A stretch of DNA of 64,000 bases. It comes from Clostridia bacterium. GTDB lineage: Bacteria; Bacillota; Clostridia; UBA1212; UBA1255. Under the pieces are notes generated by a model, which searched no databases, was not told where the DNA came from, and worked only from the letters and a program-made list of their open reading frames with translations. Shown here piece by piece: positions 1-64,000 of the stretch. The translations under genes and the position numbers were made by a program. The stretch's first letter is position 1. Every line of letters starts with the position of its first letter. Location of the stretch: NCBI GenBank assembly GCA_016287565.1, contig JAEFAM010000001.1, positions 137,344 through 201,343 of the forward strand. The letters run 5' to 3'.

Positions 1-10
1 ATACACCTAC

Positions 11-41
11 AAAAAAAGCAGCCAAAAAGGCTGCTTTTTTT
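11..41. terminator. Intrinsic terminator hairpin (GCAGCC-aaaaa-GGCTGC) flanked by an A-run and a T-run. It could act bidirectionally.
   Basis: Perfect 6-bp stem at 18-23/29-34 followed by TTTTTTT (35-41), preceded by AAAAAAA. Confidence 0.55.
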
Positions 42-127
42 GTGCCGCAAATCCACCAAAGCCATCAAGATTTGCGGCGCCCGTGGCGCGAATGAAACAA
101 GACCCGGCACCGCGGGCAAGGGGAGCT

Positions 128-175
128 TGTGGATTCGAACCTCGACCGGGTGCGAATAGTCCCTTAACATACCAA
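128..175 (+). repeat. Copy 1 of a conserved hairpin motif (GTGGATTYGAACC...GGGTG...GCGAAT...CCTTAAC). Its reverse complement carries a tRNA T-arm-like GGTTCGAATCC, but it does not fold as a tRNA.
   Basis: Close sequence similarity to 2461-2512. The ATTCG/CGAAT inverted repeat is visible. Attempted cloverleaf folding on both strands failed. Confidence 0.4.
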
Positions 176-192
176 AAGCGGGTGGCTATAAT
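164..192 (+). promoter_or_regulatory. Putative sigma-A promoter for CDS 219-677 (-35 TTAACA 164-169, 17-bp spacer, -10 TATAAT 187-192).
   Basis: Hexamers read directly from the sequence. Located about 27 nt upstream of the start codon. Confidence 0.45.
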
Positions 193-218
193 AATACACG
201 TGGTCAACGGGGAGGGAA

Positions 219-677
219 ATGATCGTGGAGCTCGGAAGGAAGATAGCGGACTTGAGAAACAACGTTAATATGTCTCAGCAGACGCTGGCCGAGCTTCTGT
301 TTGTTTCGCGAGACCTGGTCTCCAAGTGGGAGAACGGGAGCAGACGGCCGGATTATACGACGATCGAAAAGTTGGCGGCCATATTCCGGGTGAGCGCGGA
401 CGAAATTGTCAGCAAAAACGACGTGACTTTTAAAGAGCTTGCGGAATGCGTTGATGATGAAACTGAATTGACCGAAGAAGAACTTGCCGGACTGCTGAAT
501 GGATTTTTGGCGGGATTGACCGAAAAAGAAGCGGATATTTTCATGAAACGATATTATTTTTTGATGTCAGCCCCTGAGATCGCGTCGGAATACCGGCTCA
601 GGGATAATCACGTCCGCAGCATTCTGTCCAAGACCCGGAAGAAACTCAAACGATACGTCAGGGAGGCGCTGAACTGA
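219..677 (+). CDS. Small transcription factor: N-terminal XRE/Cro-type HTH fused to a sigma-70 region-4-like C-terminal domain.
   Basis: N-terminus MSQQTLAELLFVSRDLVSKWENGSRRP is the XRE HTH signature. C-terminus TEKEADIFMKRYYFLMSAPEIASEYRLRDNHVRSILSKTRKKLKRY is an ECF sigma region-4-like HTH. GGAGGG lies upstream. The stop overlaps the next start (TGAGATG). Confidence 0.8.
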   Translation: MIVELGRKIADLRNNVNMSQQTLAELLFVSRDLVSKWENGSRRPDYTTIEKLAAIFRVSADEIVSKNDVTFKELAECVDDETELTEEELAGLLNGFLAGLTEKEADIFMKRYYFLMSAPEIASEYRLRDNHVRSILSKTRKKLKRYVREALN

Positions 678-678
678 G

Positions 679-2352
679 ATGAACGGGGAAAAACTGTTTA
701 ATGCGATTACAAAAGTAAACAGTAAATTTATTGACCGCGCCGCTTCAGCCGGAGAAAACGGCATCAATACCGAAACGAAAAGCAGTGCATCCCGCAGTTG
801 GGGCAGCGGCAGGTTCAGGATGCGGCCGGCGTTGGCCGTGGAGGCATTAATCATTTTTATCGCCGTGATCGCGACGATTGTCGCCTTTGTCGCTAAAAAA
901 CAGCGTGGCGAGAGGGTCAATACGCAGCCGACAGATGGAGACGTCACGACGCTCGCCGCGGAAACCACGCCTACCCCCGCGCCGCCGGCCGTCGATCTGG
1001 TCAACGTCAGCCAGCTGATCGGAGACGACCAGCTGGGCAGGGGACTGCTATGGGGCTCAAGAGATAAACACCTGGCTGAGCTGTATGAAGCGTTGTTTGC
1101 CGCCGGCGAGGCGGGCAACACTGGGCCGCTTTATTACGGGTATCCCGTCCTGGATTACAGCCTGCTGGAAAGGATCACCTTTAACGAGGATTACGGATAC
1201 GACGTGAGCAATTTCTTTGAAGAGAAAACGCCGCGGGAAATCGAAGGGCTCGCAAGGGTCTATGTTTGTAAATATCACGGAGAGTTCGATATGATACTTG
1301 CCGGCGGATCGATCTATTATACGCTTGACCGGGCGGAACTAAAGGTCGGTTCGGCAGTACCGTTTGATTACGATAATAACGGCGTCAACGATATCCTGCT
1401 CATGTTTGGTCAGAGGCCATCGCCTTTTTCCGATTTCATAGAGAACGATCCGGATGCGCTTTACTGGAGAGGTTATTACGTACTGGATATGGCCAGGGGT
1501 GAACTGGTGGAGATCTGCTCTGTTACCGCGCCACTCGAACTGCCTTATATACTCAACAGCGGCGGAAAATGCTATATTTATCTGGATTCCAGCCAGATGG
1601 GCGGCGAAGTGAAGTTTGAGGGCGAGCGCTTTACTATCGGCGGAACAGAACCGGAGATATTCGTGAAAGCGATGTATGAAACGCGGCCTGAGCAATTGCC
1701 TTCGGATAAAATTACGGTAAACGCCACGCCCGCGCCCACTGCGGTGCCGCCGACGGAGAAACCGTATGAGGAGTTGCCGACGATGCCTCCGACGGAAGCA
1801 CCGACCGGCCCTACGCCCATCCCGTGGGATGATCCGAACAGCGTTCAGGGGATTGCCGACCACAATTTCTTTATCGAGGTCTGTCAAGAGGGCAGAAATA
1901 TTTCAGGACCGGATTTCAAAGAAGAGTTTTATTATTTTGACGGCAATGAAATGAAAACTTTCAAGTGGTCGCTCGATGCTCAAATCGAAGAAACAATGAT
2001 GCAGATCACTAGAGATATTAAAGAAAAACGTGAATTTTACGCGTATATCAGCGCGGGAAAAGATTTTTCGGTGGCCCACGTGACTGGCGGCGAGATAATT
2101 TCCGTAGATGTTTACGCGGTCAATAACGCGGAAAACTGGGAGCAACTTACGTTCGACCGGGTGGCGACCGGGCTCAGCGAGTCCGAGTTTATGGAGTATG
2201 CCGCGTCGTCAATGCCTTTCCGTCAGGGTTCAAACGGTGAGCTGCTGCCGTGCTTTGCTGTTTTCCACACTGGCATAAACGGTCAATTTATCTCCGCTGC
2301 CGGTGAGTACGAGCGCGTGATCAAGAGCAGTTTAGTAACTTTCGTGCCGTGA
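679..2352 (+). CDS. Membrane-anchored protein (single TM near residue 60, large extracytoplasmic domain with Pro/Thr-rich linkers). Translationally coupled to the regulator. Anti-sigma/sensor-like partner.
   Basis: TM segment ALAVEALIIFIAVIATIVAFVA. PT-rich linkers (TTPTPAPPA, TPAPTAVPPTEKP...PTEAPTGPTP). Start overlaps the upstream stop. Confidence 0.7.
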   Translation: MNGEKLFNAITKVNSKFIDRAASAGENGINTETKSSASRSWGSGRFRMRPALAVEALIIFIAVIATIVAFVAKKQRGERVNTQPTDGDVTTLAAETTPTPAPPAVDLVNVSQLIGDDQLGRGLLWGSRDKHLAELYEALFAAGEAGNTGPLYYGYPVLDYSLLERITFNEDYGYDVSNFFEEKTPREIEGLARVYVCKYHGEFDMILAGGSIYYTLDRAELKVGSAVPFDYDNNGVNDILLMFGQRPSPFSDFIENDPDALYWRGYYVLDMARGELVEICSVTAPLELPYILNSGGKCYIYLDSSQMGGEVKFEGERFTIGGTEPEIFVKAMYETRPEQLPSDKITVNATPAPTAVPPTEKPYEELPTMPPTEAPTGPTPIPWDDPNSVQGIADHNFFIEVCQEGRNISGPDFKEEFYYFDGNEMKTFKWSLDAQIEETMMQITRDIKEKREFYAYISAGKDFSVAHVTGGEIISVDVYAVNNAENWEQLTFDRVATGLSESEFMEYAASSMPFRQGSNGELLPCFAVFHTGINGQFISAAGEYERVIKSSLVTFVP

Positions 2353-2392
2353 GCCTTTTTGTGCGTTGCGGAATGCCTCGAAGAATGATATA

Positions 2393-2447
2393 AAACAGGG
2401 GACTGTTCAGCTGCCTGAAAACAGGTTTTTGAACAGCCCCTTTTTTG
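2393..2447 (+). terminator. Strong intrinsic terminator after the 679-2352 CDS.
   Basis: GGGGACTGTTCAG ... TTGAACAGCCCC stem of about 12 bp with one bulge, followed by TTTTTT. Confidence 0.7.
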
Positions 2448-2460
2448 CGTATAACGCGAA

Positions 2461-2512
2461 GTGGATTTGAACCGGGTGTTAGCGAATCCACAATCTCCCA
2501 TCCTTAACTTAT
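2461..2512 (+). repeat. Copy 2 of the hairpin motif (GTGGATTTGAACCGGGTGTTAGCGAATCCAC...CCTTAAC).
   Basis: Perfect 7-bp stem GTGGATT/AATCCAC. Shares GTGGATTYGAACC, GGGTG, GCGAAT and CCTTAAC with copy 1. Confidence 0.4.
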
Positions 2513-2570
2513 ATCTTTTGCAACAAGCCCAAACAAAAAACTCTACCCGCTCCCGTTTCGCGAAAACCGG

Positions 2571-2599
2571 TTGACTTGCCGCGATCGTCCGTATATAAT
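2571..2599 (+). promoter_or_regulatory. Putative sigma-A promoter for the NPCBM/GH36-like operon (-35 TTGACT, 17 bp, -10 TATAAT).
   Basis: Near-consensus hexamers at 2571-2576 and 2594-2599, about 55 nt upstream of the RBS GGAGG. Confidence 0.55.
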
Positions 2600-2654
2600 G
2601 CAAATGTTATCGGTAACATTTTCAAAACCCAAACAAAAGCGGAGGATCGTGACT

Positions 2655-4415
2655 ATGAAAAAGGGACACACGTCGACTCTCGTATCGACTCTCGTATTGG
2701 CGCTGACACTTGCTTTAACGCTTTTATTCAGCCTGTTGCCCGGCACGGCAGTAAATGCCGCGGAGGAGCAGAACGCCGAGCTGTTTCTGAGCGATCTGAC
2801 TCCGGTCAGCACCGCGCCGGTGGGAAAAGTTGACCCCAATACCGGGGCGCCGGTGGCAGGCTACACCGCGGATTCCGTCATCAACCGCTTTAACGGTTCA
2901 GGCAACACGCTTGTCCTCAACGGCCGGACGTACGAAAAAGGCATAGGCCTCGTTCCGTACGGAGACGATACGAGCGGGCAGGCAGGTTATATAAACGCAG
3001 AAGCCGTTTTCGACATCTCAGGTTACAGCAGCACGTATGACGTGTTTCTGGCAACGGTAGGAAGGCGCGACTGGCCGGAAGATCCGGGACCATACGTGTA
3101 CAGCATGGTCTGCCGGATATACGTCGACAACGTTCTCGCCGCGGAAAGTCCTTCACTCAATTTCGGAGAAGTGTACGAGGCGAAAGTCAGCATCAAGGGC
3201 GCCAAAGAGTTAAAACTGGTCACCACCTGCGGTACGGATACGTACCATTACGACTGTTCGGTATGGGGCAACGCACGGCTGGCCGCCGATAAATCATTCG
3301 CCCCGTCTTCCATAGAATTCACTTCGTTCCCGGCAAAGTCGATCTATGCCGTGGGCGAAGCGCTGAATATGAGCGGAGGCTCGATCACCGTAAAATATTC
3401 CGACGGCAGCACCGCGCAATTGCCTATGTTAGATACCATGTTGACCGGCTACGATCCGCAAACCACAGGCAAACAGCAGCTTGCGATCTCATATTTAGGC
3501 CATCAGGAAGAGTGGATCGTCACGGTGGCAGATCTGGTGTATCTGAGCGATATTGCCCCTAAATCCCTGAATATTCTGGAAAACGAAGTAGATACTTTCG
3601 GCGTCGATACGACCTCGAAGGGCAGCCCGATAATCATAAACGAGATCGATTACAAAAAAGGGTTCGGCGTGCATCCCTTTGAAGACGCTTCCGCGGAGAT
3701 AGAATATGACATCAGCGCGTACAGCGGCGAATACAATATCTTTTACGCGGTGGCGGGCAAGGATAAAACTACCGGCGAGCCCGGTTCCTTCGTGAAAGTG
3801 TACGTTTACGTTGACGGCGTCCAGGCGGCAGAATCGGACTATCTGACGTACGGCGACGAGTTCGTTATTGCCATAGATATTTCCGGCGGGTCAACGCTTC
3901 TGATTGAAGTTTCGCCGACGGAAGACGGCTATCACTGGGACAGCACCTGCTTCGGCGACGCCATGCTGCTAAAGTCGGCAATAGAGAAAAAGGAACTGGA
4001 ACTGCCGGAAAAACTGGAATATGAGAAAGGAAAACTGCTCAACCTCTCCGGCGGGGCGATCGTTTATCATTACGACAACGGTATCGTTTCCCGCGTTCCG
4101 CTGACGGACGAAATGGTGAAGGGATTTGACAAAGATACTGCCGGTACTCAGACGCTCACGGTGGAATACGGCGGCGAAACGGTTTCTTTCGAAGTGACCG
4201 TAAAAGAACCGGAGCCCGATCCCACCGCGCCGCCCACCGCCGAACCGAAAAAGACGGCAGATCCGTCCGAAGCCGGCAATACAGACGCGCCGGACCGCAG
4301 GACCGGCGGCAAAAACAGCTGGATCGCGCCTGTTATTATTGCAGCCGCCGCCATATGTGTTATAATTATTGCCGTCACAGTGATACTGAAAAAGAGCCGC
4401 AAACAGGGGAAATAA
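2655..4415 (+). CDS. Secreted, C-terminally membrane-anchored carbohydrate-binding surface protein with two NPCBM-like domains and Ig-like domains.
   Basis: Signal peptide MKKGHTSTLVSTLVLALTLALTLLFSLLPGTAVNA. Duplicated KGIGLVPYGDD.../KGFGVHPFED... modules typical of NPCBM. C-terminal hydrophobic anchor IAPVIIAAAAICVIIIAVTVILKKSRK. Strong RBS GGAGGA. Confidence 0.8.
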   Translation: MKKGHTSTLVSTLVLALTLALTLLFSLLPGTAVNAAEEQNAELFLSDLTPVSTAPVGKVDPNTGAPVAGYTADSVINRFNGSGNTLVLNGRTYEKGIGLVPYGDDTSGQAGYINAEAVFDISGYSSTYDVFLATVGRRDWPEDPGPYVYSMVCRIYVDNVLAAESPSLNFGEVYEAKVSIKGAKELKLVTTCGTDTYHYDCSVWGNARLAADKSFAPSSIEFTSFPAKSIYAVGEALNMSGGSITVKYSDGSTAQLPMLDTMLTGYDPQTTGKQQLAISYLGHQEEWIVTVADLVYLSDIAPKSLNILENEVDTFGVDTTSKGSPIIINEIDYKKGFGVHPFEDASAEIEYDISAYSGEYNIFYAVAGKDKTTGEPGSFVKVYVYVDGVQAAESDYLTYGDEFVIAIDISGGSTLLIEVSPTEDGYHWDSTCFGDAMLLKSAIEKKELELPEKLEYEKGKLLNLSGGAIVYHYDNGIVSRVPLTDEMVKGFDKDTAGTQTLTVEYGGETVSFEVTVKEPEPDPTAPPTAEPKKTADPSEAGNTDAPDRRTGGKNSWIAPVIIAAAAICVIIIAVTVILKKSRKQGK

Positions 4416-4417
4416 AA

Positions 4418-6541
4418 ATGGACAGATACAGATCAAAAAGGAGGATCATTTCTGTTATGCTGACGTCAACGCTAATTGCCGGCGCATTCGGCTGCGCCGA
4501 TTCGGGGAAAAGCGGGTCGAACGGTTATAAACCGTATTCCTATCAGTATTCGGACGTTTCCGCCGGACTGAATCCGTCGCAGGAAAAGAAAGAAGCGGTC
4601 GTCAACGAATATGAAGGCTTTCTCCGGGATCTTTCTGCGTTGCCGGTCTCTTTCTCCTTCGAAGGAAAAGAATACAAAGGCTTTAACGACAGTTTTAAAG
4701 AGATCGGCCGCGAGACCAGGGACGAAGGAGAGAAGATCGCCACCGATATCGTCCTCAAAAAAGGAGCGCTGGAGGTCAGGATAGATATGGCGGTCTATCC
4801 GAACTATTGCGCGTATGAATGGACGGTTTATTTTACAAATACAGGCAGCGACCGGATCGGTCCCCTTGAGGGAGTCAATTCTGCGGATATATCCTTCGGC
4901 GGAAAGGATCCGTATATTTTTGCCAACGCAGGCGATTATCAGCTGGATCCCGTAACAAAAGCAGAATCGGTAAGATATAATCCATACACCGTTGACCTTG
5001 CCGAGCAGCCTGTATTCGAACAGATCCAGCCTACGGGCCGTTCTTCCGAAGGCGGATTTCCGTATTATAACCTGCAGTACGGCGACGGCGGCGTGATCCT
5101 CGCGATCGGCTGGCCCGGTTCCTGGTTCTCGCGCTTCGATGCTTCTGCAGATGCCGTACGTTTTACCGCGGGACAGGCGCACCTGAACACGTATATCGAC
5201 CCGGGCGAAACGGTAAGGCTGCCGCTGATGGCGTTCGTGTATTACGAAGGCAGGGATATTGACGCGTCAATGAATCTCTGGAGGCACTGGTTTATCGACT
5301 GCAACATGCCGCGGATAAACGGTCAACTTATCAAGCCCATGACGTCCGCCACGTCCGCCACGTATATCAATCTGGCCAGGACTACGGAGAAGGAAGAGGT
5401 CAACGTCCTGAACAAGTACCTGAAAAACGATATTCCCCTCGATTCCTACTGGCTTGACGCCGGCTGGTACTTTAAAACGGGGACAGAGTCCGTTTCCGAA
5501 TGGCTCGAGACCGGCAACTGGAAAGTCGACATTGGCCGTTTCCCCACGGAATTCCAGGCTATTTCGGATATTACCGCGGCGCACGGCATGGACTTTATCG
5601 TGTGGTTCGAGCCGGAGCTGGTCCGGATAAGCAATTCCTGCCTTGACCCGGACGGAATGAAGCCCGAGTGGATCCTGGGCGAAGACGGCACCTGGCGTAT
5701 AGCGAATCTGGGCGAACCCGGGCTGGTAGACTGGGTGTTTGAAAGATTGTCCTCGATAATCGAAAAAGGCGGCGTGACCGTCTACCGTCAGGATTACGGC
5801 ACGGGAAATCCGCTGGGCAACTGGCTGGCGAACGACTCAGCGGATCGCGTCGGAATGACGGAAAACAAGTACGTTCAGGGCTATCTCGAACTTTGGGACA
5901 GGCTGCTTGAACGGTTTCCTAATATGTTTATCGACACCTGCGCTTCCGGCGGCGGGAGGCTCGATCTGGAAACGCTGAGGCGCTCAGTGCCCCTGCACAA
6001 AACCGACTACGATTACGGCGACGTCGACACCAAGCAGTCGATGCATCAGGCGCTTTTCCAGTGGATCCCGTATTTCGGCACGGTGACAACGATAGGACGG
6101 CTGGACTTTACGTCCTATTTCCTGCGGTCGAGCTACTGCTGCTTCCTGGCCGACGGCAACGACACCCGCTACAGCAAATTCGACTGGAGCGCACTGCGCC
6201 GGGCTTTCGATGAATTTCACAGCATAAAAGACTATTATTATTGCGATTATTATCCGCTTACCGAGTGGAATTACGGCCTTACCGAATGGCGTGGCTGGGA
6301 GTTTGTCGACCCCGGAACGCAGTCCGGCTTTATCCAGCTGTTCTGCCCGGAAAAATGCAAAACGCTTACGTACGTAGCGAAACTTTCGGGACTGAAGCCG
6401 GACGCCGTATATCTGTTGACCGACGCCGACGGAAACCTGACCTGCAGCAAGAGCGGCAGGGAACTGATGGAGAGCGGATTGACGGTATCGGTGCCCGAAA
6501 GCAGGACGTCGGTGTTTATAACGTTTAAAAAAGAAGGCTAA
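4418..6541 (+). CDS. Lipoprotein glycoside hydrolase, GH36-like (clan GH-D alpha-galactosidase/alpha-GalNAcase superfamily).
   Basis: Lipobox LIAGAFGC. YWLDAGWY, FIVWFEPE, YRQDYG (nucleophile-region-like) and CASGGGRLD (GH36 acid/base-region-like CSGGGGR) motifs. Separated from the upstream gene by 3 nt. Confidence 0.75.
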   Translation: MDRYRSKRRIISVMLTSTLIAGAFGCADSGKSGSNGYKPYSYQYSDVSAGLNPSQEKKEAVVNEYEGFLRDLSALPVSFSFEGKEYKGFNDSFKEIGRETRDEGEKIATDIVLKKGALEVRIDMAVYPNYCAYEWTVYFTNTGSDRIGPLEGVNSADISFGGKDPYIFANAGDYQLDPVTKAESVRYNPYTVDLAEQPVFEQIQPTGRSSEGGFPYYNLQYGDGGVILAIGWPGSWFSRFDASADAVRFTAGQAHLNTYIDPGETVRLPLMAFVYYEGRDIDASMNLWRHWFIDCNMPRINGQLIKPMTSATSATYINLARTTEKEEVNVLNKYLKNDIPLDSYWLDAGWYFKTGTESVSEWLETGNWKVDIGRFPTEFQAISDITAAHGMDFIVWFEPELVRISNSCLDPDGMKPEWILGEDGTWRIANLGEPGLVDWVFERLSSIIEKGGVTVYRQDYGTGNPLGNWLANDSADRVGMTENKYVQGYLELWDRLLERFPNMFIDTCASGGGRLDLETLRRSVPLHKTDYDYGDVDTKQSMHQALFQWIPYFGTVTTIGRLDFTSYFLRSSYCCFLADGNDTRYSKFDWSALRRAFDEFHSIKDYYYCDYYPLTEWNYGLTEWRGWEFVDPGTQSGFIQLFCPEKCKTLTYVAKLSGLKPDAVYLLTDADGNLTCSKSGRELMESGLTVSVPESRTSVFITFKKEG

Positions 6542-6587
6542 AGCGCGCCGAGAATTGACAATACCGGGGTTCTTTGATACTATTTTG

Positions 6588-6620
6588 CCGTTGCCGCCGA
6601 TGCAGACGGCAACGGTTTTT
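6588..6620 (+). terminator. Intrinsic terminator after the GH36-like gene.
   Basis: CCGTTGCCG...CGGCAACGG 9-bp stem followed by TTTTT. Confidence 0.65.
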
Positions 6621-6635
6621 GATGAGAGGAACAGC

Positions 6636-7721
6636 ATGAAAAGATCGACGATCTACGATATTGCCGAGAAGGCGGGCGTTTCGGTCACCACCGTAACACG
6701 CGCTTTTAAGAAGGACAGCAGTATTAAGCCGAAAACGAGAGAACGGATCCTTAAACTTGCGGAAGAGTTCAATTATACTCCGAGCATAAACGCCATCCGC
6801 CTCTCCAGGAAAGCGATCGTGATCGGCGCGATACTGGACACGTGCTCCGAAGAATTATATAAAGAATTAAAGAAGGGCCTGGAAGCTGCCCATAAAGAGC
6901 TGGCAGGGTTTAAGGTCGAACTGGAGATACGCAGCCTTCCGAAAGATATTGACGGTACGGATCTTTGCGAGAAATTTCTTGAAGAATTGCTCGATTCTGG
7001 AATACACGGACTTATATTGGCGCTTCAGGCATATTCGGAAAGTTTTATCCGGAAGCTCAACGACGCGGTAAACGAGGGGTTAAACCTGGTCCTGCTGATC
7101 AACGACTGCGACGTGATCCGCCAGTCGTTTCATATCCGTACGCAATCAATGCTTAGCGGGAGGGTCGCGGCCGAACTGCTCCGAAACAGTATCTCGGGCA
7201 ATGAAGTGGCAGTCTTCCTCGGCAACCGAAACGTTCCCGTTCACAAGGAGGCCATTGCGGGTTTTGAACAGGAAGCAAGAGCGTTAGGCCTCGTTGTCGC
7301 CGAAGTGTGCGATTTCAAAGAAAATCTGGAATTGTCCAGAAAGCAGGTCAAGGAAGTCGTCGGTAAACATCCCGGTCTCGGCGGCATATTCGTATCATCC
7401 GCCAATTCCGACGCCATTGTCGACGAGCTCGTGAAAAGCGGACTTGCGGGCGGCAGGATCAAGATCGTGACAACGGATCTGTATCCCCGGATAGCGGATC
7501 ATATCGAGAGCGGGGCAATATTGGCTACGATCTACAAAAACCCGTACCAGCAGGCCAAATCGTCTTTTGAATTGCTGTTCAAGCATATAAACGGTACGGC
7601 TGACGATCCGGATGACGTTTACGTCGTGCCTCAGGTCGTTATAAAGGGGAATCTGCCTGCTTATATGCGGGAGAGGGTTTCGCTTTTAGACGAATGCGGC
7701 GAACGCGGCGGAAATAATTGA
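6636..7721 (+). CDS. LacI-family transcriptional regulator.
   Basis: N-terminal MKRSTIYDIAEKAGVSVTTVTRAFK HTH_LacI signature followed by a periplasmic-binding-protein-like sugar-binding domain. The start was chosen downstream of the terminator. Confidence 0.85.
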   Translation: MKRSTIYDIAEKAGVSVTTVTRAFKKDSSIKPKTRERILKLAEEFNYTPSINAIRLSRKAIVIGAILDTCSEELYKELKKGLEAAHKELAGFKVELEIRSLPKDIDGTDLCEKFLEELLDSGIHGLILALQAYSESFIRKLNDAVNEGLNLVLLINDCDVIRQSFHIRTQSMLSGRVAAELLRNSISGNEVAVFLGNRNVPVHKEAIAGFEQEARALGLVVAEVCDFKENLELSRKQVKEVVGKHPGLGGIFVSSANSDAIVDELVKSGLAGGRIKIVTTDLYPRIADHIESGAILATIYKNPYQQAKSSFELLFKHINGTADDPDDVYVVPQVVIKGNLPAYMRERVSLLDECGERGGNN

Positions 7722-7825
7722 TTTGCGGAGCTGTTTTGATCGCAGGAGTTCGATTTTTGTCGTTCGGTTGACGATCTGAGATAGTAGATCAACCGGTCTT
7801 TTACCTGCCGTCCGCGTCATTTTTC

Positions 7826-7854
7826 TTGATTATACCTCGTAAATTTGGTACGAT
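7826..7854 (+). promoter_or_regulatory. Possible promoter of the giant surface-protein gene (-35 TTGATT, 17 bp, extended -10 TGgTACGAT).
   Basis: Hexamers read from the sequence. The -10 is a weak match. Confidence 0.3.
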
Positions 7855-7874
7855 ATCAATGGTGTATTGTGCCG

Positions 7875-7896
7875 TTGATCGATCCATATCGATCAA
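7875..7896. promoter_or_regulatory. Perfect palindrome TTGATCGAT-ccat-ATCGATCAA (9-bp arms) between the putative promoter and the giant gene. Candidate operator.
   Basis: Perfect inverted repeat read directly, about 50 bp upstream of ATG 7945 and immediately downstream of the LacI-family gene. Confidence 0.4.
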
Positions 7897-7944
7897 GACT
7901 ATTTTTGCTGCGGCGATGATTATTTAATAAAGAGGTAGAATATC

Positions 7945-10900
7945 ATGGGCAGGAAACTCATTTCGTTCATTCTTGCATTACTGATATGCGTGAATATAAT
8001 GCCGGCGGGAGTCAACGCAGGTGACGGAGACGCACCCGGCGCGGGTACAGGAAATGTCCCAGATACAGGCACCTCGGGCGCAGGCAACACTTCCGTGATT
8101 AAAAACGGAGGCGAAGATATTTCAGTTGGCGACGCAAAGGCCGGAAGCTACGTCATACATTTTTACCCGCTGGGCGAGGGCGCTGCCGACTATTACGACA
8201 TGGTTGCCACGGTGTGGGACGCGGACGGCAACTCGATCGGCAGGTTCCCGATGGGCGCTTACGGTCTTGATTTGTGGGAGCCCAAGAAGGTCGACGCGTT
8301 TTTTGACGTTGACCCCGCGACGATAAAGATCAAGTGTATGTATAAGCCGGAAGGCGCGGAGACGTACGAGGAGATCACGTTCGAGCATGATTTTGAGGAG
8401 TTCTGCTACGACAGGATCGCGAGCGGCGAACTTCACGTTGTCCAGAACGAAACGGTGGATTTCTGCAAATATACGATTGAGTGCGTCAAACACGACGACG
8501 GGACACTGCCTGGAGTTTTATACGTTGACGCGGACGGTAATCCCCACTACCAGCCGAAATGCTACGGCTTGTCCAACCACGGGTTCACGAACATTCTGAC
8601 CGACTCCAACGAGGAATACGAAAACGACGGCTGGTACAGCCTGCGCGCGGACTACACCGGCGAGAACGGGTACAACGTTCCGATTTACGTAAACGGCGAC
8701 GTAAATCTCGTTCTGTGCGATGGTTCGGCCCTTGAGTCGAGTACGTTCATGCTGATGGATGGTTCGTCGCTCACGATCTGGCAGCAGAGAGAGGGCACGG
8801 GCAAGCTCACGATCGTCGGAGAAAAGGTAACCGGCATCGGGACGTCGAACCAGTACTATCCGGGGATCCAGGTTGAGACCGGCTCGAGCCTGACCATCAA
8901 CGGCGGTATTATCGACGTGACCGGACAGGATTACTGTGCGGGCATCGGAGGCAGATATGAGCATGGAAGCGGAGCCATTACGATCAACGCGGGAACGGTC
9001 ACCGTGAAAGGCGGCACGACTCACAACTCGACCAGCTGGACAGGCGGAGCTGCGATAGGCGGAGGCGGCCATGGCTCAAACGGCCCGATCGTTATTAACG
9101 GCGGAACGGTTACCGCGAAACCGGGTGCCCTGAGCTACGGCGCCGCTATAGGCAGCGGAGATGAAGCGGACGGCGGTCCGATCACCATCAACGGGGGAAC
9201 TGTAATAACGGATGCGACCATTGGCGCAGGTTCTCACAGCAAAAGCGGAGCAGTTACGATCAACGGCGGAACGGTGGAGGTTGACTCAAAAAGCATCGGC
9301 ATCGGCGGTTCCACGAACGGGCCGATAACCATCACGGGCGGAACAGTCAGAGTATATACAACGTATGTACGCACCGCTATAGGAGCGTCGGGTAGCCAGG
9401 AGGATCCGATCATCATCAGCGGCGGAACGGTCATTGCGAAATGCTCCTCGTCAGCCGGGGAATACTCGGGACAGGCGGCGGCGATCGGCGGCGGCGGCGG
9501 GGGCCACGCCGGCAGCGCGGGCGTTATCATAATCAGCGGAAAAGATACCAACGTTATCGCGATTTCCGAGGACGGCGCAGGTATCGGCAGCGGAGGCGTG
9601 GGACGCGACATGAACGGACAGCTCATGGGGGATCCTGCAGAATCTGCGGGGGACATAACAATTGAAGACGGATTCGTTTTCGCGATGTCCACAAAATCCG
9701 GCGCGGGTATCGGCGGCGGCAACGGCTGCAACGGCGGAAAGGTCACTATAAACGGCGGGTACGTTATCGCTTACGGCGGTTCGTCAGCCTACAACTGGTA
9801 CACGGACGGCGCCCAGGACACTGCGGGAAGCGGAACGCCCGGAGCGAGCGACGACCCGATTAACGCGTACATGGAGTCGTTTCTTTACGATCTGATCGCG
9901 GACGCGATCCTCGATCTCATTTTCTCGAATACGTACAGCGCGGCGGGAATCGGCGGCGGCAGCGGCGGAACGGGCGGAACCGTTAACGTAAACGGCGGTA
10001 TCGTCGTGGCGAGAGGCGGCACGAACGAGTGCAGCGCCATCGGCTGGGGCAAAGACGCTTCGACCGTTGCGCTGAGCATCTATAACGGCGCCAAGGTGAC
10101 CTACGGCCACTGGAACGACGGCAACGACAATATCAATATTGACGGCTGGACCACCGGCAACGACAAGGCGCAGAAGGCGCGCGACAACGCTTACGCGAAG
10201 ATCGAGCCCGGCCCGCTTACGGTTAGATTCGACGTGGGCGCACACGGCACGCCGCCGGAGACCCAGGTCGTCACAATGGGCCAGACGGCAACGAGACCCG
10301 ATGATCCTTCGGAGGAAGGGTTCATTTTCGGCGACTGGTACAAGACCAACGCGTTTGACGAGCTTTTCGATTTTGAAGAGCCGATCATGACGAACACGGT
10401 GGTCTACGGCAGATGGCTGACCGCTTTTGATCTAACAGTTAAAAAGATATGGCCTGAGGGTGCGGAGCAGGAGCTTCCCGCTTCGGTTACGGTTAATTAC
10501 ACGAATAAAATCTCGGAGGAGAAGACCGAGACAGGCGCTCTTACGCTGACGGCTGAAAACGGCTGGACGGCGAATATAACGCTCTCGGAGATCAGTATTC
10601 TGACGCTTACAGAGGAGCACGCGGAGGGTTTCGTGGCGGACGGGTGGACGCTCACGTGCGGTTTGGAGTCGCGCGACGTCACGGGTCCGGAAGGCGCTCA
10701 AGGCGGCGGAAAGGGAACGGCGGTGCTCAACCTTCGCGACGCTTCGGCGCTGAATCTTTCCGCGGAGACGCTTGCCGCCCTCAGAAACGGCGGCGGCACG
10801 GTCGCATTAAACAATAAAAAGGCGCGCATATATTCCGCAGAAAAGCGGTGGGATATTCCCCAGAACAACTATAAGCCGGCAACGGTCTCAGTTGTGCTGC

Positions 10901-13900
10901 AGCACAAGAACGGCGGTACCTGGGAGACGGTCGAGACCGTCATACTGAGCGAAGAAAAAGGCTGGAAAGCAGACTTTTCGCCGCTCCCCGAAACCGCGGG
11001 AATGGACGCGGACTACCGCGTTCGCGAGCTTGACCAGGATGGCAACCCCGTTCTTGACGCGGCGGACGAAGGCGGGGCGCAGCAACCTACCGTCACTTTC
11101 GGCATTGAGCCCTGGACAGACACTCATATGGATATGAGCTACAAGGTGTCGTACACTGACGGCGTCAGCGGGAAGACCATTATCAAAAACACCGCGGGTG
11201 AGTACTATTACGTAAAAATAATCTGGCAGAGCAATGACGGCGTCATAGACATGCCGGAGACTGTTACGGTGAACCTTTTCAAGACCGGTTCGTTCGTTGA
11301 CTACCTGACGCTGTCCGCCGCAAACAACTGGGAAGGCGTTTTTCAAGGACAGATGGACAGCGCGGATTACAGGGCACGCGAGGAAGATTGCGACGATAAG
11401 ACGGTGTTTGTTTCCGACCTCGACTCTGAGGCGTTCCCGGGCAGCGATTACGACAAGGCGGTTTATATAGTTGAAAAGGACGGAGCGCAGCGGATCTACG
11501 AATTCGACGTTACCGTGGAGGTTTCCGACAGAGGCCGCACCACCGTTATCACCAACACGAAATCGGGTGTCGTGTTCACGGCAAAGAAGGTCTGGAACAC
11601 GCCGGACGACAGCCTGTGGCCTCAGAGGATCTACAGAGTTTCTGCGGTGCTTCAGAAGCGCGTTACGCCGGAAGGCGAAGACGCGGAGCCGATGTGGCAG
11701 GACGTGGAAAGGATCGACCTCGGCGCGGACATCAGGTGGGAAGGCAGATTCCCCTCCGTGCGGATCGGTCAGGATTTTGACGAAGACAACTACCGGGTGC
11801 GCGAATTCATCAAAAACGTCGCTTACGGGTACTCGAACATTAAAATAGACGCGGGCACGGATGATCCGGAAGCAGAAGGAAGGCTGATGCTTTTGCCCGG
11901 CGACAGCGACAACACAGACCGCAAGCCGGCTCATTTCAGCTGCGAATACAGATATATCAACGGCAGTATGAGCGACTACGAGTACTCCTCGGCGGGGTTC
12001 ACGGTGTCGTACGAACGCGACGAAGACGGCACCTTTGTGATTAAGAACACTCAGGACGGTATCGTTACTGTCGAAAAGAAGTGGACAGACAGCGACGGAA
12101 AAGAGATAAAGGACGGAATTCCTGAAAGCGTTAAAGTCGTTCTTCAAAAGAAAGATAACGGCGAGTGGACGACCGTCGGAGAGGCCTCGGTCCTCAATAA
12201 AGAAAACAGCTGGAGGAAGTCCTTTGACCTGACCGGCGAGCTTGATCTGAACGACATTTCGGCGGACCTTGCAAACTACCGCGTGCGCGAACTTGACGAA
12301 GAGGGAAATATCGTTTATGACGCGGACGACTCCGACAAGCCGGAGGACGCAAAAGGGAAGATCTCGTTTAAGGTGAAGACCGGCAAAGACGACGAGACGG
12401 CGGACGTTTATTTCGCAGCGTCCTACAAGACCGGGAGCGCCGGCGGCAGCTACACCGTCACCAACAAGCTCCTGGGCGGCCGCTTCGTTATCGAGAAGGA
12501 ATGGGACGTCGACCTCGAGAAGACCGACTGCCCCGACAGCGTTGAAGCCGTGATCCAGGCGAAGAACGGCGACGAATGGGAGACGGTCAAACTGATCGAA
12601 CTGAAGGGGAAGGAAGAGGAGTCCGGGAATAATTCCGGGGACAGCTCAGGCAACAACTCCGGAGACGGGAACAACTCCGGAGGCAACTCTGAAAGCGACT
12701 CTGAAAACGAAGAATGGAAGACAGTCGTCTACCTCCCGCTCACCAAAAAAACCGACGACGGCAAGACCGTCAAGATCGAGTACCGCGTAAGAGAACTTCG
12801 CGAAGAGACAGCTCTGGACGAGCTTATGGGCCGTCTGAAGGATTTCATCAAGCAGGGCAAGGATAAGTACGATGAGTGGATCGAAACGCTCAAGACCGAC
12901 GGTTCGAAATATTACAACATGCTTCCCGACGCGATCAAAGAGGCGGCGAATCAGGGTTACGAGCAGCTTCTCGACAAGCTGAACGCCACGCCGAACGACC
13001 TTTACGACAAGCTGATGGAAAAGCTTGATGAGGTCACTTCCGGGAACCGCATCGTTTACGATAAGGACGACCCGGAGGTCAAGAAGGAGGACGGTAAAGG
13101 CGGAGACGACGATGACGGCGACGAAGACGAGAAGCCCGAGACGAACGCGGTCAGATTCCACGTCAAAGAGAAGAATTCGGTCGTTTCCGGCGGCTCTGTT
13201 GATGCGCACGTGACCAAATACAGCGTTGAATACAAGGAAGAGGACGGCACGTTCACGATCACGAACAAGGCGATCCTGGATATCGATCTGATCAAGCGCT
13301 GGCTGGCAATTGGCGTGGAGGAAGAGGATATGCCGGAATCCGCGTGGGTGGTGCTGCTTTTCAAGCCTAAAGAGGGCGCCGTTGACAAAGCGGGCGGCAT
13401 TGCATCGTCGGCAGGCGTTGACATCAGCGGTGTGCTCGACTTTGAGTTCCCGGTCATCAATCCGGAGGACGGCGGCAGGGACCCGGTGAGCATCATCAGC
13501 GAGCTGGTGACAGGCATTGACATTAATATTTTCAGCAGCCTCGAGATCGTTCCGAAGCTGGCGATCGACAAGGTCGACGAGGATTCGAACTGGACGAAAA
13601 CGTACACCGTCAGCAAGTACTACTGCGGAATTCCGATGGAATACAAGGGGGCCGAACTCTCGAGCGAGATCATAAGGCAGATCGTGAAGTACCTTACGGA
13701 CGGTGCCATCGACTCGCCGGTGTCCTACAACCCGTTCGATAACTATTTCAGCATTCCCACTCCTGCGATCCGGACGCTGGCGGGCATTACTGACCCGGGC
13801 ACTTTTCTCGACTTCTCGGCGCTCACGGGCAAATTCCTCGAAAAGGCCAAGTCGTTGACAATGGACGACATTAGAAACTTCGGGCCCGAGACGCTTCTCG

Positions 13901-14346
13901 ATGATTGGCACCTGATGGCCAACGTCATCAACGTGAAGATCGACTGGAACACAGATCCCGGTAAGGCGGGGCTTGTCATCAGCAAGATCGTGGAAGGCGA
14001 AACGGCAGGCAGCAACTTCATTTTTGAGATCGAAAAGGTCGGCGGACCAGGTGAGGAAGACGGCGAAGAAAACGAGCAGGCCGAACCGTTCAGGAAGCTC
14101 ACCGTCATCATCCCGGGCAGCGGCTCCGTAAAGATCGCAGACGTCGCCCCCGGAGTTTACCGCGTTACCGAGATCACGAGCTGGAGCTGGAGATACGACG
14201 CGACAAGTGAAGTTTCCGTAGAGGTCACGATCGAAGGCGAAGATGATGTGACGGTCACGTTCACGAACGCTTTGAACGGCAAAAACTGGCTGAATGCGGA
14301 GACGAGAGCTGACAACTTCTTCTGGCCACAAGAACCGGCCGGCTAG
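7945..14346 (+). CDS. Giant secreted cell-surface protein (2133 aa): signal peptide, about 12 parallel beta-helix-type repeats (x-ITINGGTV...GAGIGGG), a Listeria-Bacteroides (Flg_new) repeat, multiple CnaB/SpaA-like prealbumin-fold domains, and acidic low-complexity linkers.
   Basis: Signal peptide MGRKLISFILALLICVNIMPAGVNA. Repeated INGGTV/AAIGGGG units. GFIFGDWYKTNAFDELFDFEEPIMTNTVVYGRW. Several VxKKWxD...YRVRELDxDGN CnaB-like modules. SGNNSGD and D/E-rich stretches. No LPXTG or TM anchor at the C-terminus. Confidence 0.85.
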   Translation: MGRKLISFILALLICVNIMPAGVNAGDGDAPGAGTGNVPDTGTSGAGNTSVIKNGGEDISVGDAKAGSYVIHFYPLGEGAADYYDMVATVWDADGNSIGRFPMGAYGLDLWEPKKVDAFFDVDPATIKIKCMYKPEGAETYEEITFEHDFEEFCYDRIASGELHVVQNETVDFCKYTIECVKHDDGTLPGVLYVDADGNPHYQPKCYGLSNHGFTNILTDSNEEYENDGWYSLRADYTGENGYNVPIYVNGDVNLVLCDGSALESSTFMLMDGSSLTIWQQREGTGKLTIVGEKVTGIGTSNQYYPGIQVETGSSLTINGGIIDVTGQDYCAGIGGRYEHGSGAITINAGTVTVKGGTTHNSTSWTGGAAIGGGGHGSNGPIVINGGTVTAKPGALSYGAAIGSGDEADGGPITINGGTVITDATIGAGSHSKSGAVTINGGTVEVDSKSIGIGGSTNGPITITGGTVRVYTTYVRTAIGASGSQEDPIIISGGTVIAKCSSSAGEYSGQAAAIGGGGGGHAGSAGVIIISGKDTNVIAISEDGAGIGSGGVGRDMNGQLMGDPAESAGDITIEDGFVFAMSTKSGAGIGGGNGCNGGKVTINGGYVIAYGGSSAYNWYTDGAQDTAGSGTPGASDDPINAYMESFLYDLIADAILDLIFSNTYSAAGIGGGSGGTGGTVNVNGGIVVARGGTNECSAIGWGKDASTVALSIYNGAKVTYGHWNDGNDNINIDGWTTGNDKAQKARDNAYAKIEPGPLTVRFDVGAHGTPPETQVVTMGQTATRPDDPSEEGFIFGDWYKTNAFDELFDFEEPIMTNTVVYGRWLTAFDLTVKKIWPEGAEQELPASVTVNYTNKISEEKTETGALTLTAENGWTANITLSEISILTLTEEHAEGFVADGWTLTCGLESRDVTGPEGAQGGGKGTAVLNLRDASALNLSAETLAALRNGGGTVALNNKKARIYSAEKRWDIPQNNYKPATVSVVLQHKNGGTWETVETVILSEEKGWKADFSPLPETAGMDADYRVRELDQDGNPVLDAADEGGAQQPTVTFGIEPWTDTHMDMSYKVSYTDGVSGKTIIKNTAGEYYYVKIIWQSNDGVIDMPETVTVNLFKTGSFVDYLTLSAANNWEGVFQGQMDSADYRAREEDCDDKTVFVSDLDSEAFPGSDYDKAVYIVEKDGAQRIYEFDVTVEVSDRGRTTVITNTKSGVVFTAKKVWNTPDDSLWPQRIYRVSAVLQKRVTPEGEDAEPMWQDVERIDLGADIRWEGRFPSVRIGQDFDEDNYRVREFIKNVAYGYSNIKIDAGTDDPEAEGRLMLLPGDSDNTDRKPAHFSCEYRYINGSMSDYEYSSAGFTVSYERDEDGTFVIKNTQDGIVTVEKKWTDSDGKEIKDGIPESVKVVLQKKDNGEWTTVGEASVLNKENSWRKSFDLTGELDLNDISADLANYRVRELDEEGNIVYDADDSDKPEDAKGKISFKVKTGKDDETADVYFAASYKTGSAGGSYTVTNKLLGGRFVIEKEWDVDLEKTDCPDSVEAVIQAKNGDEWETVKLIELKGKEEESGNNSGDSSGNNSGDGNNSGGNSESDSENEEWKTVVYLPLTKKTDDGKTVKIEYRVRELREETALDELMGRLKDFIKQGKDKYDEWIETLKTDGSKYYNMLPDAIKEAANQGYEQLLDKLNATPNDLYDKLMEKLDEVTSGNRIVYDKDDPEVKKEDGKGGDDDDGDEDEKPETNAVRFHVKEKNSVVSGGSVDAHVTKYSVEYKEEDGTFTITNKAILDIDLIKRWLAIGVEEEDMPESAWVVLLFKPKEGAVDKAGGIASSAGVDISGVLDFEFPVINPEDGGRDPVSIISELVTGIDINIFSSLEIVPKLAIDKVDEDSNWTKTYTVSKYYCGIPMEYKGAELSSEIIRQIVKYLTDGAIDSPVSYNPFDNYFSIPTPAIRTLAGITDPGTFLDFSALTGKFLEKAKSLTMDDIRNFGPETLLDDWHLMANVINVKIDWNTDPGKAGLVISKIVEGETAGSNFIFEIEKVGGPGEEDGEENEQAEPFRKLTVIIPGSGSVKIADVAPGVYRVTEITSWSWRYDATSEVSVEVTIEGEDDVTVTFTNALNGKNWLNAETRADNFFWPQEPAG

Positions 14347-14415
14347 AATAAAACCGCGGGATTCGGAACGCAGTGCGCCGGGACGATCGAACGATCAGGG
14401 ATCGAGGGGATATTA

Positions 14416-14958
14416 ATGATCGACAACGAAACTATGAAGAGCATACTTGCGCGCAGGAGTTACAAGGTGTTCGACGGCAGGCCGATCGACGACGAGGCGC
14501 TGGAGACGATAGTCACGGCGGGGCTGTACGCGCCAACGGGAATGAACCGCCAGCCGTGGCATTTCACGGTCATCAAAAGCAGGGAAGGAATGGAAAAGTT
14601 CGGCGCAGCGCGGCGTTCGCTCCCGTTGCCACCCGGCATTCCGCCTGAAATTGCCGCAAAATTCGGGGATCCGATGCGTAACGCGCCGGTGATGATACTC
14701 GTGTCCGCGAAAGAAGGCAGCACGTCGCTCGAAGATTGCTGCCTTGCCATGGAAAATATGTTCATCGCTGCGGCGTCCCTCGGCATTATGAGCGGCTGGG
14801 ACCACGCGACGGTTAATGACCTATTCAACCACGCTCCCGAGCTGAAAGCCGAAATGATACCGGAGAGCTACACGCTGTACGCGGCGGCCTTCTTCGGCTA
14901 TCCCGGCCAGACGGTCAAGGATCGCGGCGAGCGCAAAGGCACGGTGGAATATAAATGA
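14416..14958 (+). CDS. Nitroreductase family protein.
   Basis: MKSILARRSYKVF...LETIVTAGLYAPTGMNRQPWHFTVI is the classic nitroreductase N-terminus. RBS GAGGGG. Confidence 0.85.
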   Translation: MIDNETMKSILARRSYKVFDGRPIDDEALETIVTAGLYAPTGMNRQPWHFTVIKSREGMEKFGAARRSLPLPPGIPPEIAAKFGDPMRNAPVMILVSAKEGSTSLEDCCLAMENMFIAAASLGIMSGWDHATVNDLFNHAPELKAEMIPESYTLYAAAFFGYPGQTVKDRGERKGTVEYK

Positions 14959-15065
14959 CCCGTTGACCGGGTGGCCGGATGACCCGTCGACCCAATGACT
15001 CGCTGACCGGTTGACCGGTTGAAAACGCTCGACCGATATTTAGCTTATTCCAGGTGGGACCGATC

Positions 15066-15887
15066 ATGAATAATACGTACCCAGATAACAAGAAAAAAAG
15101 ATTGCCCGTGATCATTGCCGCGGCCGCAGCGGTGGTTATTTTGATGATCGCGCTCGCCGTGCTGCTATCCGGTTGCGGCGGCAATACGGACCGGCCGGAT
15201 ACCGCGACCGGGCAGCCGTCAATAAACAAGGGAGATTGTCCCGTCAAAGGCGAATTGAAAGTCGGGAACGTTGTCACGTTCGGCACATTCGAGCAGGACA
15301 ACGACACTTCCAACTGCGCGGAACCCGTCGAGTGGATCGTTCTGGCGGTGAAGAACGGAAAAGCGCTGCTGCTGTCAAAATACGGGCTTGACTGCCAGCC
15401 GTTCAACAAAGATCACGGCTCCACGACGTGGGAAAACTGCTCGCTTCGCGTCTGGCTGAACGACGATTTTATAAACACGGCATTCAGCGATGCGGAAAAA
15501 GCGTGGATCTCCCTGACTTCTCTCGTAAACCCGGACAATCCGGAGGAGGGAACGAGCGGCGGCAACGACACTGCCGACAAGGTATTCATCCTCAGCCTTG
15601 ACGAAGCCGTCAACACTGATTACGGCTTTTCAAGCGATTACGGCACTGCGGACAAGCTCAGGCAGTGCGCTCCGACGGAATATGCGAAAAACCGCAACTG
15701 CCTGCTCGATGACAACGCATCCAGCGAGTATTACGGCAATTGCCGGTGGTGGCTGCGCACCCCGAGCTTCGATTCCGACGTAATAATCGACGTCGCCGCC
15801 TCGGGGATCATCAAAGTCACCGGCGGGTTCAGCATCGGCGGCTCCATGATCGCGGTGCGCCCGGCAATGTGGATCGACGCGGAATGA
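15066..15887 (+). CDS. Hypothetical lipoprotein (DUF-type, Cys- and Trp-rich extracellular domain).
   Basis: Signal and lipobox ...IALAVLLSGCGG. Long ORF with ordinary codon usage. Start chosen at the ATG preceded by GGTGGGA. Confidence 0.65.
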   Translation: MNNTYPDNKKKRLPVIIAAAAAVVILMIALAVLLSGCGGNTDRPDTATGQPSINKGDCPVKGELKVGNVVTFGTFEQDNDTSNCAEPVEWIVLAVKNGKALLLSKYGLDCQPFNKDHGSTTWENCSLRVWLNDDFINTAFSDAEKAWISLTSLVNPDNPEEGTSGGNDTADKVFILSLDEAVNTDYGFSSDYGTADKLRQCAPTEYAKNRNCLLDDNASSEYYGNCRWWLRTPSFDSDVIIDVAASGIIKVTGGFSIGGSMIAVRPAMWIDAE

Positions 15888-16064
15888 TATTAATTATACT
15901 GTTGGCAGCCACCAAAAAGCGTATTGGAAATGTTCAAAGTGCGGGTATATATGGACTGCCGAGATAAAGACAAGAACAAGCGGATGCGGTTGCCCGCGGT
16001 GTGCCGGGAAAGTTAAAGCGCACTAATTGAAACTTTCAGACAATCGAAAAAGGATCGATAACGC

Positions 16065-18524
16065 ATGACAAAGCCAATCCTCAAAAGAGAATACGCCCAT
16101 CCTGTTTCTTTCCCCCTTCCTCCGCTGTGCGCGCAGGCGCCGCTGGAATTCGAGTGGTTTCCCACAAGGGCCCACTGTTTCGTATTCCGGAATTACGGGC
16201 TGGCGGGCGTTGACCGGCTGGCGGCGGTGCTGGGCTGCGGTCCCGATGAGGTGGAACGGCTGGCAAAAGAGATGGGACTCGGTCCGGAGGATCGGGCGGC
16301 GGAGGGGTTCGAAGAGCGCGGCTTCGTGACGCTGGTGCGCAACAACTGGCACGTGCTCGACTACGACGGACTGGCAGCGCTGCTGGGTATTGACGTGAAC
16401 GAGCTGGCAAAGTTGCTCAGGGAAAGCGATTTTCTTGACGTTAAAATGGGTGGAAGCAAACCTCCGGCGGGCGGGATCGCGGTGGAGCAGCTGAAGCCGG
16501 GCGACGAGGAGAAGCTGGCGCTCATCCGGAGCGTTATGGACGGGATCCGGGACAATTACCGCGAGAAGGCCGCGGAGAGATTCGATTTTTTCAATTTTAA
16601 TTCTGGCGGGCAGGGTGGCTGTCCGGCTGAAGGTTCCGGGCGATCCGGGTCCGCGGAGGGACAATTCGCAGGCCGGTTCAGGAACCGCATGATCTATTCA
16701 TATTCCGCGGTCTTCGGGGACCTGTTCGGCGAAGGGGAGCGCGCCATCGAAAAGGCGTTTCCGGAGGAATTGCTGGCGGAATATTCGCGGCTGGGAATCA
16801 ACGGGTTGTGGGCGCCTGCGCTTTTGAGAGAACTGGCGCCGTTTCCGTTTTTTGGCGATGCGGTTGACGGCGGTCCGGCCGCAAATAACGAGGCTTTTGC
16901 CGCGGAGGTTGCCGGTCAATACCAAAAACGCCTGGAAAATATGCGGAAAACCGTTGACAGACTCGGTCGGTACGGCATCCGGCTGTTCATCTACCTGAAC
17001 GAGCCCCGGAGCCTGCCGGAGGAAGCGTTTCGCGATCATCCGTCAATAAAAGGCGACGTGTCCGGCAGCGACGCGTCCCTGTGCGTTGCCGCGGACGAAG
17101 TGAGAAACTGGCTCAGGGACAGCGCGGAATATATTGTCAGAAACGTGCCCGGCCTGGGCGGGTTCATCACCATCACCGCCTCCGAGAACAAGACGAACTG
17201 CTACAGCGGCTGGATGGGGAAACCTCCCGCAGGGACCGGTTGCCCGCACTGCTCGCGGCTGTCCCGGGAACGTGTGTTCGCGGACGTCAATAACCTGATC
17301 GCGGAGGGTGCAAAGCGCGCGGATCCGAATTTTGAAGTCATTGCCTGGAACTGGGGCTGGGACGCGCCCGGCAGCAGCGAGGCGTCTCTTCGGGCGCTTG
17401 ATTTTCTGGACAACGGGATCTCGGCCATGTGCGTCAGCGAGGGCGGCGCCCGCAAGAACGTCAAGGGCACGGAGACGGTGGTGATAGATTATTCCATCTC
17501 GGTGGGAGGCCCCGGGGAGTGCGCGAGATCGTTCTGGGGCAAGGCCGCGTCGCAGGGGAGGCGGAGTTACGCGAAGATGCAGGTGTCGAACACCTGGGAG
17601 ATCTCAGCGGTGCCTTTTTTGCCTGTTTTCAGGACGGTTTACGGCCACCTGAAGCGGATCTGCGAGACCGGGAGCGTGACCGATCTGATGCTGGGCTGGA
17701 CGCTGGGCGGTTATCCCGGCGACACGCTCAGAATGGCGTCGTTCTTTTACGGAGACGCAGGGGAGAACCGTCGGAGCGCACGAATCGGGCAGGACGGAGA
17801 GAACGGACAGAAATTGCCGGTACCGCCGCTGGAAGAGATATACCGGAAAATGTATCCGGGAGCGTGCGTTGACAGACTCGCCGCGGCCTTTGACGCGTTT
17901 TCCGACGCATTCGACAGCTACCCCTTTTCGCTGGGTACGATCTACACGGCCCCGTTCCAGTACGGCCCCGCGAACCTGCTGTTCACGAAAAAGACGGGTT
18001 ACCGGGCAACGATGGTAGGTTTCCCTTATGACGACGTTGACAGCTGGCGGTCGAATTTTCCCGGGGACACGTTTCGGGCGTGTCTGGAGGAGATGGCGGA
18101 CAAGTGGGAAAAAGGTCTCGAACTGCTTGACGGCGAGCTGGACAATATCCGGAAAACGGTGGATAATTGCAAAAAAAGTGGGGAAAACTGCGAAAAAAGC
18201 GTGGAAAACGTTGAAACGAGTGTGGATACGCTTCGCGTCCTCGAGAGCATCCGGACGATCTCCGAGGCAGTGCTTGTCCATTTCCGGTCGGTGCTGAACC
18301 AGTTCGCGTTTGTGTGCGACAGGGACAGAGGCGTTGTCCGCAGGGACCTTTTGGAGAGCGAATCGGCTCTTGCAATGCGGCTGATCGGCTGCGTCCGGAA
18401 TGATCCGCGCATCGGCTTCGAGGCGTCCAACCACTATTTTTACACGGAGAGAAATCTGGCGGAAAAGATGATCAACTGCGAGTACTTGTTGAGAACGTCC
18501 GGCTGTTCTCATGTGGAAAGGTGA
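16065..18524 (+). CDS. Hypothetical 819-aa protein, possibly a TIM-barrel (clan GH-A-like) glycoside hydrolase.
   Basis: YLNEP motif (clan GH-A acid/base-like), CVSEGG, NWGWDAPG and a Cys cluster CPHCS. No signal peptide. Its C-terminal codons run into a repeat element. Confidence 0.65.
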   Translation: MTKPILKREYAHPVSFPLPPLCAQAPLEFEWFPTRAHCFVFRNYGLAGVDRLAAVLGCGPDEVERLAKEMGLGPEDRAAEGFEERGFVTLVRNNWHVLDYDGLAALLGIDVNELAKLLRESDFLDVKMGGSKPPAGGIAVEQLKPGDEEKLALIRSVMDGIRDNYREKAAERFDFFNFNSGGQGGCPAEGSGRSGSAEGQFAGRFRNRMIYSYSAVFGDLFGEGERAIEKAFPEELLAEYSRLGINGLWAPALLRELAPFPFFGDAVDGGPAANNEAFAAEVAGQYQKRLENMRKTVDRLGRYGIRLFIYLNEPRSLPEEAFRDHPSIKGDVSGSDASLCVAADEVRNWLRDSAEYIVRNVPGLGGFITITASENKTNCYSGWMGKPPAGTGCPHCSRLSRERVFADVNNLIAEGAKRADPNFEVIAWNWGWDAPGSSEASLRALDFLDNGISAMCVSEGGARKNVKGTETVVIDYSISVGGPGECARSFWGKAASQGRRSYAKMQVSNTWEISAVPFLPVFRTVYGHLKRICETGSVTDLMLGWTLGGYPGDTLRMASFFYGDAGENRRSARIGQDGENGQKLPVPPLEEIYRKMYPGACVDRLAAAFDAFSDAFDSYPFSLGTIYTAPFQYGPANLLFTKKTGYRATMVGFPYDDVDSWRSNFPGDTFRACLEEMADKWEKGLELLDGELDNIRKTVDNCKKSGENCEKSVENVETSVDTLRVLESIRTISEAVLVHFRSVLNQFAFVCDRDRGVVRRDLLESESALAMRLIGCVRNDPRIGFEASNHYFYTERNLAEKMINCEYLLRTSGCSHVER

Positions 18525-18599
18525 CAGTGGAACGGTGACAGACTTGAGTTTTCGTGCCGTCAAACGGTTCTCGAACGGGTGACAGACTTGATTTAATTT
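18520..18599 (+). repeat. Dispersed repeat element E1 (modules A+, B+, A+) overlapping the stop codon of the upstream CDS.
   Basis: AACGGTGACAGACTTGAGTTTT / CGTGCCGTCAAACGGTTCTCG / AACGGGTGACAGACTTGATTT. Confidence 0.8.
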
Positions 18600-18676
18600 C
18601 CCGGCTCGGGTAAGATACCGGCGAAGGGCCGTTGACCCAAAACGAGCGGATGCAGTAGATAAGGAGCAAGGCAGAT

Positions 18677-19963
18677 ATGGCGGAAGCAGCGGAGAAACGT
18701 GTTGACCCGGGAGCAGGAGCAGAAGAGCCGAGGCCGGAGCCGAGAGTTGCCCGGTTCGAGCAGCTGGCGTTCGGGATGTTTGTGCATTTCGGGCTTTATT
18801 CGATACTGGGGCGCGGCGAATGGGTGCGCGAGATCGAAAAGATCCCGGCGGACGAGTACGAGCCGCTGGCCGGGCGGTTCGAGCCGGGCAATATGCGGCA
18901 GATCGTCAAGGTCGCGAAGGCGGCGGGCTGTTCGTACGTGACGTTGACAACGCGGCATCACGACGGTTTTTCGTTGTACGATGCAGGCGAAGCGAATGAG
19001 AATGTTTGCGATGCTTTTGACGCGGTCAGGTCAGCCGCCGGGCGCGATCTGGTTGCCGAATTTGTTGACGCGTGCCGGGGCGAGGGGCTGTTGCCGTTCT
19101 TTTATCACACGACGCTGGACTGGCACCGGCGGGAATTTCGCGAGGATTTCCCGGCGTATTTGCGGTATCTGGAGCGGAGCGTGGAGATCCTGTGCCGGAA
19201 TTACGGGCCGGTGGGCGGTTTCTGGTTCGACGGCAACTGGTCGCGAAACGACGTTGACTGGCAGGAAGAGAGGCTTTACAAGCTGATCCGGCGACTTCAG
19301 CCGGAGGCGATGATCATCAACAACACCGGGCTGGAGGCGCGCGGCAAACTCGGGTGCGAGGAAATCGACGCGGTCACCTTCGAGCGAGGGCGGCCTGATC
19401 CGATGGACCGGCGGGGGCAACCGAAATACGTTGCCGCGGAGATGTGCGAGACGCTTTGCGACCATTGGGGCAAGGCGGCGCTTGACGTCAATTTCAAGTC
19501 GGTGGGCCTGCTGATCGAGGAGCTTTGCGAGTGCCGGAAGGTTGGGGCCAATTTTTTGCTGAACGTGGGGCCGGACGGTGACGGTTCGGTGGACGGTATG
19601 CAGCGGGCGACGATGGAGTGCATCGGGCGCTGGATGAGCGTGTATGGAAGGGCGATCCGCAACGGGCGTCCTTTTTTGCGTTATCCTGACCGGCGGGAGT
19701 TCCTGCTCCGCGACGCTTTTGACGACAATGTCGCGTATCTTTTTAAATTTGATCCTTCGAAATATGTGGAGCCGGGGCCGGTCGCGCCGGACGCCAACCG
19801 TCTGGTGCTGGGGCGGATCCCGGGAAAAGTCGCGTCGATCCGCTGGATGGACGGGAAAGAGGCGGCTTTCGAGCAGCGCGGCAACGAGCTGGCGGTGGAG
19901 CTGACGCCTTTTCCGTACGGGACGAGCTTTCCGGTGCGGGTGGCGGAGGTCGTGTTTGAATAA
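18677..19963 (+). CDS. Alpha-L-fucosidase (GH29).
   Basis: FGMFVHFGLYS...AKAAGCSYVTLTTRHHDGFSLYD...FWFDGNW are diagnostic GH29 motifs. Confidence 0.85.
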   Translation: MAEAAEKRVDPGAGAEEPRPEPRVARFEQLAFGMFVHFGLYSILGRGEWVREIEKIPADEYEPLAGRFEPGNMRQIVKVAKAAGCSYVTLTTRHHDGFSLYDAGEANENVCDAFDAVRSAAGRDLVAEFVDACRGEGLLPFFYHTTLDWHRREFREDFPAYLRYLERSVEILCRNYGPVGGFWFDGNWSRNDVDWQEERLYKLIRRLQPEAMIINNTGLEARGKLGCEEIDAVTFERGRPDPMDRRGQPKYVAAEMCETLCDHWGKAALDVNFKSVGLLIEELCECRKVGANFLLNVGPDGDGSVDGMQRATMECIGRWMSVYGRAIRNGRPFLRYPDRREFLLRDAFDDNVAYLFKFDPSKYVEPGPVAPDANRLVLGRIPGKVASIRWMDGKEAAFEQRGNELAVELTPFPYGTSFPVRVAEVVFE

Positions 19964-20094
19964 GCGAGAACCGTTTGACGGCACGCAAAAAGCAAGTCTG
20001 TCACGCGTTCGCACCTCGGAAAAACCAAGTCTGTCACCTGTTCGCTTACCCGTCTAAACGGCTTCGCGTGAATACCTAAATAAGGAAGACAATT
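19964..20094 (-). repeat. Dispersed repeat element E2 (B-, A-, A-, partial C, D). Module D AATAAGGAAG supplies the RBS of the downstream gene.
   Basis: GCGAGAACCGTTTGACGGCACG, two CAAGTCTGTCAC units, TTACCCGTCTAAACGGCTTCGCG, then CCTAAATAAGGAAGACAATT just before the ATG. Confidence 0.8.
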
Positions 20095-21036
20095 ATGAGC
20101 AATATCATTGAAATAAACAGCCTCGACGCACCTGAACTTGACCCGATCCTGCGGCTCACCGGCCGCCAGCTGGTCAATAAATTGCACCCCGACGAGGGGT
20201 CGTTCGTCGTCGAGAGCCCGATCGCTATTGACGCGGCGCTTACCGCCGGGTGCGAACCCGTGGCGCTGCTGGTGGAGGAGCGGTTCATCCGGGGCAATAT
20301 GCAGGGCAGGGCGGCGGAAATCGTTGACCGTGTCGGCAATGCGCCGGTCTACGTGGCTTCCCGGGAGCTGCTTGCGGGAATAACCGGCTTCGAGCTGACG
20401 CGCGGGGCAATGTGCGTGATGCGGAGGCCGGCGGAGCGGGGCTGGCGCGAGGTGATTGCCGGGGCAAGAAGGGTCGCCGTGCTGGAAAATATCGTTGACA
20501 GCACTAACGTGGGGGCAATTTTTCGCTCTGCCGCGGGGCTGGGCATTGACACGGTGCTGCTGACGCCCGAGTGCTGCGATCCGCTGTGCAGGCGTGCGGT
20601 GCGCGTGAGCATGGGGACGGTGTTGATGGTGCCTTTTGCGCGGATCTGCGAGGAAGCGGAAAACAGGCCGCGAACGGGGGACAGACTTGGGTTTTCGCCG
20701 GCGCGAACGGGGGACAGACTTGGGTTTTCGCCGCCGCGAACGGGTGACAGACTTGAGTTTTCCGGGTCCGGCTGGCCTCTTCCGGCGATCGACGAATTGA
20801 AAAAAAGCGGGTTCAAACTGGCGGCAATGGCGCTTCGCGACGACTCTCTGGCGGTCAACGACCCTGCCCTTCGCTCGGCGGAGAAGCTGGCGATCGTTCT
20901 GGGCACGGAGGGTGACGGACTTCTGCAGGAGACGATCGACAATTGCGATTACACGGTCTGCATTCCCATGGCGGGGCGGGTCGATTCATTGAACGTCGGA
21001 GCCGCAGCGGCCATCGCATTTTTCGAAATGGTTTAA
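20095..21036 (+). CDS. TrmH/SpoU-family RNA 2'-O-methyltransferase (RlmB-like), carrying an in-frame 33-aa insertion derived from the repeat element.
   Basis: SpoU motifs VLENIVDSTNVGAIFRSAAGLG, LAIVLGTEGDGL, CIPMAGRVDSLNVGAAAAIAF. An inserted (RTGDRLGFSPA)x3 segment sits between conserved blocks. Confidence 0.85.
   Translation: MSNIIEINSLDAPELDPILRLTGRQLVNKLHPDEGSFVVESPIAIDAALTAGCEPVALLVEERFIRGNMQGRAAEIVDRVGNAPVYVASRELLAGITGFELTRGAMCVMRRPAERGWREVIAGARRVAVLENIVDSTNVGAIFRSAAGLGIDTVLLTPECCDPLCRRAVRVSMGTVLMVPFARICEEAENRPRTGDRLGFSPARTGDRLGFSPPRTGDRLEFSGSGWPLPAIDELKKSGFKLAAMALRDDSLAVNDPALRSAEKLAIVLGTEGDGLLQETIDNCDYTVCIPMAGRVDSLNVGAAAAIAFFEMV
20668..20765 (+). repeat. Three tandem 33-nt copies of repeat module A inside the TrmH-family CDS (in-frame).
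   Basis: CGAACGGGGGACAGACTTGGGTTTTCGCCGGCG x2 plus CGAACGGGTGACAGACTTGAGTTTTCCGG. Confidence 0.85.
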
Positions 21037-21043
21037 GTCAGGT

Positions 21044-21208
21044 GCGAACAGGTAACAGACTTGAGTTTTTGTCCTACCTCATTTAAAAACCAGCGAGAAG
21101 CCGTTTAGACTGGTAAGAATTTTGTCTTTCCAAAATTCGTGCCGTCAAACGGTTCTCGTGCGAACAGGTGACAGACTTGAGTTTTTCCCTTGAGTTTTTC
21201 CTCTTTCC
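21044..21208 (+). repeat. Dispersed repeat element E4 (A+, C-, B+, A+, partial tail).
   Basis: GCGAACAGGTAACAGACTTGAGTTTTT ... CGAGAAGCCGTTTAGACTGGTAAGAATTTTGTCTTTCCAAAATT CGTGCCGTCAAACGGTTCTCG TGCGAACAGGTGACAGACTTGAGTTTTT. Confidence 0.8.
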
Positions 21209-21257
21209 TCATAAAAAAACGCCGTTTGCCTATATAACAACCAGACCATTTATGCTA

Positions 21258-21266
21258 TAATGTTGA
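21258..21266 (+). promoter_or_regulatory. Extended -10 element (TGcTATAAT) upstream of xylA.
   Basis: TGCTATAAT lies 35 nt upstream of the xylA ATG. No clear -35. Confidence 0.35.
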
Positions 21267-21300
21267 CACCAACTGCAAAACCATCAACGGAGGATCGATC

Positions 21301-22617
21301 ATGGGCAGGTTTTTTGACTCGGACAAAATCACCTACAGAAGCGGCGCAAAAAGAGAGTTCCTTTGGTATGACCCGGAGCGGGTCGTCCTGGGCAAAACGA
21401 TGCGCGAGCACCTGAAATTTGCCGCGTCCTACTGGCACACGTTCGTTGCCGAGGGAGCGGATATGTTTGGCGTCGGCGTGCTGGACAAAAAGTTCGGCGG
21501 CGTTGACCCGTTCGACGTTTACCGGCGGAAGGCGGAAGCGGCGGCGGAGTTTATGGACATTCTGGGCATTGATTATTACTGTTTCCACGACCGCGACATT
21601 GCCCCGGAGGCTGCGACGCTGGCGGAAACCAACAGGAATCTTGACGAACTCAGCGATTATCTCGGAAAAGTGATGGCGGATCACGGCAAAAAACTGCTTT
21701 GGGGCACGGCGAACCTGTTCAACAACCCCCGTTATATGCACGGAGCCGGAACGTCGCCGTCGGTCGACGTGTTCGCGTTTGCCGCGGCGCAGGTCAAAAA
21801 GGCGCTTGACGTGACGGTCAAGCTGGGCGGCAACGGGTACGTTTTCTGGGGCGGCCGTGAAGGTTACGAGACGCTGCTCAACACGGATGTGGGTCTGGAG
21901 CAGGACAATATGGCGCGGCTGCTGTGGATGGCGGTTAATTACGGGCGCAAGATCGGTTTCAAGGGCGATTTCTACATCGAACCCAAGCCGAAGGAGCCCA
22001 CGAAGCACCAGTACGACTTCGACGCGGCAACGGTCATCGGATTTTTGCAGAAATACGGGCTTCAGAACGAGTTTAAGCTCAATATCGAGGCCAATCACGC
22101 CACGCTTGCCGGGCACACGTTCCAGCACGAGCTCAATATTGCCCGCGTCAACGGCGCGTTCGGTTCGATCGACGCGAATCAGGGCGACCTGCTGCTGGGC
22201 TGGGACACGGACCAGTTCCCGTCTGACCCCTACGAGGCAACGCTTTGCATGCTCGAAGTGCTGAAAGCCGGCGGCTTTACCAACGGCGGCCTCAATTTCG
22301 ACGCCAAGATACGCCGCGGCTCCTGCCGTCTGGACGATATGCTTGACGGGTACGTTCTGGGCATGGACACTTTCGCGCTGGGCCTGCTCACCGCCGCCCG
22401 TATTCTGGAAGACGGCAGATTGGAGGACCTGCGCGCGGACCGCTACGCTTCCTGGAACGGCGAGCTGGGGCAACGCATCCGTTCGGGCAATTCTTCTCTC
22501 GAGGAGCTGTCGGATTACGCTCTCGCGAAGGGCGATGTCCTGTCAAGTGTGGAGAGCGGCCGACAGGAGTACCTGGAGCACATGGTCAATCAGTTATTGT
22601 TTTCTTCTGATAAGTGA
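21301..22617 (+). CDS. xylA: Xylose isomerase.
   Basis: 438 aa. [23 protein letters not shown] and FEPKP..., full-length class II XylA pattern. Confidence 0.9.
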
Positions 22618-22640
22618 CGAGCGAAATAACGAAGGCAGAT

Positions 22641-22664
22641 GCGGGCGAAGGCCCGCATTTGTTT
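22641..22664 (+). terminator. Intrinsic terminator after xylA (GCGGGC-gaag-GCCCGC followed by ATTTGTTT).
   Basis: Perfect 6-bp GC stem followed by a T-rich tract. Confidence 0.55.
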
Positions 22665-22722
22665 GAGCGGTTCGCGGAAAAACTTGGGTTTTAATCCCGC
22701 CCGAAGATAAAAAGGAGTCGAC

Positions 22723-24300
22723 ATGAAAAAATTTTTAGGCATCGAACTGGGATCCACGAGGATAAAATCCGTCCTCACCGACGAACGGGGGACAGTGATC
22801 GCGAAAGGCATATTCGACTGGGAAAACAGGCTTGTCCGGGGGCTGTGGAGCTACGACCTGGACGAAGCGCTGCGAGGCCTGGCGGAGAGTTACAAAGAGC
22901 TCTCGGAGGAATATGCGAAAAAAACGGGAGAAACGCTGAAAAAAGTTGACGCGGTGGGAATTTCCGGCATGATGCACGGATATCTGGCGCTGGACGACGA
23001 AGACCGGCAGGTGGGGATATTCCAGACGTGGCGCAACACCCACACGGAAGCCGCGGCGACGGAATTGTCCGAGCTGTTCCGGTTCAACGTGCCGCAGCGG
23101 TGGAGCGTTGCCCAGTATTACCAGGCGGAGCTGTCCGGCGAGGACCACGTCAGGCATGCGGCGAAGCTGTTCACGCTGGCGGGGTACGTGCATTACAGGC
23201 TCACGGGCAACCACGTGTCGGGCGTGGGCGAGGCGTCGGGCATGTTTCCGGTGAACGGGAACGATTACGACGGAACAATGATCGAGGCGTTCGACAGGCG
23301 GCTGGCCGAGCGGGGGCTCCAGGTGCGGTTCCGTCAACTGCTTCCGAGGATCCAGATGGCGGGCGAGATCGGCGGCTATCTGACGCCCGAAGGCGCGAAA
23401 CTGATCGATCCCAGCGGCGAGCTGCTGCCGGGAGCGCCGCTGTGCCCTCCCGAAGGCGACATTCAGACCAATATGGTCTGCGCCAACTCCATCGCGGCGG
23501 GCGCGGGCAACGTTTCTGCCGGCACTTCCTGCAATCTGGTTGCCGTGCTGGACAAGCTTCCGGCCACTTACAGCCCCGACATCGACATCGTTTCCACGCC
23601 CGACGGATTGCCCGCGGCAATGATACATTCCAACAACTGCACTTCCGAGATCAACGCCTGGATCAACCTTTTCGGTGAATTGACCGCGCTTTTCGGACGG
23701 GAAGTGCCTAAAAACGAGCTTTTCCGGCAGCTTTTCCGCCATTCGCTGGAGAGCGACGGCGACGTGGGCGGCCTCGTGGGGTACAACTACCTGGCGGGCG
23801 AGGCCATTGCCGGGTGCGAGACCGGCGCCCTGACCGTCTCCCGCAACCCCTCGGGCAAGCTTTCTCTTGCCAACTTTATGCAGATGCAGATCTATTCCGC
23901 GCTGGGTGCGCTGTCTCTCGGCGTGGACAATCTTCGTTCCATCGGGGCCAACATCCGTTTCGTTACGGCGGCGGGCGGCTATTACAAGACCGAGTTCGTG
24001 GGGCAGAACGCTACTTCGTCAATGTTTGGCGTTCCCGTGACGGTGATGGCGGGCGCGGGCGAGGGCGGCCCCTGGGGCATGGCCCTGCTGGCGATCTATA
24101 TGTTCGTCGCGAACGGGGGACAGACTTGCGTTCGCGGCGGTGAGCTGACGCTGGCGCGGTTCCTGGACGACGTCTTTGCCGACGTGGAGAAGACTACCGT
24201 CATGGCGACGCAGGAGGAGATCGACAAGTGCCGCCGGTTTACCGAGAGGTACAAGAAGTGCCTTGACGCGCAGCGCAGGATGACGGAGCTTATTCGATAA
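22723..24300 (+). CDS. FGGY-family carbohydrate kinase (putative xylulokinase) with a 9-aa in-frame repeat-derived insertion.
   Basis: GIELGSTRIKSV N-terminal ATPase motif. About 525 aa. Follows xylA. RBS AAAGGAG. The NGGQTCVRG segment is encoded by the repeat. Confidence 0.8.
   Translation: MKKFLGIELGSTRIKSVLTDERGTVIAKGIFDWENRLVRGLWSYDLDEALRGLAESYKELSEEYAKKTGETLKKVDAVGISGMMHGYLALDDEDRQVGIFQTWRNTHTEAAATELSELFRFNVPQRWSVAQYYQAELSGEDHVRHAAKLFTLAGYVHYRLTGNHVSGVGEASGMFPVNGNDYDGTMIEAFDRRLAERGLQVRFRQLLPRIQMAGEIGGYLTPEGAKLIDPSGELLPGAPLCPPEGDIQTNMVCANSIAAGAGNVSAGTSCNLVAVLDKLPATYSPDIDIVSTPDGLPAAMIHSNNCTSEINAWINLFGELTALFGREVPKNELFRQLFRHSLESDGDVGGLVGYNYLAGEAIAGCETGALTVSRNPSGKLSLANFMQMQIYSALGALSLGVDNLRSIGANIRFVTAAGGYYKTEFVGQNATSSMFGVPVTVMAGAGEGGPWGMALLAIYMFVANGGQTCVRGGELTLARFLDDVFADVEKTTVMATQEEIDKCRRFTERYKKCLDAQRRMTELIR
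24108..24136 (+). repeat. Single repeat module A (palindromic CGCGAACG-GGGGACAGACTTG-CGTTCGCG) inserted in-frame in the FGGY kinase CDS.
   Basis: Identical 27-nt core to the copy at 39299-39327. Confidence 0.8.
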
Positions 24301-24302
24301 AG

Positions 24303-24450
24303 ACGCGAACCGTTTGACGGCACGAAGCGCGAACCGTTTGAGGGCACGAATTTTGGAAAGACAAAATTCTTACCCGCCTAAACGGCTTCGCGCGGGTTTT
24401 AAATAAGGAAAGAATTGCCCGAAACCCAAGTCTGTCACCTGTTCGCGGGC
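24303..24450 (-). repeat. Dispersed repeat element E6 (B-, B-, C, D, A-).
   Basis: GCGAACCGTTTGACGGCACGAA x2, AATTTTGGAAAGACAAAATTCTTACCCGCCTAAACGGCTTCGCG, TTAAATAAGGAAAG, CCCAAGTCTGTCACCTGTTCGCG. Confidence 0.8.
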
Positions 24451-24474
24451 GGCGAACGGCGGGCGCCTATTAAG

Positions 24475-24503
24475 TTGACACGTCCGGGCAACGCTTTTAT
24501 AAT
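24475..24503 (+). promoter_or_regulatory. Consensus sigma-A promoter (TTGACA, 17 bp, TATAAT) for the downstream lipoprotein gene.
   Basis: Perfect hexamers and spacing read directly. RBS GGGAGGG before ATG 24531. Confidence 0.6.
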
Positions 24504-24530
24504 TACTGCATTCCCTGGGAGGGCAGCAGA

Positions 24531-26378
24531 ATGAAGAAAAGAACGCGCATAACAGTATTGACGCTCGCACTGGCGCTGGCCGCGGCGATATTGACCGGGC
24601 TCAGTTCCTGCGGAAAAACGGGCGGTGACGGAGATCCCAACCGGTTGTCGCGGGAGGACCAGGCGAGGGCGGAAAAACTGTTGTCCTCGGTGAGCGTGTC
24701 GGAGGTCCCGGCCATCAAAAACGAGAAGGTCGCCGCGGCGCAGGAGGATCCGGACATTTCGGTGTGGTTCGACCATTCGTTCCGCAACACGCCGGCGGAG
24801 GACGTGACGCCCACAGATTTCGACGCGTACCAGATCAAGCTGGCGAAAAACGAGATCGAGGGGTGCCACTTTATTGTCGCCTCGAAAACGGCGAAAACCG
24901 ATATTTCGCTCTCGGTATCGCCATTCATTGACGCTGCGGGGCACGTTCTGGACTGCGAGGTGTGCTACGGCTGGTATTTCGAGGGCGTCGAGGGCAAGAC
25001 CGTCGCAGATCCGATCCCGGTGCTGGAGCACAGCTTCGATCTGGCCGCCGGACGCAGCCAGATGTTTATTATCAAGGTCAAATCTACCGCCGAAACGAAC
25101 GCGGGTCAATATTCTGCCGTGGTGACGTTGACGGACGGCGCGGGCAAGGAGCTGAAAAAGGCCAACGTTTATGCATTCGTATGGGATTTTGCCCTTCCCG
25201 CCGCCTCCAGCTGCAAGACGCTCAGCGACCTCAACGAATGGAGCGTGATCGTGGGCGCCAACCGCGAAGAGACCACCGTTGACGGTCTCGAAGACGATCT
25301 TTACGCGCTTTATTACGAATATTTGCTGGAAAATAAGATAAATTGCTACACTTTGCCCTACGCGAAACGGGGCCAGTTTTGGGACGAGCGGGTGGAGCAG
25401 TACCTGGACGACCCGCGGCTGACGGCGTACACGCTGTGCTGGAAGATCCATCCGGAAGCCACTGCCAGCGACGACAACCTGAAAGCGTACCTCCAGGCGG
25501 CCTACGACCGGGTCTCGAAGAAGCAGGAGTGGCTGGACAAGGCATATTTTTACCCCAACGAGGGGGACGAACCGCTCACGCAGGCGACTCTGGACCTCAT
25601 AAAAAAGTACGATTCCATGTACACTGCCGTTTTCGGCAGCCACAAACTGATAATTCCCGTTCATTACGACACGGTACTGCCCTCCGGCGACGATTTCTTC
25701 CGCTATTTGGAGGATGCGGTCAACGTCTGGTGCCCGAAAACCTACTTTTTTAACACCGCGGCGGACAAAAAATACAACGATCAGCTCTACACGGAGTTCT
25801 ACGGACCCGAAATGGAGAGCAATTTCGGCCTGTTCAAAGACCGGATGGCCGCGGCCCGGGCGGACGGCGACGAAGTGTGGTGGTACGTCACCCGCTTCCC
25901 CCACGACCCCGAGATCACGTTGTCCATCAGCGACGAATCCGTGAAGCACCGCCTGCTGTTCTGGCAGCAAAAGCTGTACAACGTTGACGGATTTTTGTAT
26001 TACATGGTCAACGACTGGGAAAATGCCAAACAATGGACGAAAAAGTATGAGAGCGACGTCATGGGGACGACGGTCAACACCTACGGCAACGGCGTGCTGA
26101 TCTACCCGGGCGGGGCGCTTCAGGAATATATCGACAAGTACGGGAGCGACGGCTACCCGGGCCCCATCGGTTCGCTCAGGCTGGAGTCGGTGCGCGACGG
26201 GGTGGAAGATTACGATTATTTCACGATCCTCGATCAGCTTTACGGCGAAGGAACGTCAACCCTGCTGATCAGGCAGATCACCACGTCGCTGGGCTCTTAC
26301 AGCACGGACACGGAACTGTTCGACAGGCTGAGGACGGCGGCGGGGGACCTGATAGCGAAAAAGACTGCGCGAAACTGA
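24531..26378 (+). CDS. Lipoprotein with a DUF4091-like putative glycoside-hydrolase domain.
   Basis: Lipobox LTGLSSCG. 615 aa. VWDFALP and other blocks recalled as DUF4091-like. Assignment is from memory and is moderate. Confidence 0.7.
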   Translation: MKKRTRITVLTLALALAAAILTGLSSCGKTGGDGDPNRLSREDQARAEKLLSSVSVSEVPAIKNEKVAAAQEDPDISVWFDHSFRNTPAEDVTPTDFDAYQIKLAKNEIEGCHFIVASKTAKTDISLSVSPFIDAAGHVLDCEVCYGWYFEGVEGKTVADPIPVLEHSFDLAAGRSQMFIIKVKSTAETNAGQYSAVVTLTDGAGKELKKANVYAFVWDFALPAASSCKTLSDLNEWSVIVGANREETTVDGLEDDLYALYYEYLLENKINCYTLPYAKRGQFWDERVEQYLDDPRLTAYTLCWKIHPEATASDDNLKAYLQAAYDRVSKKQEWLDKAYFYPNEGDEPLTQATLDLIKKYDSMYTAVFGSHKLIIPVHYDTVLPSGDDFFRYLEDAVNVWCPKTYFFNTAADKKYNDQLYTEFYGPEMESNFGLFKDRMAAARADGDEVWWYVTRFPHDPEITLSISDESVKHRLLFWQQKLYNVDGFLYYMVNDWENAKQWTKKYESDVMGTTVNTYGNGVLIYPGGALQEYIDKYGSDGYPGPIGSLRLESVRDGVEDYDYFTILDQLYGEGTSTLLIRQITTSLGSYSTDTELFDRLRTAAGDLIAKKTARN

Positions 26379-26441
26379 AGTCTGTCACCCGTTCGAGAAC
26401 CGTTTGACGGCACGAAACTGAAGTCTGTCCCTCGTTCGGGG
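26378..26441 (-). repeat. Dispersed repeat element E7 (A-, B-, A-), starting at the stop codon of the upstream CDS.
   Basis: GAAGTCTGTCACCCGTTCG AGAACCGTTTGACGGCACGAA ACTGAAGTCTGTCCCTCGTTCGGGG. Confidence 0.8.
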
Positions 26442-26463
26442 GGCGTCAAGGAGGTCGGTTTTT

Positions 26464-27234
26464 ATGAAAATTGGTGTTTGCTGCAGTCCGGAGATGGCCG
26501 GCAGAGCGGCGGCCGCAGGCGCGGAGTATATTGAGCCGGCAATGGCGGCGATGCGCGGGAAGACCGACGCGGAGCTCCTGGAATACAGAAAAACGGCCGA
26601 AGAAGCCGGGATAGCAGTTGACGGATTCAACTGCTTCTTCGGAGGCGGAATATCGCTCTACAACGACCCGGAAGAAGTTGTGCGCGCTTATATCGAGCGA
26701 AATTGCGAGATTGGGCGCATCCTGGGCGGCAAATATTGCGTTGTGGGAAGCGGCGGACTCCGAAGGATCCCCGACGGCGCGGACCGGAAGGCCTGCGAGG
26801 CGAAATTCATCGAGATCGCGGACTGCATCGGCACCGTGGCGGCCGGGTACGGGCTGGAGATATATCTGGAACCGCTTTCCAGGGCCGAGACGAACCTTAT
26901 GAACACGGTCAGGGAAGGGCTGGCTTTCGCCGAGGCGGTGGGCAATCCCAACGTGGGCATAGTGGTGGATTTCTTCCATTTCTTTGTCAACGGAGAGCCT
27001 CTTTCCGATCTGGATCAGCTGCGTCAAGGCCAGCCGGGGCACGTGCATATTGCCCGGCCCGATCCGGACCGCAGAGCGCCGACGGCGAAAGACGTTGACG
27101 CAATGAAAGTATGGAGCGAAAAATTGAAAAAAGCGGGATACGACGGCAGGATCTCTCTCGAATGCACCTGGGGCAAAGACCCCGCGGCCGAGTGGATGGA
27201 AGCCGTTCCGCTGGTGCGGAAATTATTCTCGTAA
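26464..27234 (+). CDS. Sugar phosphate isomerase/epimerase (xylose-isomerase-like TIM barrel).
   Basis: MKIGVCCSP...YLEPLSRAETNLMNT...VGIVVDFFHF pattern. RBS AAGGAGG. Confidence 0.8.
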   Translation: MKIGVCCSPEMAGRAAAAGAEYIEPAMAAMRGKTDAELLEYRKTAEEAGIAVDGFNCFFGGGISLYNDPEEVVRAYIERNCEIGRILGGKYCVVGSGGLRRIPDGADRKACEAKFIEIADCIGTVAAGYGLEIYLEPLSRAETNLMNTVREGLAFAEAVGNPNVGIVVDFFHFFVNGEPLSDLDQLRQGQPGHVHIARPDPDRRAPTAKDVDAMKVWSEKLKKAGYDGRISLECTWGKDPAAEWMEAVPLVRKLFS

Positions 27235-27355
27235 AAGCCGAGAAAATTGACCGGACCGCAGCGGCGAAAATTGCCCGAACGGAAACGATTAAACGATTTT
27301 ATAATTAAACAATTGAACGATCAAACGATCAATTAATTAAACAGGAGTGAAAACG

Positions 27356-28525
27356 ATGGCAGTATTGACGCCCGACGACACAGTAAGAGAAAATTTGCTA
27401 AACGTTACCGGATATGAAGTGCTCGGCAAGCTTCCGGATCCCTTCGTCATGGACGACGGGCGGCGCATCAGCGACCCTTCCGAATGGGAAGCCCGCCGCG
27501 CCGAAATCTACCGCACCGCTGTGGAACTGCAGTACGGCCATCAGTTCCCTGAGCCGGAGTTCGTGGACGTCGAGCTGATCTGTTATTCGCACGTAATAAC
27601 GTACCTAATCCACACCGGCACACGGGAAAATCCGTTGACCTTCCGCATGCAGCTCATAAAGCCGGACACGAAAGAAGAAAAATTTCCCGTGATCGTTGAC
27701 GGAGATATGTGCTGGCGCTACCACATGGACAAAGAATTCCTGAATGCGGCGCTGGACAAGGGCATCGGCTGGGCGATATTCGACCGCACCGAGCTTGCCC
27801 ACGACGTCAACAACGAGGGAAGGGGCAAGGGCGCGATCTACAAGACTTATCCCGATTGCGACTCCGGCGCGCTGGGCGCCTGGGCCTGGGGCTACTCGCG
27901 AGTTGTCGACGCCCTTGAAAAACTGAGATTGCCCATCGATCTCGACTGGATCGCTTTCACCGGACACTCCCGGGGCGGCAAGACAGCCGCGCTGGCCGGA
28001 GCGCTTGACAGACGCGCACGCATCGTCAACCCCAACGAGACCTGCGCCGGTGCCTGCGGCTGTTACCGCATCCATATGAAAGGCTTCTGCGAAGGGTATC
28101 CCGAGCAGCGCAGCGAGACGCTGAACGACATCTACCACATGTTCCCGTTCTGGTTCGGCACCGGAATGGAAAAATATATGACCTGCGAAGATCAATTGCC
28201 CTTCGACACCCACTATCTCAAAGCGATGGTGGCGCCCCGCACGCTGTTCGTCTCCGAAGCCTCCGCGGACATCTGGTCAAACCCCATCGGTTCCTACCAG
28301 ACGACGGTGGCAGCGGGAGAGGTCTTCAAGTTTCTGGGCGTCCCGGACAATCTTTTCTGGTATTTCAGGCCAGGTTCCCACGCTCACGCGCTCTCCGACG
28401 TCAGAATGCTGGTCAATTTGATCAGGCACCAGCGGAACGGCGAGGAATTGAGCGACCATATGTTCAAGCTTCCTTTCGCAGCGCCTGAAAAAATATACGA
28501 CTGGAAAGCTCCCGGGACCGTTTAA
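27356..28525 (+). CDS. Alpha/beta-hydrolase carbohydrate esterase (CE15 glucuronoyl-esterase-like or CE7-like).
   Basis: GHSRGGKTAALAGA nucleophile-elbow motif, intermediate between CE15 GCSRxG and CE7 GxSQGG. RBS AGGAGTG. Confidence 0.65.
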   Translation: MAVLTPDDTVRENLLNVTGYEVLGKLPDPFVMDDGRRISDPSEWEARRAEIYRTAVELQYGHQFPEPEFVDVELICYSHVITYLIHTGTRENPLTFRMQLIKPDTKEEKFPVIVDGDMCWRYHMDKEFLNAALDKGIGWAIFDRTELAHDVNNEGRGKGAIYKTYPDCDSGALGAWAWGYSRVVDALEKLRLPIDLDWIAFTGHSRGGKTAALAGALDRRARIVNPNETCAGACGCYRIHMKGFCEGYPEQRSETLNDIYHMFPFWFGTGMEKYMTCEDQLPFDTHYLKAMVAPRTLFVSEASADIWSNPIGSYQTTVAAGEVFKFLGVPDNLFWYFRPGSHAHALSDVRMLVNLIRHQRNGEELSDHMFKLPFAAPEKIYDWKAPGTV

Positions 28526-28549
28526 GCCGTCGGGAATTATTTCAAAAAC

Positions 28550-28660
28550 CGCGGGAAATATTACGAAAATCATATATTTCCCGGGAAATAGCATCAACCG
28601 CCACGTATTATTACCCGGGAAATATCCCGAACGTTCCGAATTTTCCCGGGGAATAACGAG
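28550..28660. repeat. Cluster of TTTCCCGGGAAA-type palindromes (GGGAAATATTAC, ATATTTCCCGGGAAATAG, TTACCCGGGAAATATC, TTTTCCCGGGGAATAAC) upstream of the metal ABC transporter operon.
   Basis: Read directly. The same motifs recur at 38443-38560. Confidence 0.6.
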
Positions 28661-28685
28661 TTAACAAACGAAAAGAGGTGCCGCC

Positions 28686-29456
28686 TTGGCCCTGATAGAA
28701 TGCGTAAACCTTACGCTGGCATACGAAAAAAACATTGTCCTGGAAAATCTTACCTTTCAGGTAAATTCCGGCGATTATCTTTGCATAATCGGTGAAAACG
28801 GTTCCGGAAAGACCACGCTCATGAAAGCCATACTGGGGCTGAAAGCGCCCCTGAAAGGCGATATCGTGCTGGGCGACGGACTCCGCCGCAATGAGATCGG
28901 ATATCTCCCGCAGCAGACGGGAGTTCAGAAAGATTTCCCGGCTTCGGTCACCGAAGTGGTGTTGTCCGGCTGCCTTAACCGGTCCGGCCTGGTGCCATTC
29001 TACACAAAAGCCCAGAAGCAGCGGGCCCTGGACAATATGGCCAAATTGAACGTCACGTCCCTCAAAAACGCCTGCTACCGGGAATTGTCCGGCGGACAGC
29101 AGCAGAGGGTGCTCATTGCCCGCGCCCTGTGCGCCACCGGAAAGCTCCTGTTGCTTGACGAGCCCGTGACCGGCCTTGACCCGGACGCCAGCGCCGAACT
29201 TTACGAGCTCATCGACCACCTGAACAGGGCCCACGGCATCACGGTCATAATGATAACCCATGACACCGCCGCGGCGCTTCCGCGCTGCACCCACGTGCTT
29301 CACCTGCACAAGGATATGAATTTCTTCGGAAAAAGGGAAGATTACGGAAAATGCAGCGTCTGCGCCGTTGCCCTGGACGAAGAGGGCCATCTGGCAACAC
29401 CCGGAGGAAAGGAGCGCGTGCACCATGAATGCTGCGATAATCACAGACATTTTTAA
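28686..29456 (+). CDS. Metal (Zn/Mn-type) ABC transporter ATP-binding protein, ZnuC-like. Apparent TTG start. Cys/His-rich C-terminal tail.
   Basis: Walker A GENGSGKTT, signature LSGGQQQRV, Walker B LLLDEP. Tail CSVCAVALDEEGH...HHECCDNHRHF. RBS AAAGAGGTG is 8 nt before the TTG. Confidence 0.8.
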   Translation: MALIECVNLTLAYEKNIVLENLTFQVNSGDYLCIIGENGSGKTTLMKAILGLKAPLKGDIVLGDGLRRNEIGYLPQQTGVQKDFPASVTEVVLSGCLNRSGLVPFYTKAQKQRALDNMAKLNVTSLKNACYRELSGGQQQRVLIARALCATGKLLLLDEPVTGLDPDASAELYELIDHLNRAHGITVIMITHDTAAALPRCTHVLHLHKDMNFFGKREDYGKCSVCAVALDEEGHLATPGGKERVHHECCDNHRHF

Positions 29457-30321
29457 AACGGTATTCAGTTACGGCTTCGTTTTCCGGGCAATGCTGGTGG
29501 GCGTCCTGATCTCGGTCTGCGCGGCGCTGCTCGGCGTCAGCCTGGTGCTCAGGCGCTGCTCCATGATCGGAGACGGGCTGTCCCACGTAGGCTTCGGAGC
29601 GCTGGCGGTCGCCGCGGCGCTGGGGGCCGCTCAATTGTGGGTGGCGCTACCGGTGGTCGTGGTGGTGGCTTTCCTCATAATAAGGCTGGGAGACGATTCC
29701 AAGCTCAGCAGCGATTCGGCCATTGCCCTGCTTTCCAGCGGCGTCCTTGCCCTGGGCGTCATGATCGTGTCGCTCACCGGCTCCAACACTAACCTCAGCG
29801 ACTTCCTGTTCGGATCGGTTTTTGCCCTCGGGGAAGCCGACGCGATCCTCAGCCTGGTGCTTTCCGTCATCGTACTGGCGCTTTTCGTGCTGTTCTACAA
29901 CAAGATCTTCGCAGTGACTTTCGATGCCGCGTTCGCCCGGGCGACCGGTACCCGCGAAGGTTTTTACAATACTTTCATCGCGCTGCTCACCGCCGTAACC
30001 GTGGTGGTCGGTATGCGTCTCGTTGGCGCCCTGCTCGTGACGAGCCTGATAATTTTCCCGCCGCTCACGGCAATGAGGGTCTGCAAGAAATTCCGCTCCG
30101 TGGTGATCTGCTCCGGCGTGCTGTCCGCGCTCAGCTTCGTCATCGGAATGATGATCTCCCTGGGCGTGCGCTCCGCTCCCGTGGGCGCCAGCGTCGTGCT
30201 GGTCAACGTGGTGTTTTTCCTGCTTTTCCTCTGCGCAGGGAAGGTCAGGTCAATGATCCGTACCCGGACCGACGGGGGCCGGGATGGTACGGATCCGCAG
30301 CCGGGGGACCGGGGACAATGA
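29425..30321 (+). CDS. Metal ABC transporter permease (ZnuB/MntB-like).
   Basis: MNAAIITDIFKTVFSYGFVFRAMLVGVLISV... polytopic ABC-3 permease pattern. Overlaps the znuC-like stop. Confidence 0.8.
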   Translation: MNAAIITDIFKTVFSYGFVFRAMLVGVLISVCAALLGVSLVLRRCSMIGDGLSHVGFGALAVAAALGAAQLWVALPVVVVVAFLIIRLGDDSKLSSDSAIALLSSGVLALGVMIVSLTGSNTNLSDFLFGSVFALGEADAILSLVLSVIVLALFVLFYNKIFAVTFDAAFARATGTREGFYNTFIALLTAVTVVVGMRLVGALLVTSLIIFPPLTAMRVCKKFRSVVICSGVLSALSFVIGMMISLGVRSAPVGASVVLVNVVFFLLFLCAGKVRSMIRTRTDGGRDGTDPQPGDRGQ

Positions 30322-31457
30322 CCGTTTCAACGGCCGTCCCGCCGGGCGCCCCTGCCGGAGAGGCGTCGTGTGCCCCGTCCGGCGCCCCGTCCTGCGCCCC
30401 GGCCGCCGCTGTTGCTCCTTCTTTCGGTCAACGCCTGAAGGCGGAATTCGGCCGGAAAGTTTACAAATTGTCCCTGGATATCGGCTGCACCTGCCCCACC
30501 CGCGACGGCACCAAAGGCACGCGCGGCTGCATTTTCTGCTCTCAGGCCGGCAGCGGCGACTTCGCCGTACGGTTCACCGGCAAACAGGAAGAACTTGACC
30601 TGGCCAAATCCCGTCTCAAAGGCAAGATCGACACGGACAATGCCGGTTTTATCGCTTATTTTCAAAATTTCACCAACACGTACGCTCCCGTTACGTACCT
30701 GGAGACGCTTTTCACCGCCGCGCTGAAAGACCCGTCGGTTGTGGCGTTGTCGATCGCCACGCGGCCCGACTGCCTCGGGAGCGACGTCATCGAAATGATC
30801 CGACGGCTGTGCCTGCGGACAACCATTTTCGTGGAGCTTGGCCTTCAGACCATCCATCCTGCCACCGCGGCTTTCATCCGCCGCGGCTTCGACCTGCGCG
30901 AGTACGACGATGCGGTGGTCGCGCTTCACGGCGCCGGCGCCAGGGTGGTGACCCACCTGATATTCGGGCTGCCTTATCCGGTTGCCGGACGCAAGTCTGT
31001 CCGAGAACCGTTTGACGGCACGAATTTTGGAAAAAACAAAATTCTTACCCGTCTAAACGGCTTCTCGCTGGTTCCGAACAAGGAAAGGAAGCAGGAACTA
31101 AGGCCTGTTATTTGTTCGGCTGAAACGGAACTGGCCCTCGAGTCGAGGGAAATGATGCTGGGATCGGTAAGATACGTTGTCCGCGCCGGAACGGACGGAG
31201 TGAAATTTCAGCTGCTCCACGTACTTAAAGGGACGGACCTGGCGGACCTGTACCTGCGAGGCGCGTTCAGAACGTTGACCTTCGACGAATACAAGGAAAT
31301 AATAAAAGAGGCAGCCGAGCTGCTGCCTCCCGAAATCGCCATTCACCGCCTCACCGGCGACCCGCCGCGAAAACTGCTGATCGCGCCACAATGGTGCACC
31401 GACAAAAAGCGGGTATTGAACGAGATCAATCGAAAAATTCTTCGTAAAGCGCCTTGA
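30318..31457 (+). CDS. TIGR01212-family radical SAM protein (YhcC-like), carrying an about 36-aa in-frame insertion encoded by a composite repeat element.
   Basis: GCTCPTRDGTKGTRGCIFCSQ radical-SAM Cys motif typical of TIGR01212. 379 aa against about 310 aa typical. The inserted segment VAGRKSVREPFDGTNFGKNKILTRLNGFSLVPNKERKQ maps onto repeat modules A-, B-, C. Confidence 0.8.
   Translation: MTVSTAVPPGAPAGEASCAPSGAPSCAPAAAVAPSFGQRLKAEFGRKVYKLSLDIGCTCPTRDGTKGTRGCIFCSQAGSGDFAVRFTGKQEELDLAKSRLKGKIDTDNAGFIAYFQNFTNTYAPVTYLETLFTAALKDPSVVALSIATRPDCLGSDVIEMIRRLCLRTTIFVELGLQTIHPATAAFIRRGFDLREYDDAVVALHGAGARVVTHLIFGLPYPVAGRKSVREPFDGTNFGKNKILTRLNGFSLVPNKERKQELRPVICSAETELALESREMMLGSVRYVVRAGTDGVKFQLLHVLKGTDLADLYLRGAFRTLTFDEYKEIIKEAAELLPPEIAIHRLTGDPPRKLLIAPQWCTDKKRVLNEINRKILRKAP
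30986..31091 (-). repeat. Composite repeat element E8 (A-, B-, C, D-like) lying entirely inside the radical SAM CDS, in-frame.
   Basis: CGGACGCAAGTCTGTCCGAG AACCGTTTGACGGCACGAA TTTTGGAAAAAACAAAATTCTTACCCGTCTAAACGGCTTCTCG ...AACAAGGAAAGG. Confidence 0.8.
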
Positions 31458-32781
31458 CCGCCGGCTTGGCGTCCGCATCCTCCACGCCGAACATGATGCT
31501 GACCTCGCTGGAGCCCTGGTTGATCATATTGATATTGATCCCGGCCCGGTTGAACGCCTCGGCCGCTCTTGCCGCGATACCGACAGATTTGGTCATGCCG
31601 CGTCCCACCAGCATCACGATGGCCTGATTATGGACAACGTTGACGGAATTCACGTTCAGCGTGGCCCGGATCTTTTCAGTGACCCGGTCCAGCTTGTCTT
31701 TCGGGCAATTACTTTCGCGTATTATCACGGAAATGCTGTCGATGCCGGAAGGCGTGTGCTCGTAGGAGATGCCCTCTTCTTCGAGGATCTGCAGCAGCCT
31801 GCGTCCGAAACCGATCTCGCGGTTCATCATGTATTTGTAAACGTGGATGGTCAGGAAGCCCTTGTCCGCCGCGATGCCTACCACGGGGAAGGTGGATTTG
31901 GGAGCTTTGTCGTCGGCCACTATAAAGGTGCCGGGAGCGTCCGGGTTGTTGGTGTTGCGGATGTTGACCGGGATCCCCAGGCTGTAGACCGGAGCCAGCG
32001 CCTCTTCGTGGAGCACGCTGAAGCCGCCGTAGGAAAGTTCCCGCATCTCCTCGTATGTGAACAGCGGGATGGGGAAGGGTTTGTCAACGATGTGCGGATT
32101 TGCGGCGTAAACGAAGTCCACGTCGGTGAAGTTTTCGTAAACGTCCGCGTTCAGCGCTGCGGCAAGTATTCCGCCGGTCACGTCGGAACCGCCCCGGGAG
32201 AAGGTCACCACGTCGCCGTCTTTAGAGTATCCGAAGAAGCCGGGAAAAATGATCAGAGTCTTTTTCTCCAGCAGCTTTTTCAGCAGAGCGTATGATTCGG
32301 GAAGCACCTGGGCGTTGCCGAACTCGGTGGTGAGGTAAAGCCCCGCGTCCTTGGGATTCACGTATTCCGCGTTCTGGCCGCGGCTCTTAAGGTACGCCGC
32401 CATCAGCTTGGCGGAATTGTCCTCGCCCGCCGCCTTCATAGAGTCGAGAAATTTGGGATACTCCTCGTTCCTGTTGGCGATGCGGCTTATGATGTCCGCG
32501 CGGATCGTGAAAACGATTGACCGGTCAAGTTTCAGGTCCTTGGCGATCGATTCGTACCGCGACACAACTTCGTCGATGCCCTCGCCGATGTCGCCGCCGT
32601 CTCTCACGGTTTCCGCCAGAGATATGAGCATATCCGTCACTTTAGTGTCGTTCTCGCCGCGCTTGCCGGGGGCGGAGACCACCACCACTCTGCGCTCGGG
32701 GTCGGATATCACGATGTTGGCAACTTTTTTGAACTGCTTGGCGTCCGCCATGGAACTGCCGCCGAATTTGATGACTTTCAT
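31426..32781 (-). CDS. lysC: Aspartate kinase.
   Basis: MKVIKFGGSSMADAKQFKKV... full-length aspartokinase with C-terminal ACT domains. 3' end overlaps the radical SAM gene by 32 bp (convergent). Confidence 0.9.
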   Translation of the reverse strand: MKVIKFGGSSMADAKQFKKVANIVISDPERRVVVVSAPGKRGENDTKVTDMLISLAETVRDGGDIGEGIDEVVSRYESIAKDLKLDRSIVFTIRADIISRIANRNEEYPKFLDSMKAAGEDNSAKLMAAYLKSRGQNAEYVNPKDAGLYLTTEFGNAQVLPESYALLKKLLEKKTLIIFPGFFGYSKDGDVVTFSRGGSDVTGGILAAALNADVYENFTDVDFVYAANPHIVDKPFPIPLFTYEEMRELSYGGFSVLHEEALAPVYSLGIPVNIRNTNNPDAPGTFIVADDKAPKSTFPVVGIAADKGFLTIHVYKYMMNREIGFGRRLLQILEEEGISYEHTPSGIDSISVIIRESNCPKDKLDRVTEKIRATLNVNSVNVVHNQAIVMLVGRGMTKSVGIAARAAEAFNRAGININMINQGSSEVSIMFGVEDADAKPAVKALYEEFFD

Positions 32782-32883
32782 ACGTTTTTTCTCCTGTGAC
32801 CGGCACCCTTCGCGGTACCTGTTGTTTTAATTCCTGCTGCGCCTCGATGCCTGCTGCGCCGCCTTGCGCCGCGCCCCGGAAAC

Positions 32884-34140
32884 TCAGTCCAGCACTTTCA
32901 GCGTCAGTTTCAGCTTCGCGCCAAGCGCTGCGAGCGCCTCGATCTTCTCAGGCAGCTCCTCCGGAAGGTATGCCGGAGTGATGACGCCGCCGGTGGATTC
33001 CAGATTGATCTCTTCCCAGGGATCCCGCTCGTCTTTAGAGTAGAGGCAAAGCGTATCCTCGCCGAAAATGTCGATCAGCGTGCCGGCGGACAACTGCCTG
33101 AACGACCTGAATCTCAGATAGTAGCGGGTGGGCCGGTCGTCGGGGGCAACTACCGCTTTTTTGTCGACGAATTCCGGCAACGACGGCAGGCGGGGAGTTC
33201 CCAAAAGCTCCACGATGTCGCCCACGACGGCGCTGGCGGTGGCTTCCTTGCCGGCGCCCTGGCCGTAAAACAGCGAATCGCCCGTGAAATTGCCCTTCGT
33301 CAGGATGGCGTTGTACACGGAATTGACGTCGGACAGCAGGTGGCCCTTGCGCACCAGCTTGGGCTCAACGCTGATATACACTTTTCCGTCCTCGAACCGG
33401 CTGCCCGCGATAAGCTTCAGGGTAAAACCGGCCTTGTCCGCCAGTTCGTGGTCCACAAGGGCAACGTTCCTTATGCCCATGCAGGGCACGTCCCGGTAAT
33501 CCACGAAGGCACCGTATGCGATGGAGGACAATATGGCTATCTTCCTGGCGGCGTCGTATCCGTCAACGTCGGCGGAGGGATCCGCTTCGGCGTAGCCCTT
33601 CTTCTGTGCCCTGGCCAGCATCTCGTCGAAAGAAGCGTGCCTGCGGTACATTCCCGTCAGCATATAGTTGGTGGTGCCGTTCAGGATGCCCTGGATCTCG
33701 GTGATGTCGTTGGCGAACAGGCAGATGTTCAACGGCCTGATGATGGGGATGCCGCCTCCCACGCTGGCCTCGTACATGAAGCGCCTGTCCTTCGAGAAAG
33801 CCAGTTTTTCCAGCTCCGGACCGTACGCCGCCACCACCGCTTTGTTGGAAGTGACCACGTGCCGTCCCGCTTTCAGCGCCCGGAAACAGTAATCCGCCGC
33901 CAGGTCGAGGCCGCCGATGGTGATGACAACCACTTCCACTTCCGGATCCGCCAGGATGCTGTCAAGGCTTTCCGCTTTATACTCTGCGTAGGGCGTTCCC
34001 GTCAGGTCGCGTATGTCAAGCACGTACGCCAGACCCACCTCGCGGGCGGCCCTTCTGCTAAGCTTTTCTTTCTGGTATATCAGGGCGTCGCACACGCCCG
34101 ATCCTACGACTCCGCAGCCGCACACAGCGATCTTATACAT
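32884..34140 (-). CDS. hom: Homoserine dehydrogenase.
   Basis: MYKIAVCGCGVVGSGV... NAD-binding N-terminus, catalytic and ACT domains. 418 aa. Confidence 0.9.
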   Translation of the reverse strand: MYKIAVCGCGVVGSGVCDALIYQKEKLSRRAAREVGLAYVLDIRDLTGTPYAEYKAESLDSILADPEVEVVVITIGGLDLAADYCFRALKAGRHVVTSNKAVVAAYGPELEKLAFSKDRRFMYEASVGGGIPIIRPLNICLFANDITEIQGILNGTTNYMLTGMYRRHASFDEMLARAQKKGYAEADPSADVDGYDAARKIAILSSIAYGAFVDYRDVPCMGIRNVALVDHELADKAGFTLKLIAGSRFEDGKVYISVEPKLVRKGHLLSDVNSVYNAILTKGNFTGDSLFYGQGAGKEATASAVVGDIVELLGTPRLPSLPEFVDKKAVVAPDDRPTRYYLRFRSFRQLSAGTLIDIFGEDTLCLYSKDERDPWEEINLESTGGVITPAYLPEELPEKIEALAALGAKLKLTLKVLD

Positions 34141-34145
34141 ATATT

Positions 34146-35720
34146 TCAGTTCCTTTCCGCGCCGGGATCCTCTCTGAGGAGGAATTCCAGCACCGCGTCC
34201 TTCATTTCGTCTTTATCGCATACTCCCGTGTGGAGCAGCGGCTTTTTATCGAGGCCTCTGAGGGGGAGAGGTATGTCAAGTCCCGTCATTTCCGAAAGCT
34301 TCTGCTGTACGGCAAATTCGCTTGAATCCTTCGGGCAGTCGAATATGGATTCCGCCACGCTGCCGTTGAACTTGAACGGGCTGGCCGTGGCAACGGCAAC
34401 GGTGGGAGTGAGGTCGCCGGTGGATATGACGTACTTGTCGAATACGTTGACGCCTACCGCCGTGTGAGGGTCGATAAGATAATCGTACTGATTCCATACG
34501 TCGGAGATCGTGCGGCGGGTCTCTTCTTCCGTTGACGAATCCGACCAGAACAGGCTGGATATGCCTGAGAGCGTGCTCCTGTCAACGTTGTAGCATCCCG
34601 CGCTGCTCAGTTCGGCCATCAGTTTAGACGTGGTCTTTTCGTCTTCGCAGGACATATCGTACACGAGGCGCTCCAGGTTCGAGGAGATCAGTATGTCCAT
34701 GGCGGGGGAGATGGTCACTTTGAATTCCCGGTTGGCGTTGTAGAATCCGGTGTGGATGAAGTCCGACACCACCGAATTGGAGTTGGTTGCGCAGATCAGG
34801 CGGCCGATGGGCAGCCCGTTTTTGTACGCGTAGTACGCTGCCAGGATGTCGCCGAAATTGCCCGTGGGGACAACGAAATTCACCGGAGCGCCCAGGTTTA
34901 TCCGCTCTGCGCGGACAAGGCTGAAGTATGCGTGGAAATAGTACACCACCTGGGGGATCAGGCGGCCGATGTTTATGGAATTGGCGGAGGACAACCGGTA
35001 TCCGCACTCTTTGAGGAGCGCTTTGAACTCGTCGTCGCCGAATATCTTTTTTACGCCTGTCTGGGCGTCGTCGAAATTGCCCCTGACCGCCGCGACCCGG
35101 ACGTTTTTGCCTTCCTGGGTCTGCATCTGGGTGCGCTGCATCTCGCTGACGCCGTTTTCGGGGAAGAATACCATTATGTCGATGCCCTCGGCGTCGCGGA
35201 AACCTTCCATTGCCGCCTTGCCGGTGTCGCCGCTGGTGGCGGTGAGGATGGCGATCTTTTCATTGGCGAAGGGAGCCGCGCCGTTCTGGGCGGTGGAGCC
35301 GGATGAGCCGCCGGCATTGTCCTGCCTCTTTTTGAGAGCCACCGACATAAATGCGGGCAGCACCTGCAGCGCCATATCCTTGAACGCCGCCGTGGGTCCG
35401 TGCCACAGTTCCAGCACGCTGAGCGTTTCGTTGAGCCGCGTCAACGGCGCCGGATCCCTGCCGTCGAACCTGCTGCCCGAACCGTACGCCCGGTCAACGC
35501 AGTATTCGATCTCGCCGTCGGTGAGATCTTCCGCGTATCTGCGGAAAATATGGGCCGCCAGCGCCTTGTAGTCCATCTCGCACATCTCGGCCAGTTCGAG
35601 AGAATCGAACTTTATATCCTGCTCGGGCACGAAGAGGCCTCCGTCCGCGGCAATGCCTTTCAGCACCGCTTCCGAAAAGCCGATCCCTTTTTCTCCGCCC
35701 CTTGTGCTCTTGTAACTCAT
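34146..35720 (-). CDS. thrC: Threonine synthase.
   Basis: MSYKSTRGG N-terminus, PLP-fold motifs (SGDTGKAAMEGF, PTGNFGDILAAYYA). The ORF extends to 35786 (TTG), but the conserved STRG N-terminus favours ATG 35720. The start is uncertain. Confidence 0.85.
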   Translation of the reverse strand: MSYKSTRGGEKGIGFSEAVLKGIAADGGLFVPEQDIKFDSLELAEMCEMDYKALAAHIFRRYAEDLTDGEIEYCVDRAYGSGSRFDGRDPAPLTRLNETLSVLELWHGPTAAFKDMALQVLPAFMSVALKKRQDNAGGSSGSTAQNGAAPFANEKIAILTATSGDTGKAAMEGFRDAEGIDIMVFFPENGVSEMQRTQMQTQEGKNVRVAAVRGNFDDAQTGVKKIFGDDEFKALLKECGYRLSSANSINIGRLIPQVVYYFHAYFSLVRAERINLGAPVNFVVPTGNFGDILAAYYAYKNGLPIGRLICATNSNSVVSDFIHTGFYNANREFKVTISPAMDILISSNLERLVYDMSCEDEKTTSKLMAELSSAGCYNVDRSTLSGISSLFWSDSSTEEETRRTISDVWNQYDYLIDPHTAVGVNVFDKYVISTGDLTPTVAVATASPFKFNGSVAESIFDCPKDSSEFAVQQKLSEMTGLDIPLPLRGLDKKPLLHTGVCDKDEMKDAVLEFLLREDPGAERN

Positions 35721-35851
35721 CCTCAGCTCAGATCCTTTCGTCCGGACCCGGCGCTCTTCCGCCTGTCCGGGCTTTCGCGACGTCAACGCCTCCGTTGCGG
35801 CATTAACTGAATAATACTATATCATTTAAGCTGGAAATTCAAGAGGGTGCA

Positions 35852-36057
35852 GCAGGGGACAGAGGAGCAACGGGGGACAGACCCCGGTTGCCGATGCCGG
35901 AAACGCAAGTCTGTCCGCGAATCGTTTGACGGCACGAATTTTGGAAAGACAAAATTCTTACCCGTCTAAACGACTTCGCGCCGGTTTTGTAATAAGGAAA
36001 CAGAAGTCTGTTCCTCATTTCCTGGCGGGGAAACAGAAGTCTGTCCCTCGTTCGCGG
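35852..36057 (-). repeat. Dispersed repeat element E9 (partial A+, A-, B-, C, D, A-, A-).
   Basis: ...CAACGGGGGACAGAC; GGAAACGCAAGTCTGTCCGCG AATCGTTTGACGGCACGAA TTTTGGAAAGACAAAATTCTTACCCGTCTAAACGACTTCGCG ...TAATAAGGAAACAGAAGTCTGTTCC...CAGAAGTCTGTCCCTCGTTCGCGG. Confidence 0.8.
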
Positions 36058-36138
36058 TTGAAGACAGCGGGCCTTATGTGGTATATTATTGGAAGAATAT
36101 TGACCCTGTTGACGCGGACGACGCGGGAGGGAGCAGAA

Positions 36139-36906
36139 GTGGAACGCAAAAAAGAGAGTGTTGACCGGAAGAGCGGAGCAGGCGGGGAGAAACTGCCTGT
36201 GGTCGCCGTCGTTCTTGCCGCGGGCAAGGGCAGGCGCATGGGGACGGCGGTCCCGAAGCAGTTTGCCGAAGCGGAAGGGCGGCCGGTGCTGGCCTATACT
36301 GTGGAAAAGTTCCAGGAACACCCGGAAGTTGACGGGATCATCGTGATATGCGGCCGCGGAAGCAGGAAAATTGTCACCGAAATATGCAAAAAAAGCAATT
36401 TCTCGAAAGTCAAGCGCGTTGCCGCCGGAGGAAGGACCAGGCGCGAGTCCTCATACAAGGGGGTCAAGGCCGCCGAAAAGCTGTACGGCGACTGCGTGGT
36501 TCTGATCCACGACGCGGCGAGGCCCAACGTGACCGGGAGCGTGATCTCGGACAATATCCGCCTGGCAAAGAAGTTCGGCGCCTGCGTAACGGCGGCCAGG
36601 GCCGTCGACACGGTAGTGACCAGCGTCGACGGGCAGCTGATTTCGGGCCTCATCCCCAGGGACACGGTCTGGACGGTCCAGACGCCCCAGTCCTTCCGGC
36701 TCGGCGTGATCCTGAACGCCCACGAACTGTACGAACAATCGATCGCCGCAGGAGAAAACGTCCCCGATATCACCGACGACGGAAGCCTGGTGAGGTTTGC
36801 CGGCGGCGAAGTTGCCATCTGCGAATCCGGCCGCGACAATTTTAAATTGACGGTTCCCGCCGATCTGGAACTGTTCCGGGCGATGCTGAAAAGAGGGAAA
36901 ACGTAA
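36139..36906 (+). CDS. ispD: IspD/TarI-family cytidylyltransferase (2-C-methyl-D-erythritol 4-phosphate or ribitol-5-phosphate cytidylyltransferase).
   Basis: LPVVAVVLAAGKGRRMG...PKQF...HDAARP...VQTPQSF. GTG start preceded by GGGAGG. The ORF frame extends upstream into the repeat. IspD versus TarI cannot be distinguished from the sequence alone. Confidence 0.7.
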   Translation: MERKKESVDRKSGAGGEKLPVVAVVLAAGKGRRMGTAVPKQFAEAEGRPVLAYTVEKFQEHPEVDGIIVICGRGSRKIVTEICKKSNFSKVKRVAAGGRTRRESSYKGVKAAEKLYGDCVVLIHDAARPNVTGSVISDNIRLAKKFGACVTAARAVDTVVTSVDGQLISGLIPRDTVWTVQTPQSFRLGVILNAHELYEQSIAAGENVPDITDDGSLVRFAGGEVAICESGRDNFKLTVPADLELFRAMLKRGKT

Positions 36907-38427
36907 ATGAAGAACCCGCAAAATTATTTAAGATCCGGCAATTCCGAACGTTCCCGGTTGAAACTGTCCGAAAACGCCAAGACCGCCCTGCTGGCCACCA
37001 TCAGCAGCCTGCTGTTCCTTGTCCTCATCTTCGCCACTTACGGCAAGGCAGGCTCCGACGCCTATAAAAAGCACGGTTCCTTCGACAGCTACACGCTGCA
37101 GGCGCTGGCATGGCGCAGAGGCGAGGCCAAACTTGACCAGAACTATCCGCACCTGGAGCTGGCGATCATCAACCGGGAGTGGCTGGCGACCCACGACAAG
37201 GACGACTATATGGCGTACCGGGAGACCTTCGGAGACGTGAACGCCCCGATCCAGCACGTTGAGGGCAACGAATATTACGTCAGTTTCCCGCCCACGCCCT
37301 CTGTCCCCATGCTGTTGCTCAGCTTCATTTTCGGCCGCCAGACGCCGGACAATTTCATGACCATATTGTACGTGGTGGGTTCCTTCGCCCTTGCCATCTT
37401 AATAGGCAGGCGGCTCAAATACGGCTGCATCGCCTCGCTGGCAGGAGGGTTGCTATCCTGCGCAGCCTCCGGAGCCTTCTTCCTGGCGGCCGACAAATAC
37501 GCCGGAGGCCCCTGGTTCGCCGCCCAGACGCTGAGTATGCTGTTGACGCTGGCCGCGTTTTACACCATGCTGAGCGAGCGGAAGATAGGCATGTACCTGG
37601 CCTTCGCGTTCCTTGCCCTGGCCGTGGGCTGCAGGCCTTTCCAGATAATCTACTTCGTGCTGCTGGCATACGTTGCCGCGAAAAAATACGATTTCAAGAT
37701 CTTAAAAACGTGGAAATATTACGTGGCTCCGGCGCTCATCGGCGGGGCCTATATGTGGTACAACTACATCCGCTTCGGCAATATCCTGGAATTCGGCCAC
37801 AACTACCTGCCTGAATTCATGCGCACCGAATACAGCAAATTCGCTCTGGAAAACGTGAAGGGCAATATTTCCCCGTATTTCAAGACTTTTCCCACGTACA
37901 ACAACGGAAAACTGGAATTTTCCCAGTACGGATTTACGTTCTACGTTTCAAACGTGATATTCATTCTGGCCGGACTGGCGCTGCTGCTGTTCGCCGCCTA
38001 CGCCATACTGAGATTCATTGACCTCCGCAAAAAGGGAGGCGGTCCCGGCAATGCCGTCGGAGAGGCGATCGCACTTCCGGACACGGTGGAAACGGCAAGG
38101 AAATTCTCCGTCTTCCGCGACACTCCCGTAGTGGAAGTTATTATTTTGACGGTATGCGGGGCGATCGAACTCTTCCTCCTTATGATGCACCGCACCGCCG
38201 GCGGATGGCAGTTCGGCATGCGCTACACTGTGGACATCGTTCCCGCAGCGCTGCTTCTCATCGGATATTCCGTCAAACCCTTCTTCCGCAAAGTGAAATG
38301 TTACGGCCCGGACAAAACGTCTAAATTCGCCCTTATGGCCCGTGGCGCCCTCGTTTTGCTGGGAGCGGTCCTGGTGGTATTCGGCATGTGGCTGAATATC
38401 TACGGATCGTATCTGTTGCTGAAATAA
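36907..38427 (+). CDS. Polytopic membrane protein, possibly a GT-C-fold glycosyltransferase. Start abuts the cytidylyltransferase stop (TAAATG).
   Basis: About 12 predicted TM helices with an extracytoplasmic loop after TM1. 506 aa. No specific family recognised. Confidence 0.65.
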   Translation: MKNPQNYLRSGNSERSRLKLSENAKTALLATISSLLFLVLIFATYGKAGSDAYKKHGSFDSYTLQALAWRRGEAKLDQNYPHLELAIINREWLATHDKDDYMAYRETFGDVNAPIQHVEGNEYYVSFPPTPSVPMLLLSFIFGRQTPDNFMTILYVVGSFALAILIGRRLKYGCIASLAGGLLSCAASGAFFLAADKYAGGPWFAAQTLSMLLTLAAFYTMLSERKIGMYLAFAFLALAVGCRPFQIIYFVLLAYVAAKKYDFKILKTWKYYVAPALIGGAYMWYNYIRFGNILEFGHNYLPEFMRTEYSKFALENVKGNISPYFKTFPTYNNGKLEFSQYGFTFYVSNVIFILAGLALLLFAAYAILRFIDLRKKGGGPGNAVGEAIALPDTVETARKFSVFRDTPVVEVIILTVCGAIELFLLMMHRTAGGWQFGMRYTVDIVPAALLLIGYSVKPFFRKVKCYGPDKTSKFALMARGALVLLGAVLVVFGMWLNIYGSYLLLK

Positions 38428-38442
38428 ACGCTTTTTAAACGG

Positions 38443-38560
38443 TAATATATTTCCCGGGAAATATTACACGGCGTCGGGAAATAACCGTAAATTTCGAAAA
38501 ACGCCGCGTAAATTCCGGAAAATTACGGAAAAACCCGGGAAATTCCGGGAAAAGTCCGGC
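38443..38560. repeat. Second cluster of TTTCCCGGGAAA-type palindromes (ATATTTCCCGGGAAATATTAC; AACCCGGGAAATTCCGGGAAAAG) upstream of GH36-like gene #2.
   Basis: Same motifs as 28550-28660. Confidence 0.6.
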
Positions 38561-38597
38561 AATGCCGGCGAACAAAAGGAAATCAGGAGTTGTTGTT

Positions 38598-40643
38598 ATG
38601 AAACCGTCAAAAACAGATCTTGCCCTCGGAAAATATCTGCCCCGCTTCACCGAAAGCGGCATCGTCCCCTTCAGCTACAAGCTCGACGGAGTTGCCTATA
38701 ATGGCATCCCCGCGGAATTTTCGCCCAAAGCGGAAACGCGTAAGATCGACGCCAACATCATCTTCTCGGTGATCACCGGCAGGACGCCCGCGGGCCTGGA
38801 GCTCAGGGCCGAATGCAAAGAATATATCGATTATCCCGTGACCGAATGGGTCATGTCTATGACGAACACGGACTCCGCGAATTCGGCGGTGATAACCGGC
38901 TGGCAGGCAGAAGCGGAATTTCCGTTGACGCCATTCAACGAGGAGGCTCCGGAGCCGCGGGACGGGAAAAATAACGCGAAACTTCTCCACGGCAACGGCG
39001 ACAACGTCACCGATCAGGGCTACTCCTGGTTCGTTGACGCGCTGTGCCCCGAGCCCCTCTGCATCGCGCCCTCGGGAGACGGGACCTCCTGCAACGGCGC
39101 ATTCCCGTACATGCGGCTGATCCTGGACGGGTACGACGTCAATATCGCCGTGGGCTGGACCGGGACCTGGCAGCTGACCGCCTCCGAGAGCGGCGGGACC
39201 GTCAAGATCGCTGCGTCTCAGAAGCGTTTCAACACCTACCTCGAACCCGGTGAGACGGTGCGCACCCCGCTGCTGGTGCTCCAGACCGCTTCCGACTGCC
39301 GCGAACGGGGGACAGACTTGCGTTCGGCCGGATGCGACCAGGACGCTGCCCGCAACCTCTGGCGCAGCTGGTACATCGACCACGTGCTGCCCAGGCAGGA
39401 CGGCAGACCCCTTCAGCCCAAGCTGGTGCTCCACACGTTCATGATAGATGGATTGCCCGAATTTTGCGGCGTCACCGAAGAAAACCAGCTAAAAGCGATA
39501 CAGACGTATATTGACCGCCGCCTCAAACCGGACATCTGGTGGATCGACGCAGGCTGGTACCCCTGCAACAACAACTGGCCCACGGGCACCGGCAACTGGT
39601 TCCCGAACCCGGATCATTTCCCCGACGGCATGCATAAGGTCGGAGAAATATGCAAGGCAAACGGCATCGACCTGCTGCTCTGGTTCGAGCCGGAGCGCGT
39701 CTACCGTAACACGGAGCTTTGGAACGACCACCCCGAATATCTGATCTTCGGTGCCCCCGAGGACGACAACGCACTCCTGTTTCTGGGCGATCCCGCCGCC
39801 CGCAGGTGGATCACCGACCGTGTGGACAACGTCATCAAAGAGGCCGGGGTCAATGTCTACCGCCAGGATTTCAACTTCGCGCCTGCGAGCTACTGGGCCC
39901 GCGGCGAGGCGGACAACAGGCAGGGCATTCACGAAAACCTGCATATCCAGGGCTATTATGCATTCTGGGACGAGCTGCTCAGGCGCAACCCCGGGCTCTG
40001 GATCGACTCCTGCTCCTCCGGCGGCCGCCGCAACGACATAGAAACCATGAAGCGCGCCGTGCCCCTCCACTACACCGACATCGGCTACGGCCACCATCCC
40101 ACCAAACAGAAGCAGCACCGCCAGATGTTCGAGTGGATACCATATTTCCGCGCCCACAATATGAGCTGGGACAGGCCAGACGGCACCTACGGCGGCAATA
40201 TGCCCGTTGACGAGTTCGCGTACCAGAACGCCCTCACGCCCTCCGTCACCTCGATGATAGAGTGGAACGACCCGGAGGAGCGGTTCGAGATCGGCCGCGC
40301 GTTCCATCCCATCTGGCGAAAAGCGGCCGAGATCATGCTCCGCGCCGATTACTACCCGTTGACCGAGACCAACGCCAGCCCCGCCGACTGGTATGCCATG
40401 CAGTTCTACGATCCGGAGCGCCGGGACGGTTTCGTCCAGGTGATACGTAATATTGCCGTCGAGGATGGCCGGACGACGCTTTTCGGCTTCGTTCCGGAGG
40501 AAAATCTCCACAGGATCTACCGGTTCTACGACCCGGTCTCCAATCAGGTCTGGACCATGTCCGGCGAGAATTTCCGCTCGGGCGGCTTCGAGGAGACGCT
40601 CCCGAAACGCAGCGGCAGGATCTGGTTCTATTGTGTTTTGTGA
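38598..40643 (+). CDS. GH36-like glycoside hydrolase, cytoplasmic paralog of 4418-6541, carrying a 9-aa in-frame repeat-derived insertion.
   Basis: WWIDAGWY, LLLWFEPE, YRQDFNF, CSSGGRRND motifs. RBS AGGAG. CRERGTDLRS is extra relative to the paralog. Confidence 0.8.
   Translation: MKPSKTDLALGKYLPRFTESGIVPFSYKLDGVAYNGIPAEFSPKAETRKIDANIIFSVITGRTPAGLELRAECKEYIDYPVTEWVMSMTNTDSANSAVITGWQAEAEFPLTPFNEEAPEPRDGKNNAKLLHGNGDNVTDQGYSWFVDALCPEPLCIAPSGDGTSCNGAFPYMRLILDGYDVNIAVGWTGTWQLTASESGGTVKIAASQKRFNTYLEPGETVRTPLLVLQTASDCRERGTDLRSAGCDQDAARNLWRSWYIDHVLPRQDGRPLQPKLVLHTFMIDGLPEFCGVTEENQLKAIQTYIDRRLKPDIWWIDAGWYPCNNNWPTGTGNWFPNPDHFPDGMHKVGEICKANGIDLLLWFEPERVYRNTELWNDHPEYLIFGAPEDDNALLFLGDPAARRWITDRVDNVIKEAGVNVYRQDFNFAPASYWARGEADNRQGIHENLHIQGYYAFWDELLRRNPGLWIDSCSSGGRRNDIETMKRAVPLHYTDIGYGHHPTKQKQHRQMFEWIPYFRAHNMSWDRPDGTYGGNMPVDEFAYQNALTPSVTSMIEWNDPEERFEIGRAFHPIWRKAAEIMLRADYYPLTETNASPADWYAMQFYDPERRDGFVQVIRNIAVEDGRTTLFGFVPEENLHRIYRFYDPVSNQVWTMSGENFRSGGFEETLPKRSGRIWFYCVL
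39299..39327 (+). repeat. Single repeat module A inserted in-frame in GH36-like gene #2.
   Basis: CGCGAACGGGGGACAGACTTGCGTTCGG. The paralog at 4418-6541 lacks these codons at the aligned position. Confidence 0.85.
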
Positions 40644-40756
40644 CCGGTTATGCTAAGATTCGTGAGTCCGCGGGCGTCTTTTTCAGGCGTACGGCGGGAC
40701 AATAAATCGCGCGGCCCATCGGCGAAAACGCAGGCGGGCGCGGCGGACAACGAGAT

Positions 40757-42088
40757 ATGAACGGCAGTTTTGACGACGACAACGACGTAGAGATCAGAAA
40801 GTTTGACGGGCAGGAGTCCGGCTTCGGGTCCGCGCGCCCTGAAGAGGGGAGCAGGGGGTCCGGCAACGGCGTTGACGGCAGTTACGCAAACTCCGACGGC
40901 GACGGCATTGGCCCGGCCGATAATACCGTCGATCCCAACGATCCCGCGCAGCCCAAAAAGAAAAAGCTGCCCCTGGGCGCTAAAATTGCCCTCATCGCCG
41001 TGATCGTCATCATCGTCATTGCCGCCGGCGCCTTCATCTTCGTAAATTGCACCGTTGACCGGTACATCGACAAGATCAACTACACCCACGACCCATACGA
41101 CCCCTTCGACACGGCGCCGATCCCCATCGACACGCTGCCCCCAGAGCTCGATCCCTGGTACGACGAGACCGACGAGCCGGATCCCACCGCCACCCCCGAA
41201 GCCACCGGAGACGTGCCAGGCACCGAAGTTCCGGCGGGATACACGCCCACCGCGGTACCCACGGCCACGCCGACGCCCACGCCCATACCCACCTCCGACG
41301 TTGACGACGAGGCGGATCTTCTTATGAGCGACAAAGTGTACAACATTCTGGTGATCGGCACCGACACAAGGGACGTTGACACGTTCCGGGGCAATTCCGA
41401 CGTCATCCTGCTTGTCTCTTTCAATTCGGCAACCAAAAAGATCTGGCTCACGTCCTTCCACCGGGACAGTTACGTGGAGATCCCCGGCGTCGGGCACAGA
41501 AAGATCAACAGCGCATACGCGTACGGAGGTGCCCGGCTGCTCCAGAGGACGCTGCAGGAAGACTTCCTGGTGGTGGCGCCCAACTATTGCATAATCAACT
41601 TCGACAGCTTCACGAAAGTGATCGACGCCGTGGGAGGCGTTGACATCACCATCACCAAAGAAGAGGCGGAGAAGGGCACCGTGCGCGGCATAAAAGAACC
41701 GGGCACCTACACGCTGAACGGCAAACAGGCGCTTGCGTACGCCAGGGAGAGGCACCTGGAGGGCGACGACTGGGGCAGGACCCAGCGGCACAGAAACGTG
41801 GTCTCCGCCCTCATCAAAAAGTTCAAGAACCAGAGCGTCACGCAGCTGTTGTCAACGATGGACGTGCTCCTGCCGCTCGTCACTACCAACATTCCCAAAA
41901 ACGAGATCAGGTCCCTGATCTACAAGGCGCCCGAGTACGCTCAATATTCGGTCCACGAGCTGAGCCTGCCCAGATCCGGCACCTGGCACAACGCCTACCT
42001 GAAGAGGACCCAGGAGACCGTCGTCATCGACAGCTTCTGGAGGAACGTGGTGGCGATCCGGGACAACGTCTACGCGGGAGCCCTGTGA
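40757..42088 (+). CDS. LytR-CpsA-Psr (LCP) family cell-envelope phosphotransferase with an acidic, disordered N-terminal region and one TM.
   Basis: VLVSFNSATKKIWLTSFHRDSYVEIPGVGHRKINSAYAYGG...ALAYARERH...RQRNVVSAL LCP motifs. TM IALIAVIVIIVIAAGAFIFV. Confidence 0.8.
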   Translation: MNGSFDDDNDVEIRKFDGQESGFGSARPEEGSRGSGNGVDGSYANSDGDGIGPADNTVDPNDPAQPKKKKLPLGAKIALIAVIVIIVIAAGAFIFVNCTVDRYIDKINYTHDPYDPFDTAPIPIDTLPPELDPWYDETDEPDPTATPEATGDVPGTEVPAGYTPTAVPTATPTPTPIPTSDVDDEADLLMSDKVYNILVIGTDTRDVDTFRGNSDVILLVSFNSATKKIWLTSFHRDSYVEIPGVGHRKINSAYAYGGARLLQRTLQEDFLVVAPNYCIINFDSFTKVIDAVGGVDITITKEEAEKGTVRGIKEPGTYTLNGKQALAYARERHLEGDDWGRTQRHRNVVSALIKKFKNQSVTQLLSTMDVLLPLVTTNIPKNEIRSLIYKAPEYAQYSVHELSLPRSGTWHNAYLKRTQETVVIDSFWRNVVAIRDNVYAGAL

Positions 42089-42196
42089 CGCTGTGACGCC
42101 TCCCGCACCGTCCGGAGGATCCGCGCAGTTCGCAGATCACAAAAAAGCCGTAAAACGCCTCGAAACAACGTCAAAACGACGTAAAAATCAGCAGAT

Positions 42197-42231
42197 CCGG
42201 CCCCGGCAGACCACCGGGGCCTTCGTTTTTT
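42197..42231 (+). terminator. Intrinsic terminator after the LCP gene.
   Basis: GGCCCCGG-cagaccac-CCGGGGCC followed by TTTTTT. Confidence 0.65.
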
Positions 42232-42241
42232 GCCATGCTGT

Positions 42242-42271
42242 TTGACTTCCCCGCCTCCCCGGTGATATAAT
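42242..42271 (+). promoter_or_regulatory. Putative sigma-A promoter (-35 TTGACT, 18 bp, -10 TATAAT) with an about 115-nt leader before the symporter gene.
   Basis: Hexamers read directly. Confidence 0.5.
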
Positions 42272-42386
42272 CCGGGATACCTCGGAACGGAGGCCTGTCA
42301 TCCGGCGCCCGAACTCCGGAGTATTTATCACAAAAGCACGTCAGTGACTCAGAACCATTGCAATCACAGAACGGGAGGACGGTAGT

Positions 42387-43913
42387 ATGGTAGTAAAGAT
42401 TGCCTGTATTCTGGTATTTGCGGCGGTGACGGTGATCATCGGCATCGTCAGCAGTAAAAAAGTGCGGGGCGTAGGAGATTTCGTACTGGGCGGCAGAAAC
42501 GTAGGCCCCTGGTTTTCCGCGTTCGCCTTCGGCACCTCTTATTTCTCAGCAGTTATTTTCGTAGGCTACGCCGGCAAGTTCGGCTGGAGCTTCGGCGTTT
42601 CCGCCACCTGGATCGGCCTGGCCAACGCCCTCATCGGCAGCTGCCTGGCCTGGCTCGTTTTGGGCCGCAGGACCAGGATCATGACGAAGCACCTGGAAAC
42701 ATCCACCATGCCGGAGTTTTTTGAAAAACGCTACGGCAGCAAGGCCCTGAAGCTCACGGCCGCCATAATCATTTTCGTATTCCTCGTGCCCTATTCCGCG
42801 TCAATCTATAAAGGCCTTTCCGGCATATTCGAGATGGCGTTCAACATCAAATTCGAATACTGCATAATTGCCATGGCGGTATTGACCGCGGTGTACGTCA
42901 TACTCGGCGGATACGTTGCCGCGGCGCTCAACGATTTCATACAGGGCATCGTGATGCTCATCGGCATAGGCATCGTGGTCTATAAAGTGCTGGCGGGGCA
43001 GGGCGGATTCACCGCGGCCCTGGCGAAGCTTTCCACTCAGATCGCGGAGACTTCCGGAGGCACGCTGAACGGCGCTTTCGTGTCCTTCTTCGGGCCGGAT
43101 CCTCTGGGCCTGATCGCGGTCATGATATTGACCAGCCTGGGCACCTGGGGCCTTCCTCAGATGGTGCACAAGTTCTACTCCATAAGCGACGAGAAGGCCA
43201 TCAGAAAAGGCACGATCATATCCACGCTGTTTGCCGTGGTAGTCGCAGGCGGCTCATACTTTATGGGCGGCTTCGGGCGGCTGTACGTAGAGGCGGACGC
43301 GGCAACGGGCAATCCGGTCACCGGCTTTGACAGCATCGTTCCCACTATGTTGTCCGGCGCCCTTTCCGACCTGATGATCGGAATAATCGTTGTCCTGGTG
43401 TTGTCCGCGTCAATGTCCACGCTCTCTTCGCTGGTCATCTCTTCGTCTTCCACCGTTACGCTGGACCTGATCAAAGGGTTCATTGCCCCGAAGATGAGCG
43501 AGAAAAAACAGATGTGGACCATCCGCATACTTTGCGCCTTCTTTATCGTGCTTTCCGTGGTGCTGGCCATGGACAAAGGTTCTCTCATCTCCAACCTGAT
43601 GGCCATCTCCTGGGGCGCTCTTGCAGGCGCGTTCCTGGCGCCTTTCATGTACGGCCTGTTCAGCAAACGGGTCACGAAGGCGGCGGTCTGGGTCAGTTTC
43701 ATCGGAGGCGTGGGACTGGTGGTCTCGAACCTCATATTCAAATTCACGGACGGAACGGTGGCAGGCGCCCTGGCAATGGTCGGTACCCTCGTTATCGTGC
43801 CGCTGGTAAGCCTTATCACGCCGCGGATGGACAGGGATTACGTGGACAAATGCTTCGCCTGCTACGAGGAGCGCGCTGTTACCAAAGTCACGCACTCGCT
43901 GGAAGATCTGTGA
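42387..43913 (+). CDS. Sodium:solute symporter (SSS family) transporter.
   Basis: GRNVGPWFSAFAFGTSYFSAVIFVGYAG SSS signature. About 13 TM. RBS GGGAGGA. Confidence 0.85.
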   Translation: MVVKIACILVFAAVTVIIGIVSSKKVRGVGDFVLGGRNVGPWFSAFAFGTSYFSAVIFVGYAGKFGWSFGVSATWIGLANALIGSCLAWLVLGRRTRIMTKHLETSTMPEFFEKRYGSKALKLTAAIIIFVFLVPYSASIYKGLSGIFEMAFNIKFEYCIIAMAVLTAVYVILGGYVAAALNDFIQGIVMLIGIGIVVYKVLAGQGGFTAALAKLSTQIAETSGGTLNGAFVSFFGPDPLGLIAVMILTSLGTWGLPQMVHKFYSISDEKAIRKGTIISTLFAVVVAGGSYFMGGFGRLYVEADAATGNPVTGFDSIVPTMLSGALSDLMIGIIVVLVLSASMSTLSSLVISSSSTVTLDLIKGFIAPKMSEKKQMWTIRILCAFFIVLSVVLAMDKGSLISNLMAISWGALAGAFLAPFMYGLFSKRVTKAAVWVSFIGGVGLVVSNLIFKFTDGTVAGALAMVGTLVIVPLVSLITPRMDRDYVDKCFACYEERAVTKVTHSLEDL

Positions 43914-44013
43914 CGCGTTCGCGCCGGGAGCCTGACGCTTGCGCCGCAGCTCCGACCGAAATAGACCTTACTTTCGCCGGCGTTCCTGCGCCGAGCTGTT
44001 CCGGAGGTAGTAT

Positions 44014-45822
44014 ATGCTAAAACTGTTATTGGGAAACGAAGCCGTTGCCCAGGGCGCCTGGGAAGCGGGAGTGCACGTGGTGTCGTCCTATCCGGGCACG
44101 CCCAGCACCGAGATCACTGAAACGCTGGCAAAAATGAGCGGCGTGTATTGCGAATGGTCGCCCAACGAAAAAGTCAGCGCCGAAGTGGCCATAGGAGCTG
44201 CCATCGGAGGCGGACGGGCAATGTGCTGTATGAAGCACGTGGGGCTCAACGTGGCGGCAGACCCGCTGTTTACGTCATCCTACGCAGGCGTCAACGGAGG
44301 TCTGGTATTCGCGGTTGCCGACGATCCCGGCCTGTTCAGCTCACAGAACGACCAGGATTCACGGTTCTACGCGTTGTCCGCCCACGTTCCCATGCTGGAA
44401 CCCTCCGACAGCGCAGAGTGCCTGGAATACGCTAAAAAGGCCTTCGAGCTCAGCGAAAAATACGATACGCCCGTCATATTGAGATTGACCACCCGCGTGT
44501 CTCACTCCAGGAGCCCGGTAGAAGCGGGAGAAAGAACGCCCGTACCGAAAAAACCCTATAAAAAAGACATACAGAAGTACGTAATGATGCCCGGAATGGC
44601 AAAAAAGCGCCAGGCCGTCGTCAAGGAGCGCGACCGGATCCTCACGGAAACGGCCAACGAATGGACGCGGCTGGAGAATCCCGGCCGGAAGCTGGGCATA
44701 ATCACCTCCGGCATCTGCTACCAGTACGTAAAAGAAGTGTTCCCCGAGGCTTCCGTGCTGAAACTGGGCATGATATATCCGCTTCCGGAAAAGGCCATCA
44801 GAGACTTCGCGGCAACCGTGGAAGAACTGCTGGTAGTGGAAGAACTGGAACCGTATATCGAGAATTTCGTCAGGCAGCTGGGCATCACCGGCGTGGAGGG
44901 CAAGAAATATTTCACTCCTCTGGGGGAACTTGGCACCGAGAAGATCAGGCAGGCATATTACGGCACAGTCACTCCCGCAGCGAAAACCGGCGAAGAGTCC
45001 GGGCTCAGCCCCGATGACGCGCCCATGAGGCCTCCTACGCTCTGCCCCGGCTGTCCTCACAGAGGCGTGTTCTATACGCTTTCCCAGCTGAAGCTCAGGG
45101 TCACCGGCGACATCGGCTGCTACACTTTAGGCGCCGCGGCCCCTTATAAGGCTATGGACGCCTGCATCTGCATGGGCGCTTCGATAGGCATGTCCCACGG
45201 CATGGAAAAGGCCGAAGCGGCTGCGAGAGCGGAAGCGGCGGCAGCGGAAGGCGCGGGCGCAGGAACTTCCGACGGAGAGGACAACGTTCCGGGCACCGTG
45301 GCGGTCATCGGCGACTCCACCTTTATGCACTCCGGCATAACGGGCCTGGTCAATATCGTTTACAACAAAGGCGCATCCACCGTCATCATTCTTGACAACT
45401 CCATCACCGGCATGACGGGCCATCAGCAGAATCCCACCACTGGCAAGACGATCCGCATGGAGGACACGTATCCCGTTGACCTGACGCTTCTGTGCAAGTC
45501 CGTGGGCGTGAACCGCGTGCGGGTGGAAGACCCCTTCGACCTTAAGAAGTTCCGCAAAGCGGTGCAGGAAGAGATCGCCGCGCCGGAGCCCTCCGTCATT
45601 ATCGCACAGAGGCCCTGCGCGTTGCTGAAAGGCGTAAAATACGGGGCGCCTGTGTTTATCGACACGGAAAAATGCCGTAAATGCGGTGCCTGCATGCGCG
45701 TGGGCTGCCCGGCCATCATAAAGGGCGAAAGCGGCATGCGCATCGACCGCTCATTGTGCGCAGGCTGTGAATTCTGTTCGCAGATGTGCGCTTTCGGCGC
45801 CATCCGGAAGGAGGCAGAGTGA
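44014..45822 (+). CDS. iorA: Indolepyruvate:ferredoxin oxidoreductase alpha subunit.
   Basis: MLKLLLGNEAVAQGAWEAGV...SYPGTPSTEI TPP-enzyme N-terminus. C-terminal 2x[4Fe-4S] CRKCGACMRVGCP...CAGCEFCSQMC. Confidence 0.85.
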   Translation: MLKLLLGNEAVAQGAWEAGVHVVSSYPGTPSTEITETLAKMSGVYCEWSPNEKVSAEVAIGAAIGGGRAMCCMKHVGLNVAADPLFTSSYAGVNGGLVFAVADDPGLFSSQNDQDSRFYALSAHVPMLEPSDSAECLEYAKKAFELSEKYDTPVILRLTTRVSHSRSPVEAGERTPVPKKPYKKDIQKYVMMPGMAKKRQAVVKERDRILTETANEWTRLENPGRKLGIITSGICYQYVKEVFPEASVLKLGMIYPLPEKAIRDFAATVEELLVVEELEPYIENFVRQLGITGVEGKKYFTPLGELGTEKIRQAYYGTVTPAAKTGEESGLSPDDAPMRPPTLCPGCPHRGVFYTLSQLKLRVTGDIGCYTLGAAAPYKAMDACICMGASIGMSHGMEKAEAAARAEAAAAEGAGAGTSDGEDNVPGTVAVIGDSTFMHSGITGLVNIVYNKGASTVIILDNSITGMTGHQQNPTTGKTIRMEDTYPVDLTLLCKSVGVNRVRVEDPFDLKKFRKAVQEEIAAPEPSVIIAQRPCALLKGVKYGAPVFIDTEKCRKCGACMRVGCPAIIKGESGMRIDRSLCAGCEFCSQMCAFGAIRKEAE

Positions 45823-46403
45823 TGAATATCGACGATCTTAACATTCTGATAATCGGCGTCGGAGGCCAGGGAACGCTGCTGGCGTCAAGGTTTTTAGGCG
45901 ACGTTGCCCTCAGGCTGGGCAAGGACGTGAAGGTCTCCGAGGTGCACGGCATGTCCCAGCGCGGCGGCAGCGTGGAGACCTGCGTGCGCATCGGCAAGAA
46001 CATCGCTTCTCCCATAATCGACCGGGGCATGGCCGACGTGATATTGTCCTTCGAGAGCGTGGAGGCGCTGCGGGCGCTGGATTATCTGAAGCCCGGCGGC
46101 CTGGTGATAATGAATACGCAGGAGATATTGCCTATGCCCGTGGTGTCCGGAACGGCAACTTATCCGGAAAACGTGCCCGAGCGCCTGAAAGGCGGCAATT
46201 TCCGGGTCACGGCGCTGGACGCGTTGTCCGCCGCCGAAAAATGCGGCAGCGTGAAATGCGTCAACGTGGTGCTCCTGGGCGTGTTGTCCGCGGCAATACC
46301 CGAGATCCCCGCCGAGGTCTGGAACGAGGCCCTTTTAAGCGTGGTCCCGCCGAAACTGCTGGACGTGAACAAAAAGGCGTTCGAACTGGGACGCGGAATA
46401 TAG
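45822..46403 (+). CDS. iorB: Indolepyruvate:ferredoxin oxidoreductase beta subunit.
   Basis: MNIDDLNILIIGVGGQGTLLASRFLG POR gamma-like domain. ATG overlaps the iorA stop. Confidence 0.85.
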   Translation: MNIDDLNILIIGVGGQGTLLASRFLGDVALRLGKDVKVSEVHGMSQRGGSVETCVRIGKNIASPIIDRGMADVILSFESVEALRALDYLKPGGLVIMNTQEILPMPVVSGTATYPENVPERLKGGNFRVTALDALSAAEKCGSVKCVNVVLLGVLSAAIPEIPAEVWNEALLSVVPPKLLDVNKKAFELGRGI

Positions 46404-46432
46404 TGTGGGATTTGGCGTACTATAATTAAAGA

Positions 46433-47155
46433 TCACCCTGCGGACAGCCGCTCCAGCGCCTCCGAGATCCGGCTTTTGACCAGCTCGGCCACCTCTTTGG
46501 GCTTCAGCCCGCGATATTCTTCATAATAAATGGGGTCAAGATATTCGATCGCGCAGGTGACGCGCCGGAGCCCTTTGGCGTTGAACGGCTTGTACGTGTC
46601 GTACAGGCAGACCGGCACGATGGGGCAGCCGGTGTTAAGCGGGATCCGCATGCAGCCAGAGTGAAATTTGTACAGAGAATTGCGCTTAGAATCGTCGTAG
46701 ATCCCTTCCGGGAAAATGATATAATTGCGCCCTTCCGTCACTGCGGTCTCGATCTCGCTGATGGCCTTAAGCGCCGCGCGCCTGTTGGTCTTGTCGATGG
46801 GTTTCGCGTCAAGCGCCTTGAAAACGCTGTTTATTGGGAACACGTTCTCCCGCTTCGCGTCCGGCGCGAAGGACAATGGCCTGTCTGAGGACGCCAGGAT
46901 TCCTATCCCGTCGTACCGCCCCTGATGGTTGGCGAACAGCACGAACCCGTCTTTCTCGGGCAATCTCTCCATCCCGCTCGATTTCAGCGTGATCCTCGAT
47001 TTTTTACTTATAACGAACGCCGCCCGCCTTGCCGCCGAGTACCTCTTTTCCAGCGGGACTCCCGGTTTCGCCGTCTTTTTTATGCTGAAATAGAGTATAA
47101 AAACCCAGTGCAAATTAAACACGAACAAAAACACAAATCTGGTCAACGAGGTCAC
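46433..47155 (-). CDS. plsC: Lysophospholipid acyltransferase (PlsC-like).
   Basis: FANHQGRYDG (HX4D-type) and FPEG motifs. N-terminal TM. The exact start is uncertain. Confidence 0.7.
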   Translation of the reverse strand: MTSLTRFVFLFVFNLHWVFILYFSIKKTAKPGVPLEKRYSAARRAAFVISKKSRITLKSSGMERLPEKDGFVLFANHQGRYDGIGILASSDRPLSFAPDAKRENVFPINSVFKALDAKPIDKTNRRAALKAISEIETAVTEGRNYIIFPEGIYDDSKRNSLYKFHSGCMRIPLNTGCPIVPVCLYDTYKPFNAKGLRRVTCAIEYLDPIYYEEYRGLKPKEVAELVKSRISEALERLSAG

Positions 47156-47418
47156 CTTCTTCCGGCGCGTTTTCGGGCAATGGCTGCTCCGCCGCGGCTA
47201 CGGCGTATTTTATAGAAAAAGCGGAACGATTTCAAGAGCGGAACGGTGGACAGGTTTCCGTGGCATCCGTTTCATACTTAACCGTCGGGCAGCATTGTCC
47301 ATGACGGACAAAATCGTGACTGCCGTTCATTTTGTTTTTCCTGAAGTCCTGTGCTATAATTCACCCAGACCGAATCCGCAAAGGAAACAGACAGAACCCG
47401 CAAAGGAGATTGCCGCGT

Positions 47419-49713
47419 ATGAGTCATTGGATCCGCACCGTATCAAAACCGGTTGACACACATTTTTACTATTTCAAAAAAGAGATCGAGCTGGACTTCG
47501 AGCCGTTGTCCGTCCGGTCGGTCTGCATCAAGGTCTGCGCAGATTCACGCTACCGCCTGTACGTAAACGGCGCATTCGCGGGAGAGGGACCTTGCCAGGG
47601 CTCGGAATATTCCAGGTATTACGAGACTTACACCGAAAAAGAGATATTGCCGCTGCTCCGGCGCGGAAAAAACGAGTTCTGCCTGAAGGTCCTGCATCTG
47701 GAAGAAAATTCGTTTATCTCCATATATAAAAGATCTCGGCCCGCGATGTGGCTCGAAGGCGAGATAAATTACGTTCTCGACTGTCAGGAGAGTCCGGGAA
47801 ATACCGGGAAATATGATTTCGGGTCCGACGACAGCTGGACCTGTATGAGGGACGACAGCGTTACTTTCCGCCATTTCCCCGGGATACACATTTCCGTTGC
47901 CCCGGGAGAAGAGCATTGGGGAGACCCGAAGCTTGAGCCGGAGGCGATACAGCGGTTCGAAACGCCTTCGCCGGGAGGCTACAACATTTTCGGCCTGGCG
48001 GACGCATATCCGCTGGAAGAAAGGCCGGTGCCCCAGCTGGAATACGGCGAAGAAAAAGAATTTGCGCTTGCCCGGAAAGGCGAGAATTTCGAAGAATACG
48101 ACGCGGGAGTGTACACCACGGCATTGCCCACGCTTAAGCTGAGAGGCACGCCCGGGGCAACGGTAAAGCTCACATACAGCGAGAGCTACCTTGTCCGCAA
48201 CGAAAAAGGGGAGCTCTATAAAGGCCTCAGGGACGCGGTATATACCGATCCGGAGGCGGTGTTCAGCGGCGACAGAGTGGTGTACGACGTTGTCCATATA
48301 CCCGAAAGCGGCGCGGCGGAATTTACGCCTTTCTGGTACAAGGCCTTCAGATTCGTACGGCTGGACGTCAGCGGGGGAGAGATAAGCGTTGACCGGTTCA
48401 GCTACCGGCCCTGCTTCTACCCGTTCCCTCAGGAAGGTTACTTCAGGAGCTCCGACGACCGCTTTGAAGAGATGTGGAAGGTCAGCGTGAACACCGTCAA
48501 ATGCTGCGCCCACGAGATATACGTCGACTGCCCCTATTATGAGCAGCAGGAATACGACATGGACAGCTGCCTCGAAATGCTGTTCACCCAGCGCATGATC
48601 TCCGACCCCAGGCTCCCATTAAAAGGCGTCACCGACCTGGCCAGATCACAGATATTCAACGGCATGCTGCAGGCCAACTATCCTTCCACGATGACCCAGA
48701 TCATCCCTAATTTCACGCTGTTCTGGGTGATAATGCTGCGCGAATACGTTAGATACGCACCGGCCACTGCGGCAACGGTCCGGCAGGTCTCTTCTTTCCT
48801 CGGCACCGTGGACAAGGCTCTGGAGGCCTTCGAGATATTCAGGGACCGGGACAATTACGGCCTGGCAGGCGCCAATCCCTACTGGAACTTCGTTGACTGG
48901 GTCCCCGGCTGGCCCGTCGGCATCACCCCCGGAGGCCTCGAAGGCGAACCGCTCACGGTATCGTCAATGATGTTCACCGCCGCCCTCAGAAACGCCGCCG
49001 AGATCGCCGAATACTGCGGCCGCTCCGCCAGAGCCGCCGAATACAGGAGCAGAGCCGAAGAGATGGCAGCCGTCATCCGCGAAAGATGCTACGACGCCGA
49101 AGCCGGTCTGTTCCGCAACACGCCGTCCAGAAGAGAATTCAGCGAACACACCGCGCTCTGGGCCGTGCTGGCTGACGTGGTCACCGGCGAAGATGCAAGA
49201 AAACTGATGGAACGCACGCTGGAAGACCGCCCGGATATGGCCAGATGCAGCTTCTCTATGGGATTTTTCCTGTTCCGGGCGATCGAAAAAGCAGGCGTTT
49301 ACGACAAATACGCTCCGAAACTCCTTGCCGGCTGGCAGCGGATGCTGGACAACCACTGCACCACCTGGTGCGAGAATCCCGACAGCCCCCGCAGCGAATG
49401 CCACGGCTGGAGCTCCGCGCCCGCCTACGAACTTTCCGCCCTGGTGCTGGGCGCCTTCCCGGCGGAAGACGGCTACAAAAAGCTTCGGATCCGTCCCCAT
49501 CTGTTCACATACGGTACCGAATGGGCCGAAGGCGCCGTTCCCACGCCATACGGCCTTGTCCGCATCTCCCTTCGCAGGGAGGCTGCAGCGGAACAGGAAC
49601 CTGAATCTGGCGCGGCGAAACGGTTTTCTATCGACGTAAAGTTCCCCGACGGCAGCACGTTCGGCAAGAGCGGCTGCGTTGACGGAGACGAATTCCTGTT
49701 CCGGCTGGGCTGA
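47419..49713 (+). CDS. Six-hairpin glycosidase, alpha-L-rhamnosidase (GH78)-like.
   Basis: N-terminal bacterial-rhamnosidase-like block (SVCIKVCADSRYRLYVNGAFAGEGP) and VDCPYYEQQEY in place of GH78 DCPxRE. Family assignment is tentative. Confidence 0.65.
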   Translation: MSHWIRTVSKPVDTHFYYFKKEIELDFEPLSVRSVCIKVCADSRYRLYVNGAFAGEGPCQGSEYSRYYETYTEKEILPLLRRGKNEFCLKVLHLEENSFISIYKRSRPAMWLEGEINYVLDCQESPGNTGKYDFGSDDSWTCMRDDSVTFRHFPGIHISVAPGEEHWGDPKLEPEAIQRFETPSPGGYNIFGLADAYPLEERPVPQLEYGEEKEFALARKGENFEEYDAGVYTTALPTLKLRGTPGATVKLTYSESYLVRNEKGELYKGLRDAVYTDPEAVFSGDRVVYDVVHIPESGAAEFTPFWYKAFRFVRLDVSGGEISVDRFSYRPCFYPFPQEGYFRSSDDRFEEMWKVSVNTVKCCAHEIYVDCPYYEQQEYDMDSCLEMLFTQRMISDPRLPLKGVTDLARSQIFNGMLQANYPSTMTQIIPNFTLFWVIMLREYVRYAPATAATVRQVSSFLGTVDKALEAFEIFRDRDNYGLAGANPYWNFVDWVPGWPVGITPGGLEGEPLTVSSMMFTAALRNAAEIAEYCGRSARAAEYRSRAEEMAAVIRERCYDAEAGLFRNTPSRREFSEHTALWAVLADVVTGEDARKLMERTLEDRPDMARCSFSMGFFLFRAIEKAGVYDKYAPKLLAGWQRMLDNHCTTWCENPDSPRSECHGWSSAPAYELSALVLGAFPAEDGYKKLRIRPHLFTYGTEWAEGAVPTPYGLVRISLRREAAAEQEPESGAAKRFSIDVKFPDGSTFGKSGCVDGDEFLFRLG

Positions 49714-49732
49714 GCGGCGGAGGAGAAAAAGG

Positions 49733-51073
49733 ATGTCCCAGACGTTGTCCGTGATAATAAAAGTGTTGAGCGTCATATCCACGGTGGTGACGGTACTGTA
49801 CCTGCCCAAAGCCCTGTATATGATCGTGGGCTTTTTCAAGACACGCAAATTTCCCCCTGCGAAAAACCTGCATAAATACGCCATACTGATCGCCGCCCGG
49901 AACGAATCCGCGGTGATCGGCAGCCTCTTGGACAGCATTAGGAAGCAGGATTATCCGGAAAAAGTGCCCGTGTTCGTGGTGGCGGACAACTGCACCGACG
50001 ATACGGCCCGGATCGCCAGGGAAAGTGGCGCGATCTGCTACGAGCGCACGGACCCGGACCACCGCACGAAAGGCTACGCGCTCCAGTTCCTGCTGGAAAA
50101 CATATACAGAGACTACGGCCGGGACGCCTTCGAGGGTTATTTCCTGTTCGACGCGGACAATCTCCTGCGCTCCGATTACATCTCCCGCATGAACGACGCC
50201 TTCGACGCCGGGGAGAAGATCATCACCTCATACCGCAACACCAAAAATTACGACGACAACTGCATTTCTTCTTCCTACGCCATCCACTGGATGCGCACGA
50301 TCCGCAACACCAACAGGGGCATCTCCGTGCTGAAACTCACCACGCGCCTCCAGGGCACCGGCTTCCTGTTCGCCGCCGAGGCCATCGAAAAGCGCGGCTG
50401 GACCTACACCTCCCTTACCGAGGACAGGGCCTTCAGCGCGGACGCGGTAAGCGACGGATTCAGGATAACCTACCAGAACGACGCAGAATTTTACGACGAA
50501 CAGCCTACGGTGCTCAGGCAGGTGCTGCGCCAGAGGATCCGCTGGGCCAAGGGACACATCCAGGCCTTTTTCGAGACCGGCGGCAAGCTTTTCCTGAACG
50601 TCTTCCGGCGACCCTTCTCCGTCAAGAATTATTGCAATTACGATATGCTGCTGACCGTGTTTCCCCGGGAGCTTTTTTCCATTTTCAGAAAGCTTCTGGT
50701 GTTCATATTGCGGATCGTCATCATAGTGCTGGCGGGATTCGCCTGGGGCCCGGTATGGGGCGTACTGGGAGGCATCGGCATCAACTTTCTGACCTCCTGG
50801 GGCACGGGTATGGCAATGGCGGCGTACGTCGTCATTATAGAGCACAAGCACATACCGAAATTGCCCTGGTACCGCCATCTGTGGCACATATTTATGTTCC
50901 CGCTTTTCGAGGTCATCGGCAAGTGGTCGATGATCATTGCCCTCTTTATGAAGGTGGAGTGGAAGCCCATCTACCATAACAGGAACATAAGCATCGAAGA
51001 GGCGGCGGGGGGCAATGCTGCCGGGTCCGGAACCGGGGCGGACAAGGGCGAAGGCAAAGAGGATCACCGGTAA
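49733..51073 (+). CDS. Membrane-embedded family-2 glycosyltransferase (processive, cellulose-synthase-like architecture).
   Basis: N-terminal TM, then YAILIAARNESAVIG...VFVVADNCTDDT, FDADN, QRIRWAKG (QxxRW) motifs. C-terminal TM bundle. RBS GGAGGAG. Confidence 0.8.
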   Translation: MSQTLSVIIKVLSVISTVVTVLYLPKALYMIVGFFKTRKFPPAKNLHKYAILIAARNESAVIGSLLDSIRKQDYPEKVPVFVVADNCTDDTARIARESGAICYERTDPDHRTKGYALQFLLENIYRDYGRDAFEGYFLFDADNLLRSDYISRMNDAFDAGEKIITSYRNTKNYDDNCISSSYAIHWMRTIRNTNRGISVLKLTTRLQGTGFLFAAEAIEKRGWTYTSLTEDRAFSADAVSDGFRITYQNDAEFYDEQPTVLRQVLRQRIRWAKGHIQAFFETGGKLFLNVFRRPFSVKNYCNYDMLLTVFPRELFSIFRKLLVFILRIVIIVLAGFAWGPVWGVLGGIGINFLTSWGTGMAMAAYVVIIEHKHIPKLPWYRHLWHIFMFPLFEVIGKWSMIIALFMKVEWKPIYHNRNISIEEAAGGNAAGSGTGADKGEGKEDHR

Positions 51074-51152
51074 AAAGCATTTCAATTTGCGCGGTTTTAC
51101 GCTATAATAATACGCGTCGATAATATTTAACGATTTCACGGAGGTTGTTCAT

Positions 51153-51500
51153 ATGTCTAAAGGTTTCAGAGGCGGATTCGGTCAGAGGAGCGGCAGCGGC
51201 GGCAACAATATGCAGAAAATGATGCAGCAGGCCCAGCAGCTTCAGCGCGAGATGGAAAAGGAGCAGGCTGAACTTTCGGAAACGGAGTTCGAAGGAACCT
51301 CCGGCGGCGGAATGGTGAAAGTGACCATGACCGGCGCACATAAAGTCACGGCAATCGAGATCAAGCCCGAAGTGGTTGACCCGGACGACGTGGAAATGCT
51401 GGAAGATCTTATATTGACCGCCCTCAACGATTGCGGCGAGAAGATCGACGAAGCGAATCAGGAGAAGATGGGCAAGTACACACAGGGACTTCCTTTCTGA
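51153..51500 (+). CDS. ybaB: YbaB/EbfC nucleoid-associated protein.
   Basis: 115 aa. ...MQKMMQQAQQLQREMEKEQAEL...GGGMVKVTMTGAHKVTAIEI pattern. Confidence 0.85.
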   Translation: MSKGFRGGFGQRSGSGGNNMQKMMQQAQQLQREMEKEQAELSETEFEGTSGGGMVKVTMTGAHKVTAIEIKPEVVDPDDVEMLEDLILTALNDCGEKIDEANQEKMGKYTQGLPF

Positions 51501-51529
51501 TGCCGCGATAGGGGCGGCAGGGTGCTGCG

Positions 51530-52126
51530 ATGAGCGTTTACGGTGCGTCTGTAACAAAATTGATCGAAAAATTCGAATCCCTGCCCGGCGTGGGACACAA
51601 AAGCGCCGAGCGCATGGCGTTCTATCTTATGCGCAAGAGCGAAGAAGAAGTTAAAGACTTCGCCCAGGCCATATACGACGCCAGAAAACAGCTGAAATTC
51701 TGCACTGTCTGCCAGAATATGTCCGACAAGGACGTCTGCGACATATGCGGCAACGCCTCCCGCAACAAAAGCATCATCTGCGTGGTCCAGGACCCCAAGG
51801 ACGTGCAGGCCATCGAGCGGTCGAGGGAGTTCAACGGCACATACCACGTGCTCCACGGAAAGATATCGCCCATGAGCGGCGTTGGCCCCGACGACATACG
51901 CATCAAGGAGCTTCTGGCAAGGCTGGACGGAACGGTTAAAGAAGTGATCGTTGCCACCAACTCCGACGTGGAAGGGGAGGCGACGGCAATGTACATCGCC
52001 CGGCTGGTCAAACCCCTCGGCGTGACCGCCACCCGCATCGCCCGGGGCCTTCCCGTGGGAGGCGACCTGGAGTACGCGGACGACGTGACGCTGGGCGCGG
52101 CAATAGAGCATCGCGTGGAGATCTGA
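51530..52126 (+). CDS. recR: Recombination protein RecR.
   Basis: LIEKFESLPGVGHKSAERMAFYL HhH. C4 zinc finger CTVCQN...CDICGN. Toprim domain. Confidence 0.9.
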   Translation: MSVYGASVTKLIEKFESLPGVGHKSAERMAFYLMRKSEEEVKDFAQAIYDARKQLKFCTVCQNMSDKDVCDICGNASRNKSIICVVQDPKDVQAIERSREFNGTYHVLHGKISPMSGVGPDDIRIKELLARLDGTVKEVIVATNSDVEGEATAMYIARLVKPLGVTATRIARGLPVGGDLEYADDVTLGAAIEHRVEI

Positions 52127-52135
52127 GGTCCCTGA

Positions 52136-54235
52136 ATGAAAAAAGCGATTATACCATATGAGATGAACGGCAGGCCTCTGAAGCTGATACACGGCTTCGG
52201 ATACGGCAGAAACGACGGTCCCGAAAAGAGGCAGGAGACCGTCGACCGGACGCTGGAGCGGCTGTACAGGCTGGGATACGGCGGGATCGTCACCAACGTC
52301 GATTTCGACCGGTACCTTGAGAGCCCCGAAAACTGGGAGACGCTGAGATATACGTTAAAAAAGGCCAAGAGCATGGGCTTCAGGCTGTGGCTCTACGACG
52401 AGCACGGCTATCCCAGCGGCGGCGCCGGAGGCATCACGCTCCGGGATCATCCTGAATACGAGGCAAAAGCGCTGGTGCAGGTCACCTGCGAAGGGTTGCC
52501 CGGGGAGAGCGTGCGGATAGAGCTTCCCAGGGGGCACGAAAAATTTGTGCGGCCCGAAGCGGCGCCTGGAGAACCCGTCGCGGTCAATGCCGGGGAAGAC
52601 GGCGTTGCCAGGGCTTACGCGATAAAGCGCCTTTACGAAGGCACCCACGCGGAGCACAACGTGCACGAATCCCGCAGATATATCAACGTGCTGGATCCTG
52701 ACGCCGTAAGGGCGTTCATCGAAAACACCTACGAAGCATACCGCCGGGAGCTGGGTAATCTTTTTGATGATATAGAGGCCATATTCACCGACGAGCCCTC
52801 TATAATGGCCGCTTATCTGAACGCGGGCCTGTACCCCGGAAGAGTCCGGGACGAATTCGACGACACGCTCCCGCTGCTGCCTCTGGTGGTCTGGGACGAC
52901 AGGCTTCCCGGCAGGTTCGAAGCAAAATGGGGCAATGAGCTTCTTCCTTTATTAGACGATCTTTTCGGGCCTCCCACGGACGAAAACAGGGACACCCGTT
53001 TTAAATTTTATTCCACCACTTCCGAGATGTACGAAGAGGCGTTTTTCACTCAGCTGGGAGGCTGGTGCGACGCCAACGGCACCAATTTTTCCGGCCACGT
53101 GCTCCTGGAAGAAGAGATACTTCACCATCCGCTTTTCGAGGGCAATATCTTCCGCTTCGTCTCTCATATGGGCGTTCCAGGCATCGATATGCTGACAACG
53201 ATCCCCGAAGGCGTGCTGCGCCAGGCTCCCACGCCTAAACTCGTTTCCTCTTCCGCCATATGGCACGGCAGAGACGAGGTGATGTCGGAGGTCTCCGGCC
53301 ATATGCAGGGCGGCAAATACGGCCTTGCTGAAATGAAAGGCGCGGTGGCGCTCCAGAGGGCGCTGGGCGTGACGGCGTTCCCCTCCTATTACAGCGACAC
53401 CCTGGTCTCGGAGCAGGAATTCAAGGACTTTTGCGATTTTACCGCCAATATCTGCCGCCTTCTGGAGCCGGAAGTTTCCGCAGCTGTCTCCCATATGGCG
53501 AACAGGGTGCTTTTGCTGTATCCTGTCGAAGCGGCCTTCGCCTCCTCTTTCGGGTCCGATTCCCAGCTGTGGGCGCGCGAGCACGCCGAAGACGAAAAGC
53601 GGCTGGAGCGGTCATGGCAGGAGCTGAACAGAGCGCTGCTGCTCTCCGGAGTGGGGTACGAATGCGTTGACGTACGCACGCTGCTGGAAAGGACGCACAT
53701 CGAGAGCAGGGGCGTGTATCACGCTGACAATTGCTACAGGGCGGTCGTATTGCCGTATATGAATTATCTGACGCCGGAAACGATCAAATTAAAAGAAAAG
53801 CTCGAAGCCGCAGGAGTCATCACCGTGACGGACCCGGGCGGCAAAGGATCTGCCGCAGATACCGTGAACGAGCTGATCTCCGAACTTGCCCGTAAGGAAG
53901 GCATTTATCCATTTGGCGAGCTTGAAGCCGCTCCGGCCGGCGAGAACCCCCTGGTGATCTCGTCGTATTTCGACACGCGCTATTTCCGGCTGGCGTTCCT
54001 CATCGTGAACTACACGGATTCGCCTGTAAAGGGCAATATAAAACTGGACGTCCCGGACTGGTGGACCGGCGTCAATGAAAACAGCCGCGTCCATGCGGTG
54101 GATCCGGACAACGGCATTTTCACCAAAGCCGGAGGCTGCTTCAGCCGAACCGGCAGCGGAAAAGATTCGAGGCTCACCTACGAGTTCCCGGCGGACATCC
54201 GTCCCATGGGCGCCGTGGTGGTGGGATTCAGATAA
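52136..54235 (+). CDS. Hypothetical 699-aa protein, possibly a glycoside-hydrolase-like TIM barrel.
   Basis: Long ORF with ordinary codon usage. GYGGIVTNVDF, FRLWLYDEHGYPSGG. No family recognised. Confidence 0.6.
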   Translation: MKKAIIPYEMNGRPLKLIHGFGYGRNDGPEKRQETVDRTLERLYRLGYGGIVTNVDFDRYLESPENWETLRYTLKKAKSMGFRLWLYDEHGYPSGGAGGITLRDHPEYEAKALVQVTCEGLPGESVRIELPRGHEKFVRPEAAPGEPVAVNAGEDGVARAYAIKRLYEGTHAEHNVHESRRYINVLDPDAVRAFIENTYEAYRRELGNLFDDIEAIFTDEPSIMAAYLNAGLYPGRVRDEFDDTLPLLPLVVWDDRLPGRFEAKWGNELLPLLDDLFGPPTDENRDTRFKFYSTTSEMYEEAFFTQLGGWCDANGTNFSGHVLLEEEILHHPLFEGNIFRFVSHMGVPGIDMLTTIPEGVLRQAPTPKLVSSSAIWHGRDEVMSEVSGHMQGGKYGLAEMKGAVALQRALGVTAFPSYYSDTLVSEQEFKDFCDFTANICRLLEPEVSAAVSHMANRVLLLYPVEAAFASSFGSDSQLWAREHAEDEKRLERSWQELNRALLLSGVGYECVDVRTLLERTHIESRGVYHADNCYRAVVLPYMNYLTPETIKLKEKLEAAGVITVTDPGGKGSAADTVNELISELARKEGIYPFGELEAAPAGENPLVISSYFDTRYFRLAFLIVNYTDSPVKGNIKLDVPDWWTGVNENSRVHAVDPDNGIFTKAGGCFSRTGSGKDSRLTYEFPADIRPMGAVVVGFR

Positions 54236-54293
54236 AGCGTTCCGGGAGCGTTCCGGAAGCGGTTTGAAAAGGCAAAAACAGGGAGCAAAACGT

Positions 54294-54959
54294 ATGGGGA
54301 TTCTTGACGGCCCCGAAGTCCGGGGCAGGATCAGGGCGATAATATTCGACATGGACGGCGTGTTGGTGGATTCCGAACCGGCCATGTACAAGGCGTCCAT
54401 AGAAGGGCTCCGGGAGTTCGGCATCGAGGCCAGGGCGGAAGATTTCAGGCCTTTCGTGGGAACCGGAGAAAAGAGTTTCATCGGAAACGTTGTCCGGCTC
54501 CACGGGGGCGTGTACTCCGACGAGATGAAGGACAGGGTGTACGAGATATATTGCCGGGACGTGGACAGGGAGATCGTGAGGTTTCCGGCGGTTGTCCCCA
54601 CGGTGCGCAAATTGAGAGAAAAGGGCTACCTGCTGGCCGTTGCCTCCGCCGCCGACGCGGTCAAGGTCAATGCCAACATTCGTGCTTCGGGCCTTCGCGC
54701 TTCCGATTTCGGAGCGGTGGTCAAGGCGGGCGACGTGGTCAATCTCAAACCTGCGCCTGACATTTTCCTGAAGGCCGCGTCGTTGCTGGGAGTTGATCCT
54801 TCTGAGTGCATAGTGTGCGAAGACGCGGAAAACGGCGTGCGCGCCGCAAAGGCGGGAGGAATGTACTGCCTGGGCATCACCAGCACGTTTTCGGACGGGC
54901 GGCTGAAGGAGCTGGGCGCGGATTGGACCGCGGCGGACATAGGGGCACTGACGGATTGA
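54294..54959 (+). CDS. HAD-superfamily hydrolase (beta-phosphoglucomutase-like).
   Basis: IIFDMDGVLVDSEP (DxDGxL), ...GITSTF.., CEDAENGVRAAKAGGM motifs. Confidence 0.8.
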   Translation: MGILDGPEVRGRIRAIIFDMDGVLVDSEPAMYKASIEGLREFGIEARAEDFRPFVGTGEKSFIGNVVRLHGGVYSDEMKDRVYEIYCRDVDREIVRFPAVVPTVRKLREKGYLLAVASAADAVKVNANIRASGLRASDFGAVVKAGDVVNLKPAPDIFLKAASLLGVDPSECIVCEDAENGVRAAKAGGMYCLGITSTFSDGRLKELGADWTAADIGALTD

Positions 54960-54987
54960 AGCGCCCGGAAACAGGGAAGGTGAACGT

Positions 54988-56091
54988 ATGAAAATTTCCG
55001 ATATCGACAGCAATCTGAGAGTGGCGGAAACGCTGGAACTGCCGGACGTACAATGGTTCGGCGCAGGCAGCGATATTTTCCGGGTCTACGGTACGTCGGG
55101 AGACTGCGGCAGCGGCCCGTTTAGAAGGGTGCCCGAAGACGTTGCAGCGGCAACCAGCGAGGCGGTGGCGTATCTTGCCACCAACACGGCGGGGATCAGG
55201 CTTAGGCTGCGCACCGATTCGCCTTACGTTGCAATCCACGCGGAGTGGCATTGCCAGTGCCAGTTCCCGCATATGGCCGTGACGGGCGTCAGCGGATTCG
55301 ATCTGTACCGCATTTCCGGCGGCGCCTCCGGCAACGGCGTCCAGGAATTTGCGGGCACTTTCATCCCGCCTTTTATTTCGCCTCACGGGTACGAGAGCGT
55401 GCTGCCCACGCCCGGCGGCATGCAGGACCTGGTGATATATTTCCCGCTGTACAACGACGTTTCCAAGCTTTACGTAGGACTTCAGGCCGGGGCGAAGACG
55501 GAGGCTCCCGGGACGTATTCATATAAATTGCCCGTGGCGTTTTACGGGTCGTCCATCACCCAGGGAGGATGCGCTTCGAGGCCCGGCACGGCGTATCAGG
55601 CGATGTTGTCCCGGGCGCTGGACGTGGATATAGTGAACCTGGGCTTTTCGGGCAGCGCGCTGGGGGAGACCGCCATTGTCCGGTATATCGCGTCGCTTCC
55701 CTTGCTGGCCTTCGTGTGCGATTACGACCACAACGCCCCCACGCCGGAGCACCTGGAACGCACCCATTATCCGCTTTACAAAACGGTCAGGGAGGCGCAG
55801 CCGGACCTGCCCATATTATTCCTTTCGAAGCCCGACGGCCGGAACATAAATCCGGACGCGGTCAATATCAACCTCCGCCGCGCGGCGATCATCCGCGAGA
55901 CATACGACCGGGCGGTTCGCGAGGGGGACAATAACGTCTATTATATCAACGGCTTTTCTCTTTATGAGGAAGACGTGACGATGGCGGCAAGCGTCGACGG
56001 CTGCCATCCCAACGACCTGGGCTTCTATTTCTTCTTTAAGGCGCTGCTGCCGGTGCTGAAGTCGCTGCTCGGAGGGAAAGTGGGCGCCTGA
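54988..56091 (+). CDS. SGNH/GDSL hydrolase with an N-terminal beta-sandwich domain.
   Basis: FYGSSITQG block I and DGCHPND block V of SGNH hydrolases. Confidence 0.8.
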   Translation: MKISDIDSNLRVAETLELPDVQWFGAGSDIFRVYGTSGDCGSGPFRRVPEDVAAATSEAVAYLATNTAGIRLRLRTDSPYVAIHAEWHCQCQFPHMAVTGVSGFDLYRISGGASGNGVQEFAGTFIPPFISPHGYESVLPTPGGMQDLVIYFPLYNDVSKLYVGLQAGAKTEAPGTYSYKLPVAFYGSSITQGGCASRPGTAYQAMLSRALDVDIVNLGFSGSALGETAIVRYIASLPLLAFVCDYDHNAPTPEHLERTHYPLYKTVREAQPDLPILFLSKPDGRNINPDAVNINLRRAAIIRETYDRAVREGDNNVYYINGFSLYEEDVTMAASVDGCHPNDLGFYFFFKALLPVLKSLLGGKVGA

Positions 56092-56222
56092 GCTTGCTCC
56101 GGGGCCGTTGCTGTGAGGAAAAACCGGGGCCTGAGCTTGCTCCGGGGCCGTTGCTGTGAGGAAAAACCGGCGCCTGAGCTTGCTCCGGGGCCGTTGCTGT
56201 GAGGAAAAACCGGCGCCTGAGC
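56087..56222 (+). repeat. Tandem direct repeat, 43-bp unit x about 3.1, beginning at the SGNH gene stop codon.
   Basis: CCTGAGCTTGCTCCGGGGCCGTTGCTGTGAGGAAAAACCGG(G/C)G repeated at 56087, 56130 and 56173, with a partial unit at 56216. Confidence 0.85.
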
Positions 56223-56325
56223 CCGCGCGGCCGCAGTTGACGCAGGGACAGGCGTGAGGAGATCGACGGAATGACGGATCACGGCGGTTTTTTAACGAAA
56301 AATAACGAAAAATAACGAAAATTTC

Positions 56326-56354
56326 TTGCCATTCCGCCCGACAAGGAGTACAAT
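56326..56354 (+). promoter_or_regulatory. Putative promoter (TTGCCA, 17 bp, TACAAT) for the DUF4870 gene, preceded by (AACGAAAAAT)x3.
   Basis: Hexamers read directly. Confidence 0.45.
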
Positions 56355-56437
56355 TACAGCAAATAATATCCTGCGGCTCCGCCGCGGGAAAAAATAACAG
56401 ATCTCAACCAAAATCGTTTCAAAAGGAGAGGTTTACA

Positions 56438-56827
56438 ATGGCAGATTTTGACGAGAAATTAAAGAATCTCAACAATACGGCTGATCATACCGAAGAGATG
56501 GATCCTGCCGATATTGAGGGCAACAAAGTTATGGCGATACTCGCCTACATCGGCATCCTGGTACTTATCCCGCTGCTTGCGGCGAAAGATTCCAAATTCG
56601 CCCGCTTCCACTGCAATCAGGGCCTGGTGCTCTTCATCGCGGAACTCATCATTAGTATCGTTTTAGGTATCCTTGGCGCGATCCCCAAGATCGGATGGAT
56701 CTTCGGAATCCTCGGTTCCCTGGTAGGCATCTGCTTCCTTGTCCTCGTCATCATCGGCATCATCAACGCCGTCAACGGCAAGGCGAAGGAGCTTCCTCTG
56801 GTTGGCAAATTCAAGATCCTGAAATGA
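56438..56827 (+). CDS. Small membrane protein, DUF4870-like.
   Basis: VMAILAYIGILVLIPLL...FARFHCNQGLVLFI signature. RBS AAAGGAGAGG. Confidence 0.75.
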   Translation: MADFDEKLKNLNNTADHTEEMDPADIEGNKVMAILAYIGILVLIPLLAAKDSKFARFHCNQGLVLFIAELIISIVLGILGAIPKIGWIFGILGSLVGICFLVLVIIGIINAVNGKAKELPLVGKFKILK

Positions 56828-56911
56828 TCTGAAACAGACAGGCAGCCGTCAACGCGTTGACCGGTCCGGTTCTCGGGCGGGACAATGACGGCGTGGCGGT
56901 CAGGTAAAAGT

Positions 56912-56951
56912 CCGGCGGCTTTCTTTTGCAGCAAAGCCGCTGGTCTTTTTT
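56912..56951 (+). terminator. Intrinsic terminator after the DUF4870 gene.
   Basis: CCGGCGGCTTTC...CAAAGCCGCTGG imperfect stem followed by TCTTTTTT. Confidence 0.5.
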
Positions 56952-57015
56952 CGTTCCGTCAACGTTGGCAGGAAGGTGCGTGCAGCGGAGGAAAGCGGAA
57001 GAGAGCGGAGTTCGC

Positions 57016-57470
57016 GGGCGTTTCGCGCTCGTTTTGGGCAACAGGTAGCGCGGCCTTCTTTCAAACGCCCAGAAATCCGGGTTAAGAGGTAAAAGTTAGG
57101 CGTTTCGCGCTCATTTCCGGCTTTGAGGCAGCGCCACTTTCTTTCAAACGCCCAGAAATCCGGGTTAAGAGGTAAAATGTGGGCGTTTCACGCTCGTTTC
57201 CGGCTTTGAGGCAGCGCCACCTTCTTTCAAACGCCCAGAAATCCGGGTTAAGAGGTAAAATGTGGGCGTTTCACGCTCGTTTCCGGCTTTGAGGCGGCGC
57301 CACCTTTACGAAAACGCCCAGAAATCCAGGTTAAGAGGCAAAATCAGGGCGTTTCTCGCTCATTTTAATCCTCGAGGCGGCGCCACCTTTACGAAAACGC
57401 CCAGAAATCCGGGTTAAGAGGTAAAATGTGGGCGTTTCACGCTCATTTCCGGCTTTGAGACAGCGCCGCG
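57016..57470 (+). repeat. Tandem array of about 5.5 units of an 82-84-bp repeat upstream of rpsO. Each unit contains the inverted repeat CAAACGCCC...GGGCGTTT.
   Basis: Units start at about 57016, 57098, 57181, 57263, 57347 and 57430. Unit: GGGCGTTTCACGCTCGTTTCCGGCTTTGAGGCAGCGCCACCTTCTTTCAAACGCCCAGAAATCCGGGTTAAGAGGTAAAATGT. Confidence 0.85.
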
Positions 57471-57711
57471 CCGCTTGCCGACGGGTCGCGGCGCTCCTCC
57501 GATCCCAATTGCGTTGTCCGTCGCAGGATCGGGAGGTGTTTTTAAGGCGTATGCCGCCATCGTTGTGGAAAATTGCCGGATACCTCAAAAAAATACTGTT
57601 GACACCGTTCCTTGCGTTGTGATATCATTCCCCCGTATGCCGCTTCCCGGATACAGGACTCTCCGACCTCTTCCCGGATGCTGGTGAATTAAAAAACAAG
57701 GAGAAAAAATC

Positions 57712-57975
57712 ATGACAAAGGAAAGAAAACAGGAAATCATCAAGACCTACGGCCTCAAGGAAGGCGACACCGGATCCCCCGAGGTCCAGGTCGCTCTGCT
57801 CACCGAGCGCATCAACGAGCTCAACAAGCACCTCGAGTCCCATAAGAAGGACCACCACTCCAGACGCGGCCTGCTCATCATGGTCGGTCACAGACGCGGC
57901 CTCCTTTCTTACCTTCAGAAGATCGACGTAGCGCGCTACCGTTCGCTGATCGAAAGACTTGGTCTGAGAAAGTAA
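57712..57975 (+). CDS. rpsO: 30S ribosomal protein S15.
   Basis: 87 aa. ...[24 protein letters not shown]...HHSRRGLL... Confidence 0.95.
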
Positions 57976-57990
57976 TCTTTTGGCACAATG

Positions 57991-58019
57991 GCGAGGCTCC
58001 CTACCGGAGTCTCGCTTTT
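57991..58019 (+). terminator. Hairpin plus U-tract between rpsO and pnp (attenuator/terminator, the classic position of the RNase III site).
   Basis: GCGAGGCTCC-ctacc-GGAGTCTCGC followed by TTTTG. Confidence 0.5.
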
Positions 58020-58205
58020 GTAAATAAATATTTTAAAAGAAGTTGCGGCTGTAGGGCGTAGATTGTACGCTCGGGCGCCGGACGGCCTGAAGGCGGACAA
58101 CGGGGGATAGATCCCAAGGCGGAAATTGCCCCGTAACAGGCCGGCCACGGACAACGCGGAGCGCAGAATCTACATGCTACCGCCCCGGCTTCGGAAAGGA
58201 ACGAT

Positions 58206-60290
58206 ATGTTCAGAACGTTTACAACACAGCTTGCCGGCAGGACCCTCACACTCGAATTCGGAAAGATGGCCCAGCTGGCCAACGGCGCCTGCCTCGTCCG
58301 CTACGGAGACACAGTGGTATTGTCCACCGCCACCGCTTCCAAAGAGCCCAAAGAGGGGATCGATTTCTTCCCCCTCAGCGTCGACTACGAGGAGAAGCTC
58401 TACTCCGTAGGCAAGATCCCCGGCGGATTCATCAAAAGAGAGGGCAAGCCTTCCGAAAAAGCGATCCTGACCTCCCGCGTCATTGACCGCCCCATTCGCC
58501 CCCTGTTCCCGAAAGATCTGAGGAACGACGTGGTGGTCATCAACACGGTTATGTCGGTGGACCAGGACAACTCCCCTGAAATTGCCGCTATGATCGGTAC
58601 TTCCGCCGCGCTGGCAGTCTCCGATATTCCGTGGGGCGGCCCCATCGGCGGCATCGTGCTCGGCCTCGTTGACGACCAGGTCGTCATCAACCCCAACGCC
58701 GCTCAGAGAGAGCGCAGCAAAATGTACGTCACCCTGGCCGGTACCCGCGAGAAGATCTGCATGATCGAAGCAGGCGCCCAGGAAGTTCCCGACGACGTGA
58801 TGCTGAACGCCATCATTAAAGGTCACGGCACCATTAAAAAGATCTGCGAGTTCATCGAAGGCATCCGCGCCGAGATCGGCAAAGAGAAGTTCACGTACAA
58901 ATCCGCTGAAGTTCCTCACGAGATCTACGACGACGTGAAGGCGCTCGTATTCGACGAGCTGAAGGCTGCCGTGTACACCCCGGACAAACCGGAGCGCGAC
59001 GCCAAGATCGACGCCATCACCAAGCGCACCGCAGAGGCGCTGGCCGAGAAATATCCCGATTCCAAGGCAAAGATCGGCGAAGCCATCTACAAACTTGAGA
59101 AGAGCATCGTACGCGAAGGCATCCTGCGCGACCACAAACGCGTTGACGGCCGCGGCCTGTACGACATCCGTCCTCTCAGCGCCGAAGTAGGCATCCTTCC
59201 CAGGACCCACGGTTCGGGCCTGTTCAAGAGAGGCCTCACTCAGGTGCTGACGATCGCCACCCTCGGCCCCATGTCCGACATCCAGAAGATGGACGGCATC
59301 GACCTGGAAGACTCCAAGCGCTACATGCATCACTACAACTTCCCGGCTTACAGCGTCGGCGAAGCCAAGACTTCCAGAGGCCCCGGACGCCGCGAGATCG
59401 GCCACGGCGCGCTGGCTGAAAGAGCTCTCGAACCCGTTATCCCCTCCGAGGAAGAATTCCCCTACGCCATCCGCCTCGTTTCCGAAGTGCTGATGTCCAA
59501 CGGATCCACCTCTCAGGGCAGCGTTTGCGGATCCACTCTGGCCCTTATGGACGCCGGCGTGCCCATCAAACGCCCCGTCACCGGTATTTCCGCCGGCCTC
59601 GTCACCAACCCCGATGACGAGAACGATTTCGTCACCTTTATGGACATCCAGGGCATCGAAGACTTCTTCGGCGACATGGACTTCAAGGTGGCCGGTACCG
59701 AAAAAGGCATCACCGCCATCCAGGTAGATATAAAGGTCCAGGGACTTTCCTACGAGATCATCCGCCAGGCCTTCGAGCTCACTCATAAAGGCCGCGACCG
59801 CATCCTCAACGAGGTCATGCTTCCCTGCATCTCCGCTCCTCGCGATCATCTGTCCAAGTACGCTCCCAAGATGTACCAGATGAAGATCGATCCGGACAAG
59901 ATCCGCGACGTCATCGGCTCCGGCGGCAAGGTCATCAACCGCATCATCGACGAGACCGGCGTCAAGATCGACATCAACGACGACGGCACCATCTACGTTG
60001 CAGCCGTTGAAGAGGAAGCGGCCAATAAAGCCATGGACATCATCAAAGGAATCACCGGCGACATCGAAGTCGGTACCGTCTTCGAGGGCAAGGTCACCAA
60101 GACGATGGCCTTCGGCGCTTTCGTGGAATACCTGCCCGGCAAGGAAGGCATGGTCCACATCTCCAGGCTGGCCAAGTACCGCGTGGAGCACACCGAGGAC
60201 GTGGTCAACGTCGGCGATATCGTCAAGATCAAATACATCGGCCTTGACAAGCAGGGCAGGATGGATTTCTCCATCAAGGACGTGGAATGA
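58206..60290 (+). CDS. pnp: Polynucleotide phosphorylase.
   Basis: 694 aa. Two RNase PH domains, KH (IRDVIGSGGKVI) and S1 (GTVFEGKVTKTMAFGAFVEY) domains. Confidence 0.95.
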   Translation: MFRTFTTQLAGRTLTLEFGKMAQLANGACLVRYGDTVVLSTATASKEPKEGIDFFPLSVDYEEKLYSVGKIPGGFIKREGKPSEKAILTSRVIDRPIRPLFPKDLRNDVVVINTVMSVDQDNSPEIAAMIGTSAALAVSDIPWGGPIGGIVLGLVDDQVVINPNAAQRERSKMYVTLAGTREKICMIEAGAQEVPDDVMLNAIIKGHGTIKKICEFIEGIRAEIGKEKFTYKSAEVPHEIYDDVKALVFDELKAAVYTPDKPERDAKIDAITKRTAEALAEKYPDSKAKIGEAIYKLEKSIVREGILRDHKRVDGRGLYDIRPLSAEVGILPRTHGSGLFKRGLTQVLTIATLGPMSDIQKMDGIDLEDSKRYMHHYNFPAYSVGEAKTSRGPGRREIGHGALAERALEPVIPSEEEFPYAIRLVSEVLMSNGSTSQGSVCGSTLALMDAGVPIKRPVTGISAGLVTNPDDENDFVTFMDIQGIEDFFGDMDFKVAGTEKGITAIQVDIKVQGLSYEIIRQAFELTHKGRDRILNEVMLPCISAPRDHLSKYAPKMYQMKIDPDKIRDVIGSGGKVINRIIDETGVKIDINDDGTIYVAAVEEEAANKAMDIIKGITGDIEVGTVFEGKVTKTMAFGAFVEYLPGKEGMVHISRLAKYRVEHTEDVVNVGDIVKIKYIGLDKQGRMDFSIKDVE

Positions 60291-60328
60291 GTTTCGGAAG
60301 AGACGCCGCGTAATTGACAGTGTCGAGG

Positions 60329-60362
60329 CAGAGCGGAAGGCGATTCCGCTCTGTCCTTTTTT
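60329..60362 (+). terminator. Intrinsic terminator after pnp.
   Basis: AGAGCGGAA-ggcgat-TCCGCTCT followed by GTCCTTTTTT. Confidence 0.65.
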
Positions 60363-60945
60363 AATACAAAAACTGCGCGTCAGCCGCGTGATGCGCTGTC
60401 TGATTTGGTGCAGGACGTCATTTTTCGAGGGATTTTGACTGATTTGTTATTTTTCCTCGAACTCTCCTTTTGCGTGCGCTGTCTGTTTTTGCTCGACGAA
60501 GCGAAAAGTCGAGGGCTTTCGCAAGTTTTCGGTTTTCCCTTGAAACTTTGTTCGACCTGCGCTGTCTGTCGAGATAAGATCTCGTGTTTAACGTAGCTCC
60601 GCTCCTCAAAATGAGCAAGAACGTCAGGGATTTTTCGAGAATCATTATTTTCCCTCGAAATATTGGCGGAAAGAAAAAACGCCTCCGCTGAAATGAGCGA
60701 GAGCAACGAGGATTTTATCGTTTTTGTCTGATTCCCTCGAAAAACCTGTCTGATGCGCCGAATGCGCCGCACAAATGAGCAAAAAAGGCAGTTTCGCTCG
60801 TTTGGCGAAATGCCTTCGGCAAAAAGAGGAGAAGGGCCGTTTCGCCTGTTTGCCGAAACTCCCGGTAAATCGTGGAGAAAGGTGGCTGCGCCTGTCAGCG
60901 ACTTCACTTTTTTGCGTGTTAACGCCGCCGGGCGGGGGAGAAGGC
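60363..60945. repeat. About 580-bp noncoding region with degenerate dispersed short repeats (TGCGCTGTCTG x3; TTTTCGAGGG/CCCTCGAAA inverted copies x5; AAATGAGC x3).
   Basis: Motifs read directly. Only short low-complexity ORFs are present. Confidence 0.5.
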
Positions 60946-60949
60946 GCGC

Positions 60950-60978
60950 TTGCATTGGCGCGAGCAAAATGGTACAAT
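60950..60978 (+). promoter_or_regulatory. Putative promoter (TTGCAT, 17 bp, TACAAT) for the ABC-2 transporter operon.
   Basis: Hexamers read directly. Confidence 0.45.
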
Positions 60979-61149
60979 GAAATGGTGGATTTGTGCCCGA
61001 AAAAAGACACAAATGTCTGGTAATATTTTGACCCGGTCACAGCGCGTACCCGCAAAGGAGCGTTGACGCGGCGGCAGCGTACGGCCACGGGCCGGCGGCC
61101 TCAGGCCCGCGGACGGATGGAAATGTACCATACGGAGGTATCAGGAAAT

Positions 61150-62127
61150 ATGATCGAGATCAGGAATCTCACGAAAAAGTACGGCCAGTTCCTTGCCCTG
61201 GACAACGTCTCTTTCGACGTTAAGAAGGGCGAGATAATGGGCTTCCTGGGGCCCAACGGCGCCGGAAAATCAACAACCATGAACATTCTGACGGGATACA
61301 TCCCCTGCACGTCCGGCACCGTAAAGGTAGGCGGCTTCGAGATAATGGAAAACCCGAAGGAAGTTAAAAGTCAGATCGGTTACCTGCCCGAGATCCCGCC
61401 GCTCTACGGCGACATGACGGTGGATGAATACCTGAAATTCATTTTCGAACTGAAATCCGTGCCCCTCAACCAGCGCAAAAGACAGATGGACGACATCCTT
61501 TACCTGGTGAAGATCGGGGACATGAAAAAGCGCCTTATAAAGAACCTCTCCAAAGGATACCGCCAGCGCGTGGGATTTGCCCAGGCCCTCGTCGGAAATC
61601 CTCCCGTGCTCGTCCTCGACGAACCCACGGTGGGACTTGACCCGAGCCAGATCGTTGAGATCCGCAAGCTCATATCTTCCCTGAGGCACGACCACACCAT
61701 AATACTCAGTACACATATATTGTCCGAGGTCAACGCCGTGTGCAGCTCCGTCGTAATGGTCAACCACGGCAGGATCGCGGCCAAAGGCAGCGTCTCCGAC
61801 TTTACCGCCTCCGAAGGCTCCGTGAACAAGTTCATCATCAGCGTCGTGGGCAATAAAAACGCAATCCAGAAGACCATCTCCGAGGTCAGCGGCGTCAGGA
61901 ACGTCACTTTCCTCCGGGTGGACAAGGACGCCGCGCTGTTCAATGTGGAATCGTCCAGGAACGTTGACGTCCGCCGCCCGCTGTTCAACGAACTTGCCCG
62001 AGCCTCGCTTCCCGTGATCGAACTGAGGCCCGTAGGCAGGTCCATGGAAGAGATATTCATTGACATCGTAAACAACGACAAATACGTTTCCGAGACCGCG
62101 GGAAACGAGAGAGGGGAGGAAGACTGA
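61150..62127 (+). CDS. ABC transporter ATP-binding protein (ABC-2/GldA-like).
   Basis: Walker A GPNGAGKSTT, signature LSKGYRQRV, Walker B VLVLDEP. Start chosen at the ATG with upstream GGAGGT. The ORF extends to 61063. Confidence 0.8.
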   Translation: MIEIRNLTKKYGQFLALDNVSFDVKKGEIMGFLGPNGAGKSTTMNILTGYIPCTSGTVKVGGFEIMENPKEVKSQIGYLPEIPPLYGDMTVDEYLKFIFELKSVPLNQRKRQMDDILYLVKIGDMKKRLIKNLSKGYRQRVGFAQALVGNPPVLVLDEPTVGLDPSQIVEIRKLISSLRHDHTIILSTHILSEVNAVCSSVVMVNHGRIAAKGSVSDFTASEGSVNKFIISVVGNKNAIQKTISEVSGVRNVTFLRVDKDAALFNVESSRNVDVRRPLFNELARASLPVIELRPVGRSMEEIFIDIVNNDKYVSETAGNERGEED

Positions 62128-62834
62128 TGGGCACTATCTATAAAAGAGAAATGAACGCGTACTTCCGTTCTCCCGTGGCATACACCATCATCGCGCTGTT
62201 CATGCTGATGGTGGGCCTGTTCTTCTGGGTTCGGAATCTGCTGTACGCCTCCACCGACTTCTCCGGCGCCCTTTCCATGACGTCAACGTACCTCACGTTC
62301 CTGATGCCCACGCTCACCATGAAGCTCCTTTCCGACGAACGCAGGAACGGCACCGAAGTGCTGCTGCGCACTTCACCCACGCCGATGTGGAAAGTTGTAG
62401 TCGGCAAATACCTGGCCGCCCTTACCCTCTACGGCATAATGGTGGCATTGACGGCGATCTACCCCATCGTGATGACGTTCCTTTCCGAAACCGGCATCCC
62501 CGTGGGCAAGACCTTCGGCGGCTACGTAGGCTTCTTCCTGCTGGGCGCCACCTATCTTGCCATCAGCCTCTTCGCCTCCTCCTTCACGGAGAGCCAGGTG
62601 GTGGCCGCGATCTCCGGCATCGTGGCGCTGCTGGTGCTTTACTATATGCAGTCCATAGGCGCCACCATAGGAGGCACCTTCGGATCCATACTTCAGTGGC
62701 TCTCTCCGCTGAAGCGCTATTCCGACTTCTCGCTGGGCGGCTTCAACATCGCCTCCCTTGTATTCTATCTCACGTTCTCCGGAATGATGGTGTTCCTCTC
62801 CGTGCTGAACGTGGAGCGCAGACGCTGGCAGTGA
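62127..62834 (+). CDS. ABC-2 family transporter permease (GldF-like).
   Basis: 235 aa, 6 TM. ATG overlaps the ATPase stop (TGATG). Confidence 0.8.
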   Translation: MGTIYKREMNAYFRSPVAYTIIALFMLMVGLFFWVRNLLYASTDFSGALSMTSTYLTFLMPTLTMKLLSDERRNGTEVLLRTSPTPMWKVVVGKYLAALTLYGIMVALTAIYPIVMTFLSETGIPVGKTFGGYVGFFLLGATYLAISLFASSFTESQVVAAISGIVALLVLYYMQSIGATIGGTFGSILQWLSPLKRYSDFSLGGFNIASLVFYLTFSGMMVFLSVLNVERRRWQ

Positions 62835-62847
62835 GGGGGTGTGTGAA

Positions 62848-64000
62848 ATGAAGAAAAAGAACGAACTTGATTATTTCGAGGCCCTCGAGAAAACGGAAGA
62901 TCCCGGAAACGGGACCGAAAAGAAAGAACGCATTTCACAGACGCTCCGCAGGCGTTTCCGCTACGGCAGCAATATGATAGTGTTCGCCATACTCGCCATA
63001 GTAGTGTTCATCGTGCTGAACGTGGTGCTGGAAAGATTCTCCACGCCGTTGACCATCGATATGACGTCTGAAAAGCTCTATACCATCGGCGACGTGACGA
63101 AGGAGAATATGGAGGGCCTGGAGAAGGACGTGGAGATCATTGCCCTTTACGACCGCGTGAAGGGAGAGGCCGACACCCAGAAGATGTCCATAATCAAGAT
63201 ACTTGACCTGTACGACCGGTTCGAAAAGATACACGTGTCCTACGTCGACCCGGACGCCAACCCCAACTTTATCCTTGATACCGTGGGCAAGATCAACGCC
63301 AATTCCTATTCTTCCGGCGACTACATCGTCAAATGCGGCGACAAGACCCGGCGCCTGGCGGAGAGCGACATGTACGTGACAACGACTCAGACGTACAATA
63401 GTATGTATTCGTACCAGGTCCAGAGCGGCATGCAGGCCGAGAAAAAGCTGACCACCGCAGTGCTCTATGTTACCGCGGAAGTGTCTCCCGTGGTCTACTA
63501 CGTTACCGGCCACGGCGAGGAGGCCATCGAATATTACTCCATGCTGCTCACGTATATCGAAGGGCTGGGCTGCGACGTTAAAGAACTCGATATGGGAAAG
63601 ATCACCGAGATGCCCGAGGACGCCGCGGTGGCCATAATGATGGGCCCCAAATTCGACATTTCTCCCTCCGAATCCGTCATGATCAGGCAGTGGCTTGAGC
63701 AGAAGGCCGGACAGCTGGCGGTGGCAGTGGATCCCCTGCAGAGCGGCACGGAATTTGCCAACCTGAACGGGCTTTTAGAGAGCATGTTCGCCATCACGCT
63801 GAACAACGACCAGGTGTCCGACGACGAATACAGGATCGCCGCCGCGGGCAACGCATTCTCCTTCCTGGGACAATCCGTTTCCAACGGCCCCATCGAGAAT
63901 TCCAGCGTATACCAGGTGCCCATCTTCAACTCCCGCTCCGTCAACGTGCTGAACATCGACGAGACTTCCGCCGGTATAACCCACTATCCCATCATCCAGA
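62848..64000 (+). CDS. GldG-like ABC-transporter auxiliary protein (N-terminal TM plus large extracytoplasmic domain). 3' end truncated by the window edge.
   Basis: Open frame from ATG 62848 (RBS GAGGGGG) to the window end, read by hand. MIVFAILAIVVFIVLNVV TM. ...EKLYTIGDVTKENMEGL...VEIIALYDR pattern. Confidence 0.7.
   Translation, partial: MKKKNELDYFEALEKTEDPGNGTEKKERISQTLRRRFRYGSNMIVFAILAIVVFIVLNVVLERFSTPLTIDMTSEKLYTIGDVTKENMEGLEKDVEIIALYDRVKGEADTQKMSIIKILDLYDRFEKIHVSYVDPDANPNFILDTVGKINANSYSSGDYIVKCGDKTRRLAESDMYVTTTQTYNSMYSYQVQSGMQAEKKLTTAVLYVTAEVSPVVYYVTGHGEEAIEYYSMLLTYIEGLGCDVKELDMGKITEMPEDAAVAIMMGPKFDISPSESVMIRQWLEQKAGQLAVAVDPLQSGTEFANLNGLLESMFAITLNNDQVSDDEYRIAAAGNAFSFLGQSVSNGPIENSSVYQVPIFNSRSVNVLNIDETSAGITHYPIIQ

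What the first reader, a model, noticed from the sequence alone, without database searches (positions are those of the whole stretch)
128..2512. Two copies of a conserved hairpin motif with a tRNA T-arm-like core bracket the regulator pair and sit just upstream of two promoters
The segments 128-175 and 2461-2512 share GTGGATTYGAACC, GGGTG, GCGAAT and CCTTAAC. Copy 2 forms a perfect 7-bp stem, GTGGATT/AATCCAC. On the minus strand both read ...GGTTCRAATCC..., the canonical tRNA T-loop, yet neither folds into a tRNA. Copy 1 overlaps the -35 of the regulator's promoter. Copy 2 lies about 60 nt upstream of the -35 of the NPCBM operon promoter. Two readings are possible: a shared cis-regulatory site, for example for the XRE-sigma4 protein, or degenerate tRNA-3'-end-derived att-like direct repeats flanking a 2.3-kb inserted cassette.
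Basis: partly seen in the sequence, partly recalled or inferred. Interest (0 to 1): 0.6.

Follow-up and report, generated by a model that had tools for sequence, protein, structure and literature searches.

The report
Junction repeats flanking a mobile regulator cassette
The two "copies" are not one shared control site: the first contains the real, family-wide promoter element of a two-gene regulator/sensor cassette, and the part the two copies share is a short tRNA-end-like repeat that marks the joints of a rearrangement-prone cassette locus in an uncultured rumen Clostridia bacterium.

Summary
GTGGATTYGAACC occurs exactly only at 129 and 2461 in 64 kb, but this pair alone is not beyond chance (p about 0.05-0.09).

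A sister contig, L160, is 96% identical to the window and extends 5 kb upstream. It shows the repeat is real. It holds a third copy before a second, divergent cassette, a 34-nt block shared by two junctions, and a 19-nt inverted copy that creates copy 2's stem.

The other "shared" blocks are not homologous. In copy 1, GGGTG...CCTTAAC lies inside a 22-bp element, GGGTGCGTTTTGTCCCTTTACA-N16/17-TATAAT. That element precedes nearly every XRE-sigma4 regulator plus membrane-partner cassette in rumen Clostridia. The 13-mer is absent from those other promoters.

Cassette B (149-2395) occurs at 93-95% identity in two other genomic contexts, so it moves. Its homology ends inside the repeats, not at them.

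The repeat reads like a tRNA 3' end, but no tRNA gene or recombinase gene is nearby. The NPCBM operon has its own conserved LacI-type operator.

Best reading: copy 1 is a junction repeat plus an autoregulatory promoter, and copy 2 is a non-regulatory recombination scar. The att-like reading is partly supported. The shared-operator reading is not.

The parts
11..41 (.). Bidirectional terminator module 'T1' (A-run, hairpin, T-run). In the sister contig it ends the neighbouring cassette A.
   Evidence: The same module recurs at L160 3539-3597, L164 2494-2539 and L165 18-65.
48..56 (-). Truncated inverted copy of the repeat core (CAAATCCAC = reverse complement of GTGGATTTG), directly after T1.
   Evidence: The fuller form GGAGATCGTGGATTTGCGGCAC occurs beside T1 in L164 and L165.
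119..147 (-). tRNA-3'-end-like fragment. The minus strand reads GGTCGAGGTTCGAATCCACAAGCTCCCCT.
   Evidence: It resembles the variable loop plus T arm of tRNA-Arg(TCT) of related MAGs. It is an inverted repeat with 2483-2501. It is not conserved in other family promoters.
148..169 (+). Family-wide 22-bp promoter-proximal element (GGGTGCGAATAGTCCCTTAACA; consensus GGGTGCGTTTTGTCCCTTTACA). Its last six bases are the -35. Proposed operator of the XRE-sigma4 regulator.
   Evidence: Mean match to the consensus is 19.6 of 22 over 26 cassettes, at 1.37 bit per position against 0.11 in the flank. PWM hits in 324 kb fall upstream of regulator genes and of one lipoprotein gene.
187..192 (+). The -10 box TATAAT, 17 nt after the -35.
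   Evidence: The box is conserved with a 16-17 nt spacer in all 26 cassettes.
219..677 (+). Regulator of 152 aa: an XRE-type HTH (HTH_3) fused to an ECF-type sigma-70 region 4. It has no sigma region 2.
   Evidence: Pfam and NCBIfam TIGR02937 positions 90-164. There are 128 homologues. The AlphaFold model has pLDDT 92. No full-length PDB analogue was found.
679..2352 (+). Co-transcribed 557-aa single-pass membrane partner with no known domain. Its start is 1 nt after the regulator's stop.
   Evidence: A partner of about 330-560 aa follows the regulator wherever its downstream gene was read. Partners A and B share only about 25 N-terminal residues.
149..2395 (+). Cassette B homology unit, meaning the stretch found at 93-95% nucleotide identity in other genomic contexts.
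   Evidence: L033 at 93.1%, L164 at 95.1%, and L165-L167 at 93-95%. The flanks are unrelated on both sides.
2398..2446 (+). Terminator after cassette B (GGGGACTGTTCA...TGAACAGCCCC followed by T6).
   Evidence: Its T-run is part of the 34-nt block shared with the junction before cassette A.
2450..2473 (-).
   Evidence: The 34-nt block matches L160 3591-3624 at 29/34, reached by 0 of 3000 shuffles (D3/D4).
2483..2501 (+). Inverted 'G-type' repeat copy (CGAATCCACAATCTCCCAT). It supplies the right arm of the 7-bp stem and the 'GCGAAT' block of copy 2.
   Evidence: It is 18/19 complementary to L160 5463-5481, and its inner 17 nt (2483-2499) match window 121-137 at 16/17 (I3, 79). It is identical to L165 1-19, where a terminator follows 2 nt later.
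2571..2599 (+). Sigma-A-type promoter of the NPCBM-GH36-LacI operon (TTGACT, 17 nt, TATAAT).
2603..2620 (.). LacI-type operator palindrome AATGTTA-TCGG-TAACATT over the predicted transcription start. It is the operon's own control site.
   Evidence: The same palindrome sits at the same place in the 50%-diverged operons L161-L163, which have no cassette and no 13-mer. A LacI gene is in the operon.

Best explanation
The two copies are composites that share only a short structural repeat.

**Copy 1** is a joint between two things.
- Positions 119-147 are a tRNA-3'-end-like repeat fragment.
- Positions 148-169 are the family-wide 22-bp element, which with TATAAT at 187-192 forms the promoter of the XRE-sigma4 regulator / membrane-partner operon.
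- I infer that the regulator binds this asymmetric element next to and over the -35 and so controls its own operon. I also infer that the membrane partner holds the regulator through its conserved N-terminal peptide.

**Copy 2** is two head-to-head copies of the same repeat, at 2450-2473 and 2483-2501, just after the cassette's terminator.
- I read it as a scar of the recombination events that assembled this two-cassette array.
- It has no role in the NPCBM operon, which has its own LacI operator.

**Shown**
- The repeat structure.
- The family element and its fixed geometry relative to the -10.
- Cassette relocation between genomic contexts.
- The LacI operator.

**Inferred**
- Who binds the 22-bp element.
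- That the repeats arose by recombination at the 9-13-nt core.
- That the repeats have no present function.
For: **The family element**
- It is present before 26 cassettes, at 1.37 against 0.11 bit per position, followed by a 16-17 nt spacer and TATAAT.
- PWM hits in 324 kb occur only at regulator promoters and one lipoprotein promoter. Copy 2 scores below 12 of 38.6.
- The regulator's two HTH regions are near-invariant across 42 homologues.

**The repeat**
- There are three direct copies plus one 19-nt inverted copy in L160 and the window. X-Z share 29 of 34 nt (0 of 3000 shuffles). X-Y share 13 of 13 nt (3 of 3000).
- The flanked regulators are only 39% identical, so the repeats are younger than the cassettes.
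- The core carries two kinds of left flank and three kinds of right flank, and copy 1 is a hybrid of them.
- Every core copy found lies within about 2 kb of a family cassette. None is in the other 61 kb of the window.

**Cassette mobility**
- Cassette B is found in three genomic contexts.

**The NPCBM operon**
- Its operator is conserved in L161-L163, which lack both repeat and cassette.
Against: - No recombinase or transposase was found among 34 large ORFs of the window or in L160.
- The moved unit, 149-2395, does not end at the repeats.
- The 13-mer is 13/13 and 12/13 conserved. Copy 2 has no substitution between the window and L160, while the next 37 nt have five. That could mean selection, although P(0) is only about 0.1.
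- Only two genomes carry this exact context.
- Binding of the regulator to the 22-bp element is untested. Near-identity of the element across paralogues would imply cross-talk, or a different common factor.
Confidence: 0.55

Rival explanations
1. The repeats are live recombination sites. On this reading, a recombinase encoded elsewhere in the genome integrates, excises or inverts the cassettes at the tRNA-3'-like core. This would resemble tandem accretion of integrase-less cis-mobilizable elements, or an invertible segment bounded by the 19-nt inverted repeat at 119-137 / 2483-2501.
For: - The core reads as a T loop plus T stem plus acceptor. In L165 it is followed after 2 nt by a terminator, as a tRNA 3' end would be.
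- A common core with hybrid flanks is what site-specific exchange produces.
- Two successive integrations at the core reproduce the order X-cassette A-Y-cassette B-Z.
- A 19-nt inverted repeat brackets cassette B (I3).
- A family cassette sits in the opposite orientation in the same neighbourhood in L018.
- Two independent cassettes lie 80-125 nt after tRNA genes.
Against: - There is no integrase in 64 kb and no intact tRNA.
- Cassette B's homology with L164 and L165 stops inside the repeats.
- tRNA-adjacent cassettes have no tRNA-end copy on their far side.
- Only one orientation is seen, in two genomes.
- There is no target-site duplication.
Confidence: 0.2
2. The core belongs to a lineage-specific family of short intergenic repeats, associated with terminators and resembling REP or MITE elements. 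On this reading its copies happen to cluster here, with no special link to the cassettes.
For: The T1 terminator with its attached core copy recurs at three loci behind unrelated upstream sequences (after cassette A, after a GH95 gene, and after a tRNA-end-like fragment). The extended unit GATGGGAGATTGTGGATTC is identical in L165 and at window 2484-2502.
Against: - There are no copies in the remaining 61 kb of the window.
- Every copy seen is near a family cassette.
- There is no target-site duplication and no consistent element ends.
Confidence: 0.13
3. The 13-mer is a shared operator through which the XRE-sigma4 protein, or the LacI or AraC regulator encoded nearby, co-regulates the regulator operon and the NPCBM operon.
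For: - The 13-mer lies upstream of three promoters and is highly conserved.
- It shows no substitutions between the window and L160.
Against: - It is absent from all other family promoters.
- Its distance to the -35 is 22, about 43 and 97 nt.
- It is absent from the orthologous NPCBM operons, which keep a LacI palindrome instead.
- It is not a palindrome or a direct repeat of the kind such regulators bind.
- A much better conserved candidate site for the regulator lies next to it.
Confidence: 0.07
4. The resemblance is chance, between two A+T-poor intergenic stretches that each happen to contain a T-loop-like word.
For: The window pair alone is not significant. A scan of metagenomes finds the pattern widely in unrelated tRNA genes and in coding sequence.
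Against: The third copy, the 34-nt block and the 19-nt inverted block are each far beyond shuffles.
Confidence: 0.04

Closest known systems
attL/attR repeats of elements integrated at tRNA 3' ends, and tandem accretion of integrase-less cis-mobilizable elements (CIMEs) (Guedon et al. 2017, PMC5704250)
   Same: A short tRNA-3'-end-like core is repeated at each joint of two tandem, unrelated insertions. The flanks around the core are hybrids. The cargo is found in different genomic contexts in close relatives.
   Different: - There is no intact target tRNA and no integrase.
- Core copies lie in both orientations.
- The relocated unit does not end at the core.
- The units are only 1.7-2.4 kb and each carries a single regulator operon.
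ECF sigma / anti-sigma pairs with an autoregulated promoter (established knowledge of the family; NCBIfam TIGR02937)
   Same: The regulator has an ECF-type region 4. It is translationally coupled to a single-pass membrane partner. A conserved element precedes its own operon. There are many paralogues per genome.
   Different: - Region 2 is replaced by an XRE HTH, so the protein cannot act as a sigma factor by itself.
- The promoter has housekeeping-type -35 and -10 boxes plus 16 extra conserved bases, not the ECF GGAAC/CGTC type.
XRE-family controller and repressor proteins that bind beside the -35 of their own promoter, such as C.AhdI, C.BclI and ImmR (best fold and sequence matches; their mode of action is from my own knowledge)
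   Same: The N-terminal domain has the same fold. The proposed site abuts or overlaps the -35 of the regulator's own gene.
   Different: Those proteins bind palindromic operators as dimers. Here the element is asymmetric and the protein carries a second, sigma-type HTH.
Invertible DNA segments bounded by short inverted repeats (my own knowledge)
   Same: A 19-nt inverted repeat, 17-18 of 19 matching, brackets a 2.3-kb promoter-bearing segment.
   Different: No recombinase gene is adjacent, and no second orientation has been observed.

Membership tests
tRNA gene | Cloverleaf detectable by a tRNA finder or covariance model | tested here: not met
   ARAGORN finds none in the window, L160, L164 or L165. 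Rfam gives no tRNA hit at E<=10 or E<=5.
att repeats of a tRNA-targeting integrative element | The repeat equals the 3' end of an adjacent intact tRNA gene | tested here: not met
   The sequence is tRNA-3'-like, but there is no intact tRNA beside any copy.
att repeats of a tRNA-targeting integrative element | Direct repeats delimit the unit that is present or absent in relatives | tested here: not met
   The shared unit is 149-2395, while the repeats lie at 129-141 and 2461-2473.
att repeats of a tRNA-targeting integrative element | An integrase or recombinase gene inside or next to the element | tested here: not met
   Pfam scans of 34 large ORFs of the window, and the precomputed Pfam families of the genes called in L160, show none.
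Transcription-factor operator shared by a regulon | The site is conserved upstream of orthologous or paralogous targets at a fixed distance from the promoter | tested here: not met
   This holds for the 13-mer, which is absent in 25 other cassettes and in the orthologous NPCBM operons and sits at variable distance. The neighbouring 22-bp element does meet this feature.
Transcription-factor operator shared by a regulon | The protein binds the site | not testable with these tools
   This needs EMSA or footprinting.
MITE or IS-like element | Terminal inverted repeats plus a target-site duplication | tested here: not met
   A 19-nt inverted repeat is present (I3), but the outer flanks...GGGCA and CCTTAAC..., show no duplication. 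No transposase is present.
Integron gene cassette / attC | A promoterless cassette ending in an attC with RYYYAAC...GTTRRRY cores, near an intI gene | tested here: not met
   The cassette starts with its own promoter. There is no intI. CCTTAAC and GTTAGCG fit the core consensus only in part.
Invertible segment | Both orientations are present in populations, and a recombinase is adjacent | tested here: inconclusive
   The inverted repeats are present. Only one orientation is seen, in the window and L160. No recombinase is present. Read-level data are not available.
ECF sigma factor | Sigma region 2 and region 4 are both present | tested here: not met
   Only region 4 is present (Pfam; TIGR02937 positions 90-164). 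The N-terminal domain is HTH_3.
Intrinsic terminator (for the copy 2 hairpin) | A G+C-rich stem followed by a T-run | tested here: not met
   The stem is A+T-rich and is followed by AATCTCCC. Folding energy is -6.4 kcal/mol with z = -1.2.

The most novel reading that the evidence does not exclude
The XRE-sigma4 plus sensor operons may be a new kind of small, promoter-first mobile regulatory cassette. On this reading they are shuffled between chromosomal sites, and stacked in tandem, by a recombinase encoded elsewhere in the genome that acts on a tRNA-3'-end-like core (GTGGATTYG). The three direct copies and one inverted copy seen here would then be its footprints.
Probability: 0.12. Interest if true: 0.7.

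Novelty: new variant of a known kind. Interest (0 to 1): 0.4.

Why it matters
- It separates a genuine, strongly conserved control element from a look-alike repeat. That prevents a false regulon call linking the regulator to the NPCBM glycan-utilisation operon.
- It brings into view an uncharacterised regulator family that is abundant in rumen Clostridia. The family has 128 homologues and several paralogues per genome. Each member fuses an XRE HTH to sigma region 4, has a membrane partner, and is preceded by an invariant 22-bp promoter element. I found no literature on it and no solved full-length analogue.
- If the regulator's sigma-4 domain reads the -35-overlapping element, or contacts RNA polymerase in place of the housekeeping sigma's region 4, that would be an unusual mode of activation. 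EMSA and in-vitro transcription could test this directly.
- The relocation of a 2.2-kb regulator cassette between three contexts at about 95% identity also shows fast turnover of sensory modules in gut anaerobes.

Tried and rejected
**Tried, without a useful result**
- A metagenome scan for GTGGATTYGAACC-N0-6-GGGTG gave 118 or more hits. They were tRNA antisense strands, dihydrouridine-synthase-like and GatB-like coding sequence, and miscellaneous matches.
- A scan of viral contigs for the putative tRNA end TTCGAATCCACAATCTCCC gave 0 hits.
- Rfam searches of both intergenic regions and of L160 found only sub-threshold terminator-like sRNA matches.
- Exact-protein look-ups of the window's sensor and NPCBM proteins found nothing on record.
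- A literature search for XRE-sigma4 fusions found nothing relevant.

**Considered and rejected**
- A conserved hairpin. Only copy 2 folds, and the energies are not unusual.
- The 9-mer AACATGAAG shared between the L164/L165 left joint and the joint before cassette A, and an AGCTTRTGG match to copy 1. Neither is significant in unconstrained tests, at 197 and 1075 of 3000 shuffles.
- Direct repeats of tRNA ends around the tRNA-adjacent cassettes L003, L022 and L024. None was found.
- A promoter in the TATAAC block. It has no -35.
- Tandem in-situ duplication of the cassettes. The regulators are only 39% identical, and the partners are unalignable beyond 25 residues.
- A 19-nt match between the cassette's 3' tail and the regulator gene (D7). 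It is of the same size as many chance matches in that list.
Full report
**1. Observation**

The sequences are at the stated coordinates.
- GTGGATTCGAACC is at 129-141 and GTGGATTTGAACC at 2461-2473.
- Both are followed by GGGTG, GCGAAT and CCTTAAC.
- GTGGATT (2461-2467) pairs perfectly with AATCCAC (2485-2491).
- The exact 13-mer pattern occurs nowhere else in 64 kb. With two mismatches allowed there are 6 matches against 3.5 expected.
- No tRNA is predicted, and no Rfam family, tRNA included, matches the region at E<=10.

Three parts of the observation do not hold.
- The pair by itself is not beyond chance. Its local alignment score is reached by 94 of 2000 shuffles and by 32 of 400 other window segments.
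- Only copy 2 has the stem, and neither copy folds unusually well (z = -1.5 and -1.2).
- The blocks after the 13-mer are spaced differently in the two copies.

**2. What copy 1 contains**

The gene at 219-677 encodes a 152-aa protein with an XRE-type HTH and an ECF-type sigma region 4. The gene at 679-2352 encodes a 557-aa single-pass membrane protein with no known domain.

The regulator has 128 homologues, all from uncultured rumen or gut Clostridia, often several per genome. Upstream of the homologues I looked at lies one strongly conserved element: GGGTGCGTTTTGTCCCTTTACA, then 16-17 nt, then TATAAT.
- Over 26 distinct cassettes the 22-mer matches its consensus at a mean of 19.6 of 22 positions.
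- It carries 1.37 bit per position. The 30 nt before it carry 0.11, and the spacer carries 0.20.
- The window's version is GGGTGCGAATAGTCCCTTAACA at 148-169.

The 13-mer lies in the unconserved flank, and no other family promoter has it.

A weight matrix of the element, scanned over 324 kb of loci plus the window, gave these results.
- It hits once before each cassette.
- It hits once before a lipoprotein gene (L010 708).
- It hits nowhere else above weak scores.
- Copy 2 scores below 12 of 38.6.

**3. The 13-mer is nevertheless a real repeat**

A metagenomic contig, L160, is 95.9% identical to window 1-12000 and extends 5.3 kb further upstream. It shows that the window begins just after a second cassette, A (regulator of 151 aa plus a 384-aa partner).

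Cassette A is an old paralogue of the window's cassette B. The regulators are 39% identical, and the partners align only over about 25 N-terminal residues.

A third GTGGATTCGAACC lies before cassette A. I name the three joints as follows.
- X is before cassette A.

The similarities between joints are these.

| Pair | Shared sequence | Identity | Shuffles reaching the score |
|---|---|---|---|
| X and Z | CTTTTTTG..TATAAC..GAAGTGGATTYGAACC (34 nt) | 29/34 | 0 of 3000 |
| X and Y | terminator module (59 nt) | about 80% | 0 of 3000 |
| X and Y | the 13-mer | 13/13 | 3 of 3000 |

In addition, window 2483-2501 (CGAATCCACAATCTCCCAT) is an inverted copy of the left flank plus the start of copy 1. It matches 18/19 in L160; in the window its inner 17 nt (2483-2499) match 121-137 at 16/17.

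The perfect stem is two head-to-head copies of the repeat. The GCGAAT of copy 2 belongs to the inverted copy, not to the family element.

The core GTGGATTYG therefore occurs at least four times in the first 2.5 kb of the window, including a truncated copy at 48-56. It has two kinds of left flank (TATAACnnGAA and GGGAGmTT) and three kinds of right flank. Copy 1 is a hybrid of these.

Further copies sit beside the same terminator module in the sister-lineage contigs L164 and L165. There are none in the remaining 61 kb of the window.

**4. tRNA likeness**

- The minus strand of 119-147 reads GGTCGAGGTTCGAATCCACAAGCTCCCCT. Its first 18 nt nearly equal the variable loop and T arm of tRNA-Arg(TCT) in related MAGs.
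- The other flank type reads ...CGAATCCACAATCTCCCA, which parses as T loop, T stem, acceptor and discriminator.
- At the start of L165, that sequence is followed two bases later by a terminator, as a real tRNA end would be.
- Two independent family cassettes lie 80-125 nt after tRNA genes.

So a tRNA-3'-end origin is plausible. But no copy belongs to an intact tRNA. A viral-contig scan for the putative end found nothing. The tRNA-adjacent cassettes have no second copy of the tRNA end on their far side.

**5. The cassette moves, but not at the repeats**

Window 149-2395 recurs in other settings.
- It recurs at 93-95% identity in L033/L164, after a GH95 gene, an SLFN_AlbA_2-domain gene and a gene fragment.
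- It recurs in L165-L167, after a small lipoprotein-like ORF.
- The flanks are unrelated on both sides.

Homology starts within one base of the first G of the family element and ends 43 nt after the partner's stop codon. Both 13-mers and the terminator at 2398-2446 lie outside it.

Other family members sit as self-contained two-gene units among varied housekeeping neighbours. In L018 a different family cassette lies, in the opposite orientation, next to the same neighbouring gene as in L160.

No recombinase, integrase or transposase domain was found among 34 large ORFs of the window, nor among the genes called in L160.

**6. The NPCBM operon has its own control**

A perfect palindrome, AATGTTA-TCGG-TAACATT, lies at 2603-2620 just after the -10. 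The operon encodes a LacI-family regulator.

The same palindrome sits at the same place in orthologous operons whose NPCBM protein is 50% identical. Those operons have neither cassette nor 13-mer upstream. Nothing links copy 2 to this promoter.

**7. Mechanism**

*Best supported (about 0.55).*
- Copy 1 is the joint of a tRNA-end-like repeat and the cassette's own promoter.
- The 22-bp asymmetric element is the likely binding site of the two-HTH regulator, giving autoregulation. Both HTH regions are near-invariant in 42 homologues. The AlphaFold model is confident, with pLDDT 92 and pTM 0.76. Binding itself is inferred.
- The partner's conserved N-terminal peptide probably tethers the regulator, by analogy with anti-sigma factors. 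This too is inferred.
- Copy 2 is a scar of the events that built the array.

*Rivals.*
- Live att or inversion sites served by a recombinase encoded elsewhere in the genome (0.2).
- A lineage-specific terminator-associated repeat family (0.13).
- A shared operator (0.07).
- Chance (0.04).

A model of two successive integrations at the core reproduces the X-A-Y-B-Z order neatly. It fails the boundary, tRNA and integrase tests.

**8. Comparison with known systems**

- The layout works like tandem accretion at a tRNA-derived att site (CIMEs; PMC5704250), but it fails that family's defining features.
- The regulator pair works like an ECF sigma / anti-sigma module. It lacks region 2, and its promoter has housekeeping-type boxes.
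- The N-terminal domain resembles controller or repressor proteins such as C.AhdI and ImmR.
- No solved structure matches the full two-domain protein at E<=0.001.
- A literature search found no description of such fusions.

**9. Verdict**

- The att-like reading is partly supported.
- The shared-operator reading is not supported.
- The repeat itself is of modest interest.
- The more valuable by-products are the family-wide promoter element and the evidence that these small sensory cassettes relocate.

Noticed in passing
window 2603-2620; L161 2765, L162 3262, L163 307: A LacI-type operator palindrome (AATGTTA-NCGN-TAACATT) lies just after the -10 of the NPCBM-GH36-LacI operon. It is conserved in 50%-diverged orthologous operons.
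   Followed up: partly
L010 708-729 and ORF 802-1293: The family 22-bp element with a proper -10 also precedes a 163-aa lipoprotein gene, 1.7 kb upstream of that locus's cassette. This gene is a candidate regulon member beyond the regulator's own operon.
   Followed up: partly
L160 3720-5316 (just upstream of window position 1): A second, divergent XRE-sigma4 plus partner cassette lies in tandem with the window's cassette. It has its own diverged family element, TGTTGCATATTGTCAAGTTACA-N17-TATAAT, at L160 3652.
   Followed up: yes
window 11-41; L160 3539-3597; L164 2494-2539; L165 18-65: One terminator module (A-run, hairpin, T-run, then GTGCCGCAAATCCAC) recurs behind different upstream sequences in closely related genomes (the genes in L160 and L164, a tRNA-end-like fragment in L165).
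   Followed up: partly
L165 1-50: The contig starts with GAATCCACAATCTCCCA, followed 2 nt later by a terminator. This looks like the 3' end of a tRNA gene whose body is off the contig.
   Followed up: no
L033 2486-2709 / L164 6677-6730: Downstream of the relocated cassette there are three hairpin units (TACCGCCTGG...CCAGGCGGTA), about 85 nt apart and 70-80% alike. Tandem Repeats Finder does not call an array.
   Followed up: partly
L018 5922-8100 versus L160 2-3501: A different family cassette lies convergent to the Cu_amine_oxidN1-domain gene, which in L160 precedes cassette A. It is the same neighbourhood with a different cassette in the opposite orientation.
   Followed up: partly
window 44-78: A 10-bp perfect stem (GCCGCAAATC / GATTTGCGGC) with a 15-nt loop lies in the 85-nt stretch between the terminator and copy 1. 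It includes the truncated inverted core copy. There is no Rfam match.
   Followed up: no
L164 4206-4387, L033 192-270: An N-terminal fragment of a glycosidase-like ORF (MTIENFRSKKWGVFCHFLYG...) ends at the cassette's left joint. L033 has a 98-nt deletion within it. This suggests gene truncation by cassette arrival.
   Followed up: no
window 679-760 and L160 4162-4240: The membrane partners of cassettes A and B share only a short N-terminal motif (LFNAITKVNSKFIDRA / LYDALSKIDDKYVENA) ahead of the transmembrane helix. It is a likely docking peptide for the regulator.
   Followed up: no
window 7945-14346: A very large 2133-aa ORF lies downstream of the LacI gene. In L160 its homologue carries Flg_new and faint Cna_B hits, so it is probably a cell-surface protein.
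   Followed up: no

What the first reader, a model, noticed from the sequence alone, without database searches (positions are those of the whole stretch)
219..2352. XRE-HTH::sigma70-region-4 fusion regulator translationally coupled to a large membrane-anchored partner
The 152-aa protein joins a Cro/C1-type HTH (SQQTLAELLFVSRDLVSKWENG) to an ECF-type sigma region 4 (FMKRYYFLMSAPEIASEYRLRDNHVRSILSKTRKKL). It lacks sigma region 2, so it cannot be a canonical sigma factor. It overlaps (TGAGATG) a 557-aa single-pass membrane protein with a short cytoplasmic N-terminus and a PT-linker-rich extracytoplasmic domain, which is an anti-sigma/sensor-like topology. The pair sits immediately upstream of the NPCBM/GH36-like glycan-utilisation operon and may be its dedicated sensor-regulator module.
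Basis: partly seen in the sequence, partly recalled or inferred. Interest (0 to 1): 0.65.

Follow-up and report, generated by a model that had tools for sequence, protein, structure and literature searches.

The report
XRE–sigma4 regulator with membrane partner
A small DNA-binding protein made of a phage-repressor-type domain fused to the tail of a sigma factor is always encoded with a single-pass membrane protein; the pair belongs to a large, apparently undescribed family of candidate signalling modules in uncultured gut and rumen Clostridia, and nothing ties it to the neighbouring sugar-degradation genes.

Summary
ORF 219-677 (more likely starting at GTG 225) carries HTH_3 (E 1e-13) and Sigma70_r4 (E 9e-9, above Pfam's cut-off) and has no region 2. 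ORF 679-2352 follows after a 1-nt gap, not an overlap. It is a single-pass membrane protein, inferred N-in.

The pair is one member of a large unnamed family: at least 3277 protein clusters, all from metagenome-assembled Clostridia.
- Nearly all of about 82 related loci have a coupled partner gene. It encodes a conserved N-terminal amphipathic motif (MNGxxLFxAIxxIDExLIDR), a basic patch, one TM helix and a hypervariable ectodomain.
- Nearly every operon carries an 18-nt bipartite site (GGGTGCGTTTTGTCCCTT; window 148-165) that overlaps the -35 of a sigma-A-type promoter.
- Residue 32 of the XRE recognition helix (D/E) switches together with site base 13 (C/A) in about 11 independent lineages. 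The site is therefore very probably the regulator's own operator.

I infer an ECF-like module: a two-HTH autoregulator held by a membrane anti-regulator.

The proposed link to the NPCBM/GH36 operon is not supported. A strong terminator and a separate promoter lie between them, the operon has its own LacI-type gene, it has no operator, and the flanks differ in a 93%-identical relative.

This is a new variant of a known kind. Interest 0.6.

The parts
148..165 (+). Bipartite operator GGGTGCGAATAGTCCCTT. The distal half (148-154, GGGTGCG) is probably read by the sigma-4 HTH. The proximal half (158-165, AGTCCCTT) is read by the XRE HTH. Its last two T are the first two bases of the -35 hexamer.
   Evidence: The PWM built from 82 family promoter sites scores this site 21.1, the only site in the 64-kb window scoring above 10.4. 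D32 pairs with C13 here, which fits the family-wide covariation.
164..192 (+). Sigma-A-type core promoter: -35 TTAACA (164-169), 17-nt spacer, -10 TATAAT (187-192).
   Evidence: The promoter scan gives 11 of 12 matches. The same geometry is conserved in 81 family promoters.
219..677 (+). Regulator gene; the probable true start is GTG 225 (150 aa). The XRE/Cro-C1 HTH is residues 9-63 (nt 243-407). A conserved linker helix carrying E-L-x-x-C is residues 66-77 (nt 414-449). The sigma-70 region 4 HTH is residues 97-144 (nt 507-650).
   Evidence: Pfam and NCBIfam. Family alignment with invariant E73, L74 and C77. AF2 model with pLDDT 90 and pTM 0.72. PDB searches by fold and by sequence match the two halves separately.
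679..2352 (+). Partner gene: 557-aa single-pass membrane protein, inferred N-in. It starts 1 nt after the regulator's stop codon.
   Evidence: ORF. The coupled arrangement is conserved in nearly all of about 82 loci. Topology.
679..744 (+). Cytoplasmic N-terminal amphipathic motif of the partner (MNGEKLFNAITKVNSKFIDRAA), proposed to bind the regulator.
   Evidence: The motif is conserved in 78 of 84 distinct partner N-termini. In about 610 kb it was found only downstream of these regulators.
826..894 (+). Transmembrane helix of the partner, about residues 50-72.
   Evidence: Hydropathy. AF2 places a helix at residues 53-72.
985..2349 (+). Extracytoplasmic part of the partner: two beta-rich domains (residues ~103-345 and ~385-557) joined by a Pro/Thr linker (residues ~349-385, nt 1723-1833). 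A first Pro/Thr linker (residues ~83-103, nt 925-987) lies between the TM helix and this span.
   Evidence: AF2 gives pLDDT of about 70-90 in the two domains and below 50 in most of each linker. Only 13 relatives exist among 1.84 billion representatives, and they match the two domains separately. Nothing in the PDB matches below E 0.01.
2398..2446 (+). Intrinsic terminator that closes the two-gene operon: a GC-rich hairpin followed by U6.
   Evidence: Fold energy -28.3 kcal/mol, z-score -6.4, and 0 of 200 shuffles fold as well.

Best explanation
The two genes form a self-contained transmembrane signalling module that is built like an ECF sigma/anti-sigma pair but is not one.

The regulator is a small protein with two different helix-turn-helix domains and probably binds as a monomer. 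It binds an asymmetric 18-bp operator at about -51 to -34 of its own sigma-A-type promoter. The N-terminal XRE domain reads the promoter-proximal half (TGTCCCTT), which abuts and overlaps the -35. The C-terminal sigma-4 domain reads the distal half (GGGTGCG).

The partner is made in coupled amounts. It sits in the membrane with about 50 residues in the cytoplasm. I infer that its conserved N-terminal amphipathic helix binds the regulator and keeps it off the DNA, and that an event at the variable ectodomain (ligand binding or proteolysis) releases it.

My preferred reading is that the released regulator activates its own promoter and a few others from a class-II-like position (positive feedback). 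The sign of regulation is the weakest step.

Status of each step:
- Shown: the domain composition, the conserved gene pairing, the conserved operator, and the protein-DNA covariation.
- Inferred: physical binding of partner to regulator, signal-dependent release, and activation rather than repression.
For: 1. The fusion is real.
2. The family is large. At least 3277 clusters score E <= 1e-10, and the top 120 are all about 150 aa with HTH_3 plus Sigma70_r4.
3. Nearly all of about 82 regulator genes have a partner gene starting -34 to +5 nt from the regulator's stop, mostly as an ATGA overlap. Each partner has one TM helix starting at residue 26-55. The ectodomains (partner length 141-1095 aa) share about 8% column identity.
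4. The partner N-terminal motif has hydrophobic positions spaced i, i+1, i+4, i+7, i+11. In about 610 kb it occurs only next to these regulators.
5. Ectodomains are swapped like sensor domains. Of 76 partners, 6 carry Serpin, 3 LRR_5 and 2 SBP_bac_5, and most of the rest have no Pfam family. Several genomes carry 2-3 paralogous modules.
6. The 18-nt motif sits in fixed register, 21 nt upstream of a TATAAT, with about 2 bits of information at four positions, in 80 promoters. Of 83 sites scoring 14 bits or more in 550 kb, 78 are the autoregulatory one. Of 10 exact consensus matches in the metagenome collection, 9 precede a regulator gene.
7. Residue 32 (VSR[D/E]LVSKWE) covaries with operator base 13: D-C 46, E-A 24, E-C 2, D-A 0. 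On a tree the counts are 13 and 12 changes separately but only 14 for the combined state, so about 11 are coupled. It is by far the top pair among all residue-by-base pairs, 0.85 against 0.54 for the next.
8. The next-best pairs link H131 and N130, at the start of the sigma-4 recognition helix, to distal bases 0 and 6. Variants of the distal half-site track variants of that helix.
9. The same operator-promoter architecture precedes two other genes: a dockerin/M28 peptidase gene in L086 and L082, and a flavodiiron-like gene in L095.
10. LytTR regulatory systems show the same logic: a regulator plus a transmembrane inhibitor, with autoregulatory sites just upstream of the -35 and positive feedback (PMC6193735).
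Against: - No direct evidence shows that the partner binds the regulator.
- No known anti-sigma domain is detectable in the partner.
- The core promoter is already near consensus. The -10 matches 6 of 6 in 50 of 81 promoters, and 61 of 81 reach 9 or more of 12. That fits repression from a -35-overlapping operator at least as well as activation.
- The sigma-4/distal-half assignment rests on clade-level covariation, which shared ancestry could produce.
- Monomeric binding is inferred only from the asymmetry of the site.
Confidence: 0.55

Rival explanations
1. The regulator is a plain autorepressor and the membrane protein is cargo. The regulator simply sets the expression of a variable surface protein encoded in the same operon. 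The conserved N-terminal motif serves membrane insertion or sorting, not regulator binding.
For: The core promoter is near consensus and the operator overlaps the -35, which is typical of repression. The ectodomains look like surface proteins: LRR_5, serpin, solute-binding. There is no detectable anti-sigma domain and no demonstrated contact.
Against: The motif lies at the extreme N-terminus, upstream of a basic patch and the TM helix, so it is predicted to be cytoplasmic. It is an acidic amphipathic helix, not a signal peptide. In about 610 kb it was found only beside these regulators. Tight translational coupling, usually an ATGA overlap, is conserved across regulators as little as 41% identical even though the ectodomains are unrelated.
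Confidence: 0.2
2. The pair is the dedicated sensor-regulator of the adjacent NPCBM/GH36 glycan operon at 2655-6541.
For: The two units are adjacent and on the same strand. A degenerate copy of the sequence flanking the operator (GTGGATTTGAACC...GGGTG, 2461-2480) lies about 90 nt upstream of the operon's -35.
Against: A strong terminator and an independent consensus promoter lie between them. The operon has its own LacI-type gene. No operator-like site scores above 10.4 bits outside 148-165. The neighbourhood is not conserved, even in the 93%-identical relative.
Confidence: 0.07
3. The protein has a sigma-like function. Its sigma-4 domain docks on the RNA polymerase beta-flap in place of region 4 of the housekeeping sigma, or it pairs with a separately encoded region-2 protein, to form a hybrid holoenzyme.
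For: The C-terminal half is homologous to the linker plus region 4 of ECF sigmas. The operator keeps a rigid register with a sigma-A -10 at the autoregulatory promoters and at other targets.
Against: The half-site that tracks the sigma-4 helix lies at about -50 to -45, 12-15 bp upstream of where flap-bound region 4 sits. The XRE domain, not sigma-4, occupies the -35-proximal position. No third conserved gene accompanies the pair.
Confidence: 0.07
4. The pair is a module of a mobile element or prophage: an immunity-type repressor with a membrane exclusion protein.
For: The XRE half is most similar to RstR, ImmR and phage-repressor models. The module sits in different contexts in close relatives. 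In the window it is flanked by a 17-nt inverted repeat, 121-137 and 2483-2499.
Against: No integrase, transposase or phage genes lie beside it in any context examined. PADLOC and PHROGs give only domain-level hits, and none for the partner. The family shows thousands of variants, several paralogs per genome and sensor-like ectodomain swapping.
Confidence: 0.05

Closest known systems
ECF (group IV) sigma factor with a co-transcribed single-pass membrane anti-sigma factor, e.g. SigW/RsiW or SigE/RseA (from general knowledge).
   Same: The C-terminal half is homologous to the ECF linker plus region 4. The partner gene lies downstream and is translationally coupled. The partner is a single-pass membrane protein (inferred N-in) with a variable extracytoplasmic domain. 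The operon promoter carries an autoregulatory site. Several paralogous modules occur per genome.
   Different: Region 2 is replaced by an XRE HTH, so the protein cannot bind the -10 or melt DNA. The promoter has a housekeeping TATAAT -10. The cytoplasmic part of the partner is a motif of about 22 residues with no recognisable anti-sigma domain.
LytTR regulatory systems, HdrRM and BrsRM of Streptococcus mutans (PMC6193735).
   Same: A two-gene operon encodes a DNA-binding regulator and a transmembrane inhibitor. The autoregulatory site lies immediately upstream of the -35. The system is neither a two-component system nor an ECF system.
   Different: The DNA-binding domain is unrelated (LytTR against XRE plus sigma-4). 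LRS sites are direct repeats, whereas this site is one asymmetric bipartite site. The membrane partners are unrelated.
Lambda cI at OR2/PRM and restriction-modification controller C-proteins such as C.AhdI and C.BclI (from general knowledge; the C-proteins are the best structural matches to the XRE half).
   Same: An XRE-type HTH binds a site overlapping the first bases of the -35 of its own promoter, centred near -42. The XRE half superposes on C.AhdI and C.BclI at about 1 A rmsd over about 60 residues.
   Different: Those proteins are homodimers on palindromic operators. Here the second DNA-reading head is a sigma-4 domain within the same chain, and a membrane partner is attached to the system.
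Short class II anti-sigma domains, e.g. CnrY with CnrH (from memory; not tested here).
   Same: A very short cytoplasmic helical segment of a small membrane protein is enough to hold its sigma factor.
   Different: No sequence similarity was detected, and CnrY embraces both region 2 and region 4, whereas region 2 is absent here.

Membership tests
ECF (group IV) sigma-70 factors | A sigma-70 region 2 domain, which binds core polymerase and recognises the -10. | tested here: not met
   No Sigma70_r2 hit at E <= 1. Residues 1-68 are an XRE HTH. TIGR02937 aligns only model positions 90-164 of 165. The N-terminal half superposes on C.AhdI and ImmR at about 1 A rmsd.
ECF (group IV) sigma-70 factors | A sigma-70 region 4 domain. 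| tested here: met
   Sigma70_r4 scores 35.2 bits against a cut-off of 24.1, and r4_2 scores 26.4 against 25.7. The family profile hits region 4 of SigF, SigA and SigL in the PDB.
ECF (group IV) sigma-70 factors | Its own promoter has ECF-type -35 and -10 elements (AAC ... CGT type). | tested here: not met
   The -10 is TATAAT in 50 of 81 promoters and matches 5 of 6 in 26 more, with a TTGACA-like -35 at a spacing of 16-17 nt.
XRE / Cro-C1 transcription factors | An HTH_3-type helix-turn-helix domain. | tested here: met
   HTH_3 E 1.1e-13 and HTH_31 E 1.7e-12. PDB matches at E 1e-10 to 1e-5.
XRE / Cro-C1 transcription factors | A homodimer on a palindromic operator. This is typical of the family rather than strictly defining. 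| tested here: not met
   The conserved site is asymmetric, GNTGCG-N4-GTCCCTT, with no dyad symmetry in 80 promoters. The oligomeric state itself cannot be tested here.
Membrane anti-sigma factors (ASD/zf-HC2, RsgI_N and similar) | A recognisable cytoplasmic anti-sigma domain. | tested here: not met
   The window protein and 76 partners have no Pfam or NCBIfam anti-sigma family. The conserved cytoplasmic part is only about 22 residues.
Membrane anti-sigma factors (ASD/zf-HC2, RsgI_N and similar) | A single-pass N-in topology, encoded immediately downstream of its target and coupled to it. | tested here: met
   One TM helix in 73 of 73 partners. The positive-inside rule holds in 66 of 73. The start lies -34 to +5 nt from the regulator's stop in nearly all of about 82 loci.
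Membrane anti-sigma factors (ASD/zf-HC2, RsgI_N and similar) | Physical binding and inhibition of the cognate factor. | not testable with these tools
LytTR regulatory systems | A LytTR DNA-binding domain in the regulator. | tested here: not met
   No LytTR hit. The domains are HTH_3 and Sigma70_r4.
LytTR regulatory systems | A conserved autoregulatory site immediately upstream of the -35 of the operon promoter. | tested here: met
   The operator lies at about -51 to -34 in 80 promoters. Compare PMC6193735.

The most novel reading that the evidence does not exclude
The XRE-sigma4 regulators and their motif-bearing membrane partners form a previously unrecognised class of transmembrane signalling system. 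It would have arisen from ECF sigma/anti-sigma pairs when region 2 was replaced by a second DNA-reading head. The descendants would be ordinary transcription factors that work with the housekeeping holoenzyme yet keep the membrane anti-factor logic. The class has thousands of members in gut and rumen Clostridia, with sensor ectodomains that include membrane-anchored serpins.
Probability: 0.45. Interest if true: 0.75.

Novelty: new variant of a known kind. Interest (0 to 1): 0.6.

Why it matters
If the model is right, uncultured fibre-degrading Clostridia carry a large, unannotated layer of extracytoplasmic sensing. Automated annotation currently files these proteins as 'helix-turn-helix domain-containing protein'.

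The family also offers an unusually clean case for studying DNA recognition. A two-headed monomer has one residue (D/E32) and one base (C/A13) that switch together about eleven times, which gives a directly testable recognition rule.

It also documents one way a sigma factor can be converted into a conventional transcription factor.

For annotating this window, the practical result is negative. The pair should not be described as the regulator of the neighbouring glycan operon.

Tried and rejected
No complex model exists.
The 42-residue version returned only 42 candidates and 5 weak fragments. I therefore could not test whether the motif also accompanies genuine ECF sigmas.
3. Tree-based co-change analysis between partner residues 1-24 and the regulator was dominated by hypervariable positions. 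The only suggestive pair was partner position 10 with regulator residue 109. I treat it as inconclusive.
4. No natural regulator-partner fusion exists. The longer database entries (174-221 aa) are over-extended N-termini that read through the promoter.
5. The tRNA-like strings GTGGATTCGAACC upstream and downstream are not tRNA genes or Rfam families.
6. There is no paralog of either gene elsewhere in the window.
8. Four literature searches for this fusion found nothing relevant. A fifth search, for LytTR regulatory systems, led to PMC6193735 as the closest analogue.
9. PADLOC and PHROGs gave only domain-level hits.
Full report
**The observation**

ORF 219-677 (152 aa) and ORF 679-2352 (557 aa) are present on the + strand.

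The first protein has these matches:
- Pfam HTH_3, residues 9-63, E 1.1e-13.
- Sigma70_r4, residues 97-144, E 8.6e-9, 35.2 bits against a cut-off of 24.1.
- Sigma70_r4_2, just above its cut-off.
- No region-2 hit at all.
- NCBIfam's general ECF model aligns only its last 75 positions to residues 73-146.

A family profile searched against PDB sequences hits XRE proteins (ImmR, SinR, C.BclI) with its first 68 positions. It hits sigma region 4 (SigF, SigA, SigL) with positions 71-147. It never hits both in one chain.

An AF2 model is confident (pLDDT 90, pTM 0.72). Foldseek finds no full-length structural match (TM-score 0.41 or less). The N-terminal half superposes on C.AhdI, C.BclI and ImmR at about 1 A rmsd. 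The fusion is therefore real.

Two details need correcting:
- The stop TGA (675-677) and the ATG (679-681) are separated by one base, so the genes do not overlap.
- The likely start is GTG 225. It lies 9 nt after GGAGG at 211-215, and the rest of the family begins at that position.

The second protein has no Pfam or NCBIfam family. It has one hydrophobic helix at about residues 50-72. It has two Pro/Thr-rich disordered linkers and two beta-rich ectodomains, at about residues 103-345 and 385-557. Only 13 relatives exist among 1.84 billion representative proteins, and no PDB fold matches below E 0.01.

**A large family in which the gene pair is the conserved unit**

- A single-sequence search found 128 relatives of about 150 aa, all with HTH_3 plus Sigma70_r4.
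- A profile of 29 diverse members found 3277 clusters at E <= 1e-10 among the 8000 candidates scored. The top 120 are all full length and carry only generic names. All come from metagenome-assembled Clostridia.
- A scan of one genome per species returned 105 relatives, of which 80 loci were fetched. All are from uncultured rumen or gut Clostridia, and several genomes carry two or three copies.

Nearly all of about 82 regulator copies are followed by a + strand ORF that starts between -34 and +5 nt of the regulator's stop, usually as an ATGA overlap.

These partners are 141-1095 aa long and have exactly one hydrophobic segment, starting at residue 26-55. The net charge is +3.9 before that segment and +0.4 after it.

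Their ectodomains are essentially unrelated, with a mean column identity of 8%. Six carry Serpin (one clade), three LRR_5 and two SBP_bac_5. Most of the rest have no Pfam family.

What the partners share is the first 22 or so residues: M-[NTK]-G-x-x-L-[FY]-[ND]-A-[ILF]-x-x-I-D-[ED]-x-[LY]-[IL]-[DE]-[RE]. This is an acidic amphipathic helix pattern. In about 610 kb of fetched DNA plus the window, it was found only downstream of these regulators.

**A conserved operator in the operon's own promoter**

I aligned the 125 nt upstream of 82 non-redundant regulator genes. This shows an 18-nt motif, G-N-[TA]-[GA]-C-[GA]-T-T-[TC]-T-G-T-[CA]-C-C-T-T.
- Four positions carry about 2 bits of information.
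- The motif sits in fixed register, 21 nt upstream of a TATAAT.
- Its last two T are the first bases of a TTGACA-like -35 hexamer.

The site therefore spans about -51 to -34.

In the window it is GGGTGCGAATAGTCCCTT at 148-165, followed by TTAACA, a 17-nt spacer and TATAAT at 164-192.

Of 83 sites scoring 14 bits or more in 550 kb of related loci, 78 are this autoregulatory site. Of ten exact matches to the 21-nt consensus in the metagenome collection, nine precede a regulator gene.

The exceptions are informative, because the same operator-promoter unit precedes two other genes:
- A Dockerin_1 plus Peptidase_M28 gene in L086 and L082.
- A flavodiiron-like gene in L095, whose fragment matches the N-terminus of flavorubredoxin models at E 8e-18.

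The regulon therefore need not be limited to the operon itself.

**Evidence that the regulator reads this site, and how**

Residue 32, at the start of the XRE recognition helix (VSR[D/E]LVSKWE), covaries with operator base 13 (GT[C/A]CC). The counts are D with C 46 times, E with A 24 times, E with C twice, and D with A never.

On a neighbour-joining tree built without that column, D/E needs 13 changes and C/A needs 12. The combined state needs only 14, so about 11 switches happened together.

Among all residue-by-base pairs this one stands alone. Its shared-change fraction is 0.85, against 0.54 for the next pair.

Acidic side chains accept hydrogen bonds from the amino groups of C and A. That makes the pairing chemically plausible; this point rests on general knowledge.

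The next-ranked pairs link H131 and N130, at the start of the sigma-4 recognition helix, with distal bases 0 and 6. Variants of the distal half-site track variants of that helix:
- GGTGCG with NHVRSILSK.
- GAAACA with ANVRLILHR.
- GATAC with xYVRTILMR.
- GTAACA with GYVRKKLSE.

I conclude with good confidence that the XRE head reads the promoter-proximal half. With less confidence, because shared ancestry could give the same pattern, I conclude that the sigma-4 head reads the distal half. The site is asymmetric, which fits one protein with two different heads.

**Mechanism**

The following features together match the logic of ECF sigma/anti-sigma pairs and of LytTR regulatory systems (PMC6193735):
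- Coupled synthesis of the two proteins.
- A short, conserved cytoplasmic helix on a single-pass membrane protein.
- Swapped ectodomains.
- Paralogous expansion.
- An autoregulatory promoter.

I therefore propose that the partner's N-terminal helix holds the regulator at the membrane, and that an extracytoplasmic event releases it. That contact is inferred, not shown.

The sign of regulation is open.
- For activation: the site geometry, centred near -42 and overlapping the -35 by 2 bp with an XRE head next to region 4 of the housekeeping sigma, is that of lambda cI at PRM and of class II activators (general knowledge). The same register recurs at other target genes, and LRS systems use positive feedback.
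- For repression: the core promoter is already strong. The -10 matches 6 of 6 in 50 of 81 promoters, and 61 of 81 reach 9 or more of 12.

I lean slightly towards activation.

**The link with the glycan operon**

Several results argue against it:
- A strong terminator follows the partner gene (2398-2446, -28.3 kcal/mol, z -6.4).
- The NPCBM gene has its own 11-of-12 promoter at 2571-2599.
- A LacI-type regulator gene sits at 6555-7721.
- No second operator exists in the 64-kb window.
- Relatives sit next to unrelated genes.
- In the 93%-identical relative L087, nucleotide homology begins exactly at the operator and ends about 45 nt after the partner's stop. Its upstream genes are GH95 and a Schlafen/AlbA_2-type gene.

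The module, from operator to stop codon, behaves as a discrete cassette.

**Comparison with known systems, and novelty**

It is not an ECF sigma factor, because region 2 is absent and the promoter is of the housekeeping type. It is not a typical XRE dimer, because the operator is asymmetric. The partner has no recognisable anti-sigma domain.

It works like, but is not a member of, the ECF/anti-sigma and LRS classes.

Four literature searches found no description of an XRE-sigma4 fusion or of this partner motif. The held library is incomplete, so prior description cannot be excluded.

I rate it a new variant of a known kind, with interest 0.6.

Noticed in passing
window 121-137 and 2483-2499; also 130-142 and 2461-2473: A 17-nt inverted repeat (16 of 17 complementary, GGGAGCTTGTGGATTCG / CGAATCCACAATCTCCC) brackets the whole module. 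I estimate roughly 0.01 such pairs by chance in 2.7 kb. A tRNA-T-arm-like string, GTGGATT[CT]GAACC followed by GGGTG, occurs on both sides. ARAGORN and Rfam find nothing there. It may be a remnant of a duplicated promoter region or of an insertion event.
   Followed up: partly
window ~149 to ~2397, against L087 4390-6650: In a 93%-identical relative, the DNA homology starts exactly at the operator and stops about 45 nt after the partner's stop codon. The flanks are unrelated, so the module looks like a relocatable cassette.
   Followed up: partly
L034, L041, L042, L043, L047 (partner genes): One clade of partners, from Hadza gut MAGs, carries a full Serpin domain as its ectodomain (E about 1e-65; verified for L034, L041 and L047). 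A membrane-anchored serpin coupled to a transcription regulator suggests sensing of extracellular proteases.
   Followed up: partly
L086 3883-3900 (-), L082 5633-5700, L095 4300-4366: The family operator, with its promoter, also precedes genes other than the regulator. These are a Dockerin_1 plus Peptidase_M28 gene (divergent in L086, downstream in L082, with an inverted second site) and a flavodiiron-like gene (L095).
   Followed up: partly
L048, L050, L055, L061: Nearly identical modules, in both promoter and partner N-terminus, lie on long contigs of bins labelled Paludibacteraceae, Phascolarctobacterium, Butyricicoccaceae and Muribaculaceae, all from one study. This points to mislabelled bins or recent horizontal transfer.
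   Followed up: no
L067 (two modules) and L074 (two modules): Paralogous modules on the same contig differ in the distal half-site of the operator and in the partner N-terminal motif, which would insulate them from each other. Other paralog pairs, such as L004/L023, have nearly the same operator.
   Followed up: no
window 4355-6541: The GH36-like (Melibiase) ORF overlaps the end of the NPCBM gene if it starts at 4355. A start at about 4418 (MDRYRSKRRIISVMLTSTLIAGAFGC) would give a lipoprotein-type signal peptide and remove the overlap.
   Followed up: no
window 2673-2696: A perfect tandem 12-nt duplication (TCGACTCTCGTA twice) lies inside the signal-peptide region of the NPCBM/Big_3 protein, giving the repeated peptide STLVSTLV.
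   Followed up: no
window 7945-14346: A 2133-aa ORF with Gly-rich beta-helix-like repeats and many repeated modules, probably a giant surface protein, follows the LacI-type gene. I did not examine it.
   Followed up: no

Follow-up and report, generated by a model that had tools for sequence, protein, structure and literature searches.

What are the short sequences that recur between and within genes along some 21 kb of this clostridial contig, and what could have spread them? The window, i.e. the whole stretch of 64,000 nucleotides that was analysed, contains 13 exact matches to the core GACAGACTTG on both strands between 18.5 and 39.3 kb (18537-39320), where 0.07 are expected by chance; shuffled sequence never contains more than one. 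The preliminary description, which counted at least 10 copies within about 21 kb, is borne out in this respect. A profile of the module which carries the core, module A (nhmmer, E<0.01), finds 17 copies at 11 sites, four of which are intragenic, in three different reading frames. Besides those 17, the same profile shows degenerate copies at 22667 and 35996, and no copy is found in 1-18.5 kb or 39.4-64 kb of the window. Module A had been reported as a repeat, and this it is, but the conserved unit exceeds the 10-mer core: it is a block of about 25 nt, GcGAAC-ggGk-GACAGACTT-g-nGTTt, with an invariant 9-mer and the core GGGGACAG. Copies in arrays are mostly direct repeats rather than inverted pairs and fall into two spacing classes, 31-35 or 42-46 bp. 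Module A is not palindromic and does not form a reliable hairpin. A fold across its core was discarded (own arms -3.34, permuted arms -3.25 +/- 0.25 kcal/mol), as was one between adjacent units (inter-unit segments, mean z -0.42; three-unit array, z +0.87). The GTAG tag is absent from module A.

Three further modules are found together with it. Module B, a 21-mer, has eight matches in the window at up to three mismatches (0.01 expected). Module C, a 44-mer, has three (0 expected), and a fourth copy with one extra base is located in a radical-SAM gene; its tail repeats module B in inverted orientation. The D box AATAAGGAA is weak when taken alone (three window matches vs 0.47 expected, with 3 of 100 shuffles also reaching three), yet all three copies lie directly after a C tail. 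B, a 7-bp hairpin and the inverted, B-like tail of C make up a second module, which is contained in composites of 135-150 bp bounded by A.

The elements are numbered E1 to E11 in window coordinates. Between genes, the simplest arrangement is A-B-A. E1 (18527-18594, plus strand) is of this type (A 18529-18554, B 18553-18573, A 18571-18594; core spacing 44 bp); it is located between an 819-aa gene, the stop of which is at 18524, and a fucosidase gene, and coincides exactly with a break in synteny vs the relative L118. E8 (26368-26439, minus strand; A 26368-26396, B 26394-26414, A 26412-26439) lies between GH123-like and AP_endonuc_2 genes, where the relative carries B-C-A-A. E2 (19964-20087, minus strand) comprises B (19965-19985), two A copies 33 bp apart (19985-20013 and 20017-20046), a C tail on the plus strand (20046-20069) and a D box (20079-20087) which ends 7 nt 5' of the ATG of the SpoU gene, a position like that of a ribosome-binding site; in the relative a full C module takes the place of the window's A. 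E4 (21043-21188, plus strand), 3' of the SpoU gene, contains A (21043-21071), a spacer, C reversed (21094-21137), B (21138-21158) and A (21159-21188). E5 (22667-22692, plus strand), between XylA2-like and FGGY kinase genes, is a degenerate A with a weak profile match; the relative has an intact copy there (L118 12529-12557, 30 bits). E7 (24303-24448, no strand assigned) contains two reversed B copies (24304-24324 and 24328-24348), C (24349-24392), D (24402-24410) and A reversed (24419-24448); it is found directly 5' of a perfect TTGACA-17-TATAAT promoter (24475-24503), and about 95 bp of it are missing in the relative. E10 (35856-36056, no strand assigned), between the divergent thrC-like and ispD genes, is made up of inverted partial A cores (35856-35890), core plus B reversed (35897-35936), C (35937-35980), D (35991-35999) and two reversed A-like copies (35996-36014 and 36028-36056), and its content is very different in the relative.

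An internal 7-bp hairpin had been described for module C. The larger fold is one of B plus C, and the main unit A has none. In each of the four window copies, B and C fold into one hairpin of 69 nt with -18 to -22 kcal/mol and z between -5.4 and -7.3 (E4: dG -18.3 kcal/mol, z -7.3), with compensatory changes at 2 of 25 pairs among seven copies. The stability of this fold, its covariation and the GGTTTT which follows it in E7 and E10 could be read as signs of elements acting at the RNA level (terminators, mRNA-stabilising hairpins or small RNAs), chiefly for the B-C hairpin. We consider this improbable: Rfam gives no match at E<=1 for 17000-41000, the hairpin lies along transcription at some sites and against it at others and is intragenic in one case, a DNA palindrome would show equal symmetry, and A itself is unstructured. 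A terminator role in particular was rejected, since terminator-like sites are neither enriched nor coincident with the elements. Alone among the modules in forming a hairpin, B plus C looks like a REPIN.

As previously noted, repeat modules are also found inside genes. E3 (20667-20766, plus strand), in the SpoU methylase gene (20095-21036), is an in-frame tandem array of three A units of 33 bp and is translated as RTGDRLGFSPA three times. E6 (24107-24135, plus strand) is a single A which follows the FGGY_C domain in the FGGY kinase gene (22723-24300) and reads ANGGQTCV. E11 (39299-39326, plus strand), a single A in the melibiase-family gene (38562-40643), reads ERGTDLRS. The radical-SAM gene (30318-31457) contains E9 (30987-31121, minus strand) between the two Pfam domains which it encodes. 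This composite measures 135 bp (45 codons) and consists of a degenerate A, a spacer, C, B and a core; an extra adenine in the hairpin loop is present, and the frame therefore stays open past the TAA otherwise contained in C.

In a relative of about 94% identity, repeats of this family occupy the same sites but differ in module content. Its SpoU gene carries two A copies vs three in the window; across relatives the SpoU arrays comprise two, four or about three degenerate copies, and distant homologues of 275-280 aa are without the insert. Two tandem copies are found in its FGGY kinase gene (+11 aa) vs one in the window, and two copies 42 bp apart in its melibiase-family gene, also vs one. Modules are swapped at intergenic sites. 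The 135-bp radical-SAM composite is absent from the relative as a discrete unit, the empty site being CCGGTTGCC^GAGACGGAAC; at the junctions at most 1 nt is shared, there is no target duplication, and the A-type ends are direct, not inverted. This difference is a gain or a loss. The preliminary description had suggested a strain comparison; the comparison with this relative shows presence/absence polymorphism of whole modules and of the 135-bp unit. Concerning more distant relatives, L119 and L120 lack the repeat family, and L128 lacks the transposase gene described below at the corresponding site and has no A or B in 16 kb. This joint absence of gene and repeats speaks for a link between them. 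The L119 melibiase was set aside as an empty-site reference (21% identity, not an orthologue).

Based on the use of three reading frames, the whole-module differences at about 94% identity and the presence or absence of a discrete 135-bp unit, the repeats are mobile, unstable and of DNA-level nature; readings as peptide motifs, as regulatory sites or as leftovers of a local duplication do not hold. The three frames rule out the peptide-motif reading. Remnants of a local duplication were the alternative named at the outset, and unrelated flanks at more than 20 sites rule this out. A further alternative is that the copies are selected protein-binding sites, such as operators of a local regulon, iteron-like arrays or sites of nucleoid or chromosome organisation, bound by the HTH tail of the Y1 protein described below or by another protein. 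The strong conservation of the 25-nt block with its invariant 9-mer would suit such sites, and so would spacings of about 33 and 44 bp, which are near three and four helical turns, the clustering in two chromosomal patches, and the usual location between an upstream stop codon and a downstream promoter (e.g. E7). However, the copies are found in either orientation and at no constant distance from promoters, their number and module content vary at the same site at about 94% identity, tandem copies occupy coding regions in three frames, and distant relatives with the same genes carry none; we regard selected binding sites as a poor explanation. Integron attC sites, DNA-uptake sequences, parS-like sites and CRISPR were also dropped, as the elements are without the defining symmetry, distribution or spacers.

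A candidate for the enzyme is encoded upstream of the window. The gene of a 259-aa Y1 (HUH) transposase is located at 9021-9800 (minus strand) of L125, i.e. about -10.4 to -9.6 kb in window coordinates. The protein scores 66.6 bits with Pfam Y1_Tnp, 74.6 bits with NCBIfam REP_Tyr_transpos (just under the curated cut-off of 80) and 21.8 bits with the IS200 model. Its sole PDB sequence match is 4ER8 (E. coli TnpA-REP, E=3e-4), the chain of which is 165 aa long, and the name given by JGI to one member of its cluster is 'REP element-mobilizing transposase RayT'. Its HVH (the HUH motif) and the Tyr of its RYIHNNP are intact and correspond to catalytic motifs in the alignment. At the C-terminus there is a weak match to HTH_23 (residues 233-254; 16.4 bits, E=0.008; Pfam cut-off 24.6); the 66-aa N-terminus, used as a search query, found no candidate. 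The gene is syntenic in the relative (95% protein identity; 51 synonymous vs 13 non-synonymous codon differences), and the exact protein is found on seven contigs, as is the case for neighbouring single-copy genes. It is apparently single-copy, vertically inherited and under purifying selection. Inverted A copies flank it (L125 8693-8714 and 9896-9917; 22 nt, 86% complementary), GGGGACAG upstream and TGGGACAG downstream, and the same arrangement is present in the relative of about 94% identity (L129). Modules B and C are absent around the gene, so they may be of an origin distinct from that of A. No DDE transposase is found in the window.

The copies had been described as confined to the middle of the window. 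The window's first 18 kb and last 24 kb are indeed free of them, but the family continues 4.7-17.6 kb upstream of the window. Around the Y1 gene there are 26 A copies within 13 kb, and the patch in the window has 17; all 43 copies in about 103 kb of contiguous sequence thus belong to two patches near the transposase gene, and the other 69 kb or so have none. The word 'dispersed' in the preliminary description thus goes beyond the distribution seen in this sequence. Almost all intergenic gaps near the gene carry A copies, so the two copies which flank it could be there by chance. The copy-free 23 kb between the patches has a lower GC content, is adjacent to a tRNA and contains a 135-bp direct repeat; it could conceivably be a later island insertion. 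Scans of other sequence collections, of which the genome and metagenome ones did not extend to this organism, yielded chance matches or none. The 21-mer of module B had two chance matches in one unrelated gene among metagenome contigs; the degenerate pattern GAACNGGNGACAGACTTG gave chance single matches in genome contigs, among the matches listed; and modules A and B had none in viral contigs. Six-frame peptides of the elements scored nothing against a protein collection, the open reading frame which runs through the composite matched nothing but two spurious repeat proteins in an exhaustive profile search, and a full-text literature search for the core string gave only primers.

The class of system which fits best is that of the TIRtrons, whose enzymes are the TIR-associated tyrosine transposases or TIRYT (Di Nocera et al. 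2013, PMC3733652), subclass 2.1 of TnpA-Y1 (Quentin et al. 2018, PMC6006769) and the second-largest Y1 subclass (PMC6006769). Proteins of this subclass are long and have an HTH tail (a C-terminal Bac_DnaA_C, HTH_23 or HTH_28 domain), and the inverted repeats which flank TIRYT genes carry GGGGWSAS (PMC3733652, PMC6006769). As in TIRtrons, a RAYT-like Y1 protein longer than RAYTs is encoded between non-hairpin inverted repeats, the core of which, GGGGACAG, fits GGGGWSAS, and the flanking sequence has multiplied into single copies, pairs and clusters; a C-terminal HTH-like tail may be a further common trait. The strict motif is found in 18 of 50 copies of the A family, and the remainder are mostly GGTGACAG. 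In contrast to TIRtrons, A copies form direct tandem arrays of two spacing classes, lie in frame within genes, are combined with a palindromic module and are so far known from patches near the gene only. We place A in the TIRtron/REPtron class because it matches the inverted repeats flanking a RAYT-like Y1 gene. The preliminary description knew of no such family; the class is comparable, but described TIRtrons are from Proteobacteria, Acidobacteria and others (PMC3733652, PMC6006769), we found none described for Clostridia, and 'Clostridi' does not occur in PMC3733652.

Module A is probably, on balance, the amplified end-sequence of such a TIRtron, i.e. of a domesticated, RAYT-like gene of TIRYT type with inverted, non-hairpin flanking repeats. 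We infer that its enzyme moves the repeats, by a single-strand mechanism and over short distances; the link between enzyme and module A is suggested by their adjacency and by the motif match to the literature. The Y1 enzyme would recognise the 25-nt A motif (core GGGGACAG) and would nick and rejoin single-stranded DNA, probably at replication forks. Segments bounded by A would be copied to nearby sites with no duplication of the target, the palindromic B/C module being carried along inside the composites. New copies would land preferentially beside old ones, giving the arrays (31-35 or 42-46 bp spacing) and the patches around the gene, and slippage or recombination between units would let arrays expand and contract. 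Intragenic copies would survive only if they are in frame and in tolerant linkers.

Characterised Y1 transposases act on hairpins, and the lack of one in A counts against its link to the Y1 gene. The same is true of the strict motif being limited to 18 of 50 copies, of TGGGACAG in the downstream flanking copy, of the NCBIfam and HTH scores below their cut-offs, of the mostly direct arrays and of the absence of B and C around the gene. The repeats might alternatively be due to host processes only (slippage, gene conversion and illegitimate recombination at GCGAAC/GTTCGC and core homologies), with the Y1 gene a bystander or directed at another target. Most of the variation does consist of tandem units gained or lost and of modules exchanged at shared sites, module A is without a hairpin, inverted ends or target duplication, and no simple correlation between tyrosine transposase genes and repeat families is seen in the literature (PMC3733652). 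Slippage, however, cannot seed copies in four unrelated genes, or at over 20 distinct sites whose flanks are unrelated; the 135-bp composite is a discrete unit within a coding region, and inverted copies with the published TIRYT motif flank the Y1 gene. Host processes alone therefore appear unlikely to us, although less so than the binding-site and RNA readings. A bolder form of the TIRtron reading, which we put forward only tentatively, is that of a recently active TIRYT: an HTH-bearing Y1 protein would recognise a non-hairpin site of about 25 nt and copy A-bounded segments mainly in cis.

Other repeat families share single traits with this one. BOX elements of Streptococcus pneumoniae, also a Gram-positive, are intergenic and consist of boxA, a variable number of boxB and boxC; the likeness considered here is one of architecture, and we know of no transposase for BOX and of no reported in-frame intragenic copies. 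MIRU (Mycobacterium) and STAR (Staphylococcus) are tandem arrays of short units at many intergenic loci, variable in number between strains; to our knowledge they have no associated transposase gene and form no mosaic with a hairpin module. The preliminary description had likened the family to MITE, REP and RPE elements, which holds for the kind (mobile, unstable repeats) and not for the form: A is non-palindromic, and unlike DDE-derived MITEs the family is without terminal inverted repeats or a fixed target-site duplication. It shares with the REP/BIME and REPIN-RAYT systems of E. coli and Pseudomonas (PMC3333891, PMC8266576, PMC5581495) its short, high-copy, mainly intergenic units in mosaic clusters and an apparently single-copy, vertical Y1 gene under purifying selection with inverted flanking repeats; its B-loop-C unit resembles a REPIN, in which a long hairpin is built from two inverted REP-like arms. 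A REP unit is an imperfect palindrome of 20-40 nt with a conserved 5' tag, whereas A has neither palindrome nor GTAG, the repeats flanking the Y1 gene are not B/C hairpins, and the Y1 protein differs from RAYTs in scoring just below their NCBIfam cut-off and in its extra putative HTH tail. In-frame units in tolerant regions of conserved genes are also known from Rickettsia palindromic elements (RPE) and intragenic REPs (PMC3733652); here the insertions add 11-45 residues and, unlike the palindromic RPEs, are mostly non-palindromic A.

What is new is a short repeat family beside a gene of RAYT/TIRYT type in an uncultured Clostridia bacterium; the kind of selfish repeat is already known. The repeats lengthen conserved enzymes by 11-45 residues and give false N-terminal extensions in gene calls, and they probably break assemblies of these metagenome-derived genomes. 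The spread of REP-type repeats is still poorly understood (PMC8266576), and TIRYT enzymes have no demonstrated activity and no confirmed target. Here an intact, conserved gene of TIRYT type accompanies a repeat family that has changed recently, as the module differences at about 94% identity indicate, and the locus offers substrates for work on binding, cleavage and mobility in populations: a candidate recognition site of about 25 nt, and a discrete 135-bp unit, present or absent. If a TIRYT acting in cis is indeed at work, it would explain a gradient of repeats round its own gene, in-frame insertions in housekeeping genes and the capture of an unrelated palindromic module. Clear signs of TIRYT-driven mobility would then have been seen in a natural case for the first time, and the mode of recognition would be unlike that of the hairpin-dependent RAYT and IS200 enzymes.

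The stretch is an ordinary bacterial chromosome (G+C ~57%), whose genes include those for glycoside hydrolases and sugar kinases, genes of the threonine pathway, and ispD, recR and pnp; the window itself contains neither transposase nor tRNA genes. Close homologues of its proteins are labelled ‘MAG: ... [Clostridia bacterium]’, and several metagenome assemblies from NCBI and JGI include contigs identical to the window. The repeat core GACAGACTTG occurs in 13 copies on both strands, vs 0.07 expected, all confined to 18537-39320; the preliminary description had put the number at 10 or more in about 21 kb. Of the other recurring units, module B is found in eight copies (at most three mismatches), module C in three and in one further copy with an extra base, and the D box in three, which are marginal alone but each adjoin a C tail. 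Self-comparison of the window confines all A, B, C and D repeats to eleven short segments. A module-A profile, made from 29 aligned copies and used at E<0.01, detects 17 copies in the window and none at 1-18.5 kb or 39.4-64 kb, in agreement with the earlier claim that the first 18 kb and last 24 kb are free of them. The repeats are genuine and clearly defined, and the preliminary description of them is accurate.

The consensus of 50 module-A copies is GcGAAC-ggGk-GACAGACTT-g-nGTTt, in which conservation spans ~25 nt and one 9-mer is invariant. The copies are single or form direct tandem arrays, and neighbours lie either 31-35 bp or 42-46 bp apart; at the wider spacing, module B often fills the extra space. 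Module A is not a hairpin: a three-unit array is no more stable than its shuffles (z +0.87), a copy's own arms give -3.34 kcal/mol vs -3.25 ± 0.25 kcal/mol with the arms of other copies (71 of 200 permutations reach as low a value) and, concerning a hairpin between units, the segments separating adjacent cores have a mean z of -0.42. Modules B and C form a 69-nt imperfect palindrome of reversed B, the AATTTTG/CAAAATT hairpin and the C tail, which is an inverted B-like arm. All four window copies of this B–C unit fold at -18.3 to -21.6 kcal/mol (z -5.4 to -7.3); there are 25 consensus pairs, two of them with compensatory changes among the seven copies compared. The full composites (sites E4, E9 and E10; 135-150 bp) have the order A - spacer/D - C - B - A. 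An RNA role of the B–C hairpin is possible as a secondary use, although an Rfam search gave no match, and terminator-like sites show no enrichment and do not coincide with the elements.

Modules inside genes, also claimed earlier, are found at four sites, with A in three frames (RTGDRLGF, ANGGQTCV and ERGTDLRS) and one reverse composite. The conserved object is therefore DNA and not peptide, the three different frames ruling out a peptide motif. Three of the four sites lie outside or between Pfam domain matches; the array in the SpoU gene divides the SpoU domain match in two. SpoU homologues typically have 275-280 amino acids and the window protein 33 more, which equal three units; the count in relatives is four units at 94% identity, two at 91% and about three, degenerate, at 79%. 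In the radical-SAM gene, an extra A in the hairpin loop of the composite shifts the frame past the TAA normally present in C. A reading of the repeats as conserved protein-binding sites fits poorly with their tandem occurrence inside genes, their presence in both orientations and their rapid turnover. Open frames through elements (window 35926-36906; protein P0138) also yield N-terminal extensions, which are likely false: the ispD ORF (35926-36906) has 91 extra residues ahead of its Pfam domain, and the FGGY kinase of a relative has a 35-residue extension through an A copy, which reads CERVTDLNF.

In a relative with ~94% nucleotide identity (loci L118, L122 and L127), elements are found at sites matching those of the window, and at every intergenic site modules are swapped, lost or gained. 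Its FGGY and melibiase-family genes contain two A units each vs one in the window, and a decayed A of the window is intact there. Its radical-SAM gene is shorter by exactly 135 bp (45 codons), and the site without the unit reads CCGGTTGCC^GAGACGGAAC; the junctions of the 135-bp unit share at most 1 nt, and there is therefore no target duplication. Comparison with this relative, similar to the strain comparison proposed in the preliminary description, reveals differences by modules, as well as presence or absence of this unit. No family copies are found in loci of more distant relatives (L119, L120 and L128: 18, 9 and 16 kb; 70-81% nucleotide identity). Spread by host-only slippage and recombination accounts for the changes in array length, but explains neither how copies came to be seeded at over 20 unrelated sites nor the discrete 135-bp unit; the repeats are DNA-level, unstable and mobile. 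The ~94% relative also has 8.2 kb more separating the 819/859-aa gene from the fucosidase gene (L118 148-8470 vs window 18489-18594), containing AraC-type regulator, 1216-aa, 564-aa and DUF1349 genes; in the window, E1 (A-B-A) sits at precisely this junction, and the upstream proteins have different C-termini.

Leftward extension from the first gene of the window reaches further A copies and the start of a Y1_Tnp gene, encoding a tyrosine transposase of 259 aa (L125 9021-9800, minus strand, ~10 kb upstream of the window). The protein scores 66.6 bits against Pfam Y1_Tnp and 74.6 bits against the NCBIfam REP-associated tyrosine transposase (cut-off 80), vs 21.8 for the IS200 model. Its sole PDB sequence match is 4ER8 (E. 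coli TnpA-REP), whose catalytic motifs align with its HVH and the Tyr of RYIHNNP; the last 30 residues match HTH_23 weakly, and a cluster member is RayT in JGI naming. Inverted A copies (22 nt, 86% complementary) are found on both sides of the gene. The ~94% relative has the gene at the equivalent place, likewise A-flanked, with 95% protein identity and 51 synonymous and 13 non-synonymous codon differences. The exact protein is found on seven contigs, as are its single-copy neighbours. The distant, family-free L128 has no Y1 gene at the equivalent position; a different repeat family lies there (640-1200, upstream of smc), whose ~100-bp unit carries ACGGCCGCA/TGCGGCCGT palindromes and is repeated in tandem about 5-6 times.

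Joining the window to L130, L125 and L123 gives an unbroken sequence of ~103 kb, which runs from -30.6 to +72.8 kb on the window's coordinates and has 43 A copies (E<0.01), in either orientation and without polarity: 26 at -17.6 to -4.7 kb, surrounding the Y1 gene, 17 at +18.5 to +39.3 kb, and none in the other ~69 kb. The two patches would be consistent with a local spread that started at the transposase gene. Opposed A arrays are found around a tRNA-like gene region (L125 3740-3840; three plus-strand copies at 3573-3687, two minus-strand at 3991-4054), a 79-aa ORF (1756-1899 and 2359-2454) and the fucosidase gene of the window (E1 and E2).

Other features of the region were also observed. 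A 135-bp direct repeat (window 8-141 and L121 5391-5525; 94% identical, 4.4 kb apart) lies beside two tRNA genes; between its two copies are an AraC-type regulator gene and a gene of 1012 aa, and G+C is 50-54% at window 1-8 kb vs 57-60% further on. This stretch may be an integrated island, an origin which might explain its lack of A copies. The anticodon arm of a tRNA upstream of the window (L121 5325-5350) contains GGGGACAGACTGTAAATCTG, 12 of 13 bases being those of the A core region, probably by chance. Unrelated to the A/B/C family is a tandem array of 5.1 copies of an 83-bp unit (57043-57467; 88% matches), each unit with the internal inverted repeat GGGCGTTTC...GAAACGCC, in a 1.4-kb gap upstream of the rpsO-pnp region. 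A 43-bp unit (x3.3, 97% matches; 56083-56222) starts from the stop codon of the GDSL-lipase gene (54988-56091) and is followed by a run of TAACGAAAAA (x2.9; 56293-56321).

TIRtrons comprise RAYT-like genes (TIRYT) and flanking non-hairpin inverted repeats with GGGGWSAS in common; in some species amplification of the repeats has produced families of moderate abundance, with copies standing alone, as dimers or in clusters (Di Nocera et al.; PMC3733652). TIRYT correspond to TnpA-Y1 subclass 2.1 of Quentin et al., which are long, have a C-terminal HTH (Bac_DnaA_C, HTH_23 or HTH_28) and lack nearby REP (PMC6006769). RAYT group 1 is reported in Clostridia (PMC5581495); no description of a TIRtron-type repeat family in Clostridia was found in the literature. 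The A core GGGGACAG matches the GGGGWSAS motif (strictly in 18 of 50 copies, including the one upstream of the Y1 gene), and A lacks the palindrome of classical REP/RAYT; on these features the A repeats and Y1 gene appear to fit the TIRtron class better. The B–C unit is REPIN-like, but none is found near the Y1 gene. Elsewhere, four GGGACAGAC(C/T)TT-type motifs lie within ~90 bp of intergenic sequence in a Kiritimatiellia MAG (L055 4995-5095; JAVEYH010000102.1), and a GCTCAAAAGAGGGACAGACCTT unit, itself repeated, contains two of them. These motifs resemble a core of the GGGGWSAS type and could represent a further repeat of the TIRYT type; no Y1 gene is seen in the 5.3 kb of that locus. At least 13 loci of a Stappiaceae MAG (L005, L015, L016, L023, L026, L039, L040, L065, L081, L083, L093, L108 and L112) share a long, near-identical sequence around GAACAGGTGACAGACTTG, a multi-copy element with flanks unrelated to the A/B/C family.

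The earlier reading as a MITE/REP/RPE-like mobile or recombinogenic element family was right in kind, the fitting class being TIRtron/REPtron, a placement made because the transposase gene was found outside the window. Judged by sequence, the repeats and transposase would represent a new case of this published kind, in an uncultured Clostridia lineage. They make a good test case: the candidate recognition site is defined and forms no hairpin, modules have turned over recently between close relatives, some copies lie in frame within genes, and the distribution around the transposase gene is patchy.
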